From the IMG/VR virus record IMGVR_UViG_3300050581_000203: 64,000 nucleotides of DNA. The stretch is one strand, 5' to 3'. This DNA is from an uncultured virus (IMG/VR IMGVR_UViG_3300050581_000203) (Duplodnaviria > Heunggongvirae > Uroviricota > Caudoviricetes). Made by a program: the position numbers and the translations under genes. The notes beneath the pieces are model-generated. The model did no database searches, was not told where the DNA came from, and saw only the letters and a list, made by a program, of their open reading frames with translations. Positions 1 to 64,000 of this stretch are shown piece after piece (position 1 is the first letter of the stretch; each line of letters opens with the position of its first letter).

Positions 1-1005
1 TTATATAGCGGGGTTTTTCGTTTTTCCCGACTCCCGAACATGCCTGCTATATGGCACATTTATCAGTTTGACTGCATCCTGTTTGGTTCGTTCCCCGCGC
101 CGGTCATACCGTTGGGTTGTATGGACATCGTTGTGGCCGGCCAGATCGGCCACCGTCACGATGTCGGCGCCGGCATCCAGCATCTCACTGATAAACGTTC
201 GCCTGAAATCGTGCGGGGTGACGTCCTCTAATCCGGCCTCGATGGCGCGCCGGGCAAGAATACGATTGACCGTCACAGTGCTCAAGCTCCGCCCGGGCTT
301 CAGTACTCCATTCTTGCCAATCGCGCAGAAGATCGGGCCGGGGTCTGAGCCGCGAATGGTCATCCAGTCCTGCAGGGCCGCAAGCGCACCACCACTGAGA
401 TACCCTGTTCGTTCCTTATTCCGCTTGCCGACCACCTTGAACGACCCGGCCGCCAGGTCCAACCCGGCCGAGTGCAACGCGCACACCTCGGCACGGCGCA
501 GGCCTGTGCCGGCCATCAGTGCGACCATAGCCGCGTCGCGTGCACCGGCCGGTGTTACATCCTGCGCACAGGCCTCCAGCAGCCTGGCGATCTCGGTTTG
601 CGGGATCTCGCGCCCCTTGGCCAGCCTTAGACCAATATCCCCGCGGATGTCCTTGATTCGCTGATAGGTCTCTACATCCAGGAGGCTCGACTCCCAGGCC
701 ATGCGGGCTACACCGCGTAGCGCGCACAACACCTTGTTGCGTGTTGCTGGCGCGCCGGGAACTTTCGCCATGATGGCACGCACGTTCTGTGCGTTGAGCG
801 TCGTCCAATCCACACGCTGCCAGAGCAGTGCGCGCTCGTGGCGTTCAAGTTTCTTTGGATTCAGAATCACCTGGGCGACAGTATTCAATGCGGAGACCTG
901 GCCACGGCGTGAGACGTCGGTGCGCAGGCTGGCGATGTACGCAGCTGCTGGCTGAATTCGCGAAGAGGACCTGACGGCGGGTAAATTTCGTGCGTTCTGG
1001 GTCAT
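1..1005 (-). CDS. Tyrosine recombinase/integrase (XerD-like, possibly a resolvase)
   Basis: Catalytic motifs TGLRRAE, VVGKRNK, HDFRRT, LAGH...TTQRYD. Confidence 0.93.
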   Translation of the reverse strand: MTQNARNLPAVRSSSRIQPAAAYIASLRTDVSRRGQVSALNTVAQVILNPKKLERHERALLWQRVDWTTLNAQNVRAIMAKVPGAPATRNKVLCALRGVARMAWESSLLDVETYQRIKDIRGDIGLRLAKGREIPQTEIARLLEACAQDVTPAGARDAAMVALMAGTGLRRAEVCALHSAGLDLAAGSFKVVGKRNKERTGYLSGGALAALQDWMTIRGSDPGPIFCAIGKNGVLKPGRSLSTVTVNRILARRAIEAGLEDVTPHDFRRTFISEMLDAGADIVTVADLAGHNDVHTTQRYDRRGERTKQDAVKLINVPYSRHVRESGKTKNPAI

Positions 1006-1012
1006 TTGTTCT

Positions 1013-1026
1013 AGAACTCGGATTCT
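1013..1026. promoter_or_regulatory. LexA/SOS-box-like site upstream of the tyrosine recombinase
   Basis: AGAACTCGGATTCT versus the AGAAC-N4-GTTCT consensus (1 mismatch), 8 bp from the start codon. Confidence 0.45.
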
Positions 1027-1111
1027 ATAACTCTATTTTGGATCACAGAATCAGGATACTGAGCCCCGTGCACGATGTCAACGGTCGTAAATCGATAAGT
1101 TGGGAATCGAG

Positions 1112-1474
1112 TTACAGGCGCGATATGTCAGCATACAGAATGAGCGCGCTGCGTGGCCCATCATATTGGCGGTTCGCCTCCGTCCGCTGCTGAATCTGGA
1201 AGTCGATGGGCAGCCCCGTCATCTCGCGGCCCAGCGTGGAGAAGGCCAAGCATAGAGCGGCCCATTTGCGGTTGAGTATTGGTGGATTGATCGGCACCTT
1301 ATCCCCAGTAAGCCGCTCATAGTCCTCATCAGAGAGAATCAGGCGCACATCCACATCGCGCCACTGCTTCCCCTGCAGGGCCGATCCCACCAGATAGGGC
1401 CAGTCACCGAATGCATCATGGATCAATTCGCCAAACTGTTGCAAGAGAATTTCTTGCGGCATCCCCACGCTCAT
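1112..1474 (-). CDS. Minimal Pol-beta-superfamily nucleotidyltransferase-like protein
   Basis: YLVGS-x8-DVDVRL motif plus a later acidic strand (PIDFQ); 120 aa. Confidence 0.65.
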   Translation of the reverse strand: MSVGMPQEILLQQFGELIHDAFGDWPYLVGSALQGKQWRDVDVRLILSDEDYERLTGDKVPINPPILNRKWAALCLAFSTLGREMTGLPIDFQIQQRTEANRQYDGPRSALILYADISRL

Positions 1475-1511
1475 ATCGCTCCTAATCTGCCCCTATGCGA
1501 CCAATTGGTCG

Positions 1512-1820
1512 CTATAAGTTCGCCTTGACCGTGAAGATGTCGACGTCGCTCTTCTCGTCGAAGTTGGGCATGACGAGGCGCGCTTGCAATCGCCACTCGC
1601 CCGGTTGGTCGATGTCGCCGGCGACGGTGACGTATTCTGCCTTGGCGTCCGTGCCATCGGTCGTCCACACGGCATCCACGGATAAGAGGCTCCCATCTGG
1701 TTTGCGGAAAATGAATTGCTTGGTCGTGGCCGCCGAAATATCTTCCACGGTCCCGTCGATCTTGATCGTGCGCCGGAAGATCAGGCCGACCGCACCGACG
1801 TGAATTTCACCTTGAGCCAT
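1512..1820 (-). CDS. Phage tail/baseplate protein, BppU-N-like
   Basis: FRKPDG...AEY...GDIDQPGEWRLQ pattern; last structural gene of the tail operon. Confidence 0.55.
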   Translation of the reverse strand: MAQGEIHVGAVGLIFRRTIKIDGTVEDISAATTKQFIFRKPDGSLLSVDAVWTTDGTDAKAEYVTVAGDIDQPGEWRLQARLVMPNFDEKSDVDIFTVKANL

Positions 1821-3409
1821 CAGATATTCAACTCCCCCGCATTCGTATGCGTGACGTGTAGCGCGCCGCCGTGCACGCGCGTGATGTATAACACGCCGGC
1901 ATCAACGTCGGAGGCCTCAACCAGTGGTGTGCCGACATGTGGCTCATGGGCAAGCGCTTGAGCAGCCGCAACACTCACCATGATTATGGCGCCGGCGCTC
2001 ACTGCTGGGCTATAGGCGACCGCCATATAGGAGGCGCACGGAGACGCGATAGTCGTTTCTCCAGAGATGCTCGGGCCGATGGCAACTGCACTGGCGGTCG
2101 CAACGGTTGTAATAATGCTTGCGCTCGCACTTACCACCGGCGGGGGCATCGTCGTGTCTGCGGTGGCCACCACGCTGGTAATCGTGACATTGCTGCCAAC
2201 AGCAGCAACAGGCGCGTAGGCGGTAGCCGTTGCTACCGTTGCGGCGACTATAGCGTCGGCACTCAGCGTCGGCGCATAAGCCGCTGTGACGCATATGGCC
2301 GCCACTGGCGATACGGTCGCAGGGGTTCCTGCGCTGATTACTGGTGCCGGGGCATGTGCAGTTGCAGTCGCTACGACGTCAATGATTGTTGCGCCGGCGC
2401 TGATCACCGGCGCAATCGCCGCCACAGTGCACGTGGCCACCGTCCCCATAACGGTAGCACTTGCGCCCACCGTTGGGGTTGGGGCCACAGCCACCACGGT
2501 GGCTGCAGGGCTCGCTATCGACGCGTTCGCGGCCAAGCCTGGGGATAGAGCTGTGGCGCTTGCCGTTGCCCCAACGGCAGCGACCGCTGCATCCCCCACG
2601 ACACTTGGAGCAATGGCCACCGCCTGAGCGGTTGCTACTACCGCCGATATAGTCGCACTGACGCTAATTCTCGGCCCCAGGGCCGCCGCGCTTGCAGTTG
2701 CTGCGATAGCCACAACCGTCGCAGGTGCGTTCGATGGACTGCCGACGAATAACGGGATTGCGCCCCAGCTAATCGGTGGAGGGTCTTCATCGGTCAGCGC
2801 GCCGCTCGCTGTCCAGTCATAGCCGTTCCCTGAATAGTCCGCCAGGCGTTCGCTTGCGCCTGGGAACATTGGCGTCCATTGATACAGGTTTGCCGTCCGC
2901 TGCGGGCGGATCGTTTGCATCTCCTGCTGAATTTCATCTGCCGATAACGCGGCCGTCCAAAACTTGCTGGCGAAGATACGGCAATCTACGCGGTCATAAT
3001 CAGCGCTATTCCATCCGCCCATTTCCATGCGTGTGGCCGCTGTGCTGCGCCCCGTCACCGAGTAGGTCGCGGTGGAGTCCAACACGCCGTTAAGATAAAC
3101 TCTTAGCGTGCCTGTATCAACACGGACCAGTGCGATGTGATACCACATGCCTGTTGAGAGCGATGTTCCCGCTGCTTCCTGACCTGCGCCGCCGCTATAT
3201 GCCACGGCGTTGAGCGTCGTGCCATCCGCGCTGAGCGATACAGCGTCCAGGTTATTGCCAACGTTGTCGTTCAGGCTGGCGATGATACCCAGCGCGTTCA
3301 GGTCACTTACTAGCATGACCCAAAACGACCAGGTATATGCGGCATTGAAGTTCGGCAGTGAAGCCGAGCGAATCACTCGGTCCGCGGCGGCATCAAATCG
3401 TATCGCCAT
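1820..3409 (-). CDS. Tail fibre/receptor-binding protein: N-terminal LamG/ConA-like domain plus Ala/Thr/Val-rich repeats of about 20 aa
   Basis: WYHIALVR...LRVYLNGV and ALSADEI LamG motifs; repeats such as ATISAVVATAQAVAIAPSV. Confidence 0.75.
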   Translation of the reverse strand: MAIRFDAAADRVIRSASLPNFNAAYTWSFWVMLVSDLNALGIIASLNDNVGNNLDAVSLSADGTTLNAVAYSGGAGQEAAGTSLSTGMWYHIALVRVDTGTLRVYLNGVLDSTATYSVTGRSTAATRMEMGGWNSADYDRVDCRIFASKFWTAALSADEIQQEMQTIRPQRTANLYQWTPMFPGASERLADYSGNGYDWTASGALTDEDPPPISWGAIPLFVGSPSNAPATVVAIAATASAAALGPRISVSATISAVVATAQAVAIAPSVVGDAAVAAVGATASATALSPGLAANASIASPAATVVAVAPTPTVGASATVMGTVATCTVAAIAPVISAGATIIDVVATATAHAPAPVISAGTPATVSPVAAICVTAAYAPTLSADAIVAATVATATAYAPVAAVGSNVTITSVVATADTTMPPPVVSASASIITTVATASAVAIGPSISGETTIASPCASYMAVAYSPAVSAGAIIMVSVAAAQALAHEPHVGTPLVEASDVDAGVLYITRVHGGALHVTHTNAGELNI

Positions 3410-3898
3410 TTATGCCCCGTCGCGAAACTCCACACTCAGCACGTAGCAATCGCCTGCGGCCGTATCGTTTGTTGCGTCCGTTGCATCACGCGTCAACTGT
3501 AGCCGGAAGTAGTCGCCGGCCGCGATTGAGTCCTGATTCGTGAGCGTGATCGTGAACGAACTCTCGTAGCCGGCGGTGCTGGGCACAGTCGGCGCGGTGA
3601 TGGCGTTCGCTGTGTCGAACGAATCCCCTGCATCCAGATCTACTGAATCGCCTGGCGTGACCGCCTCAATAGCGCCAGTAAAATCGATCTTCCCACTCGT
3701 GGCGCTCGCCATCATGTAATGCACCACGGCCGTTAAAGTTCCAGTCAATCCGACCGGCGCGATTGCGGTCCATTGACACGTTTCCGCCGTGCTGGCGTCG
3801 AATGCGAGCACGGGTCTACGATTCACCAGCATCAATTGTGGGAAGTTGCTCGCAGGGAACTCAGCAGCTCCCGGCGTAAAAACATAGCGCGTTGCCAT
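3410..3898 (-). CDS. Minor tail/fibre-associated structural protein
   Basis: Beta-rich 162-aa ORF tightly coupled within the tail operon. Confidence 0.55.
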   Translation of the reverse strand: MATRYVFTPGAAEFPASNFPQLMLVNRRPVLAFDASTAETCQWTAIAPVGLTGTLTAVVHYMMASATSGKIDFTGAIEAVTPGDSVDLDAGDSFDTANAITAPTVPSTAGYESSFTITLTNQDSIAAGDYFRLQLTRDATDATNDTAAGDCYVLSVEFRDGA

Positions 3899-3913
3899 GA
3901 TTCACTCCCCGCG

Positions 3914-4567
3914 CTAGGCCGGCAGGATCGCGAGGATTCCTGCCGAATCCCACGTTATGGCAAAAGTGCCGTTTGTCGCTGTTACATCTGCTCCGAAATC
4001 GACGTAGCCGAGTAATGGCTTTGTCGCGTCGGTGCTGGGCGTATCGTCATAGATCACAGCGTAGCGTGCTGTGATCGTGGCATTGGCCCAAGAGACGTCA
4101 GCGGCATCAAATGTGATGATGCCGTATGAGACACACGTCCAGGTGACGCCACCATCCACGACGGTTGCGCCAATGGCGGTTGGCCAGGAGGGCTGAGAGC
4201 TTGAGGTTGTCCCTGCTGCCTGTGCGCGATATAGGTAGCCATTGCCGGTTGTCGGCCTGACGATTGCGCCAGCCGCGAAAGCCGTCGACGCGGTCCACTG
4301 AGTAGACCAGCTATTGGCTGCCGTATAGGTCAGTGTTTTGCTCCCAAGCGTCGCTCCGCCGGCCGTATAGCCCGTGCCGGTCACCTCATTCGTAACGCTT
4401 GACTTGAAAACGTGCGCACTTTGATCTGGCGCATAGCTTGACGTGCAGAGCATCGCTTTGATCGTGTCGCTCAGAAAATCGATATTCGGATTGTTCCCAA
4501 GCGTCCCTGAACCAAACGCTTGCATAATCGCTTGACCAAACCACTTAGCTGTTACTGCCATTTCCAT
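3914..4567 (-). CDS. Minor tail protein with an inserted carbohydrate-binding-like module
   Basis: DTIKAML...NEVTGTGYTAGG...FDAADVSW framework interrupted by WTASTAF...GYLY...VVDGGVTWTC. Confidence 0.65.
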   Translation of the reverse strand: MEMAVTAKWFGQAIMQAFGSGTLGNNPNIDFLSDTIKAMLCTSSYAPDQSAHVFKSSVTNEVTGTGYTAGGATLGSKTLTYTAANSWSTQWTASTAFAAGAIVRPTTGNGYLYRAQAAGTTSSSQPSWPTAIGATVVDGGVTWTCVSYGIITFDAADVSWANATITARYAVIYDDTPSTDATKPLLGYVDFGADVTATNGTFAITWDSAGILAILPA

Positions 4568-4603
4568 ACCTCACTTTGAATGCCGCCATGCGGCATTGGA
4601 TGA

Positions 4604-4996
4604 CTATGCATTGCTCCGCGTGCGAAGCAACAACACGTTGCAGGTGATCGCAGAACCGCGATTGTTCTGGACGATGACGTGATAACTCGCGTTCAGATAC
4701 ACATTGATCTTGCTTGCCGTGCCTGACGTCGTCGAAAAGTAGTTCTGCGAGGTTTGGCTAACCAGCATGATGGTTCCTCCGCCCTGCAGAAACACCCCCA
4801 CCGCACCCGACACAATGTCATTGATGATGAACAGCCCACTGTAATTGCTGACCAGGTCGTAGGTGCCGGCATTGGCCAGGCTGGTGATTTGCTGCCACTG
4901 CGCCGGTGTTTGGGCGGGCATGAGCTTGGCGACCTGACTTTCGAGCGCGCTAATCCGGCGCGTCATCTGCTCAAGGAGCTGTTGCACGTCGTTCAT
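4604..4996 (-). CDS. Minor tail protein (N-terminal coiled coil)
   Basis: Start moved to MNDVQQLL (ATG at 4996, overlapping the upstream stop). Confidence 0.6.
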   Translation of the reverse strand: MNDVQQLLEQMTRRISALESQVAKLMPAQTPAQWQQITSLANAGTYDLVSNYSGLFIINDIVSGAVGVFLQGGGTIMLVSQTSQNYFSTTSGTASKINVYLNASYHVIVQNNRGSAITCNVLLLRTRSNA

Positions 4997-6099
4997 ATCG
5001 AGTATTTCATCCTCGCTTCGATTTGTTCGTTCTGGCCTTCCACGGTGACGGTAACCGTGTCCACCCGAACGTTGAGTTGCTTGCCCGCAAATGAGATCGT
5101 CAACTTGTCGCCCCATCCCCAATGTACGCCGTACTCCGTGTCTTTCGTGGATTGAATCGCTCCGCTGAACATGATCTGTGGCCGTCCTTTGCGCAGGGCG
5201 GCCGCGGCTTCAGAGTTGCAGCTATCGACCGTGGTGGCGCTGGAAGTCACCCACGCCTCACGCCGGTTGAAGGGGCTGTACTTGATGCGTACCGAGTCCG
5301 ATGCGTTCCCCTGCAACTGGGCATCTCCCGTGCCCTGACCGCCGGCATAGACGTAGGTGATCTCGCCGGAGTAGTCGTATTCGATGGACGGGTCCACCAG
5401 GTTGCCCATCTCTTCGGATAGCACCACGGCGGGTCTGTTCGCGCCGGCGGTGTGATCGTTCCCGCGTTGCCCGGTGTAGGTGCGCAGGCGCAATAACGAG
5501 CCTTCCTGGACCATATCGAAGTAAAGCGGCGTCGGGATCGTCGCATGGTCCGCACTGGCCTGGGCGATTTCCTGGCAGGTCTGCAGCACGTTTGCATGAG
5601 AGAAGTCCTTTGTGATGATCGGCGCTTGGGACTTATCGACCTGGATAACCATATATGCCGCAAGCGACCGGGCGCTGTCCACGACGAGGCCGCGCATCGA
5701 CTCGCGACAGATCGCCTTGATCATGTCGTCCGCATAGGCGGTCTTCTGCGCGTATGCCGTCCCGGCTGCCCCGGTGACGATACGCCGGGCGAGGATTTCC
5801 AGGGCCGCCACCGCGCGCACCTCGTATAGCAGCATCCCATTCTGTCGGTACGAGCGGAAGTAGCGCACGAACCAGGGCGTTTCCGTTTCCAGGATGAACG
5901 GACCGTTGTTAGCCGAACGCATCACCCATATGCGCGAGTCCTCCGCGAACAGATCGGGGGACAGCATTGCCGGCATGGTCAGCGTAAGGGCGCCCACGTC
6001 GTTTGCCGTGCGGGTGTACTGCAAGCGCACCCACCTTTCGATCAACTTGCGGTTGTTGCCGAACGGGTCGTAGAGCCACAATTGATAGGCGCCGCTCAT
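4993..6099 (-). CDS. Siphovirus Gp37-like minor tail (baseplate hub) protein
   Basis: Follows Dit; ITYVYAGGQG and YGVHWGWGDKLT motifs. Confidence 0.75.
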   Translation of the reverse strand: MSGAYQLWLYDPFGNNRKLIERWVRLQYTRTANDVGALTLTMPAMLSPDLFAEDSRIWVMRSANNGPFILETETPWFVRYFRSYRQNGMLLYEVRAVAALEILARRIVTGAAGTAYAQKTAYADDMIKAICRESMRGLVVDSARSLAAYMVIQVDKSQAPIITKDFSHANVLQTCQEIAQASADHATIPTPLYFDMVQEGSLLRLRTYTGQRGNDHTAGANRPAVVLSEEMGNLVDPSIEYDYSGEITYVYAGGQGTGDAQLQGNASDSVRIKYSPFNRREAWVTSSATTVDSCNSEAAAALRKGRPQIMFSGAIQSTKDTEYGVHWGWGDKLTISFAGKQLNVRVDTVTVTVEGQNEQIEARMKYSI

Positions 6100-8006
6100 T
6101 AGTCTGCCCCCCAGTACCTGTTGCGCCAGGCCAACGTGCAGGCGCTTACCGTCGGCGATCCGGAAACGGTTTGCAGAAGCAGCGCGACGTCATTGGCTCC
6201 CGGCATGAGCGACCAGACGGCATAGTCGGAGCTGGGCAGCATGAAGCCGGAAACATCGCCATAGAGCGACGAACGAACCGACCGATTGCCGGGCGTTAGC
6301 GTGATGGTCAATGTCTCACCGCTATACATCACATAATTCATGTAGATCGTCTTGCCGGTGGTGTTATTGACCAGGCCGCGCACGCGCATGGCGCCGCCGG
6401 TAATAGCGACGGTGAGCGTGGGGTATGCGCGCGCAGAGCCCCCATTCGTGACAGTCGTTCGACCAGGGATGGTGGCGCTGCCTCCGGTGCTGAAACCAAT
6501 ATACAGATTGCCTGAGGAATCAACCGCGAGGCCGCGCACTGCCGGCGTGCCAGGGAGGACGACGTCTTCAGGGATGAAGATGCTACCATTCCATTTCACG
6601 AGCGGCGAAGGTAATAGCAGGTCGCCGGCATACGTGACGGACACGGCGCCGGCGTAAAGCGTTCCATCGTCTTGAACCGCCAGAGAGCGGACGGTTGCCA
6701 GGCCGTCGTTGGTGCTCGGGCCGATCCCAGCGCCCAGCGGATACAGTCCCACGCCGTTCCAGCGTGCCACGCGCAACGCCGATGACCCATCTGCCGTGAT
6801 GTATGCGCCGCCGACGTAAACATTGTGGTCCTTCCCAATCACCATCGAGTACGGCGCGTCGTCGACGCCGGACCCGACCGCGGTCCAAGCCGATCCATTC
6901 CAGCGCGCCAGGCGTGTGACGGAAACGCCGCCGATTGTGGTGAATATGCCGCCGGCGAAGACCTCGTTGAAGCCCGTCGTTCCGAGCGCCAGGACCGGCT
7001 GGTTCGCGTCGCCCAAAGATTCCCAACTCGATCCGTTCCACTTGGCGATGTTGACGTAAGCCGGGTTGCTTCCGCCTGGCTGAAACACCCAGGGAAACCA
7101 CCCGCCCACGAAGAGGCTTCCGTCGGGCAGAATCGCTAGCGCCCGCACGCCATCGTATCCAGCGTCGTAGCCTACGCCAACCCCGCCGCCCAGCGCAGAA
7201 CGTGAGACGCCGTCCGGGGTATACCTGACGATCCCATTCAGGTCATAGCTGCCTGGGCCGTCGAAGGGGAAGTTCCCGCCGGCGTAGACGTAGCCGCCGC
7301 CAATGGCGATGGCCTTCACCGTCCCATTGACGCCGCCGGCTGGTTCGGCCCACGTGCTCCCGTTCCAGAAGGCAATTCCGCGGGCCGTAGCGCCGTTGGC
7401 CGTCGTGAAAGACCCGCCGGCCCACACGTAGCCGGTCATGGGGTCCACCGCGATGGCAAACACCTCGCCGTTGAAGCCGGTGCCCAGCGCGCTCCACACG
7501 CCTGCGGCCGACTTCTTCAAGATGTAGTTGGCGTTTGCCAGCGTCGCGGACGTGGCGAGCGCGGCGGTCGAGTCGCTGATCGCGTACCAATATGGATCGA
7601 ACGAGATGAATTTGAGCGAGAATCTTTCCTTCCAAAGCTTGATGTCCAGCACGTCCAGGCCGCCCGCGTAATACACCTCGACTTCGTAAGTGGTGCCCGA
7701 TCCGCTATACCGCAGATGCATGGGCTTCCACGTGGGCGTCGCGTCGCGATTGATGACGGCCTGCAAAGCGCGCCGGCGCGCGTGGATGGTCGCAATCGAC
7801 GTGCCGGATATCGTGCAGGTCAGAGTAATGTCGCGCTTCGTATATAGCTGCGACTGCGGGATCTGACCGTCCATGATCGGATACGCAATCGCGGTATTCG
7901 TCGGCTCGGGAACCCCAATGCCCTGCATTCCTTCGACGACGACGTGCAGATCGTCTTGCAGGTCATAGGCCATCCCGGCCGCGGAGATAAGCGTGAAGTA
8001 ACTCAT
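6099..8006 (-). CDS. Distal tail protein (Dit) with an internal beta-propeller insertion
   Basis: Dit-like N-terminus (FISFDPYWY) and C-terminus (LMPGAN...WRNRY) enclosing repeated 'GG.F...A.WNGS.W..LG' blades. Confidence 0.75.
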   Translation of the reverse strand: MSYFTLISAAGMAYDLQDDLHVVVEGMQGIGVPEPTNTAIAYPIMDGQIPQSQLYTKRDITLTCTISGTSIATIHARRRALQAVINRDATPTWKPMHLRYSGSGTTYEVEVYYAGGLDVLDIKLWKERFSLKFISFDPYWYAISDSTAALATSATLANANYILKKSAAGVWSALGTGFNGEVFAIAVDPMTGYVWAGGSFTTANGATARGIAFWNGSTWAEPAGGVNGTVKAIAIGGGYVYAGGNFPFDGPGSYDLNGIVRYTPDGVSRSALGGGVGVGYDAGYDGVRALAILPDGSLFVGGWFPWVFQPGGSNPAYVNIAKWNGSSWESLGDANQPVLALGTTGFNEVFAGGIFTTIGGVSVTRLARWNGSAWTAVGSGVDDAPYSMVIGKDHNVYVGGAYITADGSSALRVARWNGVGLYPLGAGIGPSTNDGLATVRSLAVQDDGTLYAGAVSVTYAGDLLLPSPLVKWNGSIFIPEDVVLPGTPAVRGLAVDSSGNLYIGFSTGGSATIPGRTTVTNGGSARAYPTLTVAITGGAMRVRGLVNNTTGKTIYMNYVMYSGETLTITLTPGNRSVRSSLYGDVSGFMLPSSDYAVWSLMPGANDVALLLQTVSGSPTVSACTLAWRNRYWGAD

Positions 8007-9829
8007 GTAGCAGCCGCCTTCAACATAGCAAAATCCTTGATGACGTTCGTTTCCTGCCCGGGCTGGGTATAGACCGTCAGATTGAAGTTCTGCGTAGCGC
8101 CCGCGTTGAGCACTTCCCGCACTGCCGCCTGGATCATGGGAATCAGATCGCTCAGCGGCGCGACAGCCTCGGGCGAGCGCGGGTTATCGCCAATGACTGC
8201 CGGCACCGGAGAGCTGACGATGGCACCATTGGCAAACGAAGCCCTGGGGATTAAGTCCAACCCCTTGAACGACGTGCCGATGGCATTGTTGGATGCGATG
8301 ATGGCCTGGTTGACGCCAAAGATCAGATTGTTGTTGATCAGATCGATCACGCCGTTGATGCCGGAGAGAACGACGCCCTTTACCGCGCTCCAGGCGATTT
8401 CGGCGATGCCGGCAAGGCCATTCCACACGTCGCTGAATATCTTCGAGAAGTTTTGCCAGGCCTTATCCCAGTCGCCGTTGAGCGCTGCCATCACCGCGTT
8501 GACGACGTCGGAAATGACGTTGAGTACGGTACCTACGGTGGTCTGGATCACCGCCCAGACGGTGGAGAAGATGGCCCGGATGGTTTCCTGGTTATCGTTG
8601 ATGAAGGTGGCGATGGCAGTCAGCACCTTCATCACGATCTGGTAGAGCGTGCCGAGGATGTCCCCAACCTTCCCAACGACGTTCTTCAGGAACGCTTGAA
8701 TCTCCGGCCCGTGCTCGTCGATGAACTTGCCGATCGTCGAAGCAATTGAGCCGATGACCTTCCCTATCGCGCTTCCAACTGCTTCGAAGGTGGCCTGCAC
8801 TTTGGGCCAGTTGTCGGAGACGAACTTGACCGCGTCGGCAACGGCATTCCCAAGTCCCGGCCCCAATGCGTTTGTGAGGGTTTCGCGGAACTGCTCTAAA
8901 TCTCCGTTCCCCAAGAGATCGAACAGGGCTTTTACGCTACCGACAATGCCAACGATGACGTTGCCAATGTCGGGGCCAAAAGCGTCCTGCATTGCCTCCG
9001 TGAAATCTTCTATGCTGCCGCCGGTCAGGAAGGTGACCAGGTCGCTCACGGCACCGACAATGGTGTCCAGTAGTGGGGTGGCCGCTTTCAGCGCTCCGAA
9101 TACGAAGCTGCTGAATCCATTGAAGAACTCGGTAAACGCCGGCGATCCCAGCAGGTCGGCCAGCTTCTCCAGGATGGGCGCCAGCGCGTCGCCGATGTTT
9201 CGGAACAGGACGTCCTTGAAGTTGGTGAAGCGCTCCTCAACCCTGCCCAGCGCGCTTCCGAATGCCGGCGAGGCCTCCTTGAGCGCGCCGGTCACTTGCC
9301 CAACGATTTCTTTGACCTGCTGCAGGCCCTGCGCGGCCAGGCCAAACAAGGCCAGGCCCTTGCCGATGGAGCCCACCGCGCCGACGATAGATTTCACCGG
9401 CGCCGCAACCGCCGAGGCCGCGGCCTTGAAGGGCGAAGCGATGGCATTCGAAACGGTGCCGAAGACGCTCTTGACCTTGTTAACCGTGGAACTGGCCGAC
9501 GAGGTGATCGACTTGAAGGTATTGGAGACGGTGCTGGCCGCCGTCCCGAACCCGCTCTTGATGCCGCCGGCAATGCCGCTGATCTTGTCCTTGGCCAGCA
9601 TCGCGCCGACCTGGACCGTTTCCCAGGTATCTTTGGCCTGGCTGCCCATCGATTTGATGCCCGACGCGGCCGTCTTCACCGCCGTGCCAATCGCGTTGAA
9701 CGACGAGGTGCCGGCAGACGCGACCGCCTGCACCGCGCCCTTCACACCGTTCAGCGCAGCGGACACCGACCCAAGCCCGCTCATGTCGGCCTTGGTATTT
9801 AATTCGTAGACGTCCTGAATCGTGGCCAT
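8003..9829 (-). CDS. Tape measure protein
   Basis: Ala/Gly-rich helical repeats, GDWDKAW motif, C-terminal FANGAIV...GDNPRSPEAVAPL; follows the tail chaperones; start taken as MATIQ. Confidence 0.85.
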   Translation of the reverse strand: MATIQDVYELNTKADMSGLGSVSAALNGVKGAVQAVASAGTSSFNAIGTAVKTAASGIKSMGSQAKDTWETVQVGAMLAKDKISGIAGGIKSGFGTAASTVSNTFKSITSSASSTVNKVKSVFGTVSNAIASPFKAAASAVAAPVKSIVGAVGSIGKGLALFGLAAQGLQQVKEIVGQVTGALKEASPAFGSALGRVEERFTNFKDVLFRNIGDALAPILEKLADLLGSPAFTEFFNGFSSFVFGALKAATPLLDTIVGAVSDLVTFLTGGSIEDFTEAMQDAFGPDIGNVIVGIVGSVKALFDLLGNGDLEQFRETLTNALGPGLGNAVADAVKFVSDNWPKVQATFEAVGSAIGKVIGSIASTIGKFIDEHGPEIQAFLKNVVGKVGDILGTLYQIVMKVLTAIATFINDNQETIRAIFSTVWAVIQTTVGTVLNVISDVVNAVMAALNGDWDKAWQNFSKIFSDVWNGLAGIAEIAWSAVKGVVLSGINGVIDLINNNLIFGVNQAIIASNNAIGTSFKGLDLIPRASFANGAIVSSPVPAVIGDNPRSPEAVAPLSDLIPMIQAAVREVLNAGATQNFNLTVYTQPGQETNVIKDFAMLKAAAT

Positions 9830-9830
9830 G

Positions 9831-9884
9831 AAAAACAAAAACGCGGCTCTCATGAATGAGAACCGCGCGACTATCCGCTTGTGG
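9831..9884 (-). terminator. Late leader element B: conserved motif plus intrinsic terminator directly before the tape measure gene
   Basis: Minus strand ccacAAGCGGATAGTCGCGCGGttctcattcatgagagCCGCG-tttttgttttt-c-ATG. Confidence 0.75.
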
Positions 9885-9890
9885 CTCTAT

Positions 9891-10175
9891 CTATTGGTTT
9901 GCTCTTTCGTTCTTTCGTTCTATGGCGTTCGACACCTCTTCATCGACCGCGAGAAATTCGAGCAGTTTGGTGCGTGGCACCTGCCCACCCGGCAACGTGT
10001 ATCCCAGGTCGTGATAGGTTGCCGCCCCGGACTTCACAAGCCGATACTCCTCAAACAGCTCGCCTGCACGTCTTTCGTATTCCCGATCTTCAGGCGACTT
10101 CAGCTCGTCGGGTCCGCCCTTGATGCCCAGGACGACGGCGTTGTAGCAGAGTCTTTCAATCGTCGCTCTAAAGGG
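9891..10175 (-). CDS. Tail assembly chaperone -1 frameshift extension (gpGT-like), absent from the ORF track
   Basis: The -1 frame is open from the slippery site to TAG at 9891 (FRATIERLCYNAVVLGIKGG...ERANQ*). Confidence 0.75.
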   Translation of the reverse strand, partial: PFRATIERLCYNAVVLGIKGGPDELKSPEDREYERRAGELFEEYRLVKSGAATYHDLGYTLPGGQVPRTKLLEFLAVDEEVSNAIERKNERANQ

Positions 10176-10531
10176 GCATCGGGCGCCAACGCCGCTTCTT
10201 CCTCCGCCTCTTCTTTCTCAAGCTCTTCGATACGCGCGATCAACGCCTTGACGTGACGCGGCGGGATCATCGGGACCAGGCGCGGCGTGACGTTGACCAG
10301 CCGGCACTGTAAACGCATGGTGTTCTGCATCGTCGGATCGGGACGAATCTCGATGACGTCGATGTCGTCGAACCCCTTGCCGTTGCTCAGTACGTCCACC
10401 TGGTGCCCGTCGATGAAGATGCGCACGGCGCTTTGGGAAATTCGGCTCTGTTCCTGCCAGCCCAGGCGCGTTTTGATGACGTATTCCTTGCCGTCGAGGG
10501 TGATGCTTTCAGTATTGGGTTGCTCACTCAT
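10100..10531 (-). CDS. Tail assembly chaperone (gpG-like)
   Basis: Lies between the tail tube and tape measure genes; contains an in-frame C CCT TTA heptamer at 10175-10169. Confidence 0.75.
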   Translation of the reverse strand: MSEQPNTESITLDGKEYVIKTRLGWQEQSRISQSAVRIFIDGHQVDVLSNGKGFDDIDVIEIRPDPTMQNTMRLQCRLVNVTPRLVPMIPPRHVKALIARIEELEKEEAEEEAALAPDAPLERRLKDSATTPSSWASRADPTS

Positions 10532-11565
10532 AGGGTTGCCTCCGAGGTGCGTAGCCATAGGTTAAAGTCCTTGCCGGTGACGGAGTCGATCTGTGCGCTG
10601 CCGGTCACCGTCATCGTTTTGCGCGCCTGGCTGCCGGTCAACGCCGGGAGCTTCTTGGGGTCGAAGAAGACCGACGGCAAGATGATGTGCCCCTCCGACT
10701 TGTAGGTCGTGTTGATCGTAGCGCCCACCATGTCCAGCACCAGCGCCATGGCCGTGCCCGCTCGCGCGGCGTCGTAGAACACGGTCGCATAGTCCGACCA
10801 CGAGATGTCGAAGCTCACGGTAATCTCGCGGTCGCCGGGTTGGGCCTCCTGGATGGTCGGGTCCGGCTTGGCCAGGCCGTAGGCTTCGGCGTCCACCGCG
10901 TTGTTGACCACAATCTGGACGTTGTTGATTTTCGGGTAAGCCGTGCCGCCGGTCAGCGTAATCTTCTTCGTCGTGGCACTATATGCCGGCGTTCCGCCAA
11001 TGCTGACACCGGCGTCGTAGAACATGAGCGGGCGCAAGATGCCCGGGTAGCTGGGCGTGGCGATCACCGCCGGCGACGCCGACGCGCCGTCATAGTCCCA
11101 CACGCCGCCGGCTTTCGCCTCGTCCTTGGCGATGAAATCGAAGGTGTTCTTCACCGCCTCCTTCTGCGCGGCCGCAATCGTCCACTGATTGACCACGGCG
11201 GAAAGGATGTTGATCGCCAGGGCGCCGGTGTACTTCTGCTGGATGCTGATCGGTAGTAGCCCCACGGTGTCGTCGAAACACAAGCCCTGGTCGTAGACGC
11301 CGGTTGCAGTCAGGGTGCCAGCCGTGTCGCGCAGGAACGACGCGAACAACGGGCCGAGTTGGGTCGCCCACCACCAGGTGGACATCGGCCCGGTGACCGG
11401 CTTGGCGCCCAGCACGTTCAGGTAGGTCCCGCGCCCGCCGCCGGTGCTGCGGATCGTAACCTTCTCGCGCTCGCCGCCGATCTCGCTCGATTCGACCGGC
11501 AGCCATTTCGCCGGCGTGACCCACGTCCCAAACGTGGTTTCGCGCGAATAGATGAAATCCGGCAT
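10528..11565 (-). CDS. Major tail tube protein
   Basis: ETTFGT N-terminal motif, GDREITVSF motif, size and synteny. Confidence 0.8.
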   Translation of the reverse strand: MPDFIYSRETTFGTWVTPAKWLPVESSEIGGEREKVTIRSTGGGRGTYLNVLGAKPVTGPMSTWWWATQLGPLFASFLRDTAGTLTATGVYDQGLCFDDTVGLLPISIQQKYTGALAINILSAVVNQWTIAAAQKEAVKNTFDFIAKDEAKAGGVWDYDGASASPAVIATPSYPGILRPLMFYDAGVSIGGTPAYSATTKKITLTGGTAYPKINNVQIVVNNAVDAEAYGLAKPDPTIQEAQPGDREITVSFDISWSDYATVFYDAARAGTAMALVLDMVGATINTTYKSEGHIILPSVFFDPKKLPALTGSQARKTMTVTGSAQIDSVTGKDFNLWLRTSEATL

Positions 11566-11718
11566 TTATGCCTCCTCTACCTTCTCGTAATCGTCTGGAT
11601 AGGCTGCCAGGTACTGATTGGCCAGGTCATCCGGCAATTCGATGATCTCGCCGCAAATGCGACTGCCCCAGCCGGGGATGTACCGGCCGTCGAGGGCGAG
11701 CACGCGAAGCTTCGTCAT
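11566..11718 (-). CDS. Small hypothetical virion protein (50 aa, below the ORF-track cutoff)
   Basis: MTKLRVLALDGRYIPGWG...EKVEEA*; GGAGG RBS; fills the gap with coupled start and stop. Confidence 0.6.
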   Translation of the reverse strand: MTKLRVLALDGRYIPGWGSRICGEIIELPDDLANQYLAAYPDDYEKVEEA

Positions 11719-12239
11719 AGCATCCTCCGTTCCGTTTGAACTTTGAATGGCACGGCGCCATAGTTCTCATAGTTGTTGGTCCGGGCGTCCACGTCCAGCC
11801 CATACGCGACGTCTTCGTCAAGCAGAAACTGGATCACGGTCTCTTCTCGGTCCAGGTCGGTGACGGTGAGACCGCCCATATCGTGATGTGCGCTCTTCTG
11901 TAGCTCGCGCATGACGTAGCAGATCAGCTCCTCGACCAGGTCGTAGCTGGGCACCGTCATGTATTTGTCGCCGACCGGCGTCAGCCAATCGGCGTTAGCT
12001 TGCTTGCCGAGTTGGACGTTCAGCGTAATCAGCCCGCTATATTCGTGTACCGACACGCCGCCCGTCAGTTCGTCGATCAGCATCTCGGTCGCGATGATGA
12101 TCTCCACGAACGGATACGAATCGGCCGGCACCGGCATTGGAACGCCGCCGCGGGTATACAGGTTGATGGGCGCCAGTTCCGGCCGGGCCGCAAGGGCAGT
12201 CTGGATGTAGTCGGCCATCTGGCGCTTGATGAAGCTCAT
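11715..12239 (-). CDS. Putative tail terminator/completion protein
   Basis: Synteny before the tail tube gene; YPFVEI motif. Confidence 0.55.
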   Translation of the reverse strand: MSFIKRQMADYIQTALAARPELAPINLYTRGGVPMPVPADSYPFVEIIIATEMLIDELTGGVSVHEYSGLITLNVQLGKQANADWLTPVGDKYMTVPSYDLVEELICYVMRELQKSAHHDMGGLTVTDLDREETVIQFLLDEDVAYGLDVDARTNNYENYGAVPFKVQTERRML

Positions 12240-12772
12240 TCGATGCCCCCTTCCACGAACAGGTGCTGATGCGCGAACGCCCGGAACTGCTTATAGTCTT
12301 TGTCGGTCAGTTGCAGCATTGGTCGCGCCGGCATCTTGATGGTGCCGTCCTGGTGATAGGCCCAGCGCGGCTTGCTGCCGGCCTTCTGGCCGCTGCGCAC
12401 CCTGTTCACGACGCGCACGCTCTGCTTGTGCGTTTCCCAGTCGAAGCCGGACATCATGGCCCCGCTGCGCTGCAAGATGGGTTTGCCCGGGTAGTGCTTC
12501 GCCTTCCACGCTGCGTACTTTGGCGAGAGCGCCGCCCAGCGCTTGGGCTTGCCGCGGGCGCGGAACTGGGCCGGGATGTGCTGCTGCACCAGGTAGCGCC
12601 CGAACATATCCAGCACCGGTTCCATGTCTTCGGCGCGTGAGCGAAGGTCTTCGATCCGCTGGAGCACGACGTTGGCCTTGCCGCCATCGTTGACGACGAC
12701 GTCGGCGCCAAGCGTTTTGACCACGGTGCGCTTCCCGCGCGCGCTGACATACCTGGGTGAATTGATTGCCAT
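12236..12772 (-). CDS. Phage virion morphogenesis (Mu gpG-like neck) protein
   Basis: WAALSPKY...ILQRSG...AYHQDGT..MPARPML motifs. Confidence 0.8.
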   Translation of the reverse strand: MAINSPRYVSARGKRTVVKTLGADVVVNDGGKANVVLQRIEDLRSRAEDMEPVLDMFGRYLVQQHIPAQFRARGKPKRWAALSPKYAAWKAKHYPGKPILQRSGAMMSGFDWETHKQSVRVVNRVRSGQKAGSKPRWAYHQDGTIKMPARPMLQLTDKDYKQFRAFAHQHLFVEGGIE

Positions 12773-12774
12773 CG

Positions 12775-13182
12775 CTACACCGACCAGTAGTTGTCGCGGC
12801 GGACCATCGGGACGATCTCGAAATCGACGTCGTCCGCCTCGTCTGCCGACGCGCCCGGAAGTTCCTGCTGGCCGTTCTTCAAGCGCGTGAGGAAGGCGCT
12901 ATAGGTGTTCGTCCAATATTCCACGCGCGGCAAGAGGGATTGATCGACCCAACCGGCGTGCCAGGCCGCCACCGCGGCGCCGTATGTCGCATACGTTCGG
13001 AGCATGCTCAACGCTTGAAGGTTCGTGATCGGCACGACGTAGCCGGTCGCCTGCGCGACGCCGTCTATTTCCGCGGAAATATCTTCGATGATGCCGTTCA
13101 CGTCCTCGGCCGTTGGCCGGCTGGTATTGCTGAACGCGACTTGCATCAGGCGTTGGACGTCGTCCAGGGCACAGTAGGCCAT
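12775..13182 (-). CDS. Head-tail adaptor (Mu gp36-like)
   Basis: MAYCALDDV...SAEIDG...GYVVPI pattern. Confidence 0.7.
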   Translation of the reverse strand: MAYCALDDVQRLMQVAFSNTSRPTAEDVNGIIEDISAEIDGVAQATGYVVPITNLQALSMLRTYATYGAAVAAWHAGWVDQSLLPRVEYWTNTYSAFLTRLKNGQQELPGASADEADDVDFEIVPMVRRDNYWSV

Positions 13183-13569
13183 TTAAAGCTTCCCCTGCTG
13201 AAGCCGGCGGAACGGGCTTTGCTCGTCCTCAATCGCCCAGATATGCCCACAGACGCCGCAATGGAAGTGATCCCCATCGAACGTGACCTGGCCCGGCATG
13301 CCGCAACTGATACAACGCGTGGCGGCCGTGGGCTTTGCGATGCCGACCTGGGCAAGCATCTGCTCGATCTCCGTCCCGCTCAGCGCTTCCATCAATTTGT
13401 TAGCCGTCTCGGCAACCGCATCGGCGATTACTTTGGCGCGATCTTCGGTCATTTGGGCTGGCTGTTCCTGCGCGGGTTCAGTGGACTGTTCCGGAGCGGC
13501 CTCTTTGTTTGGTTGCTCCGCTTCGGGCGTTTGCTCGGCGTCACCCATAGGTGTATTTTTCTTCGCCAT
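13183..13569 (-). CDS. Hypothetical protein with a C-terminal zinc ribbon
   Basis: CISCG...CGVCGHIW. Confidence 0.6.
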   Translation of the reverse strand: MAKKNTPMGDAEQTPEAEQPNKEAAPEQSTEPAQEQPAQMTEDRAKVIADAVAETANKLMEALSGTEIEQMLAQVGIAKPTAATRCISCGMPGQVTFDGDHFHCGVCGHIWAIEDEQSPFRRLQQGKL

Positions 13570-13577
13570 TGGTCTCC

Positions 13578-14090
13578 TTACTGGCGGTTAACCCCGCGAA
13601 TCCACACAGTTGCCGTATACACAGAAGAGTTGCTATCTACACTCACCCTGGCACAGCGGCCACCGTTGCTGATTTCACGCATAGCGATCCCATCTCCGCC
13701 AGCGATGTAAAAGGTTCGCGCCAGGCTTGTTTCAACCAGCGTGTTGGTCGCGACATCCGACTCCACGATTGCAGTTTCACTTGCGGTAAACCATGAGATG
13801 GATGGTGCCTGACTGCACGATCCTGGGTATAACGAAAACTGAGGCGTGATCGTCATATTCGTTGTGCCGCTTACGTCTGCGACGGCCTCGATCTGCACCG
13901 CACCGTAAGCCTCAACATTCACCGGCGCGGATGCAACAGTGGTCGTGTATGGTGTGTCGCCTGCAAGCACGGTCTGTGTCATCGTGTATCCGTAGATACC
14001 GGTGCCTGTGACCGACGCGGCCGCAATGCCGCCGGCAAACAGAAGAACGGCAATCGCAATGGGGACCAACAAACGTGAAGCCTTGTGCAT
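13578..14090 (-). CDS. Hypothetical protein with a signal peptide, immediately after the capsid gene
   Basis: MHKASRLLVPIAIAVLLFAGGIAAA start after a GGAG RBS; beta-rich mature part. Confidence 0.6.
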   Translation of the reverse strand: MHKASRLLVPIAIAVLLFAGGIAAASVTGTGIYGYTMTQTVLAGDTPYTTTVASAPVNVEAYGAVQIEAVADVSGTTNMTITPQFSLYPGSCSQAPSISWFTASETAIVESDVATNTLVETSLARTFYIAGGDGIAMREISNGGRCARVSVDSNSSVYTATVWIRGVNRQ

Positions 14091-14159
14091 GTCGATATCT
14101 CCATACGGCGCCGGGGGAAGACCCGGCGCCATCCAATTAGCGTTTTTACTCAACGGAAC

Positions 14160-15398
14160 TTACGAAGCCGACCCATCGCTCCAATAACTAAAGCGCCAAC
14201 CGCCGACGGCGTTCGTGTGGCTGCCGCCCATCACGACGCGGACCTTGTAGTCCACCGAGTCGTTATCGTAGCCGCCCTCCATTGGACTTACGGTCCCGCC
14301 GCCCAGCGCGAGTTGCGCACTGGCGCGCATGAACATCTGCGGCGTGTCGTAGCCGGACAGATAGGCGAATTCGACCGAGTAGCCGTCCGCCGGGTCGGAG
14401 AACAGATACCAGGAGTTCGCGTAGTTGGTGGGGTCCAACAAGCGCAAGTAGGGGTTCAGGCGCACTTGCAGCCGGCTGCGCAATTCCTGGCTGATGATGT
14501 TGGCCGTCGGCAAGTTCGTCTTGTCGGTGCTGCCGGCATAGGCCACGATCAGCGAGTTCAGGACCTGTTCCACCTTGAGCTGCATAGCGCGGGTGCCGAC
14601 CACAATGTAGACCGGATCGTTCATCACCGGCAAACCGTCGGAATCGTCGCCGGGGTACTCGCCCATGGCGCTGATCGCCGTGGCCAGCGCGTCAGCCGAG
14701 AACTTGGCGGTGCCCTTGTTGGAATAGGTGGCGCCGTTGACGCTATGGTTTGTCGCATACAGCGTCGTGTTGGCGGCGAAGAGGGACGTCGCGACGTAAG
14801 CCTCGGTCTGTTGGGCCTGGTAGGAGAAATCGTTCGGAACGTCCGCCAGCGCGCTCAAGTCGTCGTTGATCAGCGCTTCCCAGAGAATGTTGCGCACCGA
14901 GCCGCGCTTTTGCACGCCGAAGCTGTAGTAGGACTCGCTCGGCTTGTCGTTGGTGTACGCCTCGCCTTGCTTGACCACGGGCAGCAGTCCGCGGCCGGGC
15001 GAACACTTGAACCGTTTCACGTCGCGAAAGTCTGCCACCCGGCTGACCTTGATGTAGTCCTGCCAGTTCGGGATAACCGCTTTGTACTTCGCCAATAGGA
15101 CGCGGTCGATGGTGTCGCCGAATAGCAGCGGGAAGTCCGAAGTGGACACGGCTTCGCCCAGGGCGCGATATGCGGAAAGGTCGCCTTCGACCATCGCGCG
15201 AAAGAGCCGGCGCGACGGGCGATGTCCGGCCAGCATATTGCCGTAGGCCTCTTCGAAGTTCGTCAGTACCTTTACGTACTTCTGGCTATCGCGTCGGGCT
15301 TCACTGGTATGCGACAGGTTCCTGCCGTCGCCGGAGAAGATGGCAGCAGTGTCCACTCCCGAGGCCCAGCGGTTGATGACGTCTAGAAACTCACTCAT
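14160..15398 (-). CDS. Major capsid protein (HK97 fold)
   Basis: STSDFPLL, EALINDDL, WYLFSDP...AYLSGYDTP, DSVDYKVR motifs. Confidence 0.88.
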   Translation of the reverse strand: MSEFLDVINRWASGVDTAAIFSGDGRNLSHTSEARRDSQKYVKVLTNFEEAYGNMLAGHRPSRRLFRAMVEGDLSAYRALGEAVSTSDFPLLFGDTIDRVLLAKYKAVIPNWQDYIKVSRVADFRDVKRFKCSPGRGLLPVVKQGEAYTNDKPSESYYSFGVQKRGSVRNILWEALINDDLSALADVPNDFSYQAQQTEAYVATSLFAANTTLYATNHSVNGATYSNKGTAKFSADALATAISAMGEYPGDDSDGLPVMNDPVYIVVGTRAMQLKVEQVLNSLIVAYAGSTDKTNLPTANIISQELRSRLQVRLNPYLRLLDPTNYANSWYLFSDPADGYSVEFAYLSGYDTPQMFMRASAQLALGGGTVSPMEGGYDNDSVDYKVRVVMGGSHTNAVGGWRFSYWSDGSAS

Positions 15399-15448
15399 GA
15401 TGCTTCACTCCAATCGTCTTAGAAAAACGAGCGATGGCCTGAACGGCG

Positions 15449-15805
15449 TTACAGGCCAAACCCCACGCGGATCGTCGTCGTCGCGCCGCTGGTGACGGCG
15501 TCAAGTGCGTAGCCGAACGGTTTACCGTCGGTGGAATCTTTGTTGATCACGCCGGTGTCCAGGTACAGCTTGTCGCCGACCGCGACCGTTGCGTTGCCGG
15601 CGTGGTCTTCGCCCTTCACCGACACCACGCGCACGTGGCGGCACGGAATTGTGCACACCGCATTGCCGGCCGAGTCCCGGTCGGTTTGCAGATAGACCGT
15701 CATGTCGCTCAGCGCGATCACGTCCCCCGATACCTTCCCGGACGGCACCGCCAGATTGAGATTGATGGGCATCGCCTGTTCGATTGCCCCTGGATTCTTC
15801 GCCAT
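15449..15805 (-). CDS. DUF2190-like capsid cement/decoration protein
   Basis: MAKN...VSGDVI...VGDKLY...FGYAL pattern next to the capsid gene. Confidence 0.75.
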   Translation of the reverse strand: MAKNPGAIEQAMPINLNLAVPSGKVSGDVIALSDMTVYLQTDRDSAGNAVCTIPCRHVRVVSVKGEDHAGNATVAVGDKLYLDTGVINKDSTDGKPFGYALDAVTSGATTTIRVGFGL

Positions 15806-15857
15806 GTCTGTGCTCTCCTTCCCAAAACAAAACTACGGATTCACGAATCACCAGGAG

Positions 15858-17837
15858 CTACGCGCGCCCCTGCACCGCCGTCTTCGCCTGGGCTTCCGTT
15901 AACCCCATGCGCATGAATGCCGCGATGCGGCTTTTGGTTAGCTCTTCGCTCGACCGCTCAGCCGGCAGTTCGCCGCCCATCCCCTGGACTCTTCCGGCGG
16001 ACGAGACGACCGAGGCCAGGTACTGGCGCTCCGCCTTGATGGCCTCGCCGATGCTGGCTTGCAGTTGATCCGGGCTCATGGGCGGGTTGTCGCCCTGATC
16101 GGTCGATGCCGGAGTTGCACCGCTACCGGATTGCCACACACCGGAATCGTCCTTGTAGTACCCGGCGTCGAAGACGGCGGCCCAGGCAATGTGCACGGCT
16201 TGCTCCGCTCCCTGCGGCAACGCGTCCGTGTACGCCGATAGCCACAACGCCTGAGCGTCGGCCGGCAACTCGGCGACGTCGGGCGGGATCTCGACGGTTG
16301 GCTGGTCGCCCGGCTCCAGGTCCGTTCCGGTCGGCGCAATCGAGCCGTCCCCGGCCAGGTCGCCTTCTGCTTCGGCAAGTTTCCGGCGCGCTTCCTGGAA
16401 TCTCTTCTTGCCGGTTTCCAGGTCGAGCTTGGGGATGCCGGCTTCCGCGAACCTGGTCACCGCCGGCACCAGCAAGGCCCGGATACGCGCTTGCGACGCC
16501 AATGGGAGCTGCGACTTGCCCAACGCTTCGGCCACGATTTGCTCAGCCTTCAATTTGCGGACCTGAGCACGCCCGGCGCGCACGGCTGCGATCAATTGTT
16601 TGTGCTGCCGCTGCGCTTCTTTGAGTGATACAGGCATAGATGCCTCCTCGTGAATGTTTTGCGCCGCGGGCGTGTCGTTCGTGCCGCGCGCGCTCTCAAC
16701 CAAAGTTGCGTCCCCGCCCGCCGCCGCGCGGGTGACGAAATCCAACGAAACGGCGTCGGTGAAGGCCTCAACGACGAAGTTCCCCGTGGTCGGGTCTTGC
16801 GAACCGCTGCCCGTGGCATTGATGGACATGTCGCCGGCAATGCCCTCGCCCACTTTTGTGAGTAGCGCCTGTTCAGCTTTGCTCACGATGGACTTATGGC
16901 GTAGAGCCGGCTTGCCTTCACGGTTGGTGCCCAAATAGGTCTCTGCGATGCGCCCGACGAGATCCCGCACGCTACGCTCAGGCCGGTCGGCTTCCTCGGT
17001 TTTTGAGGGGTGATCGATGTAGATTGGCTTGCCCTTGAAAATCTCGAGTCCTGATTGGAGGGCCGCTTGGGTGTAATAGTTTCCATTCAAGCTCAAGCCC
17101 TCAGCGACAATGACGCCATCGATCTTTCCGGTGTCGTCAACATACGCTTCGCGAAGCACCGTCTCACGCAGCTCGCGCGTGCCTAGCGCCGACGCGCGTG
17201 CGGCTTCCTGGATTGGCTTACCGGAAGCGATGGGTTGTGCCGGCGGAGCCGAGGCGGTGATACCCGAAATAGTTGCTTCATCGTCTGGATCGACGATCTG
17301 AGGAACGTCCGGCATGACCGTGGCACCGGAAGGAGCGACGACCACCGCCGGATCGGGGGCTGTGTCCGGATTAACCGGCGCACTGCGCAGGCACAATAGA
17401 AGCGGGTCGCTATCGATGGTGGCGTTGAGGGTGTCAAGCGCCACGCCAATGGCATGCGATAAGGCAATACGCGAATCCTGGCTAATCGCGCCGTCAGCCA
17501 ACAGATCGTCCGCGTACATCGTGAATTCCCGGTGAGTGTTTGCCACCAGGTAGTCCGCGATGTTCTGTGCGCCAAACGCCTCGTGTACCACTCCGGCAAT
17601 GGTTGAGCCCAGGTCAGGCACGCCGGCGGCCGGCGCTTGCATGGTTGGTGCCAATTCGCTGATGTCGTCGCTGTTCCCGTAGAGCCCAACGATCATGCGG
17701 ATTGCCTGTTGCATGATGCGGAATTTCTTCTTCAGCAGTTCATGCTTCGTCTCCAGCGCTTCATACTCGGCGCGGGTGTGCTTGGCGCCGGCCTCGGCAA
17801 GCGTGTTATCGGTCGTGGTTGAAGTTGAATTTAGCAT
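15858..17837 (-). CDS. Prohead protease/scaffold with an embedded ChaB-like domain
   Basis: GLSLNGNYY, YIDHP, RSVRDLVG, MSINATG, SLDFVTRAAAGG protease motifs; LPADAQALW...IAWAAV...YYKDDSGVW. Confidence 0.8.
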   Translation of the reverse strand: MLNSTSTTTDNTLAEAGAKHTRAEYEALETKHELLKKKFRIMQQAIRMIVGLYGNSDDISELAPTMQAPAAGVPDLGSTIAGVVHEAFGAQNIADYLVANTHREFTMYADDLLADGAISQDSRIALSHAIGVALDTLNATIDSDPLLLCLRSAPVNPDTAPDPAVVVAPSGATVMPDVPQIVDPDDEATISGITASAPPAQPIASGKPIQEAARASALGTRELRETVLREAYVDDTGKIDGVIVAEGLSLNGNYYTQAALQSGLEIFKGKPIYIDHPSKTEEADRPERSVRDLVGRIAETYLGTNREGKPALRHKSIVSKAEQALLTKVGEGIAGDMSINATGSGSQDPTTGNFVVEAFTDAVSLDFVTRAAAGGDATLVESARGTNDTPAAQNIHEEASMPVSLKEAQRQHKQLIAAVRAGRAQVRKLKAEQIVAEALGKSQLPLASQARIRALLVPAVTRFAEAGIPKLDLETGKKRFQEARRKLAEAEGDLAGDGSIAPTGTDLEPGDQPTVEIPPDVAELPADAQALWLSAYTDALPQGAEQAVHIAWAAVFDAGYYKDDSGVWQSGSGATPASTDQGDNPPMSPDQLQASIGEAIKAERQYLASVVSSAGRVQGMGGELPAERSSEELTKSRIAAFMRMGLTEAQAKTAVQGRA

Positions 17838-17841
17838 CGTG

Positions 17842-17936
17842 AAAAATAAAAAAAACGCGGGCCTCAAAAGAGGCACCGCGTGACTTTCCACTTATGCGGA
17901 ATTGATGCGACCTATACGCCGCATCCCGTATTCAAT
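17842..17936 (-). terminator. Late leader element C: TTGAATA, small hairpin, conserved motif and terminator before the protease/capsid genes
   Basis: Minus strand ttgaatac-gggatgcggcgtataggtcgcatc-aattccgcatAAGTGGAAAGTCACGCGGtgcctcttttgaggcCCGCGT followed by a T-tract. Confidence 0.75.
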
Positions 17937-17974
17937 TGATTGGATTATACGTCAACGCAGAACGCCTGATCTGG

Positions 17975-18175
17975 TCATTTTGGCCGATTGGGGCCATGCG
18001 CAACGGCGGCCGCGATGACGAGCGTCAGCGTCGTCATTGCCAGCAGCACGATGCCACTGGCGATAACGCTTTGGATGCTCAACGCGACGTGCCAGGTTGC
18101 CGCAACGACGCTCACAAAAGCCAAAATCAGGATGACGTCCTTGACGCGATTGGGATTCGATTCAGTCGGTTCCAT
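17975..18175 (-). CDS. Small two-helix membrane protein
   Basis: Two hydrophobic segments; start 1 nt after the portal stop. Confidence 0.55.
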   Translation of the reverse strand: MEPTESNPNRVKDVILILAFVSVVAATWHVALSIQSVIASGIVLLAMTTLTLVIAAAVAHGPNRPK

Positions 18176-18176
18176 C

Positions 18177-20186
18177 TTATGCCTTCCTATACCCTCGCTT
18201 GCTGATCACCTCGTTCGCTAACGCGCCAATACGCTGGATCATGGCCTGGCGTTGCGGCGCAACTCTATCCCAGGCGCGCTGGAAGAAGTCGTCGGCTTCG
18301 GTCCCTGGGTGATTCACTTTTTGGAACTGATAGATGCGTGGTCCATCCGGCCCCTTCGCCCAAAAGAAGGTGAGCGGTTTGCTCAGGCTGTGTGCGCGAA
18401 TTTCATGCGCCCGGCTTCCGAAGAGGATCGTTCTCACGACCACCTCGGGCCGCTGTGCGTTGCCGGCGTAGACGTTGAGCGCCAGATCGGGCGATGTCTT
18501 GTTCACCACCTCGTAGCGGATGGAGTCCGCGGTGGTGCCGCTCTCGCCTTCCTTGCCGGATTGCGGACATTCCTGCCGTAGCGCCAGAGTGAATAGCCGG
18601 CCAAACTCGTCCAACTCCTTCGCCGCCTGTTCGATGAACACGGATTGCGTCATCGAGCCCGCCGGCAGGGTCGCAATGCGCTTGGGAATGATGGTGGCCA
18701 GGCGCGTAGAGTCTGCCTCAGATAGGTCTTCGTTGACCTCGACCATCCCTTCCGGCGGCGGAATCTGCGGCGCCGGCTGTTCGTCCTCCAATTCGGCCAG
18801 GGCTGCGTTGATGTCTTGCTCCCCGAAGGCCTCAAGCGCGTACTTGGCCAGGCGCCGATCCGGGACGTATTGCTTGCCGGCTGCGGTTTGAGCCGACACA
18901 AGGCTGGCGATTGCGCCGATCACGACCTGCAAATCCTTCGTCACGATAGGCGGGAAACTCACCCCGGTCCATGGGTCTTCCGGCGGCTGGATGAACCCGG
19001 CCTTTTCCGCCTGATCCACCACGAAGCGGAAGATGTCCACGATCTCGTCGCGCCAGAGTTGCTGCCAGCTCTCGAACATTTTTTGCATTGGCCCTTCCAT
19101 CTGCGTCGCCGATGCTAAGTTCGAGACACTCGGGTCGCCGGTCAGGTTCTGTTCGGTGATGCCCGTGCCGGCGGCGACTTGCTGGCGCAATATGCGGCCG
19201 TCCATATAGGATTCAGACGCCCGCGTGTCAAACTGCATTTGCTCCAGGCTGACGTTGTTGTTTTCGATGAGCGTTTGGGCGGCATCGGTGCGCTCTTTGC
19301 CGCCCGTGCCGCCATAGCGCTGGGTTGGGTTGACGCCCAGCCACTTGGACGCCATGCGTGCGACGGCCGCAGCGCTACCGACGATCTTTTGCTTGAAGGC
19401 AAACGTCGCTGCCGCAAGGGTGATCGTGGCGCGATCTTCCATGAACCCCTTGTAGGCCTTCACCCACGCGATGACGCGAAGATAGAGCGATACGCCGCGC
19501 GTGCCGTGCGAATTGATCTTAACGTGGTGCATGCACACATAGGTGTACTGATCGCCGACGGTGGCGTGAGACGCATCCGGGTTATCCCAGCTTGGGATGT
19601 AGTCGGTTACCAATTCGCTGCCGGCCCACTGCTTGCTATCCCAACTGAACGTGCGCCGCGCCCATTTGCGTTCGTAATACAGCACCTTTGACTTGTCGTC
19701 TGGGTCGGTGATGATCTGGGTAATTTCTTCCGGCTCGACGACCCGCATTTTGACGGCGCCCGTCAGGCGATTGACGAAGAAGATCTCGAACACTTCGCCG
19801 GCGAGCTGTAGTCGCTCCGACAATTGCCACTGCCCCTCGGCCTTGTTCAAGATGCCGTTGTCGCGGTCGTCCCAAAAGCGGTTGAGCGCCTTCTCGGTTT
19901 CGGGGTCCTGCGCGTCCCAGGTGATCCCGCGGCCAAAGGTGTAGTCCTTGATCAGCCGGACCGCGTTGCCCATGAGCGGGTCCAATTGCCAATAGTAATA
20001 ACTCGCTTTGATCGCTTCTTCGCGCAGCGCCGGGTCGATCTCGTGCTCTTCGTTGGCGCCGGCCAGCGTGGCCCAGCCAGGCTCTACGAGCTGCATGCCG
20101 GCGCCGATGGCCTCGACGAGTTTCTGCACGTCTCGCGGCACCATGCTCTCCCAAATCTTACGGTTAACGGCTTCTCGAATGCCCAT
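18177..20186 (-). CDS. Portal protein with a C-terminal HK97-gp10-like extension
   Basis: Follows TerL; portal body to about aa 470, then TADSIRY...FGSRAHEIRA...KVNHPGT..DDFFQRAW. Confidence 0.8.
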   Translation of the reverse strand: MGIREAVNRKIWESMVPRDVQKLVEAIGAGMQLVEPGWATLAGANEEHEIDPALREEAIKASYYYWQLDPLMGNAVRLIKDYTFGRGITWDAQDPETEKALNRFWDDRDNGILNKAEGQWQLSERLQLAGEVFEIFFVNRLTGAVKMRVVEPEEITQIITDPDDKSKVLYYERKWARRTFSWDSKQWAGSELVTDYIPSWDNPDASHATVGDQYTYVCMHHVKINSHGTRGVSLYLRVIAWVKAYKGFMEDRATITLAAATFAFKQKIVGSAAAVARMASKWLGVNPTQRYGGTGGKERTDAAQTLIENNNVSLEQMQFDTRASESYMDGRILRQQVAAGTGITEQNLTGDPSVSNLASATQMEGPMQKMFESWQQLWRDEIVDIFRFVVDQAEKAGFIQPPEDPWTGVSFPPIVTKDLQVVIGAIASLVSAQTAAGKQYVPDRRLAKYALEAFGEQDINAALAELEDEQPAPQIPPPEGMVEVNEDLSEADSTRLATIIPKRIATLPAGSMTQSVFIEQAAKELDEFGRLFTLALRQECPQSGKEGESGTTADSIRYEVVNKTSPDLALNVYAGNAQRPEVVVRTILFGSRAHEIRAHSLSKPLTFFWAKGPDGPRIYQFQKVNHPGTEADDFFQRAWDRVAPQRQAMIQRIGALANEVISKRGYRKA

Positions 20187-20197
20187 TCGTCTTCACC

Positions 20198-21577
20198 TCA
20201 ATACCCTATATCGACGCGGATCGACTCGTCGTAGAGGAGCGCCGCGCGCTCTTCCACGGCCAGGCCGTCCACGAACGCCACGGCGTAGCGCATGGCGTCC
20301 ATGCCGTGGTCGTACTCCTTCACCGGCTCTTCCTTGTCGTTCTTCGGCCACACGTAGGCGTCGAACTCCTCGACGATGGAGGCCGGCTTCTTGCCCAGCG
20401 CCGGGTCGCGCTCGACGAGCGAATCGCGCAGCACGAACAGGCGGGGCTTGCCGTCGCCGGCCTTGCGCAAACGATCCTGCACCGCTTCGATGCCGGGCTT
20501 GATCGCTTTCCACGCCGGCACGGTGGGGATGCCGGCATCGTCCAACGTGGCGCGGTCTTCGGCATCGTGATCGGAAACCGCCGCGCTGATCCGCTCGCCG
20601 GCGCTCAAGGCTTTGATCTGCTGCGCGTGATCCCTGACCAGCCGATGCGTCATGTAAATCTCGCGATACAGGTACATCCGGCCGTCGCCGTCGATGGCCC
20701 ACCATTGCGCCGTGAACGGATGGGTGTAGCCGAAGTCGATGGAAAGAATGCGACGCCACGCGCGCGGGACCTCGAAACGGTCCACCAGGTGCAGCGTCTG
20801 GTCGAAGTCGTAGACCGTGCCCTCGGCCTGCACCCAGCGCCCGAAGCGCAGCCGCTGCAAGCGCGCGCCGGTCAGCGCGTTGAGCCTGGCGATGTAGTTG
20901 AGGCCCTCCGGCGTCCAATGCCGGCCGTCGAACAGGCGCGGGTTGTCTTCGTGGCGGCTCTCCAGCATCAGCGTCTTGCCCGCAAGGGCGCGTTGCTTCA
21001 GCCAGTGGGTGGGCCGATCGGGGTTCGTGTCGGCGATGAGCTGCTGGTAGGGCATCCGGCCGTTGCGCAGGCGCGTGGTCAGCGATTCCCAATCGTCCTC
21101 GTTGAGTTCTATGGCCTCCTGAACGAAAGCCATGTCGTATTCGGTGGACATGATCTTGGACGCCTTGTCCATCCCGCCGATCACGATGACGCTGCCGTTG
21201 CTATATGGGTACGACTGGCGATGGCTCCGCTGGCCACCGTGCTCCAGGATCGGGCTGGATAGGCCGATCACGTCGCGCTCGAACGTGACCATTGCCGACT
21301 CGGTGAGCGATTCGCGCGTCTTGCGCACGATGAGCAGGCGCGAACGCGGGTAGCGCAGCGCGGCGTCGTGCAGCTTTTCAAGGCACGCGCGGCTCTTGCC
21401 GGTGCCGGCCGGGCCGCTGAGGACGATCTCAGGCGCTGTGCTCGTCATCAGTTTCGCCGCCGCTCCCCTCGGGATATAGCGTATCTGTGCCAGCAGGCGC
21501 GTCACCTCGGCGCGCTCGCGCGGCGTCAAATATGGCCATAAGCTTTGTAATTCGTTCGGCGTCTGAAAGCTCTGCAT
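20198..21577 (-). CDS. terL: Terminase large subunit (PBSX-like)
   Basis: SGPAGTGKS Walker A, FVQEAIE Walker B, DTNP, IDFGYTHP, DHGMDAMRY. Confidence 0.93.
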   Translation of the reverse strand: MQSFQTPNELQSLWPYLTPRERAEVTRLLAQIRYIPRGAAAKLMTSTAPEIVLSGPAGTGKSRACLEKLHDAALRYPRSRLLIVRKTRESLTESAMVTFERDVIGLSSPILEHGGQRSHRQSYPYSNGSVIVIGGMDKASKIMSTEYDMAFVQEAIELNEDDWESLTTRLRNGRMPYQQLIADTNPDRPTHWLKQRALAGKTLMLESRHEDNPRLFDGRHWTPEGLNYIARLNALTGARLQRLRFGRWVQAEGTVYDFDQTLHLVDRFEVPRAWRRILSIDFGYTHPFTAQWWAIDGDGRMYLYREIYMTHRLVRDHAQQIKALSAGERISAAVSDHDAEDRATLDDAGIPTVPAWKAIKPGIEAVQDRLRKAGDGKPRLFVLRDSLVERDPALGKKPASIVEEFDAYVWPKNDKEEPVKEYDHGMDAMRYAVAFVDGLAVEERAALLYDESIRVDIGY

Positions 21578-22046
21578 GCTCCTTCTCGCCCGTCGGATCG
21601 GTGGGCGCCACTTTGGTCGGCGCGTTCAAACCCATGATGGCGCGTATGTCGGTCAACGCCTGCATGGCCGTCGCCAGGTAGCGCGGATCGGCGTTCTGAT
21701 CCTTCGACTTCATCTGCGTCTCGTCGTCAGCAACCTTGCGGGTCTTGCGCGTGAGCTTGCGGGCCTCCTTCGCCGGCTGCTTGCTGGCGTTCCAGGCCTG
21801 CATGGCTTCGTCGGCGATGAACGTGAGCTGCGAGACCTGTTCGGCCTTCATGGCCGCGACCTCGGACTGCATAGTGTCCAGGATGCGCCTGGATACCCGC
21901 GCCAGCATCTTGGTCACCGTCGTGCGATCCACGCCCAACTCGGCCGCGATGCGCTCGTGCGTCCAGAACTTCTGGCGCAATTCCCAGGCGCGCCGCTCGC
22001 GCTCTCGCGCCACTTCCTTGGGCACGCTTCCCTTGCGCATATACAA
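21429..22046 (-). CDS. terS: Terminase small subunit (N-terminal HTH)
   Basis: THERIAAELGVDRTTV HTH; GLNAPTKVAPTDPTG; overlaps terL. Confidence 0.75.
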   Translation of the reverse strand: MYMRKGSVPKEVARERERRAWELRQKFWTHERIAAELGVDRTTVTKMLARVSRRILDTMQSEVAAMKAEQVSQLTFIADEAMQAWNASKQPAKEARKLTRKTRKVADDETQMKSKDQNADPRYLATAMQALTDIRAIMGLNAPTKVAPTDPTGEKEHAELSDAERITKLMAIFDAARARRGDAPAGTDTLYPEGSGGETDDEHSA

Positions 22047-22171
22047 CCTACACGAAGAAACTATTGCGAAATCCGCATACCCCTAAGGGGGAATGTGAAC
22101 GCTTGAGGTGAACAAATCGCCGGGTTCAGAGAGTCCTTCACCTTGACTTCCGGCGCCACCCGATCAAACAT

Positions 22172-22399
22172 GTGGCCATGCAAAGAACCACAACGACTAC
22201 CCGCGACGCCAAACAAGCCTATGCCAATGAGCTTGAGGCCATGCGCAGCAAGCTCGAACAGATCAACAATCAACTGCTCGAACTGGTCGGAGATGGCAGC
22301 ATCTCGGAGCGGGTGAACTGGGCTAACGTGGGCGACTTGACGCATCTGAACCATCTGCTGGACGAAGCCATCGCATTTCACGTGCCGCATATCGAATAA
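22172..22399 (+). CDS. Small hypothetical protein antisense to the late operon
   Basis: 75-aa helical ORF (VNWANVGDL) in the gap between the methyltransferase and terS; TTGACT upstream. Confidence 0.55.
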   Translation: MAMQRTTTTTRDAKQAYANELEAMRSKLEQINNQLLELVGDGSISERVNWANVGDLTHLNHLLDEAIAFHVPHIE

Positions 22400-22404
22400 C
22401 CTCA

Positions 22405-23679
22405 CTATTGAGCCAGGTGCGGCTCCAGCCCCATCCCGGCCAGGCGCTCCAGGATCACCGCCACATATTGCGGCTGCAGCTCCAGCCCATACACCAGCCG
22501 GCCCAGCCGCTCGCCCGCCACGTGCTGGCTGCCGCTCCCGCTAAACGGCTCGTAGCAGACGTCGCCGGCGACCGTGTGCTGGCGCATGGGCACTTCGAAG
22601 AGCTGCACGGGTTTGGAAGTGGGATGGAGCGTCGTCTGGCCTGGTACGGTGGTAGGCACGCTCCATACGCTGGGCGGATAGTCTTCCGCCACCCGCCTCG
22701 GCTTCTTGCCCTTCACCCAGCCGAAGAAGCACGGCTCGTGCTGCCACATGTACCAGGAACGCGTCAGCACCGGGCGGTCCTTCACCCAGATGATTTGCTG
22801 GTGGACGAACGCGCCGTGGCGCGTCCACACCGCCTCGAGCATGGCCTGATTGCGGCTGGCGTGCCAGCAATACCAGGCGGCATCTTCGCGGATGGCATGC
22901 TGCACCGCCGCCGAGATGAACCCCTCGTAGAGGGCTTCGCCCTGCTTGGCGTCGTCCCAATCGTGATAGCTGTCGCTCCAGTCCTTGTTGGCGTCGGGTT
23001 TGCTCCACTTATGCGGGTGATTATTGCCGTCGTAATCGACCAGGTAGGGCGGATCGGTGGCGAACAGCGCTGCGCGCTCGCCGTTCATCAACCGGCGCAC
23101 GTCGTCGGCGTTGGTCGCATCCCCGCACAGCAACCGGTGCGACTTGCCGGCTACGGACTTACTCGGGATCTCCCAAAGTTGGCCGAGCGTGGTTTGCCAT
23201 TTGGCTTGCAGCGCCTCCGCGGCGTCTTCCTGCGGGCCGGGGTCCTCCGCGTCGTTGCCCGCCTCAAGCGCCGGCGTCACCTGGGCCAGCAGGTCGTCGA
23301 ACTCTTGCTCGGACCAGCCCAACGTGGCGACGTCGCCGGCCTGCTGCAGCAGGTTGGCGAGCGTCTCTTCGTCCCACTCGCCCAACTCCGACGAGCGGTT
23401 ATCGACGAGCGCCAGGCGCGTGGCCTGCAAGTCGTCGCAGTCCAGCCGCACCGCGTCGCATTCCGGCCAGAGCAACTGGCGCATCGCCTCGTATGCGCCG
23501 TTGCCGACCAGGATGCGCCCGGTGGCGCGCTGCACGACCAGCGGGCGATACTGGCCGTGCTCCAGGAGAGACGCCTTGATGACGTCGATATTGCGCTGCG
23601 GATGGCGCTTGGCGTTCGCCGCATCGGGGTGCAGCTCCGCCAGCGGGACGCGTTCGATCTGAATGCCTTCGATCTTCAT
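22405..23679 (-). CDS. ParB-like N-terminal domain fused to an N4/N6 DNA methyltransferase
   Basis: NAKRH...ILVGNG...DNR; TDPPY, HPTSKPV, EPFSGSGS. Confidence 0.9.
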   Translation of the reverse strand: MKIEGIQIERVPLAELHPDAANAKRHPQRNIDVIKASLLEHGQYRPLVVQRATGRILVGNGAYEAMRQLLWPECDAVRLDCDDLQATRLALVDNRSSELGEWDEETLANLLQQAGDVATLGWSEQEFDDLLAQVTPALEAGNDAEDPGPQEDAAEALQAKWQTTLGQLWEIPSKSVAGKSHRLLCGDATNADDVRRLMNGERAALFATDPPYLVDYDGNNHPHKWSKPDANKDWSDSYHDWDDAKQGEALYEGFISAAVQHAIREDAAWYCWHASRNQAMLEAVWTRHGAFVHQQIIWVKDRPVLTRSWYMWQHEPCFFGWVKGKKPRRVAEDYPPSVWSVPTTVPGQTTLHPTSKPVQLFEVPMRQHTVAGDVCYEPFSGSGSQHVAGERLGRLVYGLELQPQYVAVILERLAGMGLEPHLAQ

Positions 23680-23691
23680 GGTTGCGCCTGC

Positions 23692-26214
23692 CTATACCTT
23701 CCGCGACCACTTGGTCACGTCCACTTCAGGAGACGCCAGGTATTCCCCGATCCCATAGCCGGGCGTCCACTGCGGGTCATCCATGGCCAGGGTGAAGATG
23801 GTGCCGCCCAGATACGGCGTGGGATAGCTCACGCCGTCGATCACGAGCGGCTCGCACACCAGGTCGAGCGCCCGGATGACCCAACGCTGGCAGCCGGCCG
23901 GCCCCAGCGCCTGCGCTACCATGCCGCCCTTTCCGCCTTCGTCGCAGCCGGTTTCCGAGCTGAAGATCTCTGAAACGTTTGGGTCGAGTTCGATCCCCAT
24001 TTCGGGCCAGAAACAGAACAAGTAGCGGGTGAGAAACCAGTCGCACGGACGGATCGTGCGCGTCGTGCTGGGGAGCGCCGAGGCCAGGGCTTTGCTCGTG
24101 TCGGGCACCATCCACGTCACCTCGTGCTCGTCGCGCCCGGCTTTGGCGCGAACCACCTTGACGGGGCCGGGGTACATCACGAGAGCGGGGACGTCGCTCG
24201 TGGCGCTGGCCTTCGCGCCGAGCGCGCTCGCGGCGACGGCGGGCACGGTCATGTCCGGATAGAGCCAGTTGGGCGTCGGCACGTAGTTGTGCCAGTCGAA
24301 GCGGATTTCGGCTCGCGTGCCGTCCTTGGTGCCCTCGATGGTCTGGTAGTTATACAAACCCTTGAAGAAGTCGCGCAGGCCTTTGCGCACTTCCTCGTCC
24401 GTGACGTCGGGGCAACCCATCGGCATGCAACAGATCGCAAATCGGCGATACCCGGCGGCGTAGGCGATCTTCATCGTGTCGATGTACTTCTGGGCGATGC
24501 GCTTCAGCCAGGCGTAGGCGGTCTCGTCGCCGCGCCGGCCGAATCCCCAATCGCCTTCGTTGTTGACGATCAGCCCGACGTTGGCTTTGACGTCGTCGGG
24601 CAAGGCCTGCTGCAGGGCGACGATCTGCGACGGGGACCAGTCGGAATTCTCCTTCCACGTGCGCTGCCACACGTCGTGCCCGTCGCGCGCCAGGCGCGCC
24701 GCCTCGTCCGCGTTCATGCAAGTGAACATGGTCTTGCCGCCGTTCAGCCGCGAGCGCAGCGGCTCGCCGGTCGAATGCAGCGTGTGCGCCCCGATCACGC
24801 GCATCGTCGTCAGGTTGATCGTGGTGCGCCTGGTGATCGAAAAGTTCGCGGCGCCGGCGTCTTCGTAATACTCGGCGACGAACGTGTGCCGCCCGGCGGC
24901 CAGCGTCCTGGTCACGACGTAGGTGGCGACCTGCGGCACCCACTTGTCCAGCGCCATCTCGCCGTCGACGTAGAAGCGCACGCCGTCGTCGGCGCCGATG
25001 CTCCATTGGTAGGCGGCAGCGGGCAACGTCGCTACTTGCGTGAAGCGCGCGCTGAAGTGGTCGCTAGGGACGAGTGAATCGGGGCTGCCGGTGCCCAGTT
25101 GCATCGACAGGTCCGGCCCCGCATAGGTCTTGCTGACGATGGGATCGCCCTGCAGGGATTCGTTCGCCCAGAACTGGGCGGCCCAATCGCCTTCCGCCAC
25201 GGCCGGCGCGACGGTGATCGCGATCTCTTTCGCGACGTACTCGCCCGCTACCAGGCACTTGAGCGCGTAGGTCGTCGAGGCCTGCGGCGTCAGCTTGACG
25301 ACGACCGGTTGCACCGACCCGTCCAGCGGGTGATCGACGCCGTCGTAGACCAGCCAGGCGCCGTCCACGTGCTCGAAGTGCATGCTGAGCGTCACGGCGA
25401 CGCCGGCGGCGATACTGGTCGCGTCGGCCGAGAATTCGATGATCGGGTCCGGCGCGATCTCCGCCACCGTCAGCGGCGCCGGGACGTCTACATAGGGCTG
25501 GCTGCTGCCGGTGATGCGCAGGCCGGCCAGGTCGCCCTGGATGGTGAGCGGCAGCGGCAGGCTGGTTACCTTGCCGTCGCCCGAGGTGATTTGTACGTTG
25601 GTCATGGTTTCACGCTTGAACAAGGTGCTAAGCGGGACGCTCAGCACGTCTAAATCGATGTAGGTGGAGGCGGCGCCGTAGCGCTGGCCGTCGCCGCTGG
25701 AGCTGTGCTGCCAGATCGTGTAGGTCGCCCAGGGCTTGGGGATGACGAGGCTGGCGGCGGGGACGTATTCGCCGAGCCAAAGCAGGTATTCCGACAGCCA
25801 AGGCGCATTGCCCACGTAGGGCATATACCAGGCGCCGGTGTACACGACGGGTTTGCGCCCGGCGATGCGCTCCACCTCCGCCAGGCAGGTTTGCAGGCTC
25901 TCGCGCCAGGTTGCGCTCCACGCCTGCTTGGGAGATTCGACGTCGACCGCCGGCGGAAGTTCGCCGTAGTCGTCGCCCAGGCGCGCAAACAGCGCACGCG
26001 CCTGAAGCAAGGGGTTGATCTGCGGGTAGAAGGCCAGGTAGGGCCCGCGCGGCAATAGCCCCCTGGACGCGGACCAGTTGGCGTCGATGCGCGTGTCGGG
26101 GAGGGTGCCGTCGGAAGCGCGAATCCAGGCGAACTGTGCCTGCGCGGCGAGCGTCCGCCAGTTGATGCTCCCCTGGTATTGCGAGACGTCCACCCCATTT
26201 TCGTAGCTATCCAT
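23692..26214 (-). CDS. Multidomain endolysin: GH25 muramidase, Ig-like domain, PA14 domain and an uncharacterised C-terminal domain
   Basis: GVDVSQYQG, AVDVE, IDLD (GH25); FSARF...ADDGVRFYVDG...EYYE (PA14). Confidence 0.85.
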   Translation of the reverse strand: MDSYENGVDVSQYQGSINWRTLAAQAQFAWIRASDGTLPDTRIDANWSASRGLLPRGPYLAFYPQINPLLQARALFARLGDDYGELPPAVDVESPKQAWSATWRESLQTCLAEVERIAGRKPVVYTGAWYMPYVGNAPWLSEYLLWLGEYVPAASLVIPKPWATYTIWQHSSSGDGQRYGAASTYIDLDVLSVPLSTLFKRETMTNVQITSGDGKVTSLPLPLTIQGDLAGLRITGSSQPYVDVPAPLTVAEIAPDPIIEFSADATSIAAGVAVTLSMHFEHVDGAWLVYDGVDHPLDGSVQPVVVKLTPQASTTYALKCLVAGEYVAKEIAITVAPAVAEGDWAAQFWANESLQGDPIVSKTYAGPDLSMQLGTGSPDSLVPSDHFSARFTQVATLPAAAYQWSIGADDGVRFYVDGEMALDKWVPQVATYVVTRTLAAGRHTFVAEYYEDAGAANFSITRRTTINLTTMRVIGAHTLHSTGEPLRSRLNGGKTMFTCMNADEAARLARDGHDVWQRTWKENSDWSPSQIVALQQALPDDVKANVGLIVNNEGDWGFGRRGDETAYAWLKRIAQKYIDTMKIAYAAGYRRFAICCMPMGCPDVTDEEVRKGLRDFFKGLYNYQTIEGTKDGTRAEIRFDWHNYVPTPNWLYPDMTVPAVAASALGAKASATSDVPALVMYPGPVKVVRAKAGRDEHEVTWMVPDTSKALASALPSTTRTIRPCDWFLTRYLFCFWPEMGIELDPNVSEIFSSETGCDEGGKGGMVAQALGPAGCQRWVIRALDLVCEPLVIDGVSYPTPYLGGTIFTLAMDDPQWTPGYGIGEYLASPEVDVTKWSRKV

Positions 26215-26519
26215 TACTTCTCCTTATCTGGCATGGGCACCGGCACGCCGCCCAGGCTGACCACCTGGTCGCACAACAGCTTGACCCAGGCGCGCAGTTG
26301 CCGGTTCTCGGCCTTCACTTCGATGATTTCCGTCTGCTGGCCGTCGATTTGCTTCTGCATGCTCTCCATCTCTTTGTGAGCACGCTCCAGGACCCGTTCG
26401 GTGATCTGGCTTTCCAGGTCCTCGCGTTCGGCATTCGTCTTGCGCCTGGTCGATAGGGCGATGAGGAGCGCGGTAATTGCGGAGATAAAGCCCAGCGCAT
26501 CGGCTATGGTGATTTGCAT
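26214..26519 (-). CDS. Lysis-region membrane protein (1 TM plus coiled coil)
   Basis: Start MQITIADALG; hydrophobic N-terminus followed by heptads. Confidence 0.65.
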   Translation of the reverse strand: MQITIADALGFISAITALLIALSTRRKTNAEREDLESQITERVLERAHKEMESMQKQIDGQQTEIIEVKAENRQLRAWVKLLCDQVVSLGGVPVPMPDKEK

Positions 26520-26521
26520 AT

Positions 26522-26791
26522 CTACTGATCCAAAATGGCATAGCCTGCGAGAATGCCAAGCAGGGCCATCAAAGCCGGCCACAGAAGCGTTCCCCCCACA
26601 GGCATGAACTCAACGACATGAAACAGCGACACGATCATGACGACGGCCACGTAGAAGGTGACGCCGGCGGCAATGAAGCGCCAGGCGCGCATGGCGTCTT
26701 TCCGGCGTAGCGCGCTGCGCAGGTTCAATGCCGCCGTGACGATCCCCAGCGCGGCCGTCAGTAGCTGGATCAGATCGGGCGTCATGGCCAT
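26522..26791 (-). CDS. Lysis-region 3-TM membrane protein
   Basis: MAMTPDLIQLL...; three hydrophobic segments; TAATG coupling. Confidence 0.6.
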   Translation of the reverse strand: MAMTPDLIQLLTAALGIVTAALNLRSALRRKDAMRAWRFIAAGVTFYVAVVMIVSLFHVVEFMPVGGTLLWPALMALLGILAGYAILDQ

Positions 26792-27279
26792 TACGGCTGC
26801 GGGCCGTCCGGACTGCCCGTGACGTCGCCGATCGGCACTGGGATGGGGAACCCGAGGTCTTCCAGGTTCTGGACGATGGCGCTGGCGATCTGCGCTTCGA
26901 TGAACGCCCAGGCGGAGATGGCCACATAGCCAAACTCGATGGCGTCGCCGAAGAGCTTGAACACGTAATAGACGAGCACGTAGGGGATCAGGTCGAACAG
27001 AAAATCCCCTAGGCGCTGAAAGGTGAAATTGCGTTGCTTGACCGCGAGCGCCACAGCCAGCGCCGTGTTGGCGATCACGCTGAGCGCGATGACCTTCACA
27101 CCGTCGTATGACCAGATACTGAGCACAATTGCTTTCAGTGTGGCCAGCACGGCGCTCGCGTCGGCCGAGGGCGTGCCGGGCGGGGCTGCCAATGCCGGCT
27201 GGGCGAAGGCGAGCGACAGAACCGCGGCGACGAACAGGAAGAGACTGGGCTTGCGAACGAATTGGAACTTGCGAAACAT
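26791..27279 (-). CDS. Putative holin
   Basis: Multi-TM protein, SAIVQNLEDLGFPIP holin-like end, GGAGG RBS. Confidence 0.6.
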   Translation of the reverse strand: MFRKFQFVRKPSLFLFVAAVLSLAFAQPALAAPPGTPSADASAVLATLKAIVLSIWSYDGVKVIALSVIANTALAVALAVKQRNFTFQRLGDFLFDLIPYVLVYYVFKLFGDAIEFGYVAISAWAFIEAQIASAIVQNLEDLGFPIPVPIGDVTGSPDGPQP

Positions 27280-27292
27280 AGTGCACCTCCGA

Positions 27293-27385
27293 GAAAAATA
27301 AAAAGCGCGGCATCTCAAGTGAGAATGCCGCGCGACTACCCGCTTTTGGCGTTTGGCTGGGCTATGTCCAGCCGTTATTCAAATG
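27293..27385 (-). terminator. Late leader element A: TTGAATA, small hairpin, conserved motif and terminator before the lysis/packaging genes
   Basis: Minus strand ttgaataac-ggctggacatagcccagcc-aaacgccaaAAGCGGGTAGTCGCGCGGcattctcacttgagatgCCGCGC-tttttattttt. Confidence 0.75.
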
Positions 27386-27396
27386 TAACGAGCCGG

Positions 27397-27675
27397 TCAG
27401 GTTGGCGGGAGATTGACCCCCAGGAAGTTGAGCGTGTCGGTGATGGCATCGCTACTCGTGGCGATGTCCTTCTGCGCATTGCGGACCGTGATGCGGCCCT
27501 CGTCCTCGTTGATATTGAACGTCAGTTCATAGTGCGTGACTCCCCCCTTGTGGTTCCGCTGGCGCATGCGGCGCCAGACGGCCATGAAATTCGCCTCCAG
27601 GTTATCCTCCAGGCGAACGAGGCACATACTGCTCCTTACGGATTGTTGAGAATCTGAAACTGTTGTTCGTGCCAT
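27397..27675 (-). CDS. Small hypothetical protein (92 aa); candidate late-gene regulator
   Basis: ORF between leader elements D and A with its own sigma70-type promoter. Confidence 0.6.
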   Translation of the reverse strand: MARTTVSDSQQSVRSSMCLVRLEDNLEANFMAVWRRMRQRNHKGGVTHYELTFNINEDEGRITVRNAQKDIATSSDAITDTLNFLGVNLPPT

Positions 27676-27681
27676 ATCACC

Positions 27682-27710
27682 ATTCTATGAAACGGGTGTT
27701 CTAGCGTCAA
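27682..27710 (-). promoter_or_regulatory. Sigma70-type promoter with an overlapping LexA-box-like site
   Basis: TTGACG-17 bp-TAGAAT; spacer contains AGAAC-ACCC-GTTTC; ATG lies 6 nt after the -10 box (leaderless). Confidence 0.65.
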
Positions 27711-27714
27711 TCGG

Positions 27715-27762
27715 CCAACAAAAAAGGCGCACGGTTCGAACCGCGCGCCTTTCCGCTTCTGG
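27715..27762 (-). terminator. Late leader element D: conserved motif plus terminator
   Basis: Minus strand ccagAAGCGGAAAGGCGCGCGGttcgaaCCGTGCGCC-ttttttgtt. Confidence 0.7.
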
Positions 27763-27867
27763 TGAGGGTATTGTACCGCCGGCACCTGATATCTTCGCAT
27801 TCGGCACATGGCCAGCATATAATATTTGTGTACTCACTCAATTTGGTTAGCCTCACAGGGGATTCAC

Positions 27868-28521
27868 ATGCAACTTGTGGCTATCGTCCTCGCGGTAATC
27901 GCATTAATCTCGCTTGCGATGCGCAAGAGCCTCTCGGGAATAATGTCCTATCTCGCAAACGTCGTAACCGTTCTTACAGGAGTAGGAGCAGTACTTTTGC
28001 TTCTTCTGCCTGCCTTACAGACTCCTTCTTCCAATCCGTCGGCGACTGCGTTGCCTACATCTTCCTCAAATGACCAAGTCTTGAACACAGCGGTTAGCCC
28101 AACCCAAGTAGTTGAAACCCCGTTGCCTGTACCTACAGCGACACAACAACCTATTACATCCATAGACTTTACAGTGCAAGCAACTGCGCAACGTAGCGAC
28201 ACCCGGCTAGATGTGAAGAAGGGTCAGTATGTGACCGTTGAATATATCGGGGGAAGTTGGCGTGCCGGTGATCCCAACCGATGGGCACTTGTCGGTGCAA
28301 ACGGAGACCCTGCTGTCCCACATGGTCAGAATCTTGGGTTCCCAATACCTGACGAAAATCTACTCATGCTAATTGGCGGAGTTGGAAACTCGCCCCCAAT
28401 TGCTATAGGTGTGAGAAACGAGTTCCAAAGCAACACAGATGGTGTATTGTGGTTAGGCCCCAATGATGACACCCCTGAAGACAACATTGGCAGCCTCACC
28501 GTTAGGATTAGTATTCGATAA
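27868..28521 (+). CDS. Membrane-anchored protein with a LecA/PA-IL-like lectin domain (cargo)
   Basis: 2 TM, Thr/Pro linker, VQAT...GQYVTV..GGSW...LWLGPND...DNIGSLTVRI; AT-richer DNA. Confidence 0.6.
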   Translation: MQLVAIVLAVIALISLAMRKSLSGIMSYLANVVTVLTGVGAVLLLLLPALQTPSSNPSATALPTSSSNDQVLNTAVSPTQVVETPLPVPTATQQPITSIDFTVQATAQRSDTRLDVKKGQYVTVEYIGGSWRAGDPNRWALVGANGDPAVPHGQNLGFPIPDENLLMLIGGVGNSPPIAIGVRNEFQSNTDGVLWLGPNDDTPEDNIGSLTVRISIR

Positions 28522-28559
28522 CTCGCAAATCTGGCGACAGCAATGTTAAAGGATCTGTT

Positions 28560-29477
28560 TCACTGTGGTTTTACAGATACGCTCTCAACTTCCAAGTTGG
28601 TCCAGTGTCCGGCACAGGTAGTGATTACTGCTGGGTGACCGAACGTTATGAATTCCGGGTGGTAGAGCATCATAGGTGATTCATATACGGGAGATGGATT
28701 GTTTGCTTTGTCCAGAAAGATGGAGTACTTACTGTTTGAATAGATGATAGTAAGCAAGTGCCAATCCGGGTTTGATATAGAGCCATACACAGGTTTTTCT
28801 ACAACATCGGCTGCGGATCGGAACCATATATGCATTCCCGTTGTGGCATCTTGCCATACACCCATGGTAAAACCATTCATCTCCTTTGCATTTTGCACGT
28901 CTTCTGTCTTTGACTGACTCAGTCCCACAGGCGTGTCATATGTTGTGAGCAATATCCCCACCCCGCAAGCATCTGGATTAGGGTATCGAAAACGAACCTC
29001 AAATTGGAAATCGCCATCAGCAGGAAATACTTGGCCTGTAGAGTGAATATAGGGAAAAGCACCTGTTGAGCTGCTTAGCTTAAGGCTTCCGCCGACGCTC
29101 ATTTCACCATCGCTGTTTGCACGGGTCCACTTAGATGTGTCCAAAACACTGGCTTTGAAGTCTTCGGAGAAAGGCGGAACGTCTCGAAGATTGCTAGGCG
29201 CCGTTGTGGATGTTGGTGCAAGGGGATCGGAGGGCGTCATCGTCTGGGAAGAATCATTTACCATTGCTACAGGCGTAGATTGTTGGTTACTGACAGGTGT
29301 TGTTATTTGCGCTGGCGACGTGGGTGAATTGTTTATGCCGATCAGTTTGAGAAGATCTTCCAACTTCATTATCCCGGTTACGAATGTAAATATACCGATG
29401 ATTGAAGCTAGGAGACCGATATAGATAATCAACTGACTACAACCTGTGCCGGACACTGTCTTATTGGTGTTTGACAT
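28560..29477 (-). CDS. Membrane-anchored protein with a ConA/LamG-like beta-sandwich (cargo)
   Basis: N-terminal TM, Ser/Thr/Pro linker, FSEDF...WHLLTI...YSIFLD. Confidence 0.6.
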   Translation of the reverse strand: MSNTNKTVSGTGCSQLIIYIGLLASIIGIFTFVTGIMKLEDLLKLIGINNSPTSPAQITTPVSNQQSTPVAMVNDSSQTMTPSDPLAPTSTTAPSNLRDVPPFSEDFKASVLDTSKWTRANSDGEMSVGGSLKLSSSTGAFPYIHSTGQVFPADGDFQFEVRFRYPNPDACGVGILLTTYDTPVGLSQSKTEDVQNAKEMNGFTMGVWQDATTGMHIWFRSAADVVEKPVYGSISNPDWHLLTIIYSNSKYSIFLDKANNPSPVYESPMMLYHPEFITFGHPAVITTCAGHWTNLEVESVSVKPQ

Positions 29478-29579
29478 TGTGCTCCAAGGTACTAATTCCT
29501 CAAGTGCGCGCATATAGGCATACAGTTTGGTCTTCTACTGGTAGACAAGCGCAACTGCTTGGTAAGAACTGGGCTGGCT

Positions 29580-30233
29580 TTATCCACATCCGGTGAAGCT
29601 CACGCCATCAAGATATTGCCACCTAACGGGGTTGTACCCCTGGATGCTCCAACTTAAGATACGATTGTCCGGATCGTTAATATAGGCTGTCGTAAGGTCG
29701 CCGTCTGTCGTGTTGCCCTCACAGACCACCCAATTTCTCTGCCCGCGCGTTTCGTTTCCAAGTTGGCTGCTGACTGCCGGATATGTGTCTTGAATATCTC
29801 CACCGTAGTTTTGCCAGCGACCACCCTTGAATAAGACAAATGATTGTCCTCGATCCTGCAACCAAACTATCATGCCATTCTGATATTGGGTCATTGACGC
29901 TACCGACCGACGAAATGCAAATAGTGTTTCCGCAGGATGAGGCGAAAAGAACCAAGTGGTGCCATCGTTCATCGGACGTGGAGTTGGCGTAGAAGAAGAA
30001 TAGTTGTTATCCGCTGTAGGCGATGGTCGTGTGGTTGGCGGTGGCGGGTTGGCCAAGGCGATTGGCACTATCGTTGCTACTGGCTCAACAGGTGGGAACA
30101 TATTAACGATGTCACTGACTTTGAATATCCCTGTTGCAAACGAGAAGATGGTAAGTGCCGAGGCTATCACCGCAATTAATTCAAAAAAAGTTTTAATCGC
30201 GCTTCTTCTAGTGGGCTGTCCTGGTGACGACAT
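29580..30233 (-). CDS. Membrane-anchored hypothetical protein (cargo)
   Basis: N-terminal TM similar to its neighbour (TIFSFATGI versus GIFTFVTGI); Pro/Thr linker. Confidence 0.6.
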   Translation of the reverse strand: MSSPGQPTRRSAIKTFFELIAVIASALTIFSFATGIFKVSDIVNMFPPVEPVATIVPIALANPPPPTTRPSPTADNNYSSSTPTPRPMNDGTTWFFSPHPAETLFAFRRSVASMTQYQNGMIVWLQDRGQSFVLFKGGRWQNYGGDIQDTYPAVSSQLGNETRGQRNWVVCEGNTTDGDLTTAYINDPDNRILSWSIQGYNPVRWQYLDGVSFTGCG

Positions 30234-30290
30234 TGTGACCTATCCTTGAGCTAATAAGTTGTTGATCGATCAATCCAGTAAATACATATC

Positions 30291-31286
30291 TCAGCCATTG
30301 CAAGCGCACCCCGGCGGCTGATGGCATGTCTTCGAAGCCGAAATGCAACTGTTCCCGCAAGCGATGCCCTTGGTGCATATCTTGCAGCAGGCTCTTGGCG
30401 CGCTTGGGGCACTCGTTGGTAGGGAACCAATTGATATAGACAAGGCAGTTGAGGTCGCGTACAACGCCTGAAGGGTAGCATCTGCTGCTTGGGCCTCGGC
30501 ATTGAAAGAAGGTGAAGGTGTCGCTGTGGCCTGCACAACGAACGTGGCTGGGAAGGTGGGCACGGCCACAACCATCACCTGGCTTGTGTCACCTTGCACC
30601 GGCGCGACACTGGCGTTTACCCAGGCAATCTTGCCGTTGTATAGAATCTGCCACCATTGCCCATCATCTGTCTTGCCGGTAATGGAAGCGGAATCTCCCG
30701 GCCCGAGCGTCCCAAGCGCTCCGTAATTCGTGCTCGGCCCGCTGCGGACGTTGATCGGCGTATCGCCGGCGGCCATCGAGACAACCGGTCCGCTGGGCGT
30801 TGGCGCGCTCGTAGACGTCGGCTCTGGCGCTTGTGTGCTATCGGCATAAATCGTCACGACGATTTCCGGCGCGGCCTGTTGCGTCAACTGGATGGGCTCA
30901 AGACTGCGCGCCTGACCCGACGTAGCCGCTACTGTTGAAGTGGACTTTGTGCCGTCGCCACCGCCGCGTATCAGGCTCGACATGCAAGCGAGGACGATAA
31001 GCCCAACGATGATCGCCGAAGCGTAGGACAGGCATCCCTTGGGCTTCGTCGTGGTAGAAGTTGCTTTAGGCGGCAGCCCGCTCAGCCCGACCGAGTCGAT
31101 GTGGTGCCAACGAGATTCCTTCACGTAGCTGATCCCCGTTCCAGGGATGCTTGACGTGACACGCGTTCCGCGCGGGCCGACGCCCACACGAAAGCCTTTA
31201 ACGCCGGCGCTTACCCCAACGCCGCTTTTACTGAAGTTAATGCGGAATGGCCCAGCTTTGATGGACCTGTGAAAGCGCCACCCCAT
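30291..31286 (-). CDS. DUF4236 + TM + SH3 + Cys-rich C-terminal domain protein
   Basis: MGWRFHRSIKAGPFRINFSKSGVG; NVRSGPSTNY...WWQI...WV; CCKICTKGIACGNSCIS...C...GCAC. Confidence 0.8.
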   Translation of the reverse strand: MGWRFHRSIKAGPFRINFSKSGVGVSAGVKGFRVGVGPRGTRVTSSIPGTGISYVKESRWHHIDSVGLSGLPPKATSTTTKPKGCLSYASAIIVGLIVLACMSSLIRGGGDGTKSTSTVAATSGQARSLEPIQLTQQAAPEIVVTIYADSTQAPEPTSTSAPTPSGPVVSMAAGDTPINVRSGPSTNYGALGTLGPGDSASITGKTDDGQWWQILYNGKIAWVNASVAPVQGDTSQVMVVAVPTFPATFVVQATATPSPSFNAEAQAADATLQALYATSTALSISIGSLPTSAPSAPRACCKICTKGIACGNSCISASKTCHQPPGCACNG

Positions 31287-31372
31287 AGTACCCCCTCCTG
31301 GTCCTATGACGCTAGCTAACTCAGTGATTGCCCGATAGAACTAATTTTAGTCCCGTTATCGGGCCGGACACC

Positions 31373-32200
31373 TCACTGCGAGGTATCCGTGGGGGTGGTC
31401 TCCTGGGCGCCCATCTTATCGATGACCTGGCGCAACTGTTCCGTCATCTCATTCCGGATCGACTGTAATTTGCTCGCATCAACGCCGTATTGGCTGGCCA
31501 GGACAGGCACGACGAGCTGTTCCATCTGGTTGATCTGGTCCAGCACCGGCACGAGTTCGGCATGCACGTCGGAGGGCTGAATTTCCTTGTTGGCCCACTT
31601 GCTGACCACCTCTTTTAGCATCGGAGGAATCGTTTTGCCCTTCTCCCAGGCAGGTTGAAGCTCATCAAGCGGCGGGGGCTCATTCAACAGCGACTCGGTG
31701 CCCGATATGAATACCCCCATCGCGATAAGCGTTCCCAGTTGCTGGAAGCCTGTTAGCGTCCCCAACTGCTGCCGATTCGCGATCTCTTCCATCATCGCTT
31801 CCGATGCGTATAACAACGCGACCGGCGCATAGGCTTTGGAGATGACATCCGTCGCCGCGATGGCCGCGCCGGTGTCGGGGACCTGAGCGGCCGTAACAGT
31901 TGCCTGTTCTGTCGGCATGACGGCCGCCGCAGTCACCTGCGGGCAGACCATCCACGTGGACACGCCGCCATGCTCCGCGCACACAGTATCGTCAGAGCCA
32001 TCCACGATGGCCGAGTCGCCGCAGATGGCGCGATATTTTGCTCCCGCGACAAGGTTCGCGCAGGCGCCGTCGTTAGATTCGATGACCTTCGAAGAAGCAC
32101 TTACCGCCGGCGTCGAGGTGGATGCCGCCGATGAGCCACAAGCCGTCATCAGGAGCAAGAAAATAGCCAGGACGCAAGCGGGTTTAGAACGATCTGCCAT
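31373..32200 (-). CDS. Lipoprotein (cargo)
   Basis: Lipobox MTA-C; AICGD...CAEHGGV motif. Confidence 0.7.
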   Translation of the reverse strand: MADRSKPACVLAIFLLLMTACGSSAASTSTPAVSASSKVIESNDGACANLVAGAKYRAICGDSAIVDGSDDTVCAEHGGVSTWMVCPQVTAAAVMPTEQATVTAAQVPDTGAAIAATDVISKAYAPVALLYASEAMMEEIANRQQLGTLTGFQQLGTLIAMGVFISGTESLLNEPPPLDELQPAWEKGKTIPPMLKEVVSKWANKEIQPSDVHAELVPVLDQINQMEQLVVPVLASQYGVDASKLQSIRNEMTEQLRQVIDKMGAQETTPTDTSQ

Positions 32201-32259
32201 GATACCCTCCCTATCACGTTGATATGCGCTTTAGTCTACGCCGAAAGTGGGAATCGTTT

Positions 32260-32706
32260 CTAGTGATCCTTTCGGGGGATCTCGCCCTCCTCCACCCACA
32301 CATACATCCGGCCTTCCTTGCGGATGACGCCCTCTTTCGCGAGCCGGCGCTGGGCGCGGCTGTGCAAATCGGCGGAGTGATTCGCCCACGGGCACCCGGC
32401 AAAGAAGCGCTCGCGGTCGAGGATGCGCTTCTCCTTCATCCACGCCACGGCCAGGTCGATCTTGCGCGCCGGCTTCTCGTGCCGTGAGCCGTCCTTCAAA
32501 TAGAATGCCAGCCGCACGTGTCCGTTAGACAAATGCTCGATTCGTCCGGCGGACAGATTGTTGCGCTCGTACTCCTGGCGAAGCACCTCCATCAGCACGC
32601 GCGGCGAGATGTCCGTTAGACAAATGGCGTTGGTCCGTCCGTCCGGCCGGTTCTGGTCCGCCGAACGGGCCTGTGGGCGCATGGGTGTCGGTAGGGGAGC
32701 GCTCAT
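32260..32706 (-). CDS. Hypothetical phage protein
   Basis: Start MSAPLPTP coupled to the upstream stop; last gene of the leftward early operon. Confidence 0.5.
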   Translation of the reverse strand: MSAPLPTPMRPQARSADQNRPDGRTNAICLTDISPRVLMEVLRQEYERNNLSAGRIEHLSNGHVRLAFYLKDGSRHEKPARKIDLAVAWMKEKRILDRERFFAGCPWANHSADLHSRAQRRLAKEGVIRKEGRMYVWVEEGEIPRKDH

Positions 32707-33308
32707 TCGTCCGACGCTCCCTGTAACATGCGCTCCACTTGTTCGCGCGTGACGCCCTCGCGCCAGCGCCACCCGTTGCCGTCGCGCTGCAAAATATCGC
32801 CCGGCAGCGAGGCGAGAAACCAGGTCGCTTGCGTGTAGCCGTCGTTGCCTCCGCTCCATTTCGTGCGGCTCGGTTTGGGCCAGCCGATCTCCACCAGTTG
32901 ATCGACCAGGCGCTTGTCGCAGCTCAACGTCACGCGCCGGCCGTCGTCGTCGAAGTAGTCGCACGTGTAATTGGACGGCTTGGGGAGCAGTTGCTCGGGG
33001 GCGATGCGATAGCTGTGCGGCGCTTCCTCCACGTAGTCGTCGTCCACCCACGTATCCCTGATCGCGCCGCGGCCGAGTCGTGCGTCGAGCACGCGCGAAA
33101 AGACGCGCCACATCACCCACATGCCGGCGGCGAACAGCCCCACCCCAATCAGGAGGTACAGGCTCAGCGTGAACGAGTCGATCTCCTTGGCGTCGTCGAT
33201 CAGCTTGGTGAGCAGGAACAGCACGGCGCATGCGATCAGCGCGCCAGAGGCGAGTCGCTTGGCGAACCACACCAGGAACTCGTGATCGTTATTGCCGCTT
33301 TCGGTCAT
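32703..33308 (-). CDS. 2-TM membrane protein with a cytoplasmic domain
   Basis: Two hydrophobic helices in the N-terminal third. Confidence 0.6.
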   Translation of the reverse strand: MTESGNNDHEFLVWFAKRLASGALIACAVLFLLTKLIDDAKEIDSFTLSLYLLIGVGLFAAGMWVMWRVFSRVLDARLGRGAIRDTWVDDDYVEEAPHSYRIAPEQLLPKPSNYTCDYFDDDGRRVTLSCDKRLVDQLVEIGWPKPSRTKWSGGNDGYTQATWFLASLPGDILQRDGNGWRWREGVTREQVERMLQGASDE

Positions 33309-33393
33309 TTGTCACCCACAGGAAAGCGCCCAGCAGGGCGAAGGCGATACACACGATGACGAAGCCGGCGCCGGCCCAGTCGATGTTTGGCAT
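33289..33393 (-). CDS. Small single-TM peptide (34 aa)
   Basis: MPNIDWAGAGFVIVCIAFALLGAFLWVTNDRKRQ*; TGATG-coupled. Confidence 0.45.
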   Translation of the reverse strand: MPNIDWAGAGFVIVCIAFALLGAFLWVTNDRKRQ

Positions 33394-33878
33394 CAGGAAA
33401 GCCTCTTCAGTTCGTCATCTACGTCAACGCCGACGGCGCGCAATGCCGCAATGCATTGCTGGAGAGGCGAGGAATCGATTAGCTTGAACATTTCGTTCAT
33501 GTCAACGTCAGCCCCGCCGTTCCTATCGTACTCAATCAACCCATCGCAAACACTCATTTCAACCCGGTCAGCAAAACTCTCGTGCTTCCCCATCTCGCGC
33601 AACCTCTTGCGTAGCTCAGCACAAGCGTTGTGGTCGGTCGTATAGTGCTCGAACTCTGGAAAATGAAAACTGTCAAAGTATCGTCCCGTGATGAAATTTA
33701 TCCGGGTTGTTTTGCCTGGTTTCCAGATAACCTGGGATTCCGTTTTATCCTGATACATCAACGGCGGCATTAACACACATGTGCCTGTGCCCCTTGCTGT
33801 GGCCCAAGCCCACCCAAAGAATTGCTCTGCGATCAGCGCGTCGATGTGTCGTAGCTGCTGTTCTGTGTACTGCATCAT
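33393..33878 (-). CDS. Phage ABA-sandwich-like domain protein
   Basis: IDALIAEQFFGW...YTTDHNAC...PLQQCIAALRA. Confidence 0.6.
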   Translation of the reverse strand: MMQYTEQQLRHIDALIAEQFFGWAWATARGTGTCVLMPPLMYQDKTESQVIWKPGKTTRINFITGRYFDSFHFPEFEHYTTDHNACAELRKRLREMGKHESFADRVEMSVCDGLIEYDRNGGADVDMNEMFKLIDSSPLQQCIAALRAVGVDVDDELKRLS

Positions 33879-33891
33879 TTCCCTCCCAACG

Positions 33892-34941
33892 TCACGCATC
33901 GGATGCGTCTTCGTCGATCAACTCAATATGCCCGTTGCGCCGTAGCTGCCCGCTTGCCTCCAGGCGCTTCAGCTTTTGCGCAACCGCTTGCCGGCTGATC
34001 TTCAAGGCTTGCGCCCATTCGGTTATGCTCCCGTGCGGGTTGTCGCGCATGACGTCTTGTAGCGTCAACGCCTTGCGTCCTGGTGCATCGACGAGACGGA
34101 GGGAGTCGGCTTGCGCTCGCCGTGGTGGGTCTTGCGATGCCCAGGTGTTGTCAATGATCGACTGAATTTGAGCATCGTTCAGGTCAAACCATTCCCCGCG
34201 TATGCGCAAGGCGCGAAAATGGCGGTGCAAGGCTATCTCTCTTGCGGCTGGGTCTGACACATGCTCTGCATGAACCAATTCCAGATGCAGGGGCGATGCG
34301 GTTCTAAGTGTAGAAAAGCGCTTGTTGACATCGACAGCAATCCCGATCTTGCATTGCCCCATCTCAGCCCGCACGATATAGACATATCCACCATCCTCGA
34401 AACGCTCTGTCGGTGACTGGATTGCCGGGATGGCAGATTTGATCGTCCTCTCAACCACTTCTGACAATTCCCGCCCCAATGTTGACGCTGCCGGGGCTTC
34501 GCTGTACTGCAATTTCACCTTGTCCGCAAGGCCGCTTGCGCCCATGACCAAGAACGGCGCAACCGTCACGCAACCCGACCATAGCCAGAGCCACGGCCCC
34601 GGCATCACTTCCGGCAACGTTGCGCCCAACGTTGTCGCCTGCAAGGTGGGCATTACCGCCCCGCTCAACGTCACGAACATGGCGATGATCAGGGCAAGCA
34701 ACACGTTGCGCTCGGCGCTGGCCGGGGCCTTGCTCCAGGCGTTCCAGCAGAAGAACACGGCAAACCCTTCGAGGATTGCCATGCCCAGGCCCGATAGGGC
34801 GTTGAACCACGCCCAGGCAAGGCCGGTGATGCGGAATTGCTCGGTAAACGCAAACACGGTCACGTAGCGCGACGCGGCGACAATGGTTGCCCCCAGCATG
34901 AGCAATAGCACCGGGTTATCGCGCAATCGGCTTAGATTCAT
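33892..34941 (-). CDS. 4-TM membrane protein fused to a T5orf172/GIY-YIG nuclease-like domain and a C-terminal HTH
   Basis: GYVYIV...KIGIA...RF..L.TASP...E..LHRHF...RGEWF; SITEWAQALKISRQAV. Confidence 0.75.
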   Translation of the reverse strand: MNLSRLRDNPVLLLMLGATIVAASRYVTVFAFTEQFRITGLAWAWFNALSGLGMAILEGFAVFFCWNAWSKAPASAERNVLLALIIAMFVTLSGAVMPTLQATTLGATLPEVMPGPWLWLWSGCVTVAPFLVMGASGLADKVKLQYSEAPAASTLGRELSEVVERTIKSAIPAIQSPTERFEDGGYVYIVRAEMGQCKIGIAVDVNKRFSTLRTASPLHLELVHAEHVSDPAAREIALHRHFRALRIRGEWFDLNDAQIQSIIDNTWASQDPPRRAQADSLRLVDAPGRKALTLQDVMRDNPHGSITEWAQALKISRQAVAQKLKRLEASGQLRRNGHIELIDEDASDA

Positions 34942-35329
34942 CTTGCCCTCCCTTGTAAACATCAAGCGGATATTCAACCTCTGCCGGCGTGAACAGCGGC
35001 AGCTTGTCTTGCGTGCCGCCGATCTGCGTGGCCCACGCGTAGCCCAGCCAGTGACGTGACTCGTGTCGAACGTCCACCGGCTCCGGCATCCCCCCCAACA
35101 CAACGCTGGCACGCTTGGCGTCGCGCCGCACGGTCTCCACCTCTTGCGCGGATGGCAACACGCCGTCGCGCAACACCTGGAAGCGCCCATTGACGCCGTC
35201 TGCGCAATGCCAGGTGAGATACAGCCCGCGCGGCAGCCGGCAGCGCGAAGCCGGATGGCTCACCAGGTCGCGGATGATGTCGCGCAGGCGCCGGCCGGCG
35301 GGGATGACGATGGCGACGTCGGTGGTCAT
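34916..35329 (-). CDS. Hypothetical phage protein
   Basis: Start MTTDVAIV coupled to the upstream stop. Confidence 0.5.
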   Translation of the reverse strand: MTTDVAIVIPAGRRLRDIIRDLVSHPASRCRLPRGLYLTWHCADGVNGRFQVLRDGVLPSAQEVETVRRDAKRASVVLGGMPEPVDVRHESRHWLGYAWATQIGGTQDKLPLFTPAEVEYPLDVYKGGQDESKPIAR

Positions 35330-35583
35330 AGCGCATCGTCCAATGCGGCACGGATCGCATCGTCCGGCACCGCGAACATTTGCGCGTCGTGCCCCACCCA
35401 GCCGTCCGACACCGGCAGCCGCTGGATCAAATCGGCATACGCGATCGCGTTCGCCTCCGCGCCGGATTCCGCGATCAAGATCATCGGCGTGCAGGCGATC
35501 TCCAGGCTGGCATCGACGAACAGCCGCCGGCGCTTCTCTGTCTCGCGCCGGGCGATGATGTAGCCGGTGAAGAGCTTGCTCAT
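35326..35583 (-). CDS. Hypothetical phage protein
   Basis: ATGA-coupled 85-aa ORF. Confidence 0.55.
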   Translation of the reverse strand: MSKLFTGYIIARRETEKRRRLFVDASLEIACTPMILIAESGAEANAIAYADLIQRLPVSDGWVGHDAQMFAVPDDAIRAALDDAL

Positions 35584-35885
35584 CGGTAATATCTCCAGTC
35601 AGCATCATCAGGTCGCGCCATCATCTGCGTGCCAGTGTTGTGCCCGCGCGCCCGTTCGACGTACCAGCGCTCGGTCTCGCTCATGTACGCCGGATCGGAG
35701 CGCCGGCGGTTCTGTGTCATGATGATGTAGGTGCACAGCGCTGTGCACGGCGCGGCCACCAGCACGCCAACGGCCGCGCCGGTAAGTATCGTGATCACGT
35801 CCGCCGGCACCAGCCAATTCACGATGTAAGTCGTCAGAACGATCATGATGATGGCGACGCAGCCGAGAATGATTTGCTTGAACAC
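35580..35885 (-). CDS. 2-TM membrane protein
   Basis: Hydrophobic N-terminal half; GGAGG RBS. Confidence 0.6.
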   Translation of the reverse strand: MFKQIILGCVAIIMIVLTTYIVNWLVPADVITILTGAAVGVLVAAPCTALCTYIIMTQNRRRSDPAYMSETERWYVERARGHNTGTQMMARPDDADWRYYR

Positions 35886-35898
35886 GTTACCTCCCTTA

Positions 35899-36720
35899 CT
35901 ACGCCTCTTGGCGCTGGCGATAGTCCGGCGCGTCGTTCATGATGACGACGCTCAGTTCCGTGTCGGACCAGCGCGACACCACGCGCGGATCGAATTCCGA
36001 TTTGTCGAAGGGGTCCAGGTTCGTCACGAAGACGGTGGGCAGCCGATTGCGATAGCGGAAGTCGACGATCTCGAATAAGACGCCTTCGCTCCACTCCGAC
36101 ACTCGCTCGGCGTGGACGTCGTCGAGGAGAAGCACCGGCGCGGACTGGTACTTGCTCAGGCGCTGGCCATACGTCTGGTTCACGCTGTGCGCAAAGTCGT
36201 CGTCCATCAGATCTTTCAGACTCTTGGTCAGGTCGGGCATGCTGACGAACACGCACGTGCGCGCATGTTCGCGGAGGGTGTTCGCGACGGCGGCGCAAAG
36301 ATGGCTTTTGCCGTTCCCGCTTGGTCCGCACAAAACCAGCCAACCGTCCGGCGCATTCGCGAACGCCTGGGCCGCGTCGCGGCAGAGCGCCAGGCTGGCG
36401 ATTGATTCGCCCGTGGGCGCCGTGTTGAAGTTCGCAAACGTCTGTTCGCGTGCGCGGCCGGTGGCGCTGGAATACGCATCCAACGACTTTGCGGCGCGTT
36501 GTGCGGCAACGCCGCAATCGGGGCACTGGACGATGCCGTGATCGGTGAGTAGATAGCGTTGGTTGTTGCAAGTTGTACACACCGGCCCGCCATCGATTGG
36601 GGGCCTGGTAAGCGCAACGCCGGCGGCCAGATTCACTCCCATGCGCTGCGCGGTCGCCATGATCCTGGCCTTTACCGCGTCGGATTCGTCTTGCCAACGT
36701 GCAGCGGCTGAACCATTCAT
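35899..36720 (-). CDS. DnaC/IstB-like helicase-loader ATPase
   Basis: CxxC...CxxC, GPSGNGKSHL, LLLDDV, RYRNRLPTVFVTN, RVVSR. Confidence 0.9.
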   Translation of the reverse strand: MNGSAAARWQDESDAVKARIMATAQRMGVNLAAGVALTRPPIDGGPVCTTCNNQRYLLTDHGIVQCPDCGVAAQRAAKSLDAYSSATGRAREQTFANFNTAPTGESIASLALCRDAAQAFANAPDGWLVLCGPSGNGKSHLCAAVANTLREHARTCVFVSMPDLTKSLKDLMDDDFAHSVNQTYGQRLSKYQSAPVLLLDDVHAERVSEWSEGVLFEIVDFRYRNRLPTVFVTNLDPFDKSEFDPRVVSRWSDTELSVVIMNDAPDYRQRQEA

Positions 36721-37547
36721 TGCATTTCTCCCTGTGCGGCACGCCTGGCCTCGATCTGCCGGCGTGCGCGTTCCTGGCGCTTTTCCAGTTCTTGTTCGTT
36801 CGGTTCGATTTGGCTCCTACGGGATCGAGATCCCGACCGGGCGCCCTTGGCTTTCGGCTTTGGCGCTGGTTTTGGCGCCGGCAACGGCATGCCGGGTAAG
36901 CCCTGCTGAATCGCCTGGGAATAGTCGCGCAGGCGCAATACCGTCATCCCCGGCAGGTTGCGCACCTTGCCGTGCTCCCACTCTTCGCGCGTCATCTCGA
37001 AGATGCGCCGCAGTTCGCTTTCCTGGGCCTTGGGCGCCAGGATGCGCGCCAGTTGCGTTCGCACCGGCTCGCCGATCATGAACTCGCTCAGAAGCGCCTT
37101 CATGCGCTCGAAAGCCTGGTCTGCCGTTTCCGTTTCATGAGATTGCGCAACAGCAGCAGAAGCAGCAGCAGACTGATTGGAGATGTTCAAATTGCCTCCA
37201 GTAGTTCTGAAATCTGAACTACTGAACTTCTGAACTACTGAACTACTGGAACAAGCGTTCTGTACTACTGGCATCGGCGGATGTAACGTGTAGACCGCCT
37301 TACGACCAAATCTCAGTTGCTGCGTTACCCAGCCGGCGGCGATCAGTTCAGAGAGTGCTCTTGCCACGGTCGCTCGTGCGCGGACTGACGCCGCGCAGAT
37401 TTCGTTGTAGTCTGCTTCGAGCTGGTCCCGCCCTTGCGCTAGTGTTTGCAGGGCGATGTAGACCCGTGACGCTGACCCGCTAAGTCGATTGGTCATAGCC
37501 TGGACGTATAATGAAAAAGTCTGGAGAGCCTCCTCAAAGGGCTCCAC
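36717..37547 (-). CDS. Phage replication initiator (N-terminal winged helix)
   Basis: LSGSASRVY...RATVARALSELIAAGWV; precedes the DnaC-like gene; internal repeats. Confidence 0.75.
   Translation of the reverse strand: MEPFEEALQTFSLYVQAMTNRLSGSASRVYIALQTLAQGRDQLEADYNEICAASVRARATVARALSELIAAGWVTQQLRFGRKAVYTLHPPMPVVQNACSSSSVVQKFSSSDFRTTGGNLNISNQSAAASAAVAQSHETETADQAFERMKALLSEFMIGEPVRTQLARILAPKAQESELRRIFEMTREEWEHGKVRNLPGMTVLRLRDYSQAIQQGLPGMPLPAPKPAPKPKAKGARSGSRSRRSQIEPNEQELEKRQERARRQIEARRAAQGEMQ
37207..37270. repeat. Tandem 8-bp CTGAACTA repeats; probable phage origin iterons
   Basis: ctgaacta ctgaactt ctgaacta ctgaacta at 37214-37245, degenerate copies on both sides, inside the initiator gene. 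Confidence 0.7.
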
Positions 37548-37549
37548 TT

Positions 37550-37594
37550 AAGCCGACACTCCCCTGCTAGTCACAGATCAGTGTCGGCTTTTTT
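37550..37594 (-). promoter_or_regulatory. Early hairpin L carrying ATCTGTGACTAGCAGGGG
   Basis: 11-bp stem aagccgacact/agtgtcggctt; inner sequence shared with 42452-42468. Confidence 0.55.
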
Positions 37595-37811
37595 ACGCCT
37601 TCTCAAGTTCCACATCTGTGGAGATGCCAAGAAACTCGTTGACGGCTTTTGTTACCAATGCGCTTTCGTTTCCACCAAAGTCGACATCGGCGCTTCTTTC
37701 GACTTTTGCCGCAGTATCTATGGGGAAGGAGATCGTCTTCGAGACGAAGGCCGGCCTATCGCTGCGAATTCTTCGTCTGAGTCGAGGGCGATCTTCGGGC
37801 TGTCTGCTCAT
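37593..37811 (-). CDS. Ribbon-helix-helix-like small DNA-binding protein, first gene of the leftward early operon
   Basis: SKTISFP...AKVERSA...NESALVTKAVNEFL; GAGG RBS. Confidence 0.6.
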   Translation of the reverse strand: MSRQPEDRPRLRRRIRSDRPAFVSKTISFPIDTAAKVERSADVDFGGNESALVTKAVNEFLGISTDVELEKA

Positions 37812-37841
37812 TTTTGTCACCTCGCAATATAGCTACAGACA

Positions 37842-37876
37842 AGCCTAGCATTTCATTTGCTAATTGTCAATGGCTA
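37842..37876 (-). promoter_or_regulatory. Leftward early promoter/operator
   Basis: TTGACA-17 bp-TAGGCT with TGn extension; 29/35 identical to 42396-42430. Confidence 0.75.
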
Positions 37877-37936
37877 TTTACAGAGTAACAAAAAAGCCGC
37901 CTGAAGGTAGACTGGAGCAGTGTTATGATTTCAGCT

Positions 37937-38188
37937 ATGGAACCACGAACAGAAACGGGTCCTATACTGTCCTCGGTCACATTCGCCCAAGTGGAAGCGG
38001 CCTTGAAGGATGTTCCGGCGAACCTGTTGCCGGAAGTCTACGAATACCTGCTGGAGCTGCAATCTCGCGAGGACGTGCCGAACGATGATTTGCGCCAGGC
38101 GATTGAGGATGTACGCACTGGGCGCAACCTGAACACGTATGAGTCGGTCGACGAGCTATTCACCAAGATCAACGCGCCCGAGGCCTGA
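37937..38188 (+). CDS. Type II antitoxin (RelB/DinJ-like C-terminus)
   Basis: PNDDLRQAIEDV...YESVDELF; coupled to the YafQ-like toxin. Confidence 0.7.
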   Translation: MEPRTETGPILSSVTFAQVEAALKDVPANLLPEVYEYLLELQSREDVPNDDLRQAIEDVRTGRNLNTYESVDELFTKINAPEA

Positions 38189-38472
38189 TGGCACGTCTCA
38201 TCAAGACTACCAACCAGTTCGAGAAGCAACTGCGCTTGATGGGCAAGCGCGGTAAAGATCTGACCAAACTACAGGCAATCATCCAACGTCTGGCCAGCGA
38301 TGAGCCACTTCAGCCACGCCACCGTGATCACCAACTGACCGGCCATCTTGCCGACTTCCGCGAGTGCCATATCGAGCCGGATTGGTTGCTGGTTTATCGG
38401 CTGGGAACCCTAGACGACAAACCAGCCATCTTTCTTGTCGGCACAGGTACCCACGCAGACCTGTTTGGATAG
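38188..38472 (+). CDS. yafQ: YafQ-family mRNA interferase toxin
   Basis: RDHQLTG...RECHIEPDWLLVY...GTHADLF. Confidence 0.92.
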   Translation: MARLIKTTNQFEKQLRLMGKRGKDLTKLQAIIQRLASDEPLQPRHRDHQLTGHLADFRECHIEPDWLLVYRLGTLDDKPAIFLVGTGTHADLFG

Positions 38473-38603
38473 CTTGGCAAATGCGGTGGACTGCGCGACA
38501 GGGCCCATACGGACAATCGTGACCGTCACGGCATCCACGTCGGACATCGGCACGACGTGTATCGTTAGCGCAACCCATGCTCACGAGGAATTGCCGGGGC
38601 AAT

Positions 38604-38630
38604 AAAAATGCCGCCCGAAGGCGGCTTTTG
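38604..38630. terminator. Bidirectional intrinsic terminator
   Basis: aaaaat-gccgcc-cgaa-ggcggc-tttt between convergent genes. Confidence 0.7.
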
Positions 38631-38665
38631 CTGAAAGAGGGAGTCCAGCAACGAATAGGGACTTA

Positions 38666-39394
38666 TCACATAGCAGCAGCTACCGTGAACATCGGCATTT
38701 CATTCCACGTTCTACCCTCAAGTTCACGTCCCAGCTTTTTCTTTTGCACTCCTCCCCATTGCTTGAAGAAGAATGCCACACCGGCTTGTAAGCATTGATC
38801 CCGTATGTCTGTTACCCATTTAGGATCCATAGGACGGGCATCAGGGCCTGATTCTCCACCTACGATAACCCACTGTATTCCCTGTAAATTCAAGTCATTT
38901 AGTGGTCCCAACAGTGGCTCAAGTGAAAGGAATTTAACACTGGCTCCCGTTGATCTGAGGTCATCTATACGTGAAAGATAATCTTTATTCTCAACGCTAA
39001 CACCCATCCATATGTTAGGTGCCCAGGGTAATTGTTCACTGAGCCGTGCCAATCGATCCGCACGCTTCGTCAGCACTTGAAACTGATGCCAAGAAGCTTT
39101 ACCCATCACCTCGAATGTACGCATAATAAAGTCCGTGGGGACATCTTTATGGAACAGATCGCTCATCGAGTTGACAAATATCTTCCGGGGTTTTGTCCAG
39201 CTTAAAGGCAAGCTAAGCGTATCTTCATGTAGAGTCAACCTAAAACCATTTTGGTAGTGCGGCTGCCCCATTGCCTTTAGGCGCAAAGCCATACGCTCAG
39301 CGTAACAATGCTTGCATCCAGGGCTTATTTTTGTGCAGCCAGTTAAAGGGTTCCATGTTGCCTCAGTCCACTCAATGTCAGAGTTCTGAGCCAT
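38666..39394 (-). CDS. DUF5131 (phage Gp37/Gp68) family protein with a three-Cys motif
   Basis: [53 protein letters not shown]. Confidence 0.92.
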
Positions 39395-39496
39395 ATAACA
39401 CTCCTCAAGTTATCCATAATAAGAAAAGACAGCACACAATTGAATAACCTCACTAATAATACTCTTGAACCCCAGCTTTTTGACAATGATTGTCAA

Positions 39497-40771
39497 TCAA
39501 GAAAAGACGATCTCGGTGTCATTTCTGAATCTACTAGCATCAAACGAGGCGCGCGGAGGAGTAGAGGATTTCAGTCTTTTGAGGGCGGCCTCTATCTCTG
39601 TTCGGAAATATGGTTCATCTACTAGGCTCTCGCAAATATCCCTAAATGTAAGTGTGCTATTCCTATTGTTCCGATAAATCTGGTCCGCAATTTGTTCGGG
39701 GGTATCTCTAGAGGGGGGCGGTTCTGTTGGAGCTACATCGTCCGCACTAAACATAGTTAGCTGACCGGGTTTAGCCTTTTTCGCATCAGCAAGCTTCCAC
39801 CGCAAGACATTTTCCTGGTAACCTGCATCGGCTATTACCTGATTCATAGCTAATGCGCCGTCCACGTTGTGAGTTGTCAGATACAAGTGATATAGAACTC
39901 GTTCTCTGTCCTCAACCCGAAGAGGAATTGATTTAACGACAACTGAGCTATCCTGGGACTTGAGCCGGTACTTATACAGGTTGGCAAGATCAATCTCCTT
40001 TTGATCAAACTCATCTTCTGGGATATCTGATTCCAGTGCTTCTACAAGAACCCGCCAACTATCATTACCAAACATCTTGTCATAATGTCCAAGCTGCTTC
40101 TGTTCTTGAGGCGTTTTTGTCGCTTTAGATGCAACCCCTCTCCTTCGAATAAGTGCAGCATACGGCATATAAATCATCGTGTCGTTGGTTGGTTGCTGTA
40201 TAACTTGCCCCACAAAGTCCAGTGGAATTGGCCCATAAGGATCAAGGAAGTAGAAGGCCTTCGTGTATCTCTTGTTGGTGTAATTGATTAAGTCACTCCG
40301 CATGTCTATTGCATTGGCATGGAAGGCTGCTATGCCGCCATCAGTAAGTGTTCCAAGTGCACTCACATCATAAATGGTGTTTGTGTAGCCTTTACGATGA
40401 AGCGTTTCTACTAGTTCGTTATATCGGTTCCTGCTCGATTCCACGCAAATATAGTTGATCGTAAGGTTGACGCCATAGGTTCGAGCCTTAGGGCGAAGGC
40501 CCTCAAGTGTTTCAATGCCGATGAGTGGAGACCCTGCGACAAATGACTTCGTAAGACCGCGTTCCACTTCCTCAATTTCACCATCGTACCAGCCGAATGA
40601 ACTGAAGCAATCCACATAGACAAGATGGATACCTAGTGTTTTCTGGGGATTCCTATCCTGAGCATGCTTCATGCCAGTTAATATGATCCCACCCCACCTT
40701 TTGAGATATTCGCGCAGAATAGTGTGTTTTATTTTCGTTGGCACATGTCTAGGTTCAACAGTATCAGGCAT
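39497..40771 (-). CDS. tcmP: Three-Cys-motif partner protein (SAM-dependent methyltransferase-like)
   Basis: TKIKHTILREYLKRW, YVDCFSSFG, GSPL, FLDPYG; adjacent to DUF5131. Confidence 0.8.
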   Translation of the reverse strand: MPDTVEPRHVPTKIKHTILREYLKRWGGIILTGMKHAQDRNPQKTLGIHLVYVDCFSSFGWYDGEIEEVERGLTKSFVAGSPLIGIETLEGLRPKARTYGVNLTINYICVESSRNRYNELVETLHRKGYTNTIYDVSALGTLTDGGIAAFHANAIDMRSDLINYTNKRYTKAFYFLDPYGPIPLDFVGQVIQQPTNDTMIYMPYAALIRRRGVASKATKTPQEQKQLGHYDKMFGNDSWRVLVEALESDIPEDEFDQKEIDLANLYKYRLKSQDSSVVVKSIPLRVEDRERVLYHLYLTTHNVDGALAMNQVIADAGYQENVLRWKLADAKKAKPGQLTMFSADDVAPTEPPPSRDTPEQIADQIYRNNRNSTLTFRDICESLVDEPYFRTEIEAALKRLKSSTPPRASFDASRFRNDTEIVFS

Positions 40772-40989
40772 AAATCATCATGTTCCTTCCCCAAAGTCAG
40801 GCTTGTAGTACAAGTGGCAAACGATTCTTTTCCCCCACTACCTTCACCTTTGGTTCTCACTGCTGCGATATTAGTGTAGTGTTCAGTATGCCAACTTCGA
40901 AGGCTCGACTTCATCCACTAAAGGACGAGCATGTTTGACGGGTAAGTGTTTAATACTACACAAGCATTGTGGCTATCATTGTCAGGTCA

Positions 40990-41766
40990 TCATTTCACAG
41001 GCAAGTCTTCACAGGGATTACCATCATGATCACTACCATCCAGCTTTGAATAACCGGCAGCTAATGCAACTTTCGCCTGAGCTTGGGTATCGAAGTCGTC
41101 GCAAGTTACGCTGCCATTATGATCGCGGTCAAAGTCCTGAGTGCTTTGTGCCGGCGGGGCGATGGATTGTTCGGCCGCAGTTGCCTCTTCCACAACTGGC
41201 GCTGCTGGCGCAGATGCAACAATAATGTTCGTGAGATCACCGCTGAGTGTGACCAATTCGCCGAACACCCACCCCGGCTGCTCGTTCAAGTTGATCTGCC
41301 ACCAGGTGGCATCCGCATTCTTGCCAGTGATCGGAGCAGTTTGGCCCTTCTGTAGTTGGCCGATCTGGTCGTAACTTGTGTCGGGGCCGCTGCGCACGTT
41401 GATGGCGTCGTTGCCTTCCTTCACGGTCAACGACGGTTGCGACGCCGTCGCTACCGGCGCATCAGTGGCCGCCGGGGCTTCAGTGGGCGCTTCTGGCTGA
41501 GCTGTAGGAGCTTCGGTCGCCGGCGCAACGCTCGCAACCGTCTGTGTGGCTTGCGCGGGCTCCGTGCTGAAGACCGTCACCTGGATGGCGACGCTCTTAT
41601 CGCTAATAGAGGCAACCGCAGTTGCGGTCGGCGTGGCGGCAGAGCGCGGAGTGATGGCATTTGCAAGCGCGCTGCACAGGCATAGCGTAACGAACAATCC
41701 ACCGGTGCTAATCAACACCTTGCCCTTTGTGGTGCTCTTGCGCCAGGTATTCTTGATGAACTGCAT
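40990..41766 (-). CDS. Membrane-anchored SH3 plus Excalibur-like protein
   Basis: TM, Ala/Thr/Pro linker, NVRSGPDTSY...WWQI; CDDFDTQAQA...LDGSDHDGNPCE. Confidence 0.75.
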   Translation of the reverse strand: MQFIKNTWRKSTTKGKVLISTGGLFVTLCLCSALANAITPRSAATPTATAVASISDKSVAIQVTVFSTEPAQATQTVASVAPATEAPTAQPEAPTEAPAATDAPVATASQPSLTVKEGNDAINVRSGPDTSYDQIGQLQKGQTAPITGKNADATWWQINLNEQPGWVFGELVTLSGDLTNIIVASAPAAPVVEEATAAEQSIAPPAQSTQDFDRDHNGSVTCDDFDTQAQAKVALAAGYSKLDGSDHDGNPCEDLPVK

Positions 41767-41920
41767 TTACACCCCCGTGTATCAATGCTGTGCTAAACCA
41801 GGCGAACTTGGTGTGGGTTACTCAATGATCACATTTGGGCCGTACACCCACAGCCGACCAGCGTCATCTATTTGGAATGGATAGCCTTCCAAAATGTAGG
41901 GAATTAATGGTGCAATTCCG

Positions 41921-42391
41921 CTACGGCTCATCATGCGCAAGATTCGGCTTTGCCGCATGCTTAGGTTGAGTTTTCTGAATGCGTTTTTGACGATTCGCAG
42001 CTTCGCGCGCGATGACCTCGATGACGTCCAGGGTTCTTTCGAGTTCGTCGTCGTCATCAATTTTGGCGAGTAAGCGGCGAGTTTCCTGTAGGGCTTCTTC
42101 ATCGTCTAGCAGTTCCTCATCGATCAAGCCAGCTATTTTGAAAACTTCTACTTGTGACTTATCTAATGCTTTGGCTATTGCTCGCAGAAGCTCGGGACCC
42201 GCGGCGCGTTTGCGATTAATGACATTTGATAGGGTCGCTTGAGCCACTCCAGCTTTAGCAGCTAGTACCTGTGGCGTCCAATCATGCTCATTAAGCTGAT
42301 CCTGAAGCCATTTGACGAATGTATTGTCGGGGTCACGAGTGCTAGTCACTTTGAAAGTATAACTGCCCACCATAATTCTGTGGCTATCCAC
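41921..42391 (-). CDS. XRE-family prophage repressor (start uncertain)
   Basis: WTPQVLAAKAGVAQATLSNVIN...IAKAL; divergent from the rightward early operon. Confidence 0.8.
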   Translation of the reverse strand: MDSHRIMVGSYTFKVTSTRDPDNTFVKWLQDQLNEHDWTPQVLAAKAGVAQATLSNVINRKRAAGPELLRAIAKALDKSQVEVFKIAGLIDEELLDDEEALQETRRLLAKIDDDDELERTLDVIEVIAREAANRQKRIQKTQPKHAAKPNLAHDEP

Positions 42392-42395
42392 AGGT

Positions 42396-42430
42396 TAGCC
42401 ATTGACAATTAGCTAATGCTATGCTAAAGT
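42396..42430 (+). promoter_or_regulatory. Rightward early promoter/operator
   Basis: TTGACA-17 bp-TAAAGT with TGn extension; palindrome ATTAGCTAAT in the spacer. Confidence 0.75.
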
Positions 42431-42439
42431 TTTCACAAG

Positions 42440-42474
42440 AAAAAGGCGCGTATCTGGACTAGCAGGGGCGCGCT
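42440..42474 (+). promoter_or_regulatory. Early hairpin R carrying ATCTGGACTAGCAGGGG
   Basis: aaaaag-gcgcg-tatctggactagcagggg-cgcgc. Confidence 0.55.
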
Positions 42475-42494
42475 CACTTTGAGGAGGCATTTGT

Positions 42495-42809
42495 ATGGGG
42501 AAGAATTACCGCAGGCATTGGGACCAGATGGGCGCATATAGCCCATCGCGCATCGCGTACCTTCGCGAGCAAGAGGCGCTGCACGCAATGGCAGCCGCAG
42601 CTACGGCCCAGGCGCGCACCGCCACAGCCGAAGGCTGGCCAGACCCCGAATGGTACTACTACATCCGCCGGCGCGGCCAATGGTTGACTTTCGATCACTT
42701 CCTGCCCGATCAGCCGCTACAGACCGTCAAAGTGCTGAATGGCTCGCCGGAGCACGAACACGTCAAGGCCGTGAACGCGGTAGCGCGTCAGATGGGGGTG
42801 CTCATATGA
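42495..42809 (+). CDS. Hypothetical early protein
   Basis: GAGGAGG RBS; first gene after the rightward promoter. Confidence 0.65.
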   Translation: MGKNYRRHWDQMGAYSPSRIAYLREQEALHAMAAAATAQARTATAEGWPDPEWYYYIRRRGQWLTFDHFLPDQPLQTVKVLNGSPEHEHVKAVNAVARQMGVLI

Positions 42810-42910
42810 ACATCCCACTCGCCGGCATCGTCATCGCCGCCGTGTTGGTCCTATTCCTGGCCCTGGTAGTGGGCGTGTTGTATGTGATTGGAAGGAGCGT
42901 GGGCCGATGA
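42806..42910 (+). CDS. Small single-TM peptide (34 aa)
   Basis: MNIPLAGIVIAAVLVLFLALVVGVLYVIGRSVGR*; ATGA-coupled. Confidence 0.5.
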   Translation: MNIPLAGIVIAAVLVLFLALVVGVLYVIGRSVGR

Positions 42911-43044
42911 ACAATTACCGTTGGGGCTATCGCGAAGCGCGCCTGGCGCGCCGTTCGTCGCGCGCCGCCGGCAAGGTCGTCTTGCTCGTCGCGCTCGTGC
43001 TGCTGATCGGCGTGATCGCGGTGATCTGCATGGCGGGAGTGTGA
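42907..43044 (+). CDS. Small single-TM peptide (45 aa)
   Basis: MNNYRWGYRE...VVLLVALVLLIGVIAVICMAGV*; ATGA-coupled. Confidence 0.5.
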   Translation: MNNYRWGYREARLARRSSRAAGKVVLLVALVLLIGVIAVICMAGV

Positions 43045-43045
43045 G

Positions 43046-43552
43046 ATGACGCTCAGCCAAGCGCAACTCGAGCAACGCCGCGCCGCCGGAAGGGCCAGGG
43101 CGAAAGCGTTCAACTCGGCATATCAGGTGGCCGCTCGCGCGCAGCAATCGCACGAGTCGCTCGCCGCGCGCGGGCGTAAGGGATTTGCGGCGCTCGTGCG
43201 CAAGCACGGTAAAGATAAGGCGCTGGAGCACCTGGCCGAATATCGCCGCGAGCATCCCACCGAAATAGAACGGCGCGTCGCGGCCTGGCTCGACGCCCAC
43301 CACGTCGCCTATCGACGCGAAGCCAGCGTCGCCGGCGTGTACGTCGATTTTCTACTCGACGACGGCACCACGGTGCTGGAGTGCGACGGCGCCATCTGGC
43401 ACGCCAACGACCCGTTGCACGGCCAAGACCGCGCCGGCCGCGACGCCCTGCACGAAATGGCGCTCGCCGCCAACGGCTACCGTCTCATCCGCCTGCCCGA
43501 AGCCGCCATTCTCGACGGCTCGGCGTTCGTCCAACTGGAGCAACAACTATGA
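43046..43552 (+). CDS. DUF559/Vsr-like PD-(D/E)XK endonuclease
   Basis: PTEIE...YVDF...LECDGAIWH...RD...GYRLIR. Confidence 0.75.
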   Translation: MTLSQAQLEQRRAAGRARAKAFNSAYQVAARAQQSHESLAARGRKGFAALVRKHGKDKALEHLAEYRREHPTEIERRVAAWLDAHHVAYRREASVAGVYVDFLLDDGTTVLECDGAIWHANDPLHGQDRAGRDALHEMALAANGYRLIRLPEAAILDGSAFVQLEQQL

Positions 43553-43815
43553 GCCACAGCCAACCCGGCATCCAGGACGTCGTGATCGACGGTTCGGGCG
43601 TGTTGTTCCGCGTCCGCGCCGGCACGCGCATGCGGTGGGCCTTTGTCGACGGCCTGACCGCCGGCATGCTCAACCTGGACGCGCTGCGCGAAGCCGGCGC
43701 GCAAATCGTCGACTTCTGCCACCCGGCGGAGATGGGGCAGGAAGAGGTCGAGGCGGCGATGGCCGCTGAAGTCCACCACCTGTTCACGTATGGGGAACCG
43801 AGAAGGAGCGAATAG
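43549..43815 (+). CDS. Hypothetical phage protein
   Basis: Start MSHSQPG, ATGA-coupled. Confidence 0.5.
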   Translation: MSHSQPGIQDVVIDGSGVLFRVRAGTRMRWAFVDGLTAGMLNLDALREAGAQIVDFCHPAEMGQEEVEAAMAAEVHHLFTYGEPRRSE

Positions 43816-43817
43816 CG

Positions 43818-44519
43818 ATGCCATACGACGAAACCAAAATGCTCGACATGCTACGCGCCATGTACGGCGGCGAATACACCGGCGACGAGCTGCACGTGCT
43901 CCTGGTCGCCGGCCAGAACAGCGGCCTGGACCCGCTCTTTCGCGAAATCATCCCAATGCGCGACCCGGACACCGGCCTGTTCTACCCCTACGCCGCGTCG
44001 AAGTCCATCGTCTCGCAACTGGAGGAAACCATCCACCAGCGCGGCGCGACGTGCTGGTTTGATATGCGCTACATCGTGGACCCGCATGAACGTTTTGCGC
44101 TGCAGCTCGATCCTGCCGATACGGCGGTGGAAGTCCGGCTGAGCGACACGCTGGCCCAGATGGAATACCGCAAGCTCCTGGCCGATCTGCGCGAACTCGG
44201 CTATCCGTTCGAGGACTGCATCCGGGACATCGGCCCATGCCCGCGCCCGACGGTGACCGTCGCGGTGGGGCGCTTCCTGGCCACCGAAGCGCTGGAGCCG
44301 AAGTTCCGCATGACGGCCGCCGACTACGCCATCAAGCGCGGGATGCGCCGCGCCGCCGAGCTACGCATGCCCATGACCGGCGCGGCACGCATCGGCGCCG
44401 ATCTGAAGCCGCTCAGCGAAATCGACGCGCTGCCCGCGCCCGAACGTGTGCCGGCGGCGCATACGCACGAGGAGCGCGCCCGCATGCTTGGGCGCACCGA
44501 CGACGACAGTCTCATTTAG
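43818..44519 (+). CDS. Possible Bet/RecT-like annealing protein
   Basis: TGDELHVLL...GLDPLFREI N-terminus and AIKRGMRRA C-terminal motif resemble Bet. Confidence 0.45.
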   Translation: MPYDETKMLDMLRAMYGGEYTGDELHVLLVAGQNSGLDPLFREIIPMRDPDTGLFYPYAASKSIVSQLEETIHQRGATCWFDMRYIVDPHERFALQLDPADTAVEVRLSDTLAQMEYRKLLADLRELGYPFEDCIRDIGPCPRPTVTVAVGRFLATEALEPKFRMTAADYAIKRGMRRAAELRMPMTGAARIGADLKPLSEIDALPAPERVPAAHTHEERARMLGRTDDDSLI

Positions 44520-44528
44520 GAGGAAATC

Positions 44529-45944
44529 ATGCCGATAAAAGGCTTAACAGATCAACAAGCCCAATTCCCGCGCGTGGGCGTGCTGCGCAAGGGCGCGGCC
44601 AAAGCCGGCAACGCGCCGGGCGCCGACCTGAAATACTTTCGTTTCACCGACGCGGACGACAAAGCCGCCGCGGATTTCAAAGCCGTCTACGGCGATGCGC
44701 CGGTCGCGATCCGCGTGCTGTTGCCCTATCGCGCGCCCGAAGAGAACTTCCACGCCTGGCTGGAGGAATACACCGCCTCCAGCCTGATCCGCCGCTGCGA
44801 CGGCGAGACGCAGGTGCTCACCCGCGTCGGCACGCGCTACGATCAGACCCCGCGCCCGTGTTTGCGCGCCCAGGGCAAGCCCTGCAACTGTAAACAATCC
44901 GGCCGGCTCTTCGTGATCGTGCCCGAACTGAAGCGTGCCGGCTACGTGGTCGCGTTGACCACCTCGAAGCACGACATCAAGAACCTCAGCGCGCAACTGG
45001 CTGCGGCGGCGGCCATCGTCGGCGACCTGTCGTTCCGCGTGCCGTTCATCCTCAGCCGCAAGCCGGTGAAGATCAGCACGCCCAACGGCAACAAGCTGGC
45101 CCGCCGCGAAAAGTGGTTGCTCTCCATCGAGATCGATCCGAGCTTCGTGCAGGCCAAGCTCACGGCCATGCAGCGCGACGCGCTCCTGCAACTGAACGCG
45201 CCGGTGGAGCCGCTCTTGGACGAACCCGACGACGACGACGAGCTGGTGGAAGCCCCCGCGCGCCAGCCGGCCCCGGCGCCGGCGATCAGCCTCGAGGAAG
45301 CGCGCCGGCGCTACGCGGATGCCGCCAACACGGCGGTGAACGCAGTGGGGCAGCTTAGCCAGGCCGGGCGCGAGACGGAAGCCGCCGCGCTGGACAAGCT
45401 GATCGCGGCCAACCGCGTCAACGCGAAGGGTGCCGCGCTGGATCATCTCCTGGGCGCGGCGGACGCACTCGCACAAGCCACGCGCGAGGCGCTTGCTGGC
45501 AACGGCGAACTGCAAGCCGAAGCGCTCGTTGCGCCGGCGGACGATGACCAGGACGAAGCGCCGGCCGAGGAGGCGGAACAACCCGCACAACCGGAGCAAG
45601 CGCCCGTCACGGTTGAACGCCTGAAACGCCAGGTCGCCGAAGCGGCTGCCAGGCGCGCCGGGCAGAAGGCCAGCGAGAAACAACGCCAGATGGCCTTCCT
45701 CGCGCTGCGCGAGGCCTGCGGCGGCGACGACGCCAAACGTCACACCGTCCAGACGCGCGTGCTGGGCGTCGATAAGTTCGAGCACCAGACCGACGCGCAG
45801 GTGCTGGCCCTGATCGACTGGCTGAAGCCGTTCCTGGGGCCGGACAAGAAATATCACCCCAACCAGGCCGCCGCGCAAGACGTGGCGCGCGTGGCGAACG
45901 AAACGCTGGAGAGCGCCGGCCAGCAGCAATTACCGCTCGGTTGA
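44529..45944 (+). CDS. phiC31 gp3-like recombination directionality factor domain with a long C-terminal extension
   Basis: MPIKGL...RVGVLRKG...DLKYFRF, RRCDGE, C..C.CK.SGRL.VIVPEL...G. Confidence 0.7.
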   Translation: MPIKGLTDQQAQFPRVGVLRKGAAKAGNAPGADLKYFRFTDADDKAAADFKAVYGDAPVAIRVLLPYRAPEENFHAWLEEYTASSLIRRCDGETQVLTRVGTRYDQTPRPCLRAQGKPCNCKQSGRLFVIVPELKRAGYVVALTTSKHDIKNLSAQLAAAAAIVGDLSFRVPFILSRKPVKISTPNGNKLARREKWLLSIEIDPSFVQAKLTAMQRDALLQLNAPVEPLLDEPDDDDELVEAPARQPAPAPAISLEEARRRYADAANTAVNAVGQLSQAGRETEAAALDKLIAANRVNAKGAALDHLLGAADALAQATREALAGNGELQAEALVAPADDDQDEAPAEEAEQPAQPEQAPVTVERLKRQVAEAAARRAGQKASEKQRQMAFLALREACGGDDAKRHTVQTRVLGVDKFEHQTDAQVLALIDWLKPFLGPDKKYHPNQAAAQDVARVANETLESAGQQQLPLG

Positions 45945-46020
45945 TATGCGCCCGCGTGGGCGACCCGGTTCGGCGGACCGCGTCGCCCGCGCAATTTGAT
46001 GAACCCTACAGGTGAACGAA

Positions 46021-46971
46021 ATGTCAGACCAATTCGATGTCGAAGTCTATATCCAGCAGTGTCTTTCCGAGCGCCAGGCCCGCGAGGATGCGGAACGCCG
46101 GCGCCGCGAAGAGGCCGAAGCCGGGCAACGCGCAGAGTTGATCATGGTGGCGAACAAGGCGCGCGAAGACGTATTGGGCGCCATCCCCGCGCCGCTGCGC
46201 GACTATCTGAAGGCCTTCGACGAGGTCGGCGAACCGGTTACGCCGGCGCGGCTATATCTGCCGGGCTGCACGCCCATCGTCGTCGGCGCCAGGGCGGATG
46301 AGGTCCGCTTCATGCCCACGTGGGCCGCCTTCGATCCGGACACCTACGAGAATCGCATTTTCTACGCCTACAAGTTGATCAGCACCTATGACATCGCTGA
46401 GGCCATCTGCGTGGCGCGCGAAAGCTTTGCCTCCATTGCGGAGGCGCAAGCGCAGTGCAAGCGCTGGAACGAGCGCAAGCAAGTCGCGTCAACACCGGCG
46501 CCGGTGCATGGCGTATGCCGCGTGTGCGGCTGCACCGACGAGCGCGCCTGCGAAGGCGGGTGCTACTGGGTGGACGACGAACACACGCTGTGCAGCCAAT
46601 GCGCCGAGAAGGAAGCGCCCCAGCCGGACCCGCTGGCGCTCACGCCCGACAACGTAAGCCAGGCCCACGTGGCGCTGGCCGAAGCGCGCAACGCCATCTT
46701 CGGCGTCGCAACTGTCCTGGACCAGATCAAGGTGCAGCTTAAGACTCAAAGAGCCCAGGCCGTCGCCGACGGGCGGATCAGCGGCAAGAACGAAGACGTC
46801 CGCGAGGCCCAGTCGCGCGAGATCTTCGCCGCCGACTACGCGGCCCTGGCAGATGCGGAGGCGGAACTCGACAAGGCACAACTGGCCTATGACTTGGCCG
46901 AGATCGAAGTCAAGCGCCAGCGCGCGTTGATCTGCCTGGCGACAACAAAAGGCGAACCCATTCCGTTCTAG
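46021..46971 (+). CDS. Hypothetical protein with a Cys-rich zinc finger
   Basis: CRVCGCTDERACEGGCYWV...LCSQC. Confidence 0.65.
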   Translation: MSDQFDVEVYIQQCLSERQAREDAERRRREEAEAGQRAELIMVANKAREDVLGAIPAPLRDYLKAFDEVGEPVTPARLYLPGCTPIVVGARADEVRFMPTWAAFDPDTYENRIFYAYKLISTYDIAEAICVARESFASIAEAQAQCKRWNERKQVASTPAPVHGVCRVCGCTDERACEGGCYWVDDEHTLCSQCAEKEAPQPDPLALTPDNVSQAHVALAEARNAIFGVATVLDQIKVQLKTQRAQAVADGRISGKNEDVREAQSREIFAADYAALADAEAELDKAQLAYDLAEIEVKRQRALICLATTKGEPIPF

Positions 46972-47100
46972 ACATGTTCGTGGCTGGCGGCCACGCCATG
47001 TGGTCGGTTTCCCCGGCGTCCCTCCTGCGCCACCCGACCGCTCGTATATTCGCCCCGGCGCGCCGCCAGAGCGCCGGGGCACAGGGGAGGGAGTGTTGAT

Positions 47101-48699
47101 ATGACAACCGTTTTGAATATTTCCGCGGAAATGGTCAATACCGTCGTCGGCTACGTGCCCCTGGCGTTGATCGATCCGAACCCTTGGCAATCGCGCCTGG
47201 GCGACGATCCTGCGCACGTGCAGAAGCTCGCCGACGACATCAAAGCCCGCGCCGGCGCGGACCCGGCAGACCCGCAACAGGGCCTGCTGCAAGTGCCGAT
47301 CGCGCGCCAGCACCCGACCGAAGCCGGGCGCTATCAGATCGCTTTTGGGCACACGCGCTTGAGCGCCTTCCGGCACTTGTCCAACAGCGAGACGGACGGC
47401 GAGCGCTGGGAACGCTTCCCGCTCCACGTGCGCACGCTGACCGACCGCGACATGGCCGAGCTCGCTGCGCGAGAGAACGCGGCGCGCAAGGACCTGACGG
47501 CCATTGAAACCGCCCGGGCGATCAAGCGCCTCATCGCCGACTTTCACCTGAGCCAGATCGAGGCCGGCAAATTGTTCGGCTATTCGAGCCAGAGCGCGGT
47601 GAGCAATCTGCTGCGGCTGCTGGAATTGCCCGACCAGGTCCAGGACCTCGTGCACTCCGGCGAGATGCCCGAACGCAACGCACGGCTATTGATTCCGGTC
47701 GCGCGGGTGATGCCGGAACTGGCGGTGAAGGTGGCCTCCACGTCGAAGGAAGCGGAGCCGGATCAGTTCGAAAGTATATTGCGTAGCTCCATCCGTTCCA
47801 GAGATCGCAGCGTCCCGATGTATGGCGTCCCCTGGGGTAAGGGCTGGAAGCCGAAGGAGATCCCGGAAGCCGTCATCCAAGAGATGGCTGATAAAGGGAT
47901 CGGCCAGGTGATGCCGGCGTGTGAGTCGTGCGAATGGCATCTAACCGTCGGGGGGGATGGGGTATGCGCGCGGCCGATTTGCTTAAAACTCAAAACGCAT
48001 CTCTTCGCGTTGGCGGAGTGTGTGCGGGTAGGGAAGAAGCTCGGCATAGCGCCCCTCGCGCCGGGGGAGAAGATCGAGGTCATCTACGACGGCGATTACG
48101 ATTCGCATGCAGTGCGCCTGGCGCGCCGGGCGCTGGCCAGCCGGCACGAATCGTTGCGGCTGTTCCCGCTCGATCAGACACACCATTACAACATCCTGGC
48201 CGATGATCTTGGGAAGTCGGACGTGGTCGGGCTGGCCACGGTCGACATGCCGGCATTGAAGAAAGCGCTGCCGAAAGAATCAGAGATGCCGCCGGCAACC
48301 GATTACGAGGCCCGCCGGCGCGCCGAAGAGCGCGAGCGCAAAGAGAAAGCCGAGGTCGTGCTTAGGATGCTGCGTCGGGCTGCATCCGTCATGTTCGGCG
48401 TCATCCCCGCTGAGCCAACGCTCGTCAATCTCATGTTTAAACCCCTAGACACCCACTATCCGGGCACGACCTCAACGCGGTGCCGCGAGATGTACGAAGC
48501 TGCAGACCTCAACGGCAAGCGTGAACTGGTGATGTTCATCTTGCTATCTGAGGAACAGTCGATCTCCTGGCAGCCGGATCCGGATAAGACCAGACAGCAC
48601 ATCATCAAAGCGGCCGAAGGCCTGCGCGTCAAATTGCCAGCCGGTTGGGATAGGCCGGACGAGCCAGCGCCAGCAAAGAGCAAGCGGGGGAAGAAGTGA
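47101..48699 (+). CDS. ParB/RepB/Spo0J-family protein with a long C-terminus
   Basis: IDPNPWQSR, GLLQ, YQIAFGHTRL, ENAARKDL..IE.A, SAVSNLLRLL.LP. Confidence 0.85.
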   Translation: MTTVLNISAEMVNTVVGYVPLALIDPNPWQSRLGDDPAHVQKLADDIKARAGADPADPQQGLLQVPIARQHPTEAGRYQIAFGHTRLSAFRHLSNSETDGERWERFPLHVRTLTDRDMAELAARENAARKDLTAIETARAIKRLIADFHLSQIEAGKLFGYSSQSAVSNLLRLLELPDQVQDLVHSGEMPERNARLLIPVARVMPELAVKVASTSKEAEPDQFESILRSSIRSRDRSVPMYGVPWGKGWKPKEIPEAVIQEMADKGIGQVMPACESCEWHLTVGGDGVCARPICLKLKTHLFALAECVRVGKKLGIAPLAPGEKIEVIYDGDYDSHAVRLARRALASRHESLRLFPLDQTHHYNILADDLGKSDVVGLATVDMPALKKALPKESEMPPATDYEARRRAEERERKEKAEVVLRMLRRAASVMFGVIPAEPTLVNLMFKPLDTHYPGTTSTRCREMYEAADLNGKRELVMFILLSEEQSISWQPDPDKTRQHIIKAAEGLRVKLPAGWDRPDEPAPAKSKRGKK

Positions 48700-48732
48700 A
48701 TCACCCCACTATGAACCTCAAGGATGTGAACC

Positions 48733-49002
48733 ATGAGCGATAAGAAACCACAAAGGGAACCGGTAAACCCCAAGACGCCTGAGGAATGGCAAGAAGTCGT
48801 CGACATGGCCGACGCGTTTTTGCGCGTGGATTCTGCGCGCCGATATGGATTGATTACCGGCGGTCCCGCCGTGAACGTGTCGCGCTGCGACGAGTTGCTG
48901 GCGCAAGGCAAGGCGCGCGGCATCGTGCCCGACCCGGCGCGCGTTGAGTTGATCTTGCGCACGCTCGCCTATGGGCCGGCTGAGGAGGGCAAGAAGCCAT
49001 GA
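48733..49002 (+). CDS. Hypothetical phage protein
   Basis: 89-aa ORF in the operon, coupled to the next gene. Confidence 0.6.
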   Translation: MSDKKPQREPVNPKTPEEWQEVVDMADAFLRVDSARRYGLITGGPAVNVSRCDELLAQGKARGIVPDPARVELILRTLAYGPAEEGKKP

Positions 49003-49625
49003 CCCAGGCCTATCCGCTCCAATGGCCGTTCGGTTGGGCGCGAACGCCGATTGGCAAGATGCGCCGCTCCGAATTTGGCAACCACTCGATTGCCGAATGT
49101 ACACAGGAGATCATCCGCCAACTGAACCTGTTGCGCGCAAAGAGCGTGGTGATCAGCACGAACCTGCGCGTCCGCAACGACGGCCTCCCGTATTCGAACC
49201 AACGCCAGCCCGACGACCCTGGCGTTGCCGTGTATTTCCGCTTGGTGAAATCCTTCGATCCACAGCAGGCGCATTCTGGTCAGGCATTTACCGATCACGT
49301 CCTGGCCTGCGACAGGTGGGACCTGGTCGAGGATAACCTGTGGGCCGTCGCGAAGCACGTCGACGCCCTCCGAGGGCAGCAGCGTTGGGGGGTGGGGAAC
49401 GTCGAGCAGGCCTTCGCCGGCTATCAGGCGTTGCCGCCAGCCAGCGATCCCGATGCCTGGTGGACGGTCCTCCACGTGGAGCGCACTGCGGATTGGGACC
49501 AGATTCGCGACGCCTATCGCCTGCGCGTTAAGCAGACTCACCCCGACGTCGGCGGCGACCAGGCCGAGTTCATCAAGATTCAACGCGCCTACGAGGCCGC
49601 AGCGAAAGAGCGAGGCAAGCAATGA
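48999..49625 (+). CDS. Phage-type J-domain protein
   Basis: AYPLQWP.GW.RT N-domain; C-terminal WWTVL...HPDVGG. Confidence 0.85.
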   Translation: MTQAYPLQWPFGWARTPIGKMRRSEFGNHSIAECTQEIIRQLNLLRAKSVVISTNLRVRNDGLPYSNQRQPDDPGVAVYFRLVKSFDPQQAHSGQAFTDHVLACDRWDLVEDNLWAVAKHVDALRGQQRWGVGNVEQAFAGYQALPPASDPDAWWTVLHVERTADWDQIRDAYRLRVKQTHPDVGGDQAEFIKIQRAYEAAAKERGKQ

Positions 49626-50428
49626 CGCAACCCCGCACAAGGGCCGCCATCACCGCCGGCGTGATCGGCGCGCTTAGCCGGCTCAACAGCTACGTGCGCA
49701 GCAACGCCTATCAGCGCTTCTATCCCACCAACCTGAAGCATGTGGTCTATCGCTACAAGACGGCGCTGTTGGTCGAGGGCGTGAAGGCCGGCCTGGCAGA
49801 ATCGCGCCTGATCATGGTGCGCGCCAAATGCCACACCTGCGGCGGGCGCGGCTACTACGGCTTCAACGAAGGCAACACCTGCTGGACCTGCCAGGGCGCC
49901 GGGTGGGTGGGGCTGCAATTCGTCGAGTCCAGCTTGCCCGGCGGGTTCGCCTTTCACACGCCCTACGGCACCCGGTACAGCGTGCCCATCGAGCTACAGA
50001 TGACGATCAAGGGCCAGCAGCCGACATGGGTCAGCGATTGGCAGCCGAACCAAACCGGCGCCGACCTGGCGCCGGCGGCGCTGGCCGAAGACCTGAACGC
50101 GGTCGAGGACTGGTTCTATGGCGACCAGTTCCCGACCGGGTACGTCGTGGATGCGCGCGAGACCACCCTGGACGACGTGTGGTATCGCCTGCCCATCGGG
50201 AAGACAGAAACTTGCGTCTGGTGCGGCGCGCCTGGCGAGACCCTCGTAACGCAACTGACGCTGCTCACGATATGGATCGAGGGGCTTTGTGGCAAGTGCC
50301 GCCACAAACACCCGTTCGAAGTGTCCCCTCGTCCCGATCAATTACTCGCGCCGGCATCGGTGCAGACGTGGCTCGCCAAGCGCGCCGCGTGGCGCGAGAT
50401 CGCCGACACGCGTTCGCCGGGGTGGTGA
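49622..50428 (+). CDS. Hypothetical protein with DnaJ-type CxxCxGxG zinc motifs
   Basis: CHTCGGRG, CWTCQGAG. Confidence 0.65.
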   Translation: MTQPRTRAAITAGVIGALSRLNSYVRSNAYQRFYPTNLKHVVYRYKTALLVEGVKAGLAESRLIMVRAKCHTCGGRGYYGFNEGNTCWTCQGAGWVGLQFVESSLPGGFAFHTPYGTRYSVPIELQMTIKGQQPTWVSDWQPNQTGADLAPAALAEDLNAVEDWFYGDQFPTGYVVDARETTLDDVWYRLPIGKTETCVWCGAPGETLVTQLTLLTIWIEGLCGKCRHKHPFEVSPRPDQLLAPASVQTWLAKRAAWREIADTRSPGW

Positions 50429-50432
50429 GCCC

Positions 50433-50597
50433 ATGCAAACAGGAGTATCAATGACAGCTCTCGAACTACGTATAGCCGAAATCATGGCAAACTCGGCGCG
50501 CCGGCGCGGGGTCATCCTGGTGCGTCGCGCCACGACTGGCCAGCCGAAACGAATGAAGAATCCCCCAAGAGTGCGCAGATTCAATCATCGTGGCTGA
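50433..50597 (+). CDS. Small basic hypothetical protein before the integrase
   Basis: 54 aa; overlaps the integrase start. Confidence 0.4.
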   Translation: MQTGVSMTALELRIAEIMANSARRRGVILVRRATTGQPKRMKNPPRVRRFNHRG

Positions 50598-52122
50598 TCC
50601 ACAACCCACGCCTGTCGCGCTGTATCTACGTTTTTCGTCGGAGATGCAGCGCGACGGCTATTCAATCGCGTTTCAGGACCGCGTATGTCGCGATTGGTGC
50701 GACCGCAACAACGCCGTCGTGGCGGACGTCTATAAAGACGAAGCCTACAGTGCCAGCACCAACGATCGGCCGGACTTCCAACGCCTGCTGGCGGACTGCA
50801 GGAAGCCGGCCGACCAACGCAAGTTCCAGGCCGTCGTCTTCTTCCACACCTGGCGCTTCAGCCGCAGCATGGACGACGCGCCGCTACTGACCCAGATCGA
50901 ACGCGCCGGGATCAGACTCTACAGCGCGACGGAACCAATCGACGCTTCGACCGCAAGCGGAAAATTCACGCGCAACATTTCCCTGGCCGTCGGCCAATAT
51001 CAATTGGACCAGTTGCGCGAAGCGACCACCGAAGGCAAGATCACCCGCGCACAGGGCGACGAAAAGCGCGGGATCGTGCCGCGCAGCAACGCGTCCATGC
51101 CCCCGTTCGGCTATTCGCGAGTCGCCAAGACCGCCGGCGATCACACCTTCAAGGAAGACGCGCCGAACGACAACGCCGCATGGGTCACCCAGGCCTTCGA
51201 GCGCTACGCGATGGGGCAGGCCAGCGACATGGACATCGCGCGTTGGCTGAACAACCACGGCGTGCGCACGTCCTATGGGCGCCCATTTAGCAAAGATACC
51301 GTGCGCGTCATGTTGAAGAACAAGTTCTACGCCGGCTTCGTGGCCTATCGCGGCCTGAGCAACGAGTGGACTGAGGACGGCCATCGCAAGCGTAACCCGC
51401 GCTCCAAGACGATCTGGACGCGCGGGGCGCATCAGCCCATCGTCAGCGAGGAACTCTACGAGCGCTGCCAGGCGATGCGCCGCGACCAGGCCAAGCGCCA
51501 GGTGGGCCGGCGTCCGGCCGAGAAGCACGTCTATCTCCTCAATGGGCTGGCCATTTGCGCTAAGTGCGGCAAGAAGCTCGGTTGTTCGACCGGTAGCGGC
51601 AACACAAAAGAGAACTATCGCTGCAAAAGCCGCGAACGCGGGATCGAATGCTCGGCGCGCCAGAGCTACGTCCAACAGGCGAAGCTTGTTTCCTACATCG
51701 ATGACATGATCGAGCAGCTCCAGTTGTCGGAGGAAATTATCGACAAGGCGGTCGAACTGTCGCAATCCGAAGAGACGGCCCACGCTTCCGAGAAACGCCA
51801 CGCCGAACTGAACGCAGAGCTGCGTCGCCTGAGCGTCATGTTTCAGAAGGGTGGGGTGAATGAGGACTATTACGACGCCGAGTTGAAGCGCATTCAAGCC
51901 GAAATCGCGGCGCTGGCGCCGGTCGAACCCCGCGACATCAAGCGAGCGGCGCAAATCATCGACGGGCTCTACGACGCCTGGAAAGTCATGAGTAACGAAG
52001 AGAAAAGCGCCACGCTCCACACGCTTTTGTCGGGGGTCGTGGTGGACGTCGACGCCGGGGCTGTTGTAGAATGGCAGCCACGGCGCGAGTTCGCGCAGCT
52101 TTTTGCGGCGATTCGGCTATGA
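50590..52122 (+). CDS. Large serine recombinase (prophage integrase)
   Basis: YLRFSS catalytic Ser, RFSR, recombinase domain, CAKCG zinc ribbon, coiled coil. Confidence 0.92.
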   Translation: MADPQPTPVALYLRFSSEMQRDGYSIAFQDRVCRDWCDRNNAVVADVYKDEAYSASTNDRPDFQRLLADCRKPADQRKFQAVVFFHTWRFSRSMDDAPLLTQIERAGIRLYSATEPIDASTASGKFTRNISLAVGQYQLDQLREATTEGKITRAQGDEKRGIVPRSNASMPPFGYSRVAKTAGDHTFKEDAPNDNAAWVTQAFERYAMGQASDMDIARWLNNHGVRTSYGRPFSKDTVRVMLKNKFYAGFVAYRGLSNEWTEDGHRKRNPRSKTIWTRGAHQPIVSEELYERCQAMRRDQAKRQVGRRPAEKHVYLLNGLAICAKCGKKLGCSTGSGNTKENYRCKSRERGIECSARQSYVQQAKLVSYIDDMIEQLQLSEEIIDKAVELSQSEETAHASEKRHAELNAELRRLSVMFQKGGVNEDYYDAELKRIQAEIAALAPVEPRDIKRAAQIIDGLYDAWKVMSNEEKSATLHTLLSGVVVDVDAGAVVEWQPRREFAQLFAAIRL

Positions 52123-53686
52123 GAACCTTAAAACTCTCCCCAATTTCGGAAATTTCCCCCAGTAGATATAGGAGAATGCAACGCCCGTCGCGTCCGCTAA
52201 TTGCTTTATCACTGAATGCCGCCACACACAGGGCGGCATATTCTTTTTTCGGCATAAGGCCAACGATCCTCCTGGTGTCCAAATCCACCTCCACTTGCTC
52301 GAAGATACAGCCCACGATGTCGGCTTGCTCTTCCGGCGTTGCGTTCTGCCACAAGCGCGCCATGTCACCCAACGCCTCAATCGCGGCTTGCGTGTCCGTG
52401 TGATGCACCGGCATTGCCAGGCGCGCCAACTCGCTCTTGATGCGTTTCGTCTCAGCGTCGTAGTAGTCATCGGCCAGGTTGCCCGCCTGGTACATGCGGT
52501 TCACCCGCTGTAACTCGGCCTCCAACCTGCCCCGCTGCTTTTCAATCGCCGCCGTGGGGTCATCGGCTGTAATCAACGCGGTCGCCTGGGCCTTGATGTC
52601 ATCGGGCAGTTGTAAGCGGGCCATGATGTGCGCCAGGTCATCCAGCAAAACATTCTCCTGGATCACGCGGTACGTCGCTCCGCACTGGGTGCCCCGCTCT
52701 TTGGCCGTGCAACGGTAATACTTGACGCCGGCGTTCATCGTAAGCGCCCTCAACGGCCCGCCACAGTGTGCGCAGTGGGCCACGCGGGAAAGTAGATAAA
52801 CGCGGCTCTGTGCTGGTTTGCGCCCGGCATAGCTATGCCCTCGCGCTGCGCGTATTGCTTGGCACTTCTCGAACAATTCACGGCTGATAAGCGGCTCATG
52901 TACGCCTGGAATTACTTTCGTTTCGCGCTTGCTGCGGCGCATCCGCTCCCGATGTTCGTTCTCACGATCCACAAGCCCACGGTAGCGCACATCGCCGCAG
53001 TAAAACGGATTCATGAGCATGGCGCGTACCGTGTCTTTGCTGAATGGCCGGCTGCCCCATGTGCCGCGTGTTACCTTGCCCTGGGCGTTAAGCCACTCGG
53101 CAATCTGCAAGTCACTGTAGTCGCCGGTCGCGTATCGCTCGAACATCTCGCGCGCCGTGTCCGCCTCAGCGTCCGGCACGTCGTGGCCGCTGGCGTCCCT
53201 GGTGTAGCCGAATGCCGGTATCGTGGCATTGCTAAGCCCCTTGCGTGCCCTGCCTAGCTTGCCCTTCGTCGTCTCGCCGATCAGGTTGCGCCGGTACATG
53301 CGCGCAAAGGCAAGCAACAACGTCAGCATGACTTCGCCCATCGGCGTGCTGAAATCAAAATCCTCGGTTGCGGAGATGAACGCCACGCCGTAACGTGCCA
53401 GGCCCTTGAGCACGGTCAACCCATCCACCACATCGCGGCTGAGTCTATCCAGCTTGTGAGTCACGATGATTGCGAAGCGTCCGGCCTCCGCATCGGCGAT
53501 CATGGCCTGGAACTGTTCGCGGTCGGTCACGTTCTTTGCGCTTTCGACTTCCGTGTACTCGGCCTCAACCGCAAAGTCACGCCGCTTGCAAAACTCGCGG
53601 CACTGGTAAAGCTGTTCATCCAGCGAGTGCCCATCGCGCTGTTCTTCGCTACTCACCCGCACGTAAATTGCTGCCCGCTTAGGCAT
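51986..53686 (-). CDS. Large serine recombinase of element 2; C-terminus reads through the att core
   Basis: AIYVRVSSEEQ, DRLSR, CAHCGG; start MPKRAA at 53686; sequence after SGRDG comes from flanking DNA. Confidence 0.92.
   Translation of the reverse strand: MPKRAAIYVRVSSEEQRDGHSLDEQLYQCREFCKRRDFAVEAEYTEVESAKNVTDREQFQAMIADAEAGRFAIIVTHKLDRLSRDVVDGLTVLKGLARYGVAFISATEDFDFSTPMGEVMLTLLLAFARMYRRNLIGETTKGKLGRARKGLSNATIPAFGYTRDASGHDVPDAEADTAREMFERYATGDYSDLQIAEWLNAQGKVTRGTWGSRPFSKDTVRAMLMNPFYCGDVRYRGLVDRENEHRERMRRSKRETKVIPGVHEPLISRELFEKCQAIRAARGHSYAGRKPAQSRVYLLSRVAHCAHCGGPLRALTMNAGVKYYRCTAKERGTQCGATYRVIQENVLLDDLAHIMARLQLPDDIKAQATALITADDPTAAIEKQRGRLEAELQRVNRMYQAGNLADDYYDAETKRIKSELARLAMPVHHTDTQAAIEALGDMARLWQNATPEEQADIVGCIFEQVEVDLDTRRIVGLMPKKEYAALCVAAFSDKAISGRDGRCILLYLLGEISEIGESFKVLIAESPQKAARTRAVAAILQQPRRRRPPRPPTKACGAWRFSLRYS
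52184..52197 (+). repeat. 14-bp direct repeat, copy 1 (putative att core)
   Basis: CCCGTCGCGTCCGC, identical to 61255-61268. Confidence 0.85.
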
Positions 53687-53930
53687 TGTTCCCTTCCTCG
53701 GTTGCTGGCACATCAGCCCCAGGTAGAAATCGCGTTGTGCCAGCACTCGTTTCAACGTGGACATTGGGCAGTGCGAGCCACAGGGCACCCTCGTGATTCA
53801 TTGCATGTACTGCCAACCCCGCGTGCTGGCAGTACATGATTGCAGATTCCAAAATCTCAAGCGCCTCGACGGGCGTGGTTGGCTTTAGTTTGGGCTTTCG
53901 CCCGCCGTCGCTTCCGTTTGTTTTGCTCAT
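53679..53930 (-). CDS. Small hypothetical protein before the recombinase
   Basis: MSKTNGS...; overlaps the recombinase start. Confidence 0.5.
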   Translation of the reverse strand: MSKTNGSDGGRKPKLKPTTPVEALEILESAIMYCQHAGLAVHAMNHEGALWLALPNVHVETSAGTTRFLPGADVPATEEGNNA

Positions 53931-54280
53931 ACGCTCGTTTCCTTTCGTCACTCAACAGCGCGAACCGGCCACCGTAACGCGATTGCCGCCCTGTGTGCGC
54001 ACCCTTGCGCCACTGCCAGAATTTGCCGCGTCGCGTAACTTCAATGCGCCATGTGCCAGCAATGGGCGTGAGTGCTGGCACATGCACAACATCGAGTGCT
54101 GGCACATGTGCGGAAAAGTCTTGAATTTCCGGCGTTTCAGCGTGATAGGCAAGTGCTGGCACATAGGCGATTAAACTTCGGCTTTTGGGTCATCCCCAGC
54201 CTTGCGCCCATTGCGTGCCGGGCGTGCTGGCACATGTTCGGCCATTGCTGGCACATCGTCATCGTTCTGTGCTGGCACAT
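53703..54280. repeat. Cluster of 11-bp TGCTGGCACAT repeats
   Basis: Direct copies at 53703, 54073, 54097, 54154, 54225, 54246, 54270; perfect inverted copy at 54051; 10/11 inverted copy at 53735. Confidence 0.9.
53857..54162 (-). CDS. Small basic hypothetical protein
   Basis: WRIEVTRRGKFWQWRKG...RYGG, Arg/Lys-rich tail; frame and start uncertain. Confidence 0.45.
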   Translation of the reverse strand: MPALAYHAETPEIQDFSAHVPALDVVHVPALTPIAGTWRIEVTRRGKFWQWRKGAHTGRQSRYGGRFALLSDERKRAYEQNKRKRRRAKAQTKANHARRGA

Positions 54281-54917
54281 GCGCGGACAATTGCGCATTG
54301 CCCCGCAAGCGCGCGTTGATCTCACGCGCGTTTCGCTGGCCGTAGGCTGTGAGTGCTGCGCGGCTTTCCTCTTCGCCCAACGCCACCATGAGCGATTGCA
54401 TCTTGCCGATCTGCATGGTTTGTTGGATCTTCCGTTTCTGGCGCATGATCTGAATTGCCGGGTCTGCATCGATGACGGCTTTCCAGAAGCCCACCACAAG
54501 CGGGATCACCAGCGGCACGCCCCAAAAGCTGTATAGCTTCAGGAAGTCGTTATTGCCGGCATCACTGCCCACCAGCGCGTTAAACTCAACGACGCAATTC
54601 AGCGCCACAATCGCAAACATCGCCCACCCGAAGATTTTGGCGAGGGTGCCCTGTGTGCCATGAGCGAACCATACGAACGACCCGAGTAGGAACGTTGCCA
54701 GGCTGCCCTCGATTAGCACGGCAGGAATGAGCCCCAGCACTTTCATGGTGTCTGGAAATGCCCGGCTGTACAACGAAAAACTCATGTAGCCCGTGAATAG
54801 CAGGCCCACGGCAATGAGGATTGCCGCCGCTGCCTGGACAAGCGCACGCTTGCCCTTGTGGTCGTCTTCCTCCATGAGTTCGGCCACACTCGAAACCCCA
54901 ACTTGTCGATCTTCCAT
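54171..54917 (-). CDS. 4-TM membrane protein with a coiled-coil tail (start uncertain, 54875 or 54917)
   Basis: Four hydrophobic helices followed by a Gln/Arg-rich helix. Confidence 0.65.
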   Translation of the reverse strand: MEDRQVGVSSVAELMEEDDHKGKRALVQAAAAILIAVGLLFTGYMSFSLYSRAFPDTMKVLGLIPAVLIEGSLATFLLGSFVWFAHGTQGTLAKIFGWAMFAIVALNCVVEFNALVGSDAGNNDFLKLYSFWGVPLVIPLVVGFWKAVIDADPAIQIMRQKRKIQQTMQIGKMQSLMVALGEEESRAALTAYGQRNAREINARLRGNAQLSAHVPAQNDDDVPAMAEHVPARPARNGRKAGDDPKAEV

Positions 54918-55185
54918 CTCGCACCATCCGTAAATCCAACCCGTCGCTTGTCCATCGCGCCCCGCACAAACGACAAAGCGGGCAACCCGCCGCCTGGTGC
55001 ATGGTGGCTGGCTGCCCGCTCCCTGTACCCCGCACATGGGTACAATGCAGGTAGCCCACCGCTGCCTAATCCAGCGTGCTGGGTCAGAGTCGCCCCGGTG
55101 CTGCGAACACCTGGGCGATTCGCATATTACGGAACCGATCAAAATCCCGTACAACGCGGGATGCTACCGCCGCAAGTTGCCAATG

Positions 55186-55416
55186 TCAATCCTCTTTCGC
55201 AGAATGTGGGCCGAATCGCTTATCCTTTCGCGCTGTTTTCTGGTGCGCTCTCAGGTAAGCCAATAGCGATTTCTTATCGACCATCCAGACGTTCGCAAAC
55301 TTCCGGCCCGCGATCATGCCGAAGCGCAGTAGCTCGCGCAGGTGGTCATCGTTGTAGCCGGTCAGTTCGATTGCATCGCGCAGGGTAATCCAGGTAGTTG
55401 TTTTTGCCTTTGCCAT
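55186..55416 (-). CDS. Excisionase/MerR-like HTH protein
   Basis: WITLRDAIELTGY...HLRELLR.G.I.GRK....WMVD; homologous to 63726-63965. Confidence 0.75.
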   Translation of the reverse strand: MAKAKTTTWITLRDAIELTGYNDDHLRELLRFGMIAGRKFANVWMVDKKSLLAYLRAHQKTARKDKRFGPHSAKED

Positions 55417-55814
55417 GCCGCTGATTGTAGCGTGAATATCCCACAACTGTAGGGATACCCTGTTACAGGTGTTATATGCCCAATTCACGGCTGCCATTTT
55501 TTGCCGCGCTCAGCACCGACCAGGCACCCCATAAAAAGGCCCCTGGCGTGCGTTTTAAGGCCCTCATTTTTCTGTTTACGATACCCAGGTCAAAAATGGC
55601 ATCCAATGGGCCTTAAATCGCTTCCTGTGAGATTTATAAATTTGACCTGGGTCACTCATTCGCCTCACAATCCCGCCACTACGCTGCCAACACTTCGGCA
55701 AAGTGCTGCATGAGGGCCACGTACAGGATACGCCGATCCAACGGTGCACTGCGTAACGTTTCCTCCCACCTGCGCCGAAGGCCCTCGGCCACGGGATCCG
55801 GGCTACTGAGAATC

Positions 55815-56315
55815 TCAATCATCAGCATGATCGCTTTCTTGCCAGTCTCGCTCATAGTTCTCTCTCCTTGCGAGGCTTCGCAACTCTTCCGCCACCTGCG
55901 CCCGTGTATCGGGGTCTTGCACGTAGCGGACAAAGATGCCTACCGCCTCGTCGAATAATTCGGGCGGGATCGTGTCGTGATCCTCGCTCTTGCGATTGTC
56001 GTTTTGGTACGCCACGGCCTGCGCAAGTGCAAGCCTCACGGCACCCAGGGCAACTTTTGAATCCTTGCTGTTTATCAGCTTGCGAAGGCGTTCGAGCGCC
56101 GCGCCGGACAATGCCACCAGGCCGCGCACCGATTGCGCCATCGCCTCGGCCTGCGCCCGCCGAAGGATGCCCACAAAGGCATCCTCATGCAACCACCTGC
56201 GCAAGGTCGCGTATGACACCCCCGATGCCTTCGACGCGGCCTTGATCGTCGGCTGCGTAAGCAAGGCTTCAATCGCGGCCACCTGTTGCGGCGTCAATCG
56301 TTTAGACGTACCCAT
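55815..56315 (-). CDS. HTH protein resembling a terminase small subunit
   Basis: LTPQQVAAIEALL..PTIKAASKASGVSYATLRRWL....F followed by helices. Confidence 0.6.
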   Translation of the reverse strand: MGTSKRLTPQQVAAIEALLTQPTIKAASKASGVSYATLRRWLHEDAFVGILRRAQAEAMAQSVRGLVALSGAALERLRKLINSKDSKVALGAVRLALAQAVAYQNDNRKSEDHDTIPPELFDEAVGIFVRYVQDPDTRAQVAEELRSLARRENYERDWQESDHADD

Positions 56316-56360
56316 CGGAAAAGTGCTCAGAAATGCCTAAAAATATCCACCCCCCCCCAC

Positions 56361-56394
56361 TGCCCGTGGCATGGTAGAGGTCATGCCACGGGCA
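56361..56394. repeat. Perfect 13-bp inverted repeat next to a C9 tract
   Basis: tgcccgtggcatg-N8-catgccacgggca; C9 at 56350-56358. Confidence 0.7.
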
Positions 56395-56416
56395 CCGCAT
56401 GAGAGATGGGAAATCG

Positions 56417-56938
56417 TCAACGATAAAGCGGCATACTCGTAATGCCGGCAAGCTGTAGCGCCACCATGCCAACGTCAAGCGAGCGCGCCGACACGTTCTG
56501 AACCCTGATGGTATTTAGCGCATGGTCAGCAATCGTATCGCGCCAAATCTGCGCAAGGTGGCGCTCAACGGGTGCAAGCTCTTCGCGTGGATAGCGATCC
56601 GCCATGCCCATCACGATGTCATGAGCAAGCTTGTGCTCCAGCACGCGGGCGCGATCACGAAACGGCTTCAGCCGTGCGGCCAGGGCCTGCGCCTGTTTAT
56701 CGAGTGCGGCCAGGTCATCGCGGATCGATTGCGCCTCAGCCCGCAACGCCTGGGCCTCGGCCTGTAGCGTAGGGTCAAGCGCTTGCATCTCCGCAACAAT
56801 CTTCCCCATCCGGGCCTGACGTACGACCTCAGCGCGCAATCCTTCCAACGTCGCAGCCTGGGCCCGCAACGCATCTAGCCGCGCTATCTCGGCCTGGGCT
56901 AGTTCGGCACGTTCGATCTGTTCTTCCAAGTAGCTCAT
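56417..56938 (-). CDS. Coiled-coil hypothetical protein
   Basis: GGAGG RBS; heptad-rich 173 aa. Confidence 0.65.
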   Translation of the reverse strand: MSYLEEQIERAELAQAEIARLDALRAQAATLEGLRAEVVRQARMGKIVAEMQALDPTLQAEAQALRAEAQSIRDDLAALDKQAQALAARLKPFRDRARVLEHKLAHDIVMGMADRYPREELAPVERHLAQIWRDTIADHALNTIRVQNVSARSLDVGMVALQLAGITSMPLYR

Positions 56939-57126
56939 CGAATTTTTCCTCCATGAAACAGCGGCATTTTCGCCAACGTTTCACGCGCGAGGGAACTTAG
57001 TTCTGCCTCGCATTCGGGCTCATGCACATCGCGCAACCACAACGGGCGCTTGAATTGCCGCCGCTGTGGGAATTGCGGAATATCGCCGCCTTCGTCACTG
57101 GTCGCCATCCTGACACGAATAATCAT
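56935..57126 (-). CDS. Small hypothetical protein
   Basis: GGAGG RBS; ATGA-coupled to the next gene. Confidence 0.5.
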   Translation of the reverse strand: MIIRVRMATSDEGGDIPQFPQRRQFKRPLWLRDVHEPECEAELSSLARETLAKMPLFHGGKIR

Positions 57127-57144
57127 GTTTACCTCCGATGCGGC

Positions 57145-58239
57145 TCATTCGCGCCGCATCACAATTTGCCCTTGTGGGCCGAACGTCGGTTCATAGCCGA
57201 CGTGTTCGCCCCACGCTAAAACCGCTTCTATCAGCGCGTCGTCATCGTCCGCGCCGATCAACCCGGACACCCAGGCTCGCAGGTCGCCGCCATGCCGCCA
57301 GAAGTCCGTGATGTCCTTATCGCCTTCGCGCAGAACCGGCACGGCCACACGCTGCGCACGCCTGGTAATACGTGTCACGCGCGCCGCGCCGGTGTCGCCC
57401 GCCGTGTCAACGTCGTAGGCCACGATCAGCCGCGAGATAGGCAGCAAGTAGCCGGCCCAGGTGGGCACATCCAACCCTGCCGATTGGCTGCCCAGCGTCA
57501 TCACGCCGCACAGGTCGCCGGCCACCTGGTGCAGCAACATCGCATCGAATTCGCCTTCGGTCATCACGGCCACGTCATGCCCGCTCAACGTGTCCGCGCC
57601 AAATAGGGCAGGGACGGCCAGACCTTTCACGGCCAGGTACTTCGGTTTGCCTGCCGCGCGCCGCATTTTGAGATACCAAACCTCGCCATCGATGACGCCG
57701 GGGATTAGGATGCCGCAAGGGACGCTTAGCCCGGCAATCTCGCGCCATTCGCTCGGTTCACCAGGCACGTAGCCGATCTGCCAGCGTTGCAATGTTTCAT
57801 CGCTCAGCCCTCGCGCATTCAGCCAGGCCCGCGCACGTGCGCCAGTGTCAGCCCATAACGCCTTGACGCCCTGGACGATGGCCTCGCACGCCGCCTCTTG
57901 CAGGTCTGCCGGTGCGTGCGTACTGCGTGCTGGGGCCTGTGTCGCCGGTGTGCTTGCCGCAAGAGGCAACCCGGCCAGGTCTGCGCACGCCTGCGTAAAG
58001 CTCGCCGACTGCCAACGCCGGTAGAAGTCGATTGCATCGTGATACCGGCCATCGCCACAACCCCGGCACATCCAGCGCCACCCATCGCCGGTGTCATGCA
58101 CCACAAACCGATCCTTGCCGCCACAGAACGGACACGGCCCCGCGTACCAGCCGTTGCCGGTGCGCCGCAAGGTGCCGCCCGCCTGGGCCACCAGGTCGGC
58201 CAGGTTCACACTTCGCCGCAAAGAAGTTGTGTCAACCAC
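57145..58239 (-). CDS. P4/DnaG-like primase (zinc finger plus Toprim)
   Basis: GPCPFCGGKDRF...CRGC, TEGEFDA, YDVDTAG, KDITD. Confidence 0.88.
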   Translation of the reverse strand: MVDTTSLRRSVNLADLVAQAGGTLRRTGNGWYAGPCPFCGGKDRFVVHDTGDGWRWMCRGCGDGRYHDAIDFYRRWQSASFTQACADLAGLPLAASTPATQAPARSTHAPADLQEAACEAIVQGVKALWADTGARARAWLNARGLSDETLQRWQIGYVPGEPSEWREIAGLSVPCGILIPGVIDGEVWYLKMRRAAGKPKYLAVKGLAVPALFGADTLSGHDVAVMTEGEFDAMLLHQVAGDLCGVMTLGSQSAGLDVPTWAGYLLPISRLIVAYDVDTAGDTGAARVTRITRRAQRVAVPVLREGDKDITDFWRHGGDLRAWVSGLIGADDDDALIEAVLAWGEHVGYEPTFGPQGQIVMRRE

Positions 58240-58256
58240 TCTTGTGCCTCATAGAG

Positions 58257-58336
58257 GGTTGTTTTAGGTTGTTTTGGGTTGTTTTTGCTAAGTGCCTAAA
58301 AAGCGGAAAAACAACCAATAACAACCAATAACAACT
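58257..58336. repeat. Opposed arrays of GGTTGTT repeats; probable origin of element 2
   Basis: ggttgtttt three times at 10-bp spacing (58257, 58267, 58277) facing aacaacc/aacaact three times (58310, 58320, 58330). Confidence 0.75.
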
Positions 58337-58339
58337 ACA

Positions 58340-59413
58340 TTAAGTGTCAGAAGAAACCAAGCTCCAAAGGTCACGCGGCTTCTTGCCACGTTCGGCATGT
58401 TCATCTTTGCGGGCAACTAACCCCCGTCCCAGCGCACTCGTTAATTGCTTGCGCGCTGCCTCCTTGCTGACCCCTAGCTTCGTCGCCACGGCTTCTGTTG
58501 GCTGATCGTCGCCCAGGTCATTCAGCGCTCGGAGTACGGCCCGGCCCGCGCGTATCTCTGCGATACGTTCGCCGTTGCCCTCGTAACTCCAGCCGGTAGC
58601 GCCATCGAACCGGATCGTCATGTCGTCGGATTCGATGTCACGCGCCTCGATGTGCAGCACTGCCTCAAGCTCTCTTGGTTTGCGCTGAATCACAACGCCA
58701 ACGTCGTAGGCCCCACGAATTGCGCCCGCGCCCCGGATTAGCTCGAACGGGTCTTCGGCTTCCCCTTTGCGGGTATGATGCGAAATGACAAAAGTAATTT
58801 CGCGCCTGTGGGCTATATCCGCGAGTGATTGCACAATGCCGCCCATCGTCGAATTGTCGTTTTCGTCTGTACCCGGCCCGCAGGCCGCGCGCAGCGTGTC
58901 GATAAACACGGCTGCATATCCGCTTATGGCCTGCTCAAGTTGTGCCAGGCCCCCATCAGTCAGAGGCAACAAGCCGAAGGAGAAACTAGACGCCGTGGGC
59001 TTCCATTTGCGGACATGAAGGCGCTCATGTATTCGCCGCTCACCATCTTCCAGGGCGATGAATAAGACGCCGCCGCGCTTTGTTTGACGGCCTAAGAATG
59101 AATCGCCAGTGTCAATGGCCGCTGCCAGTTGGAGCAACAACCAAGACTTGCCAGATTTTGGGCGGCCTGCGAGCAACACGCAATCGCCGCGCGCGACCAA
59201 ACCATCCAGAAGAAACTCGCGTGGTGGATACTGGCGCGTGTACAACTCCACCCCTGTAGTCGTTGCAAGCCCGCCACCGGAAATGTTCGTGGAAAACAAC
59301 TCAGCCAGCATCTGATCGCCTTCGGGCGTCCCGCCCAGCGCCCGTTGCAGCGCCTGCGCGCGCTCAGGGTCGCGGGCCAGCGCTGAGAGTTGCTGGGCAG
59401 TAGAATTAGACAT
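58340..59413 (-). CDS. AAA_25/RepA-like helicase with a C-terminal HTH
   Basis: AGRPKSGKS, LFIALED, FIDTL, HHTRK, RGAGA; start MSNSTAQQ. Confidence 0.88.
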   Translation of the reverse strand: MSNSTAQQLSALARDPERAQALQRALGGTPEGDQMLAELFSTNISGGGLATTTGVELYTRQYPPREFLLDGLVARGDCVLLAGRPKSGKSWLLLQLAAAIDTGDSFLGRQTKRGGVLFIALEDGERRIHERLHVRKWKPTASSFSFGLLPLTDGGLAQLEQAISGYAAVFIDTLRAACGPGTDENDNSTMGGIVQSLADIAHRREITFVISHHTRKGEAEDPFELIRGAGAIRGAYDVGVVIQRKPRELEAVLHIEARDIESDDMTIRFDGATGWSYEGNGERIAEIRAGRAVLRALNDLGDDQPTEAVATKLGVSKEAARKQLTSALGRGLVARKDEHAERGKKPRDLWSLVSSDT

Positions 59414-59550
59414 GTCCGCTCGCCTTCCGTGGGCTGGTGGATGTCTGTCCTTCAAGCGTGTTGCCGTGAGAAAGTTCCACGCTTGAAGGGCATTGCTGCG
59501 CCATACGCCGCGCGATCTTCGCGACCACGAGGGCCAGCCGCCTGGGCGGG

Positions 59551-59730
59551 CTAATCGGTCGAGACATGGACATGCTCCGCCTCCTGCGCGGCGCTGGTAT
59601 CGCGCGCAATCAAAAAACGAAGGTAGCTCGAAGGGGACAAGCCAAGTTGGGACGCTCGCTGGTCGATCTTCGATGCAAGCGAGGGCGAAATGCGAAATTG
59701 CCGGATTAGCGCCATCTTCTGGCCTTTCAT
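59551..59730 (-). CDS. Ribbon-helix-helix DNA-binding protein
   Basis: QFRISPSL...IDQRASQLGLSPSSYLRFLI; GGAGG RBS. Confidence 0.65.
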   Translation of the reverse strand: MKGQKMALIRQFRISPSLASKIDQRASQLGLSPSSYLRFLIARDTSAAQEAEHVHVSTD

Positions 59731-59742
59731 TTGAAAACCTCC

Positions 59743-59815
59743 AAAAACAAAAAACGCCCGGCAAGAAAAAGCAAGCTTCAGCTTGCTAAACCCTGCCAGG
59801 CGTTCTAAAAAGACG
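59743..59815 (-). terminator. Leader attenuator/terminator before the replication operon of element 2
   Basis: Minus strand aacgcctggca...agcaagctgaagcttgct...tgccgggcgtt followed by a T-tract just before the RBS. Confidence 0.55.
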
Positions 59816-59932
59816 GCCTGAGTCGAACGATTGAATCGTAACACAATGTATGGCGAATGTCAATACGCGGATTATTTTACTAATCAAAAGTATATACTTC
59901 ATAGAACCAATCCTCTCAAAGCGCGAAAAACG

Positions 59933-59969
59933 AAAAAAGCGGCCACATCTCACAAGAGACATGGCCGCT
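59933..59969 (-). terminator. Intrinsic terminator downstream of the tyrosine recombinase
   Basis: gcggcca...tggccgc stem with a T-tract on the minus strand. Confidence 0.6.
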
Positions 59970-60094
59970 CACTTGATCGACCGAATAGTGGCCGCACTTG
60001 CTGCCACTGAACTCCCCAATGCACTCGCACCTGGGATAAACTCGATTGCTGTAAATTCTAGGGAATCTGCTTTCATCTGTCAACATCCTGGCAG

Positions 60095-61102
60095 TTATTC
60101 CCCTGCCACCTGTCGTAGCGTGTCCAGCATGGCGCTACCACCCTCGCGGATGTAGCGATCCAGCATCACGCGCGATGCGTGCCGTGTGACCTGCATGATT
60201 GCGTGATCGGGGATCCCATCGCGTGCGGCTTGGGTTGCGAATCCCGCGCGCAGGCTGTGGCCGCTGATGCGCCGGTAGTCGCTGGGTGTATCGCTTAGCC
60301 CGGCACGCTCAGCCAGGCGCTTGACCACCGAATCGACGTGCTTGTCGTTGATGCGCGCACGTCCGGCATGGCCCCACTTGTCCACGCGCACAAACACCGG
60401 CCCGCTGCCAATGCCCGACGCCTTCAACCACTCGCGCAGGGCTGTCACAGGGCATATCGCCGTGTCATTGAGCCTGGGCAGCGTGAGGGTTTGGCCCTTG
60501 CTGCCCTTGTCGGTTTTGGTGTTGCGGAGCGTCAAAATCACCGCGTCATCGCGGAAAATCAGGTCACGCACATCGAGGCCGGCTATCTCGCTTCTGCGCA
60601 TGGCCCCAAACCATCCCACAAGCAAGATTGCCCGGTCGCGCTTGCCCCCAATGGTGTCACCCGTGGCGGCAATCATGCGCCGCAGGTCGGCAAGCATGAT
60701 CGGGCGGGCTTGCTCTGGCGCTGCTTGCTCCGGCTTGTCCTGGGCAAGCTTGTTGTGTATGCCCTGCATGAGGATGCGCACTTCCGGGGCAAGCGCTGGG
60801 TTTATGGCGCTGCCCTTGCCCCCATGCGCAAAGCTGATTGCCGACTTGTGAAGCTCGATGGTGCTCACCTTGTAGCCACTGTCGGCCAGGCTGGTGAGGT
60901 AGTGAACCACGGCGGGCACGCTGGCCGGCTGTGCCTGGTAGCCATGCGCTGCGCAGAACGTCTCAAAGGCCGCCCACGCCTTGCGGTACGTGATGCGCGT
61001 GTTGTCGCGCTTGCTGGCGTTCACGTAATCACGCGCAGACTGTGCCACCTGCGCCGGAAGGGCTGCGCTATTGCTCGCTGGAATTAGCTGGGTCTTAGCC
61101 AT
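60095..61102 (-). CDS. Cre-like tyrosine recombinase (resolvase)
   Basis: GAMRRSE, KTD, SGHSLRAGFAT, TRH...RYIR. Confidence 0.92.
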   Translation of the reverse strand: MAKTQLIPASNSAALPAQVAQSARDYVNASKRDNTRITYRKAWAAFETFCAAHGYQAQPASVPAVVHYLTSLADSGYKVSTIELHKSAISFAHGGKGSAINPALAPEVRILMQGIHNKLAQDKPEQAAPEQARPIMLADLRRMIAATGDTIGGKRDRAILLVGWFGAMRRSEIAGLDVRDLIFRDDAVILTLRNTKTDKGSKGQTLTLPRLNDTAICPVTALREWLKASGIGSGPVFVRVDKWGHAGRARINDKHVDSVVKRLAERAGLSDTPSDYRRISGHSLRAGFATQAARDGIPDHAIMQVTRHASRVMLDRYIREGGSAMLDTLRQVAGE

Positions 61103-61115
61103 TGGTTTACCTCTC

Positions 61116-61147
61116 TAATGCCGATAAGTTTACATTATCGGACATTA
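61116..61147. promoter_or_regulatory. Putative res/lox-like site of the adjacent recombinase
   Basis: taatg-ccgataa-N7-ttatcgg-a-catta inverted repeat 14 bp upstream of the start codon. Confidence 0.6.
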
Positions 61148-61173
61148 TAACTCTGGTAGATTTCGGTAAACCG

Positions 61174-62907
61174 TCAGGCGACGATCCGGCCCCAATGGGG
61201 CGGCTGTGCCCAAACTATCCCCCGTAGGTCAATATGCCAATTGCTAAGCCCATCCCCGTCGCGTCCGCCTGAGACGTCTAACCGCTCAGTGATTTTAGAA
61301 TCCTGAGCGGTTATTTCGTTTTCCAGCACAAAACTGTAGTCCCGCTCCACCATCCCCGTCTGTCGAAACAGGGGCACAAACTCGGCATATGGCTTGACAC
61401 CCACGATTCGCTTCTCGTCTGTATCTACATAGACCGCTTCAAACATCTCTTTGAGCATGGCGTGGCGATGCGCTTTGTCAGCTTTCGCCCACGCCGATCC
61501 AAAGGCCACCACCTGCTCCCCTGTCTCCAGCAAGTGATGAGTGTCTGGTACCACAAGACTGTTTATCTCCCGGATCAACTTCTGCGCTCTCTTTTCGTAA
61601 GCCGGAACGTCGGATTCCTCGATCAGCCCCTGCTCAAATTGGTAGTTGAGCCGACGCAGCTGACCACGTAAGTCATTGCGCCGTTTTTCCAGGTTCACCA
61701 CCTCAGTGTCACTTGCGACCAGCTCATTGATACGTGTACGCCAATCACCCGGCATACTCAAGGCCGCCATGTACTGATCCATTTGAGGTGTCAACAGGTC
61801 TTCGCGCACCTGTTGCCGTGAAGCATCACATGGCTCATCCCGCAACCATGAAGCACAACGATAGTAGTGATGATGTTGCCCGCACTGACTCTGAATACTG
61901 CGTAAAGGCTTCCCACAACTCGCACAATGTGCTATCCCCTGCCCCAATAGGTACACATGAGACGCTTGAGGCGTTAACAATCGCCCAGGGTTATAGCGCT
62001 TAATCCGGGCTGCCATCGCACGGTCTGCCAGCTCTTGGTCAATGATCGCTTCATGTGTTCCCTGGCGCACCTGAAAGTCACGCAGGCGTTCTGCTTTGGT
62101 CCGCTCTTTCACTCCCACATAGGGAGTATTACCCAGATAGAACTGCACTGCCTCCCGGTCAAATAACCCGGCAACAGAATCCTTAGTCCAGCCACGCCGG
62201 AGCGACAGGTCAGTATCAGGTCCAGCCTTAGCTTTGGAACTGGATATCAGGCGGTAGGTGCGTGACCCGACACGATTGAGTTCATCTGCGACGTCCTGGT
62301 CTATCTTGCCAGCCGAACACATTTGGTATGCAAATTGCACAAAATGTGCGTCTGCATTTGGCACAGGCTTATATAGTTTCTTCACCTTGCCATTCTTGAT
62401 TTCCTCTCCGACTTCAGTCTTCGAGTAGCCAAAGCGCAAATCCCCATTCCAATAACCCGCTTCAAAGCGAGCCACCTTGCCTTTCGTCGTTTCGGCACTC
62501 AGGTTTTGCAGATACCATTCGGCGAAGAAGGCCAGCATGACCAGCATCATCCGCCCGGAGGGTGAGGTGAAGTCAATCGACTCTGCTGCGCTGGCAAAGG
62601 TCACATTGCATTTCTGCAACTCATCCAGCGTCAACAAAACGTCCACCAGGCTGCGCGAAAATCGATCCAACTTGTGACACACCACCACATCAAACTGGCC
62701 TTCACGTGCATCAGCCAACATCTGTTGGAAGGCTGGACGATGAACCGTCTTGCCACTCCAGGCCTCATCAACATAGGGCTTACCGTTGATCGCCCAATCA
62801 GGACGAGCGGCGATGAAGTTTCGACATGCTTTATCCTGGGCTTCAATACTCCAGCCTTCGGATTGTTCGTCACTCGAATACCGGTAATAACATCTCACTC
62901 TAGTCAT
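61174..62907 (-). CDS. Large serine recombinase of element 3; C-terminus reads through the att core
   Basis: YYRYSSDEQ, DRFSR, CASCG; ends ...SGGRDG plus a flank-derived tail. Confidence 0.92.
   Translation of the reverse strand: MTRVRCYYRYSSDEQSEGWSIEAQDKACRNFIAARPDWAINGKPYVDEAWSGKTVHRPAFQQMLADAREGQFDVVVCHKLDRFSRSLVDVLLTLDELQKCNVTFASAAESIDFTSPSGRMMLVMLAFFAEWYLQNLSAETTKGKVARFEAGYWNGDLRFGYSKTEVGEEIKNGKVKKLYKPVPNADAHFVQFAYQMCSAGKIDQDVADELNRVGSRTYRLISSSKAKAGPDTDLSLRRGWTKDSVAGLFDREAVQFYLGNTPYVGVKERTKAERLRDFQVRQGTHEAIIDQELADRAMAARIKRYNPGRLLTPQASHVYLLGQGIAHCASCGKPLRSIQSQCGQHHHYYRCASWLRDEPCDASRQQVREDLLTPQMDQYMAALSMPGDWRTRINELVASDTEVVNLEKRRNDLRGQLRRLNYQFEQGLIEESDVPAYEKRAQKLIREINSLVVPDTHHLLETGEQVVAFGSAWAKADKAHRHAMLKEMFEAVYVDTDEKRIVGVKPYAEFVPLFRQTGMVERDYSFVLENEITAQDSKITERLDVSGGRDGDGLSNWHIDLRGIVWAQPPHWGRIVA
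61255..61268 (+). repeat. 14-bp direct repeat, copy 2 (putative att core)
   Basis: CCCGTCGCGTCCGC. Confidence 0.85.
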
Positions 62908-63247
62908 GGTTTATTTTGTTTAAGGTGTTCATCTGCATCCGTTTAGGGCCGTGCATGTCAACGAGATTGCCGCTCCACCTCCGCGATGATTGCCAGCAGT
63001 CGCTCAATGCGCGGTGCGAGTACAGGACGTCGTGGCAATTTGGGATGTAGCGAGTCACGGTGCCCAGCCTGGTTCCCTGCTCTATGTAAGAGCGGTGAGC
63101 CGGTCAACTGCTTACTGGTCGTGTCTTCAAAATGCGTCATGCAATGGATTGGGATAAGTAACGGATGCTAAAAAGGTAATAACGGGCTGAGGCAAAACCT
63201 GACACAGGCCTTGCCTCAACTCACTAAACGGACAAGTGCGGGATCGC

Positions 63248-63472
63248 TTAGGAGTCCCGTCGCACAAGGTCTACCCGGCAATCACGGGTATCCTCAAGCC
63301 GCATATAGCTTTTGCGTCCGAGGACCCGGCGGCGCTGTTTACCTGACAACTTGAGCGTCTTGCAAATGTCGTGAAGCAGATGTGACAAGGGAGCCTCAAT
63401 CTCATCGGCGCTTGTCTCGGCTTCGCGTTCGCACTGCTGGCGGAACTTGCGGAGTTTACTTGCGGATTTCAT
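63248..63472 (-). CDS. Small hypothetical protein
   Basis: GAGG RBS; MKSASKLRKFRQQC... Confidence 0.55.
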   Translation of the reverse strand: MKSASKLRKFRQQCEREAETSADEIEAPLSHLLHDICKTLKLSGKQRRRVLGRKSYMRLEDTRDCRVDLVRRDS

Positions 63473-63529
63473 CTGACCACCTCTCAACACTAACTTGCTG
63501 GCTTTACCAAACTTGCCCCGCTAAAGCCA

Positions 63530-63671
63530 ACAAAAAAACGGGCGACCCTTGCCGGTGGTGAAAGCAAGGACTGCCCGCTTCAAAGTAAAATGCGGTTAGC
63601 CTTGCCGATGCCCTAAACATCGGTTGGGTCAGGGTTGTGTGGGTGCTGCTAACACCTATACGACCCGCTTT
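63530..63671 (-). ncRNA. Candidate structured leader RNA ending in a terminator
   Basis: Hairpins ggtg-ttagcag-cacc and ccgatg-tttaggg-catcgg, then a cgggc...gcccg stem and T7; promoter upstream. Confidence 0.4.
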
Positions 63672-63699
63672 ATAGCATTTATATGCTAACTATACTTAG

Positions 63700-63729
63700 T
63701 ATATTATACTAGCAGTCTACTCATGTCAA
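63700..63729 (-). promoter_or_regulatory. Sigma70-type promoter
   Basis: TTGACA followed by TATAAT (15-bp spacer) or TAATAT (17-bp spacer); palindrome tagcat-N4-atgcta at 63673-63688. Confidence 0.55.
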
Positions 63730-63965
63730 GTGGTTCGTTTGCCTTTTGCTCCATGCCGTCGATCTTCTGACTTAGCTTTTGCCGCTTGACTGGCATACTC
63801 CAGCAAGTCTCCCCTATCAACCCAATATTGACCACCCTTCTTCTCAGCCTTGATTCTTTTCTGCCGCAACAACAAAAGCAAGTGTGCAACACTGTAGCCG
63901 GTAAGTTGGCTTGCCTCTTCAGTAGTGATCCAGTCAACCATATTTGGAATTGTAGCGTTAACCAC
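63726..63965 (-). CDS. Excisionase/MerR-like HTH protein
   Basis: WITTEEASQLTGYS..HL..LLRQ.RI.A.K.G..YWVD. Confidence 0.75.
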   Translation of the reverse strand: MVNATIPNMVDWITTEEASQLTGYSVAHLLLLLRQKRIKAEKKGGQYWVDRGDLLEYASQAAKAKSEDRRHGAKGKRTT

Positions 63966-64000
63966 ACCTGTTTGCCATATTGGGTATTCGACCTAAGCGT

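Follow-up and report, generated by a model that had tools for sequence, protein, structure and literature searches.

The prophage contained in the window (the whole 64,000-nt stretch of DNA analysed), whose host belongs to the Chloroflexota and has a genome of 5.56 Mb, carries before its late genes a repeated element that joins an RNA hairpin motif to a strong intrinsic terminator. The repetition of this element, its two mutually exclusive folds, the covariation within it, the conservation of a cassette built from it, and the LexA boxes at the gene inside this cassette were demonstrated by computation. Termination, read-through, RNA binding by the product of this gene (a 92-aa ORF), and the SOS induction of the ORF are what we infer from the sequence. 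We consider it rather likely that protein-dependent antitermination of the RAT/ANTAR type operates here site by site, with the 92-aa protein as the factor, and this would represent an undescribed way of switching on phage late genes.

In the mechanism that we propose, each strong late terminator would be gated by its own RNA switch. A hairpin of about 25 nt would form first on the emerging RNA, holding the 5′ arm of the terminator, and, if left unbound, would be displaced by the far more stable terminator, stopping transcription. In the lysogen, such stops would silence the genes for lysis, head, and tail. Binding of a phage protein to the hairpin would block terminator formation, at that site only, and the likeliest factor would be the product of the 92-aa ORF, which in this prophage DNA damage would release from LexA repression. 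The initial annotation had already suggested that terminators inside an essential late operon must be bypassed with the help of a trans-acting factor. As a candidate reading this is supported, since the terminators stand in the way of genes that have to be transcribed (for example, copy D, which is directly before the tape measure), the element is specific for the prophage, and it has no match in Rfam.

A repeated motif fused to late terminators

The four 18-mers that had been described on the minus strand were confirmed at 27758-27741, 27345-27328, 17893-17876, and 9880-9863 (copies A, B, C, and D, respectively, as identified by their 5′ ends). Each of them is preceded by CAN and continues, as claimed, into a GC stem and then a U-tract. 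Terminator A (27720..27749, minus strand, with the stem at 27749-27726) lies before the 92-aa ORF (27397..27675, minus strand), and terminator B (27297..27333, minus strand) precedes genes of a membrane protein, endolysin, terminase, and portal. Terminator C (17848..17880, minus strand) precedes the head protease/scaffold, capsid, and tail tube genes, and terminator D (9832..9868, minus strand) the tape measure and downstream tail genes, in agreement with the neighbours named before (the 92-aa ORF, lysis/terminase, head protease/capsid, and tape measure). With stems of −18 to −21 kcal/mol followed by U-tracts, these four rank as the most stable of 13 candidate hairpins with a U-tract that the late strand contains between positions 1 and 28000.

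A search with a 21-nt consensus, allowing up to 3 mismatches, gave 4 matches against 0.22 expected, a number reached in 0 of 100 shuffles, but with some circularity, as these same copies had supplied the consensus. However, a de novo repeat search independently recovered the family (4 copies of 25 nt, 76-88% identical to the reference), and independent support came from G015, the genome of a second species of the genus, which contains two further copies with 0 and 1 mismatch. In the host genome, all 4 exact matches lie inside this prophage; a one-mismatch search gave 6 matches, and the 2 additional ones lack a hairpin with a U-tract, which rules out a generic host repeat. No host terminator was found to bear the motif within 2 mismatches. 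Within the window, the motif model R1 detected no free-standing copies (best other match, 17 bits), and the comparison with Rfam gave no match at the gathering score anywhere, including all four copies; below the cut-off there were only matches with E of 0.1-9.6, far under the threshold, at the regions of A, B, and C.

In G015, the two copies form a cassette in which a motif-terminator, a homologue of the 92-aa ORF (44% identical), and a second motif-terminator follow one another, whereas the DNA flanking the cassette is otherwise different. Among 50 genomes of the family, the ORF profile matched 2, the same 2 that carry the motif with its terminator; the genomic context of the ORF is thus based on two genomes, the homologues P0001, P0003, P0004, and P0006 being outside this comparison. 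The conservation of the ORF between two motif copies in the second genome makes it the specific candidate for the factor. With model R1, the best outside match in 151 genomes of the class scored 29 bits, and the 11 best outside matches had no terminator. Two pattern scans of viral sequences returned 1 locus and 6 loci, respectively; the single one and 2 of the 6 were this prophage's own sequence, and the remaining 4 were rejected as copies, as the lower stem was absent in all of them. None of the 72 loci from a metagenome pattern scan had a second copy or was judged convincing by eye. Five whole records of capsid relatives, only one of which is more than 90% complete, contained neither the ORF nor the motif.

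The view of all four copies as late-region leaders held for A and C, which have clear −10 boxes upstream, but not for B, with at best a weak TACATT, or for D; thus, not all copies are promoter leaders. The −10 box TACAAT of the putative late promoter P_A (27770..27775, minus strand) has no good −35 partner, and the predicted +1 of P_A, at 27763, would be the first base of the lower stem of the antiterminator hairpin. The same hexamer occurs in G015 at the same 11-nt distance to the motif. The −10 box TATAAT of the putative promoter P_C (17944..17949, minus strand) has no −35 box at canonical spacing. Copy D has no −10-like box within 130 nt upstream and lies 10 nt past the stop codon of a gpGT-like second frame, and therefore the tail genes would need read-through. 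An upstream TTGAATA with a small hairpin, which had been ascribed to two of the copies, was indeed present before B and C, but was missing at copy B of G015; by eye, the upstream hairpin, with AUAG in its loop, was seen before B and C and not before A or D.

Mutually exclusive folds of the hairpin and the terminator

The motif is the core of an RNA hairpin of about 25 nt that shares bases with the 5′ arm of the terminator, and the computed folds of the two exclude each other. The hairpin consists of a lower stem CC/GG with a variable extension, a 4 × 2 internal loop ANRA/GC, an upper stem GYG/CRC, and a loop GRWAGK. The earlier proposal of a conserved sequence beside the terminator stem was thus correct as to conservation outside the stem, but this sequence is not just a linear box, as it folds into a hairpin competing with the terminator. 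When the nascent RNA was cut 4 nt past the motif and folded without constraints, the same antiterminator appeared in 5 of the 6 copies of the two genomes; with a cut 7 nt past the motif, it was kept in only 4 of 6. All antiterminators of the window lie on the minus strand. The nascent fold has −6.0 kcal/mol in copy A (27740..27763, as in the alignment A4), −8.8 kcal/mol in copy B (27327..27350), and −10.4 kcal/mol in copy D (9859..9888). Copy C (17876..17899) adopts a different, shifted register with the lower stem CCGC/GCGG, and formation of a rival hairpin that does not conflict with the terminator is also possible there. The terminator state is more stable than the antiterminator state by 10.1-18.0 kcal/mol, compared with a reported difference of 6.6 kcal/mol for LicT/RAT (PMC5393181). 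As the energy gap favours the terminator, protein binding would have to act kinetically.

In alignment A4, 48 of 60 cells pair, a value not reached in any of 500 shuffles and above the 23-50% of slid controls; this is a count over 6 copies of two genomes, from which the structure itself was derived. Five pairs change on both sides, including the compensatory change of GCG/CGC to GTG/CAC, and 15 of 24 cells pair at the variable positions of the lower stem (p about 0.02). The G-U pairs and the covarying lower stem fit an RNA, even though GYG-N6-CRC is also a short DNA palindrome. If the motif were instead a DNA site, an operator or the target of an activator, with the adjoining terminators being separate and constitutive or leaky, then the −10 boxes before A and C, which lack a good −35, might depend on an activator. 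We regard this as improbable, since the motif has one orientation in all six copies, is always fused to the 5′ arm of a terminator and lies downstream of the −10 box, and copy D has no promoter.

The presence of an alternative fold alone is weak evidence, because some upstream fold sequestering the 5′ arm was also found at 34 of 127 host terminators (27%). Such chance folds at many terminators, along with the similarity of copies B and D in the stem (76% over 38 nt), would suit ordinary terminators that were duplicated within the phage from one ancestor and whose leakiness tunes expression, the shared 5′ sequence being a relic. However, all 6 copies agree at 14 motif positions despite diverged stems and loops, across genomes whose ORFs are only 44% identical, and stems of this stability with U-tracts would block essential genes; this explanation therefore has just as slight a chance of being correct as a DNA site.

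The exclusive-fold logic of the element is also that of riboswitches and antisense-controlled attenuators, and a small molecule or an antisense RNA, rather than a protein, might throw the switch. This we consider the least probable of the alternatives. The hairpin, at about 25 nt and with 3 bp in its upper stem, would make a small aptamer; a complementary copy on the other strand was not found, Rfam gave no match, and a conserved basic protein travels with the element.

The 92-aa ORF and its promoter

As judged from its sequence, the 92-aa ORF, a candidate RNA-binding antiterminator, is a member of a small conserved family that matched nothing known. Its five homologues are 41-92% identical, with 27 invariant columns that include W34, R35, R38, R40, and N41; Met17 is a possible second start. 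The structure model (pLDDT 70) consists of a basic helix (WRxxRxRN, residues 24-43), a beta-hairpin (strands 46-56 and 61-71), and a short helix. This basic helix and the purine-rich loop of the RNA presumably recall N and boxB. Searches for a related family or fold were blank or at noise level (best Z, 4.4), and neither a CAT nor an ANTAR domain was found in the ORF. No homologues were detected in viral contigs, JGI metagenomes, or 50,697 phage records; a genome-contig search gave one locus, that of G015, and 401 genomes of the phylum gave one weak match of 35 residues.

Downstream of terminator A lies a separate consensus promoter for the ORF, P_B (TTGACG-17-TAGAAT; 27682..27710, minus strand; 10 of 12 consensus bases), and since the ATG is 6 nt past the −10 box, the mRNA is probably leaderless. 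LexA box 1 (27689..27703, minus strand), which differs by one change from the host lexA/recA box, lies between the −35 and −10 boxes, and LexA box 2 (27656..27669, minus strand) within the first codons of the ORF. Thus, a host-type LexA box overlaps P_B, as is characteristic of the host LexA regulon, and the tandem layout resembles that of host lexA. Genome-wide, 4 tandem pairs occur among 201 boxes, against 0.35 expected; one is that of P_B and another that of lexA itself. At the promoter of the G015 ORF, no LexA box was found when up to 1 mismatch was allowed. One related contig (contigs were from 4 of 9 runs) spans 26900-28000 with 115 substitutions and has an indel at LexA box 2.

The repressor-like gene of the prophage (41921..42391, minus strand) encodes only an HTH, with no peptidase domain found, which invites an antirepressor role for a small gene under LexA control. 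Accordingly, the hairpins could be protein-operated antiterminators opened by another phage or host protein, with the ORF inactivating a non-cleavable repressor. A PHROGs scan of 30 ORFs recognised no antirepressor family, and one ANTAR protein is encoded by the host. Small antirepressor genes that LexA controls and that lie outside the immunity region have been described (PMC3121763). Nevertheless, we find this combination unlikely: two motif copies bracket the ORF in both genomes, whereas the LexA boxes are not conserved in G015. As for another protein opening the terminators, the loop fails the ANTAR rule, no host terminator bears the motif within the limit given above, and the host genome (98% complete) gave 0 matches to CAT (PF03123; control positive in 4 of 14 genomes) and none to DUF2292.

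Comparison with known systems

A layout similar to that of the ORF and its element occurs before the head genes of capsid-related phages, where a small helix and beta-hairpin protein of the DUF2292/YezD type is followed by a hairpin-terminator. A DUF2292-like protein was found in 10 of 52 loci, and 8 of these 10 have, 77-917 nt further downstream, a hairpin that overlaps a terminator; 6 of the 8 were used to build the profile, and among the other 4 loci the element was present in 2. These hairpins resemble the element described here in their A-rich internal loop, purine-rich apical loop, and GCC/GGC-like lower stem, but the loop is A(G/A)GAA, and model R1 does not match them. In the model of the 92-aa ORF, a helix precedes the beta-hairpin. 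Profile comparison supported homology of the ORF neither to DUF2292 nor to the 63-aa ORF of locus L164: PF10055 (DUF2292/YezD) matched 0 of 6 family members at E up to 10, and hhalign against DUF2292-like profiles, which are shallow, gave probabilities of 0.14, 0.16, and 0.34%. Tentatively, in place of a processive factor (N, Q) or a promoter activator, a small protein of a new family that binds RNA and is wired by LexA to DNA damage might open each late terminator separately. With its hairpin it might be one divergent, co-evolved pair within a broader, so far unrecognised superfamily, to which the DUF2292/YezD-like proteins of related phages would also belong. If so, a domain of unknown function would gain a role, and the layout in related phages suggests a testable function for this widespread uncharacterised family. 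In the literature searched (subscription journals were outside its scope), we found no description of DUF2292 as an antiterminator or of hairpin-gated phage late terminators.

As in RAT, the target of BglG, SacY, and LicT (PMC5393181, PMC12591593), a short internal-loop hairpin overlaps with its 3′ end the 5′ arm of a terminator, and protein binding is expected to hold it. However, RAT differs in having two internal loops that are conserved and an apical loop that varies; here there is a single internal loop, and the apical loop is conserved. RAT also controls sugar uptake rather than phage late genes. The eut cluster of Enterococcus faecalis, controlled by the ANTAR protein EutV, also contains four internal terminators, and a short sequence common to them covers their 5′ part and forms a mini-hairpin with a six-base loop (PMC3369931). 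ANTAR targets described there are dual hairpins with A1 and G4 in the loop, whereas GRWAGK has G1 and A4 in all 6 copies; no ANTAR gene was found among the prophage ORFs scanned.

Lambda N/nut and Q/qut, HK022 put, and conAn of pLS20 also deal with several terminators in late or long mobile-element operons, and a small factor is likewise encoded at the operon head (PMC8191782). Yet such processive systems load once, regardless of the terminator configuration, whereas here each terminator has its own competing hairpin; N, Q, or NusG-like families were absent among the prophage ORFs scanned. Identity with RAT, ANTAR, nut, qut, or put was thus rejected on the loop pattern, the domains, and the per-terminator element. 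The Gifsy antirepressors GfoA and GfhA (PMC3121763) similarly come from small genes that LexA controls directly and that lie away from the immunity region, with a repressor lacking a cleavage domain, but the 92-aa ORF has no family match and is bracketed by the RNA motif.

If our preferred reading is true, the known RNA-binding proteins would gain a new small member, with a target of 25 nt, and a protein of 76-92 residues with a gated terminator of about 50 nt would make a compact inducible part; a direct test would be easy, with one reporter and one gene. The switches of phage late genes would then include antitermination by site-specific RNA binding, which is familiar from metabolic operons of bacteria.

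The motif and its hairpin in the late region

The siphovirus-like prophage of the window (about 1 to 52122) carries tail, capsid, portal, terminase and endolysin genes on the minus strand up to 27300, and morons, replication genes, a repressor-like gene and a serine recombinase beyond. Its host is a Chloroflexota bacterium, as recognized by way of G015, a second genome of the same genus. Three contigs of another assembly (C24, C92 and C184) match 12473-23231 with 100% identity, so contiguity is not the same in the two assemblies. The low-GC DNA between the early arms (37925-40771) holds cargo, namely a YafQ-type toxin–antitoxin pair, DUF5131 and a GMT-like protein. A second integrated element adjoining the prophage (51986-62907) encodes two further serine recombinases, a tyrosine recombinase, a primase and an AAA helicase.

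The initial annotation had placed minus-strand copies of an 18-nt motif at 27758-27741 (A), 27345-27328 (B), 17893-17876 (C) and 9880-9863 (D), and all four positions were confirmed; each copy is preceded by CAN and leads into a GC stem and then a U-tract. The motif is not a generic host repeat, a possibility also raised there, as its 4 exact matches in 5,556,982 host bases all lie in the prophage. A repeat finder recovered the family unprompted, and a partly circular shuffle test gave 4 copies against 0.22 expected. The late strand (1-28000) has 13 hairpin-plus-U candidates, and the motif terminators rank as the 4 most stable of them, at -18.3 to -20.8 kcal/mol against -17.4 for the next. No known RNA family matched the motif region in an Rfam search. 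Copy D lies 10 nt past the stop of a gpGT-like frame, directly ahead of the tape measure gene, with no -10-like hexamer in the 130 nt upstream; copy B lies between a 92-aa ORF (27397..27675, minus strand) and the lysis/packaging genes, and copy C follows a TATAAT box ahead of the head genes. With this placement ahead of late genes, the terminators would need to be bypassed.

The tail assembly chaperone gene (9891-10558, minus strand) has an overlapping second frame, as in gpG/gpGT frameshifting. Elsewhere, in a second prophage-like region (G000 contig C61, about 20946, plus strand), a terminator after a capsid-like gene opens with GCG-GAGAGG-CGC, resembling the upper hairpin of the motif without its lower stem, 3 kb downstream of a LexA box. 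In an unrelated phage (L025:5001 and L056:6001), a single motif-like hairpin, also without the lower stem, opens a true terminator before portal/head-like genes and may be due to chance.

The motif forms the central part of an RNA hairpin, which consists of a lower stem (CC/GG plus variable pairs), an internal loop (ANRA/GC), an upper stem (GYG/CRC) and a loop (GRWAGK). Unconstrained folding of nascent RNA cut 4 or 7 nt past the motif gave this hairpin in 5/6 and 4/6 copies, respectively, and the consensus fold agreed; the pairing register of copy C is shifted. In a 35-column alignment, 48 of 60 cells pair, a value reached by 0/500 shuffles, and 5 pairs are altered on both sides, with statistics inflated by the relatedness of the sequences and by the derivation of the structure from them; at variable lower-stem positions, 15/24 pair (p about 0.02). 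Transcription from the putative promoter of copy A is predicted to start at the first base of the lower stem. Since the 5' arm of the terminator is the 3' half of the hairpin, the two folds are mutually exclusive. The terminator state is favoured by 10.1-18.0 kcal/mol, and a sequestering fold of some sort occurs in 34 of 127 host terminators, both of which count against a switch. What carries weight is the identical geometry repeated with covariation, and not the energy.

The 92-aa ORF, its promoter and a second genome

The family of the 92-aa ORF has 4 members from 1.84 billion representatives and 5 from 5.8 billion proteins, with 41-92% identity and 27 invariant columns, including W34, R35, R38, R40, N41, V46-L51 and V64-D70. 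In its structure model (pLDDT 70), a long basic helix is followed by a beta-hairpin and then a short helix, and Pfam, PHROGs, NCBIfam, Atlas and fold searches gave no match. In a loose contig end, QQSVR just before Met17 is kept with synonymous changes, which hints at translation of the long form.

When 50 family genomes were searched for the motif with one mismatch allowed, 10 other genomes yielded 12 matches, close to the number from a reversed-pattern control; of the 12, a hairpin and U-tract follow only those 2 that are in G015. Spaced 435 nt apart, these two have a homologue of the 92-aa ORF between them, just as copies A and B have the ORF at a spacing of 413 nt, and in both genomes TACAAT occurs 11 nt upstream of the first motif. 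The DNA upstream and downstream of the cassette differs, the G015 cassette being known from one 2994-nt contig. The ORF profile matched 2/50 genomes, the host of the prophage and G015. The element is real, prophage-specific and conserved with a partner gene.

The ORF promoter is near consensus and holds two boxes resembling those of host lexA and recA (TAGAAC-N4-GTTC), a type reported for Gram-positive bacteria (PMC3323433). Only 4 tandem pairs occur among 201 boxes of the genome, against 0.35 expected. The box is missing from the G015 ORF promoter, and in a related contig an indel falls within box 2; SOS control may therefore be lineage-specific.

Two early promoters share an inverted, 90% identical 31-nt sequence (37846-37876, minus; 42396-42426, plus), probably a repressor-controlled promoter/operator, 12 nt of which also open the G015 ORF promoter. 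Early transcripts also contain a second two-copy element (37561-37578, minus; 42452-42468, plus), found just twice in the genome, with the layout A6, stem, ATCTG(T)GACTAGCAGGGG, stem. Read from the opposite strand, each copy is a hairpin plus U-tract. The element may be an early RNA control site or a pair of antisense terminators. The first ORF of the rightward early unit (75 aa, 37593-37820, minus) had no PHROGs match and by eye is like a ribbon-helix-helix regulator.

Capsid-related phages

None of 52 viral loci with related capsids matched the RNA model of the hairpin (best E 0.43) or the 92-aa ORF profile. In several of them a strong terminator lies a few kb ahead of the capsid gene, by position taken as the copy C junction, and its 5' arm is overlapped by a different hairpin (lower stem GYCY/AGGC, A-rich internal loop, CGG/CCG or AUCG/CGAU stem, A(G/A)GAA loop). 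A 46-58-aa protein is encoded by 10/52 loci, and in 8 of these the hairpin lies 77-917 nt downstream of its ORF; 6 of the 8 served to build the profile, leaving 2 independent positives among the other 4 loci. The 42 loci without this ORF gave one loose match, without a terminator hairpin. Four of six such proteins match DUF2292 weakly, all below cut-off. In L164 (capsid 51% identical), a terminator overlapped by a hairpin follows 25 nt after the end of a 63-aa ORF. Profile comparisons did not link the 92-aa protein to the DUF2292-like proteins or the L164 ORF, and no DUF2292-like gene occurs in this genome. Thus, the layout recurs in related phages with different parts, by descent or convergence. 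In the closest capsid relative (L163, 54%), the portal gene is preceded by a very stable terminator (about 3925, plus), which is overlapped by an alternative hairpin and has an 87-aa ORF just upstream.

Proposed mechanism and known systems

The element is probably an antiterminator operated by some protein, and we favour, with less assurance, the 92-aa product as that protein. In the lysogen, LexA would keep the ORF promoter off, and transcripts from the putative promoters before copies A and C, or from upstream, would halt at terminators A-D. DNA damage would lead to production of the 92-aa protein, which would bind each nascent hairpin and so allow transcription of lysis, packaging, head and tail genes; feedback could also arise from read-through at A. 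The 92-aa ORF as an antirepressor is a live alternative, because early-gene derepression is unaccounted for by the prophage repressor, which has no peptidase domain, or by known antirepressors, none of whose families was found among 30 ORFs searched (cf. PMC3121763).

Our literature search found no paper on such an arrangement. N/boxB, Q/qut and put are antitermination systems with which the proposed antiterminator can be compared. It differs from processive systems, since these act independently of terminator configuration, as described in PMC8191782. The element is not a member of the RAT/CAT systems, as its hairpin has one internal loop and the 92-aa ORF has no CAT domain, or of the ANTAR systems, as its loop has G1/A4 and the ORF has no ANTAR domain. 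In its proposed manner of working, however, it is like both RAT/CAT (PMC12591593 and PMC5393181) and ANTAR systems (PMC3369931).
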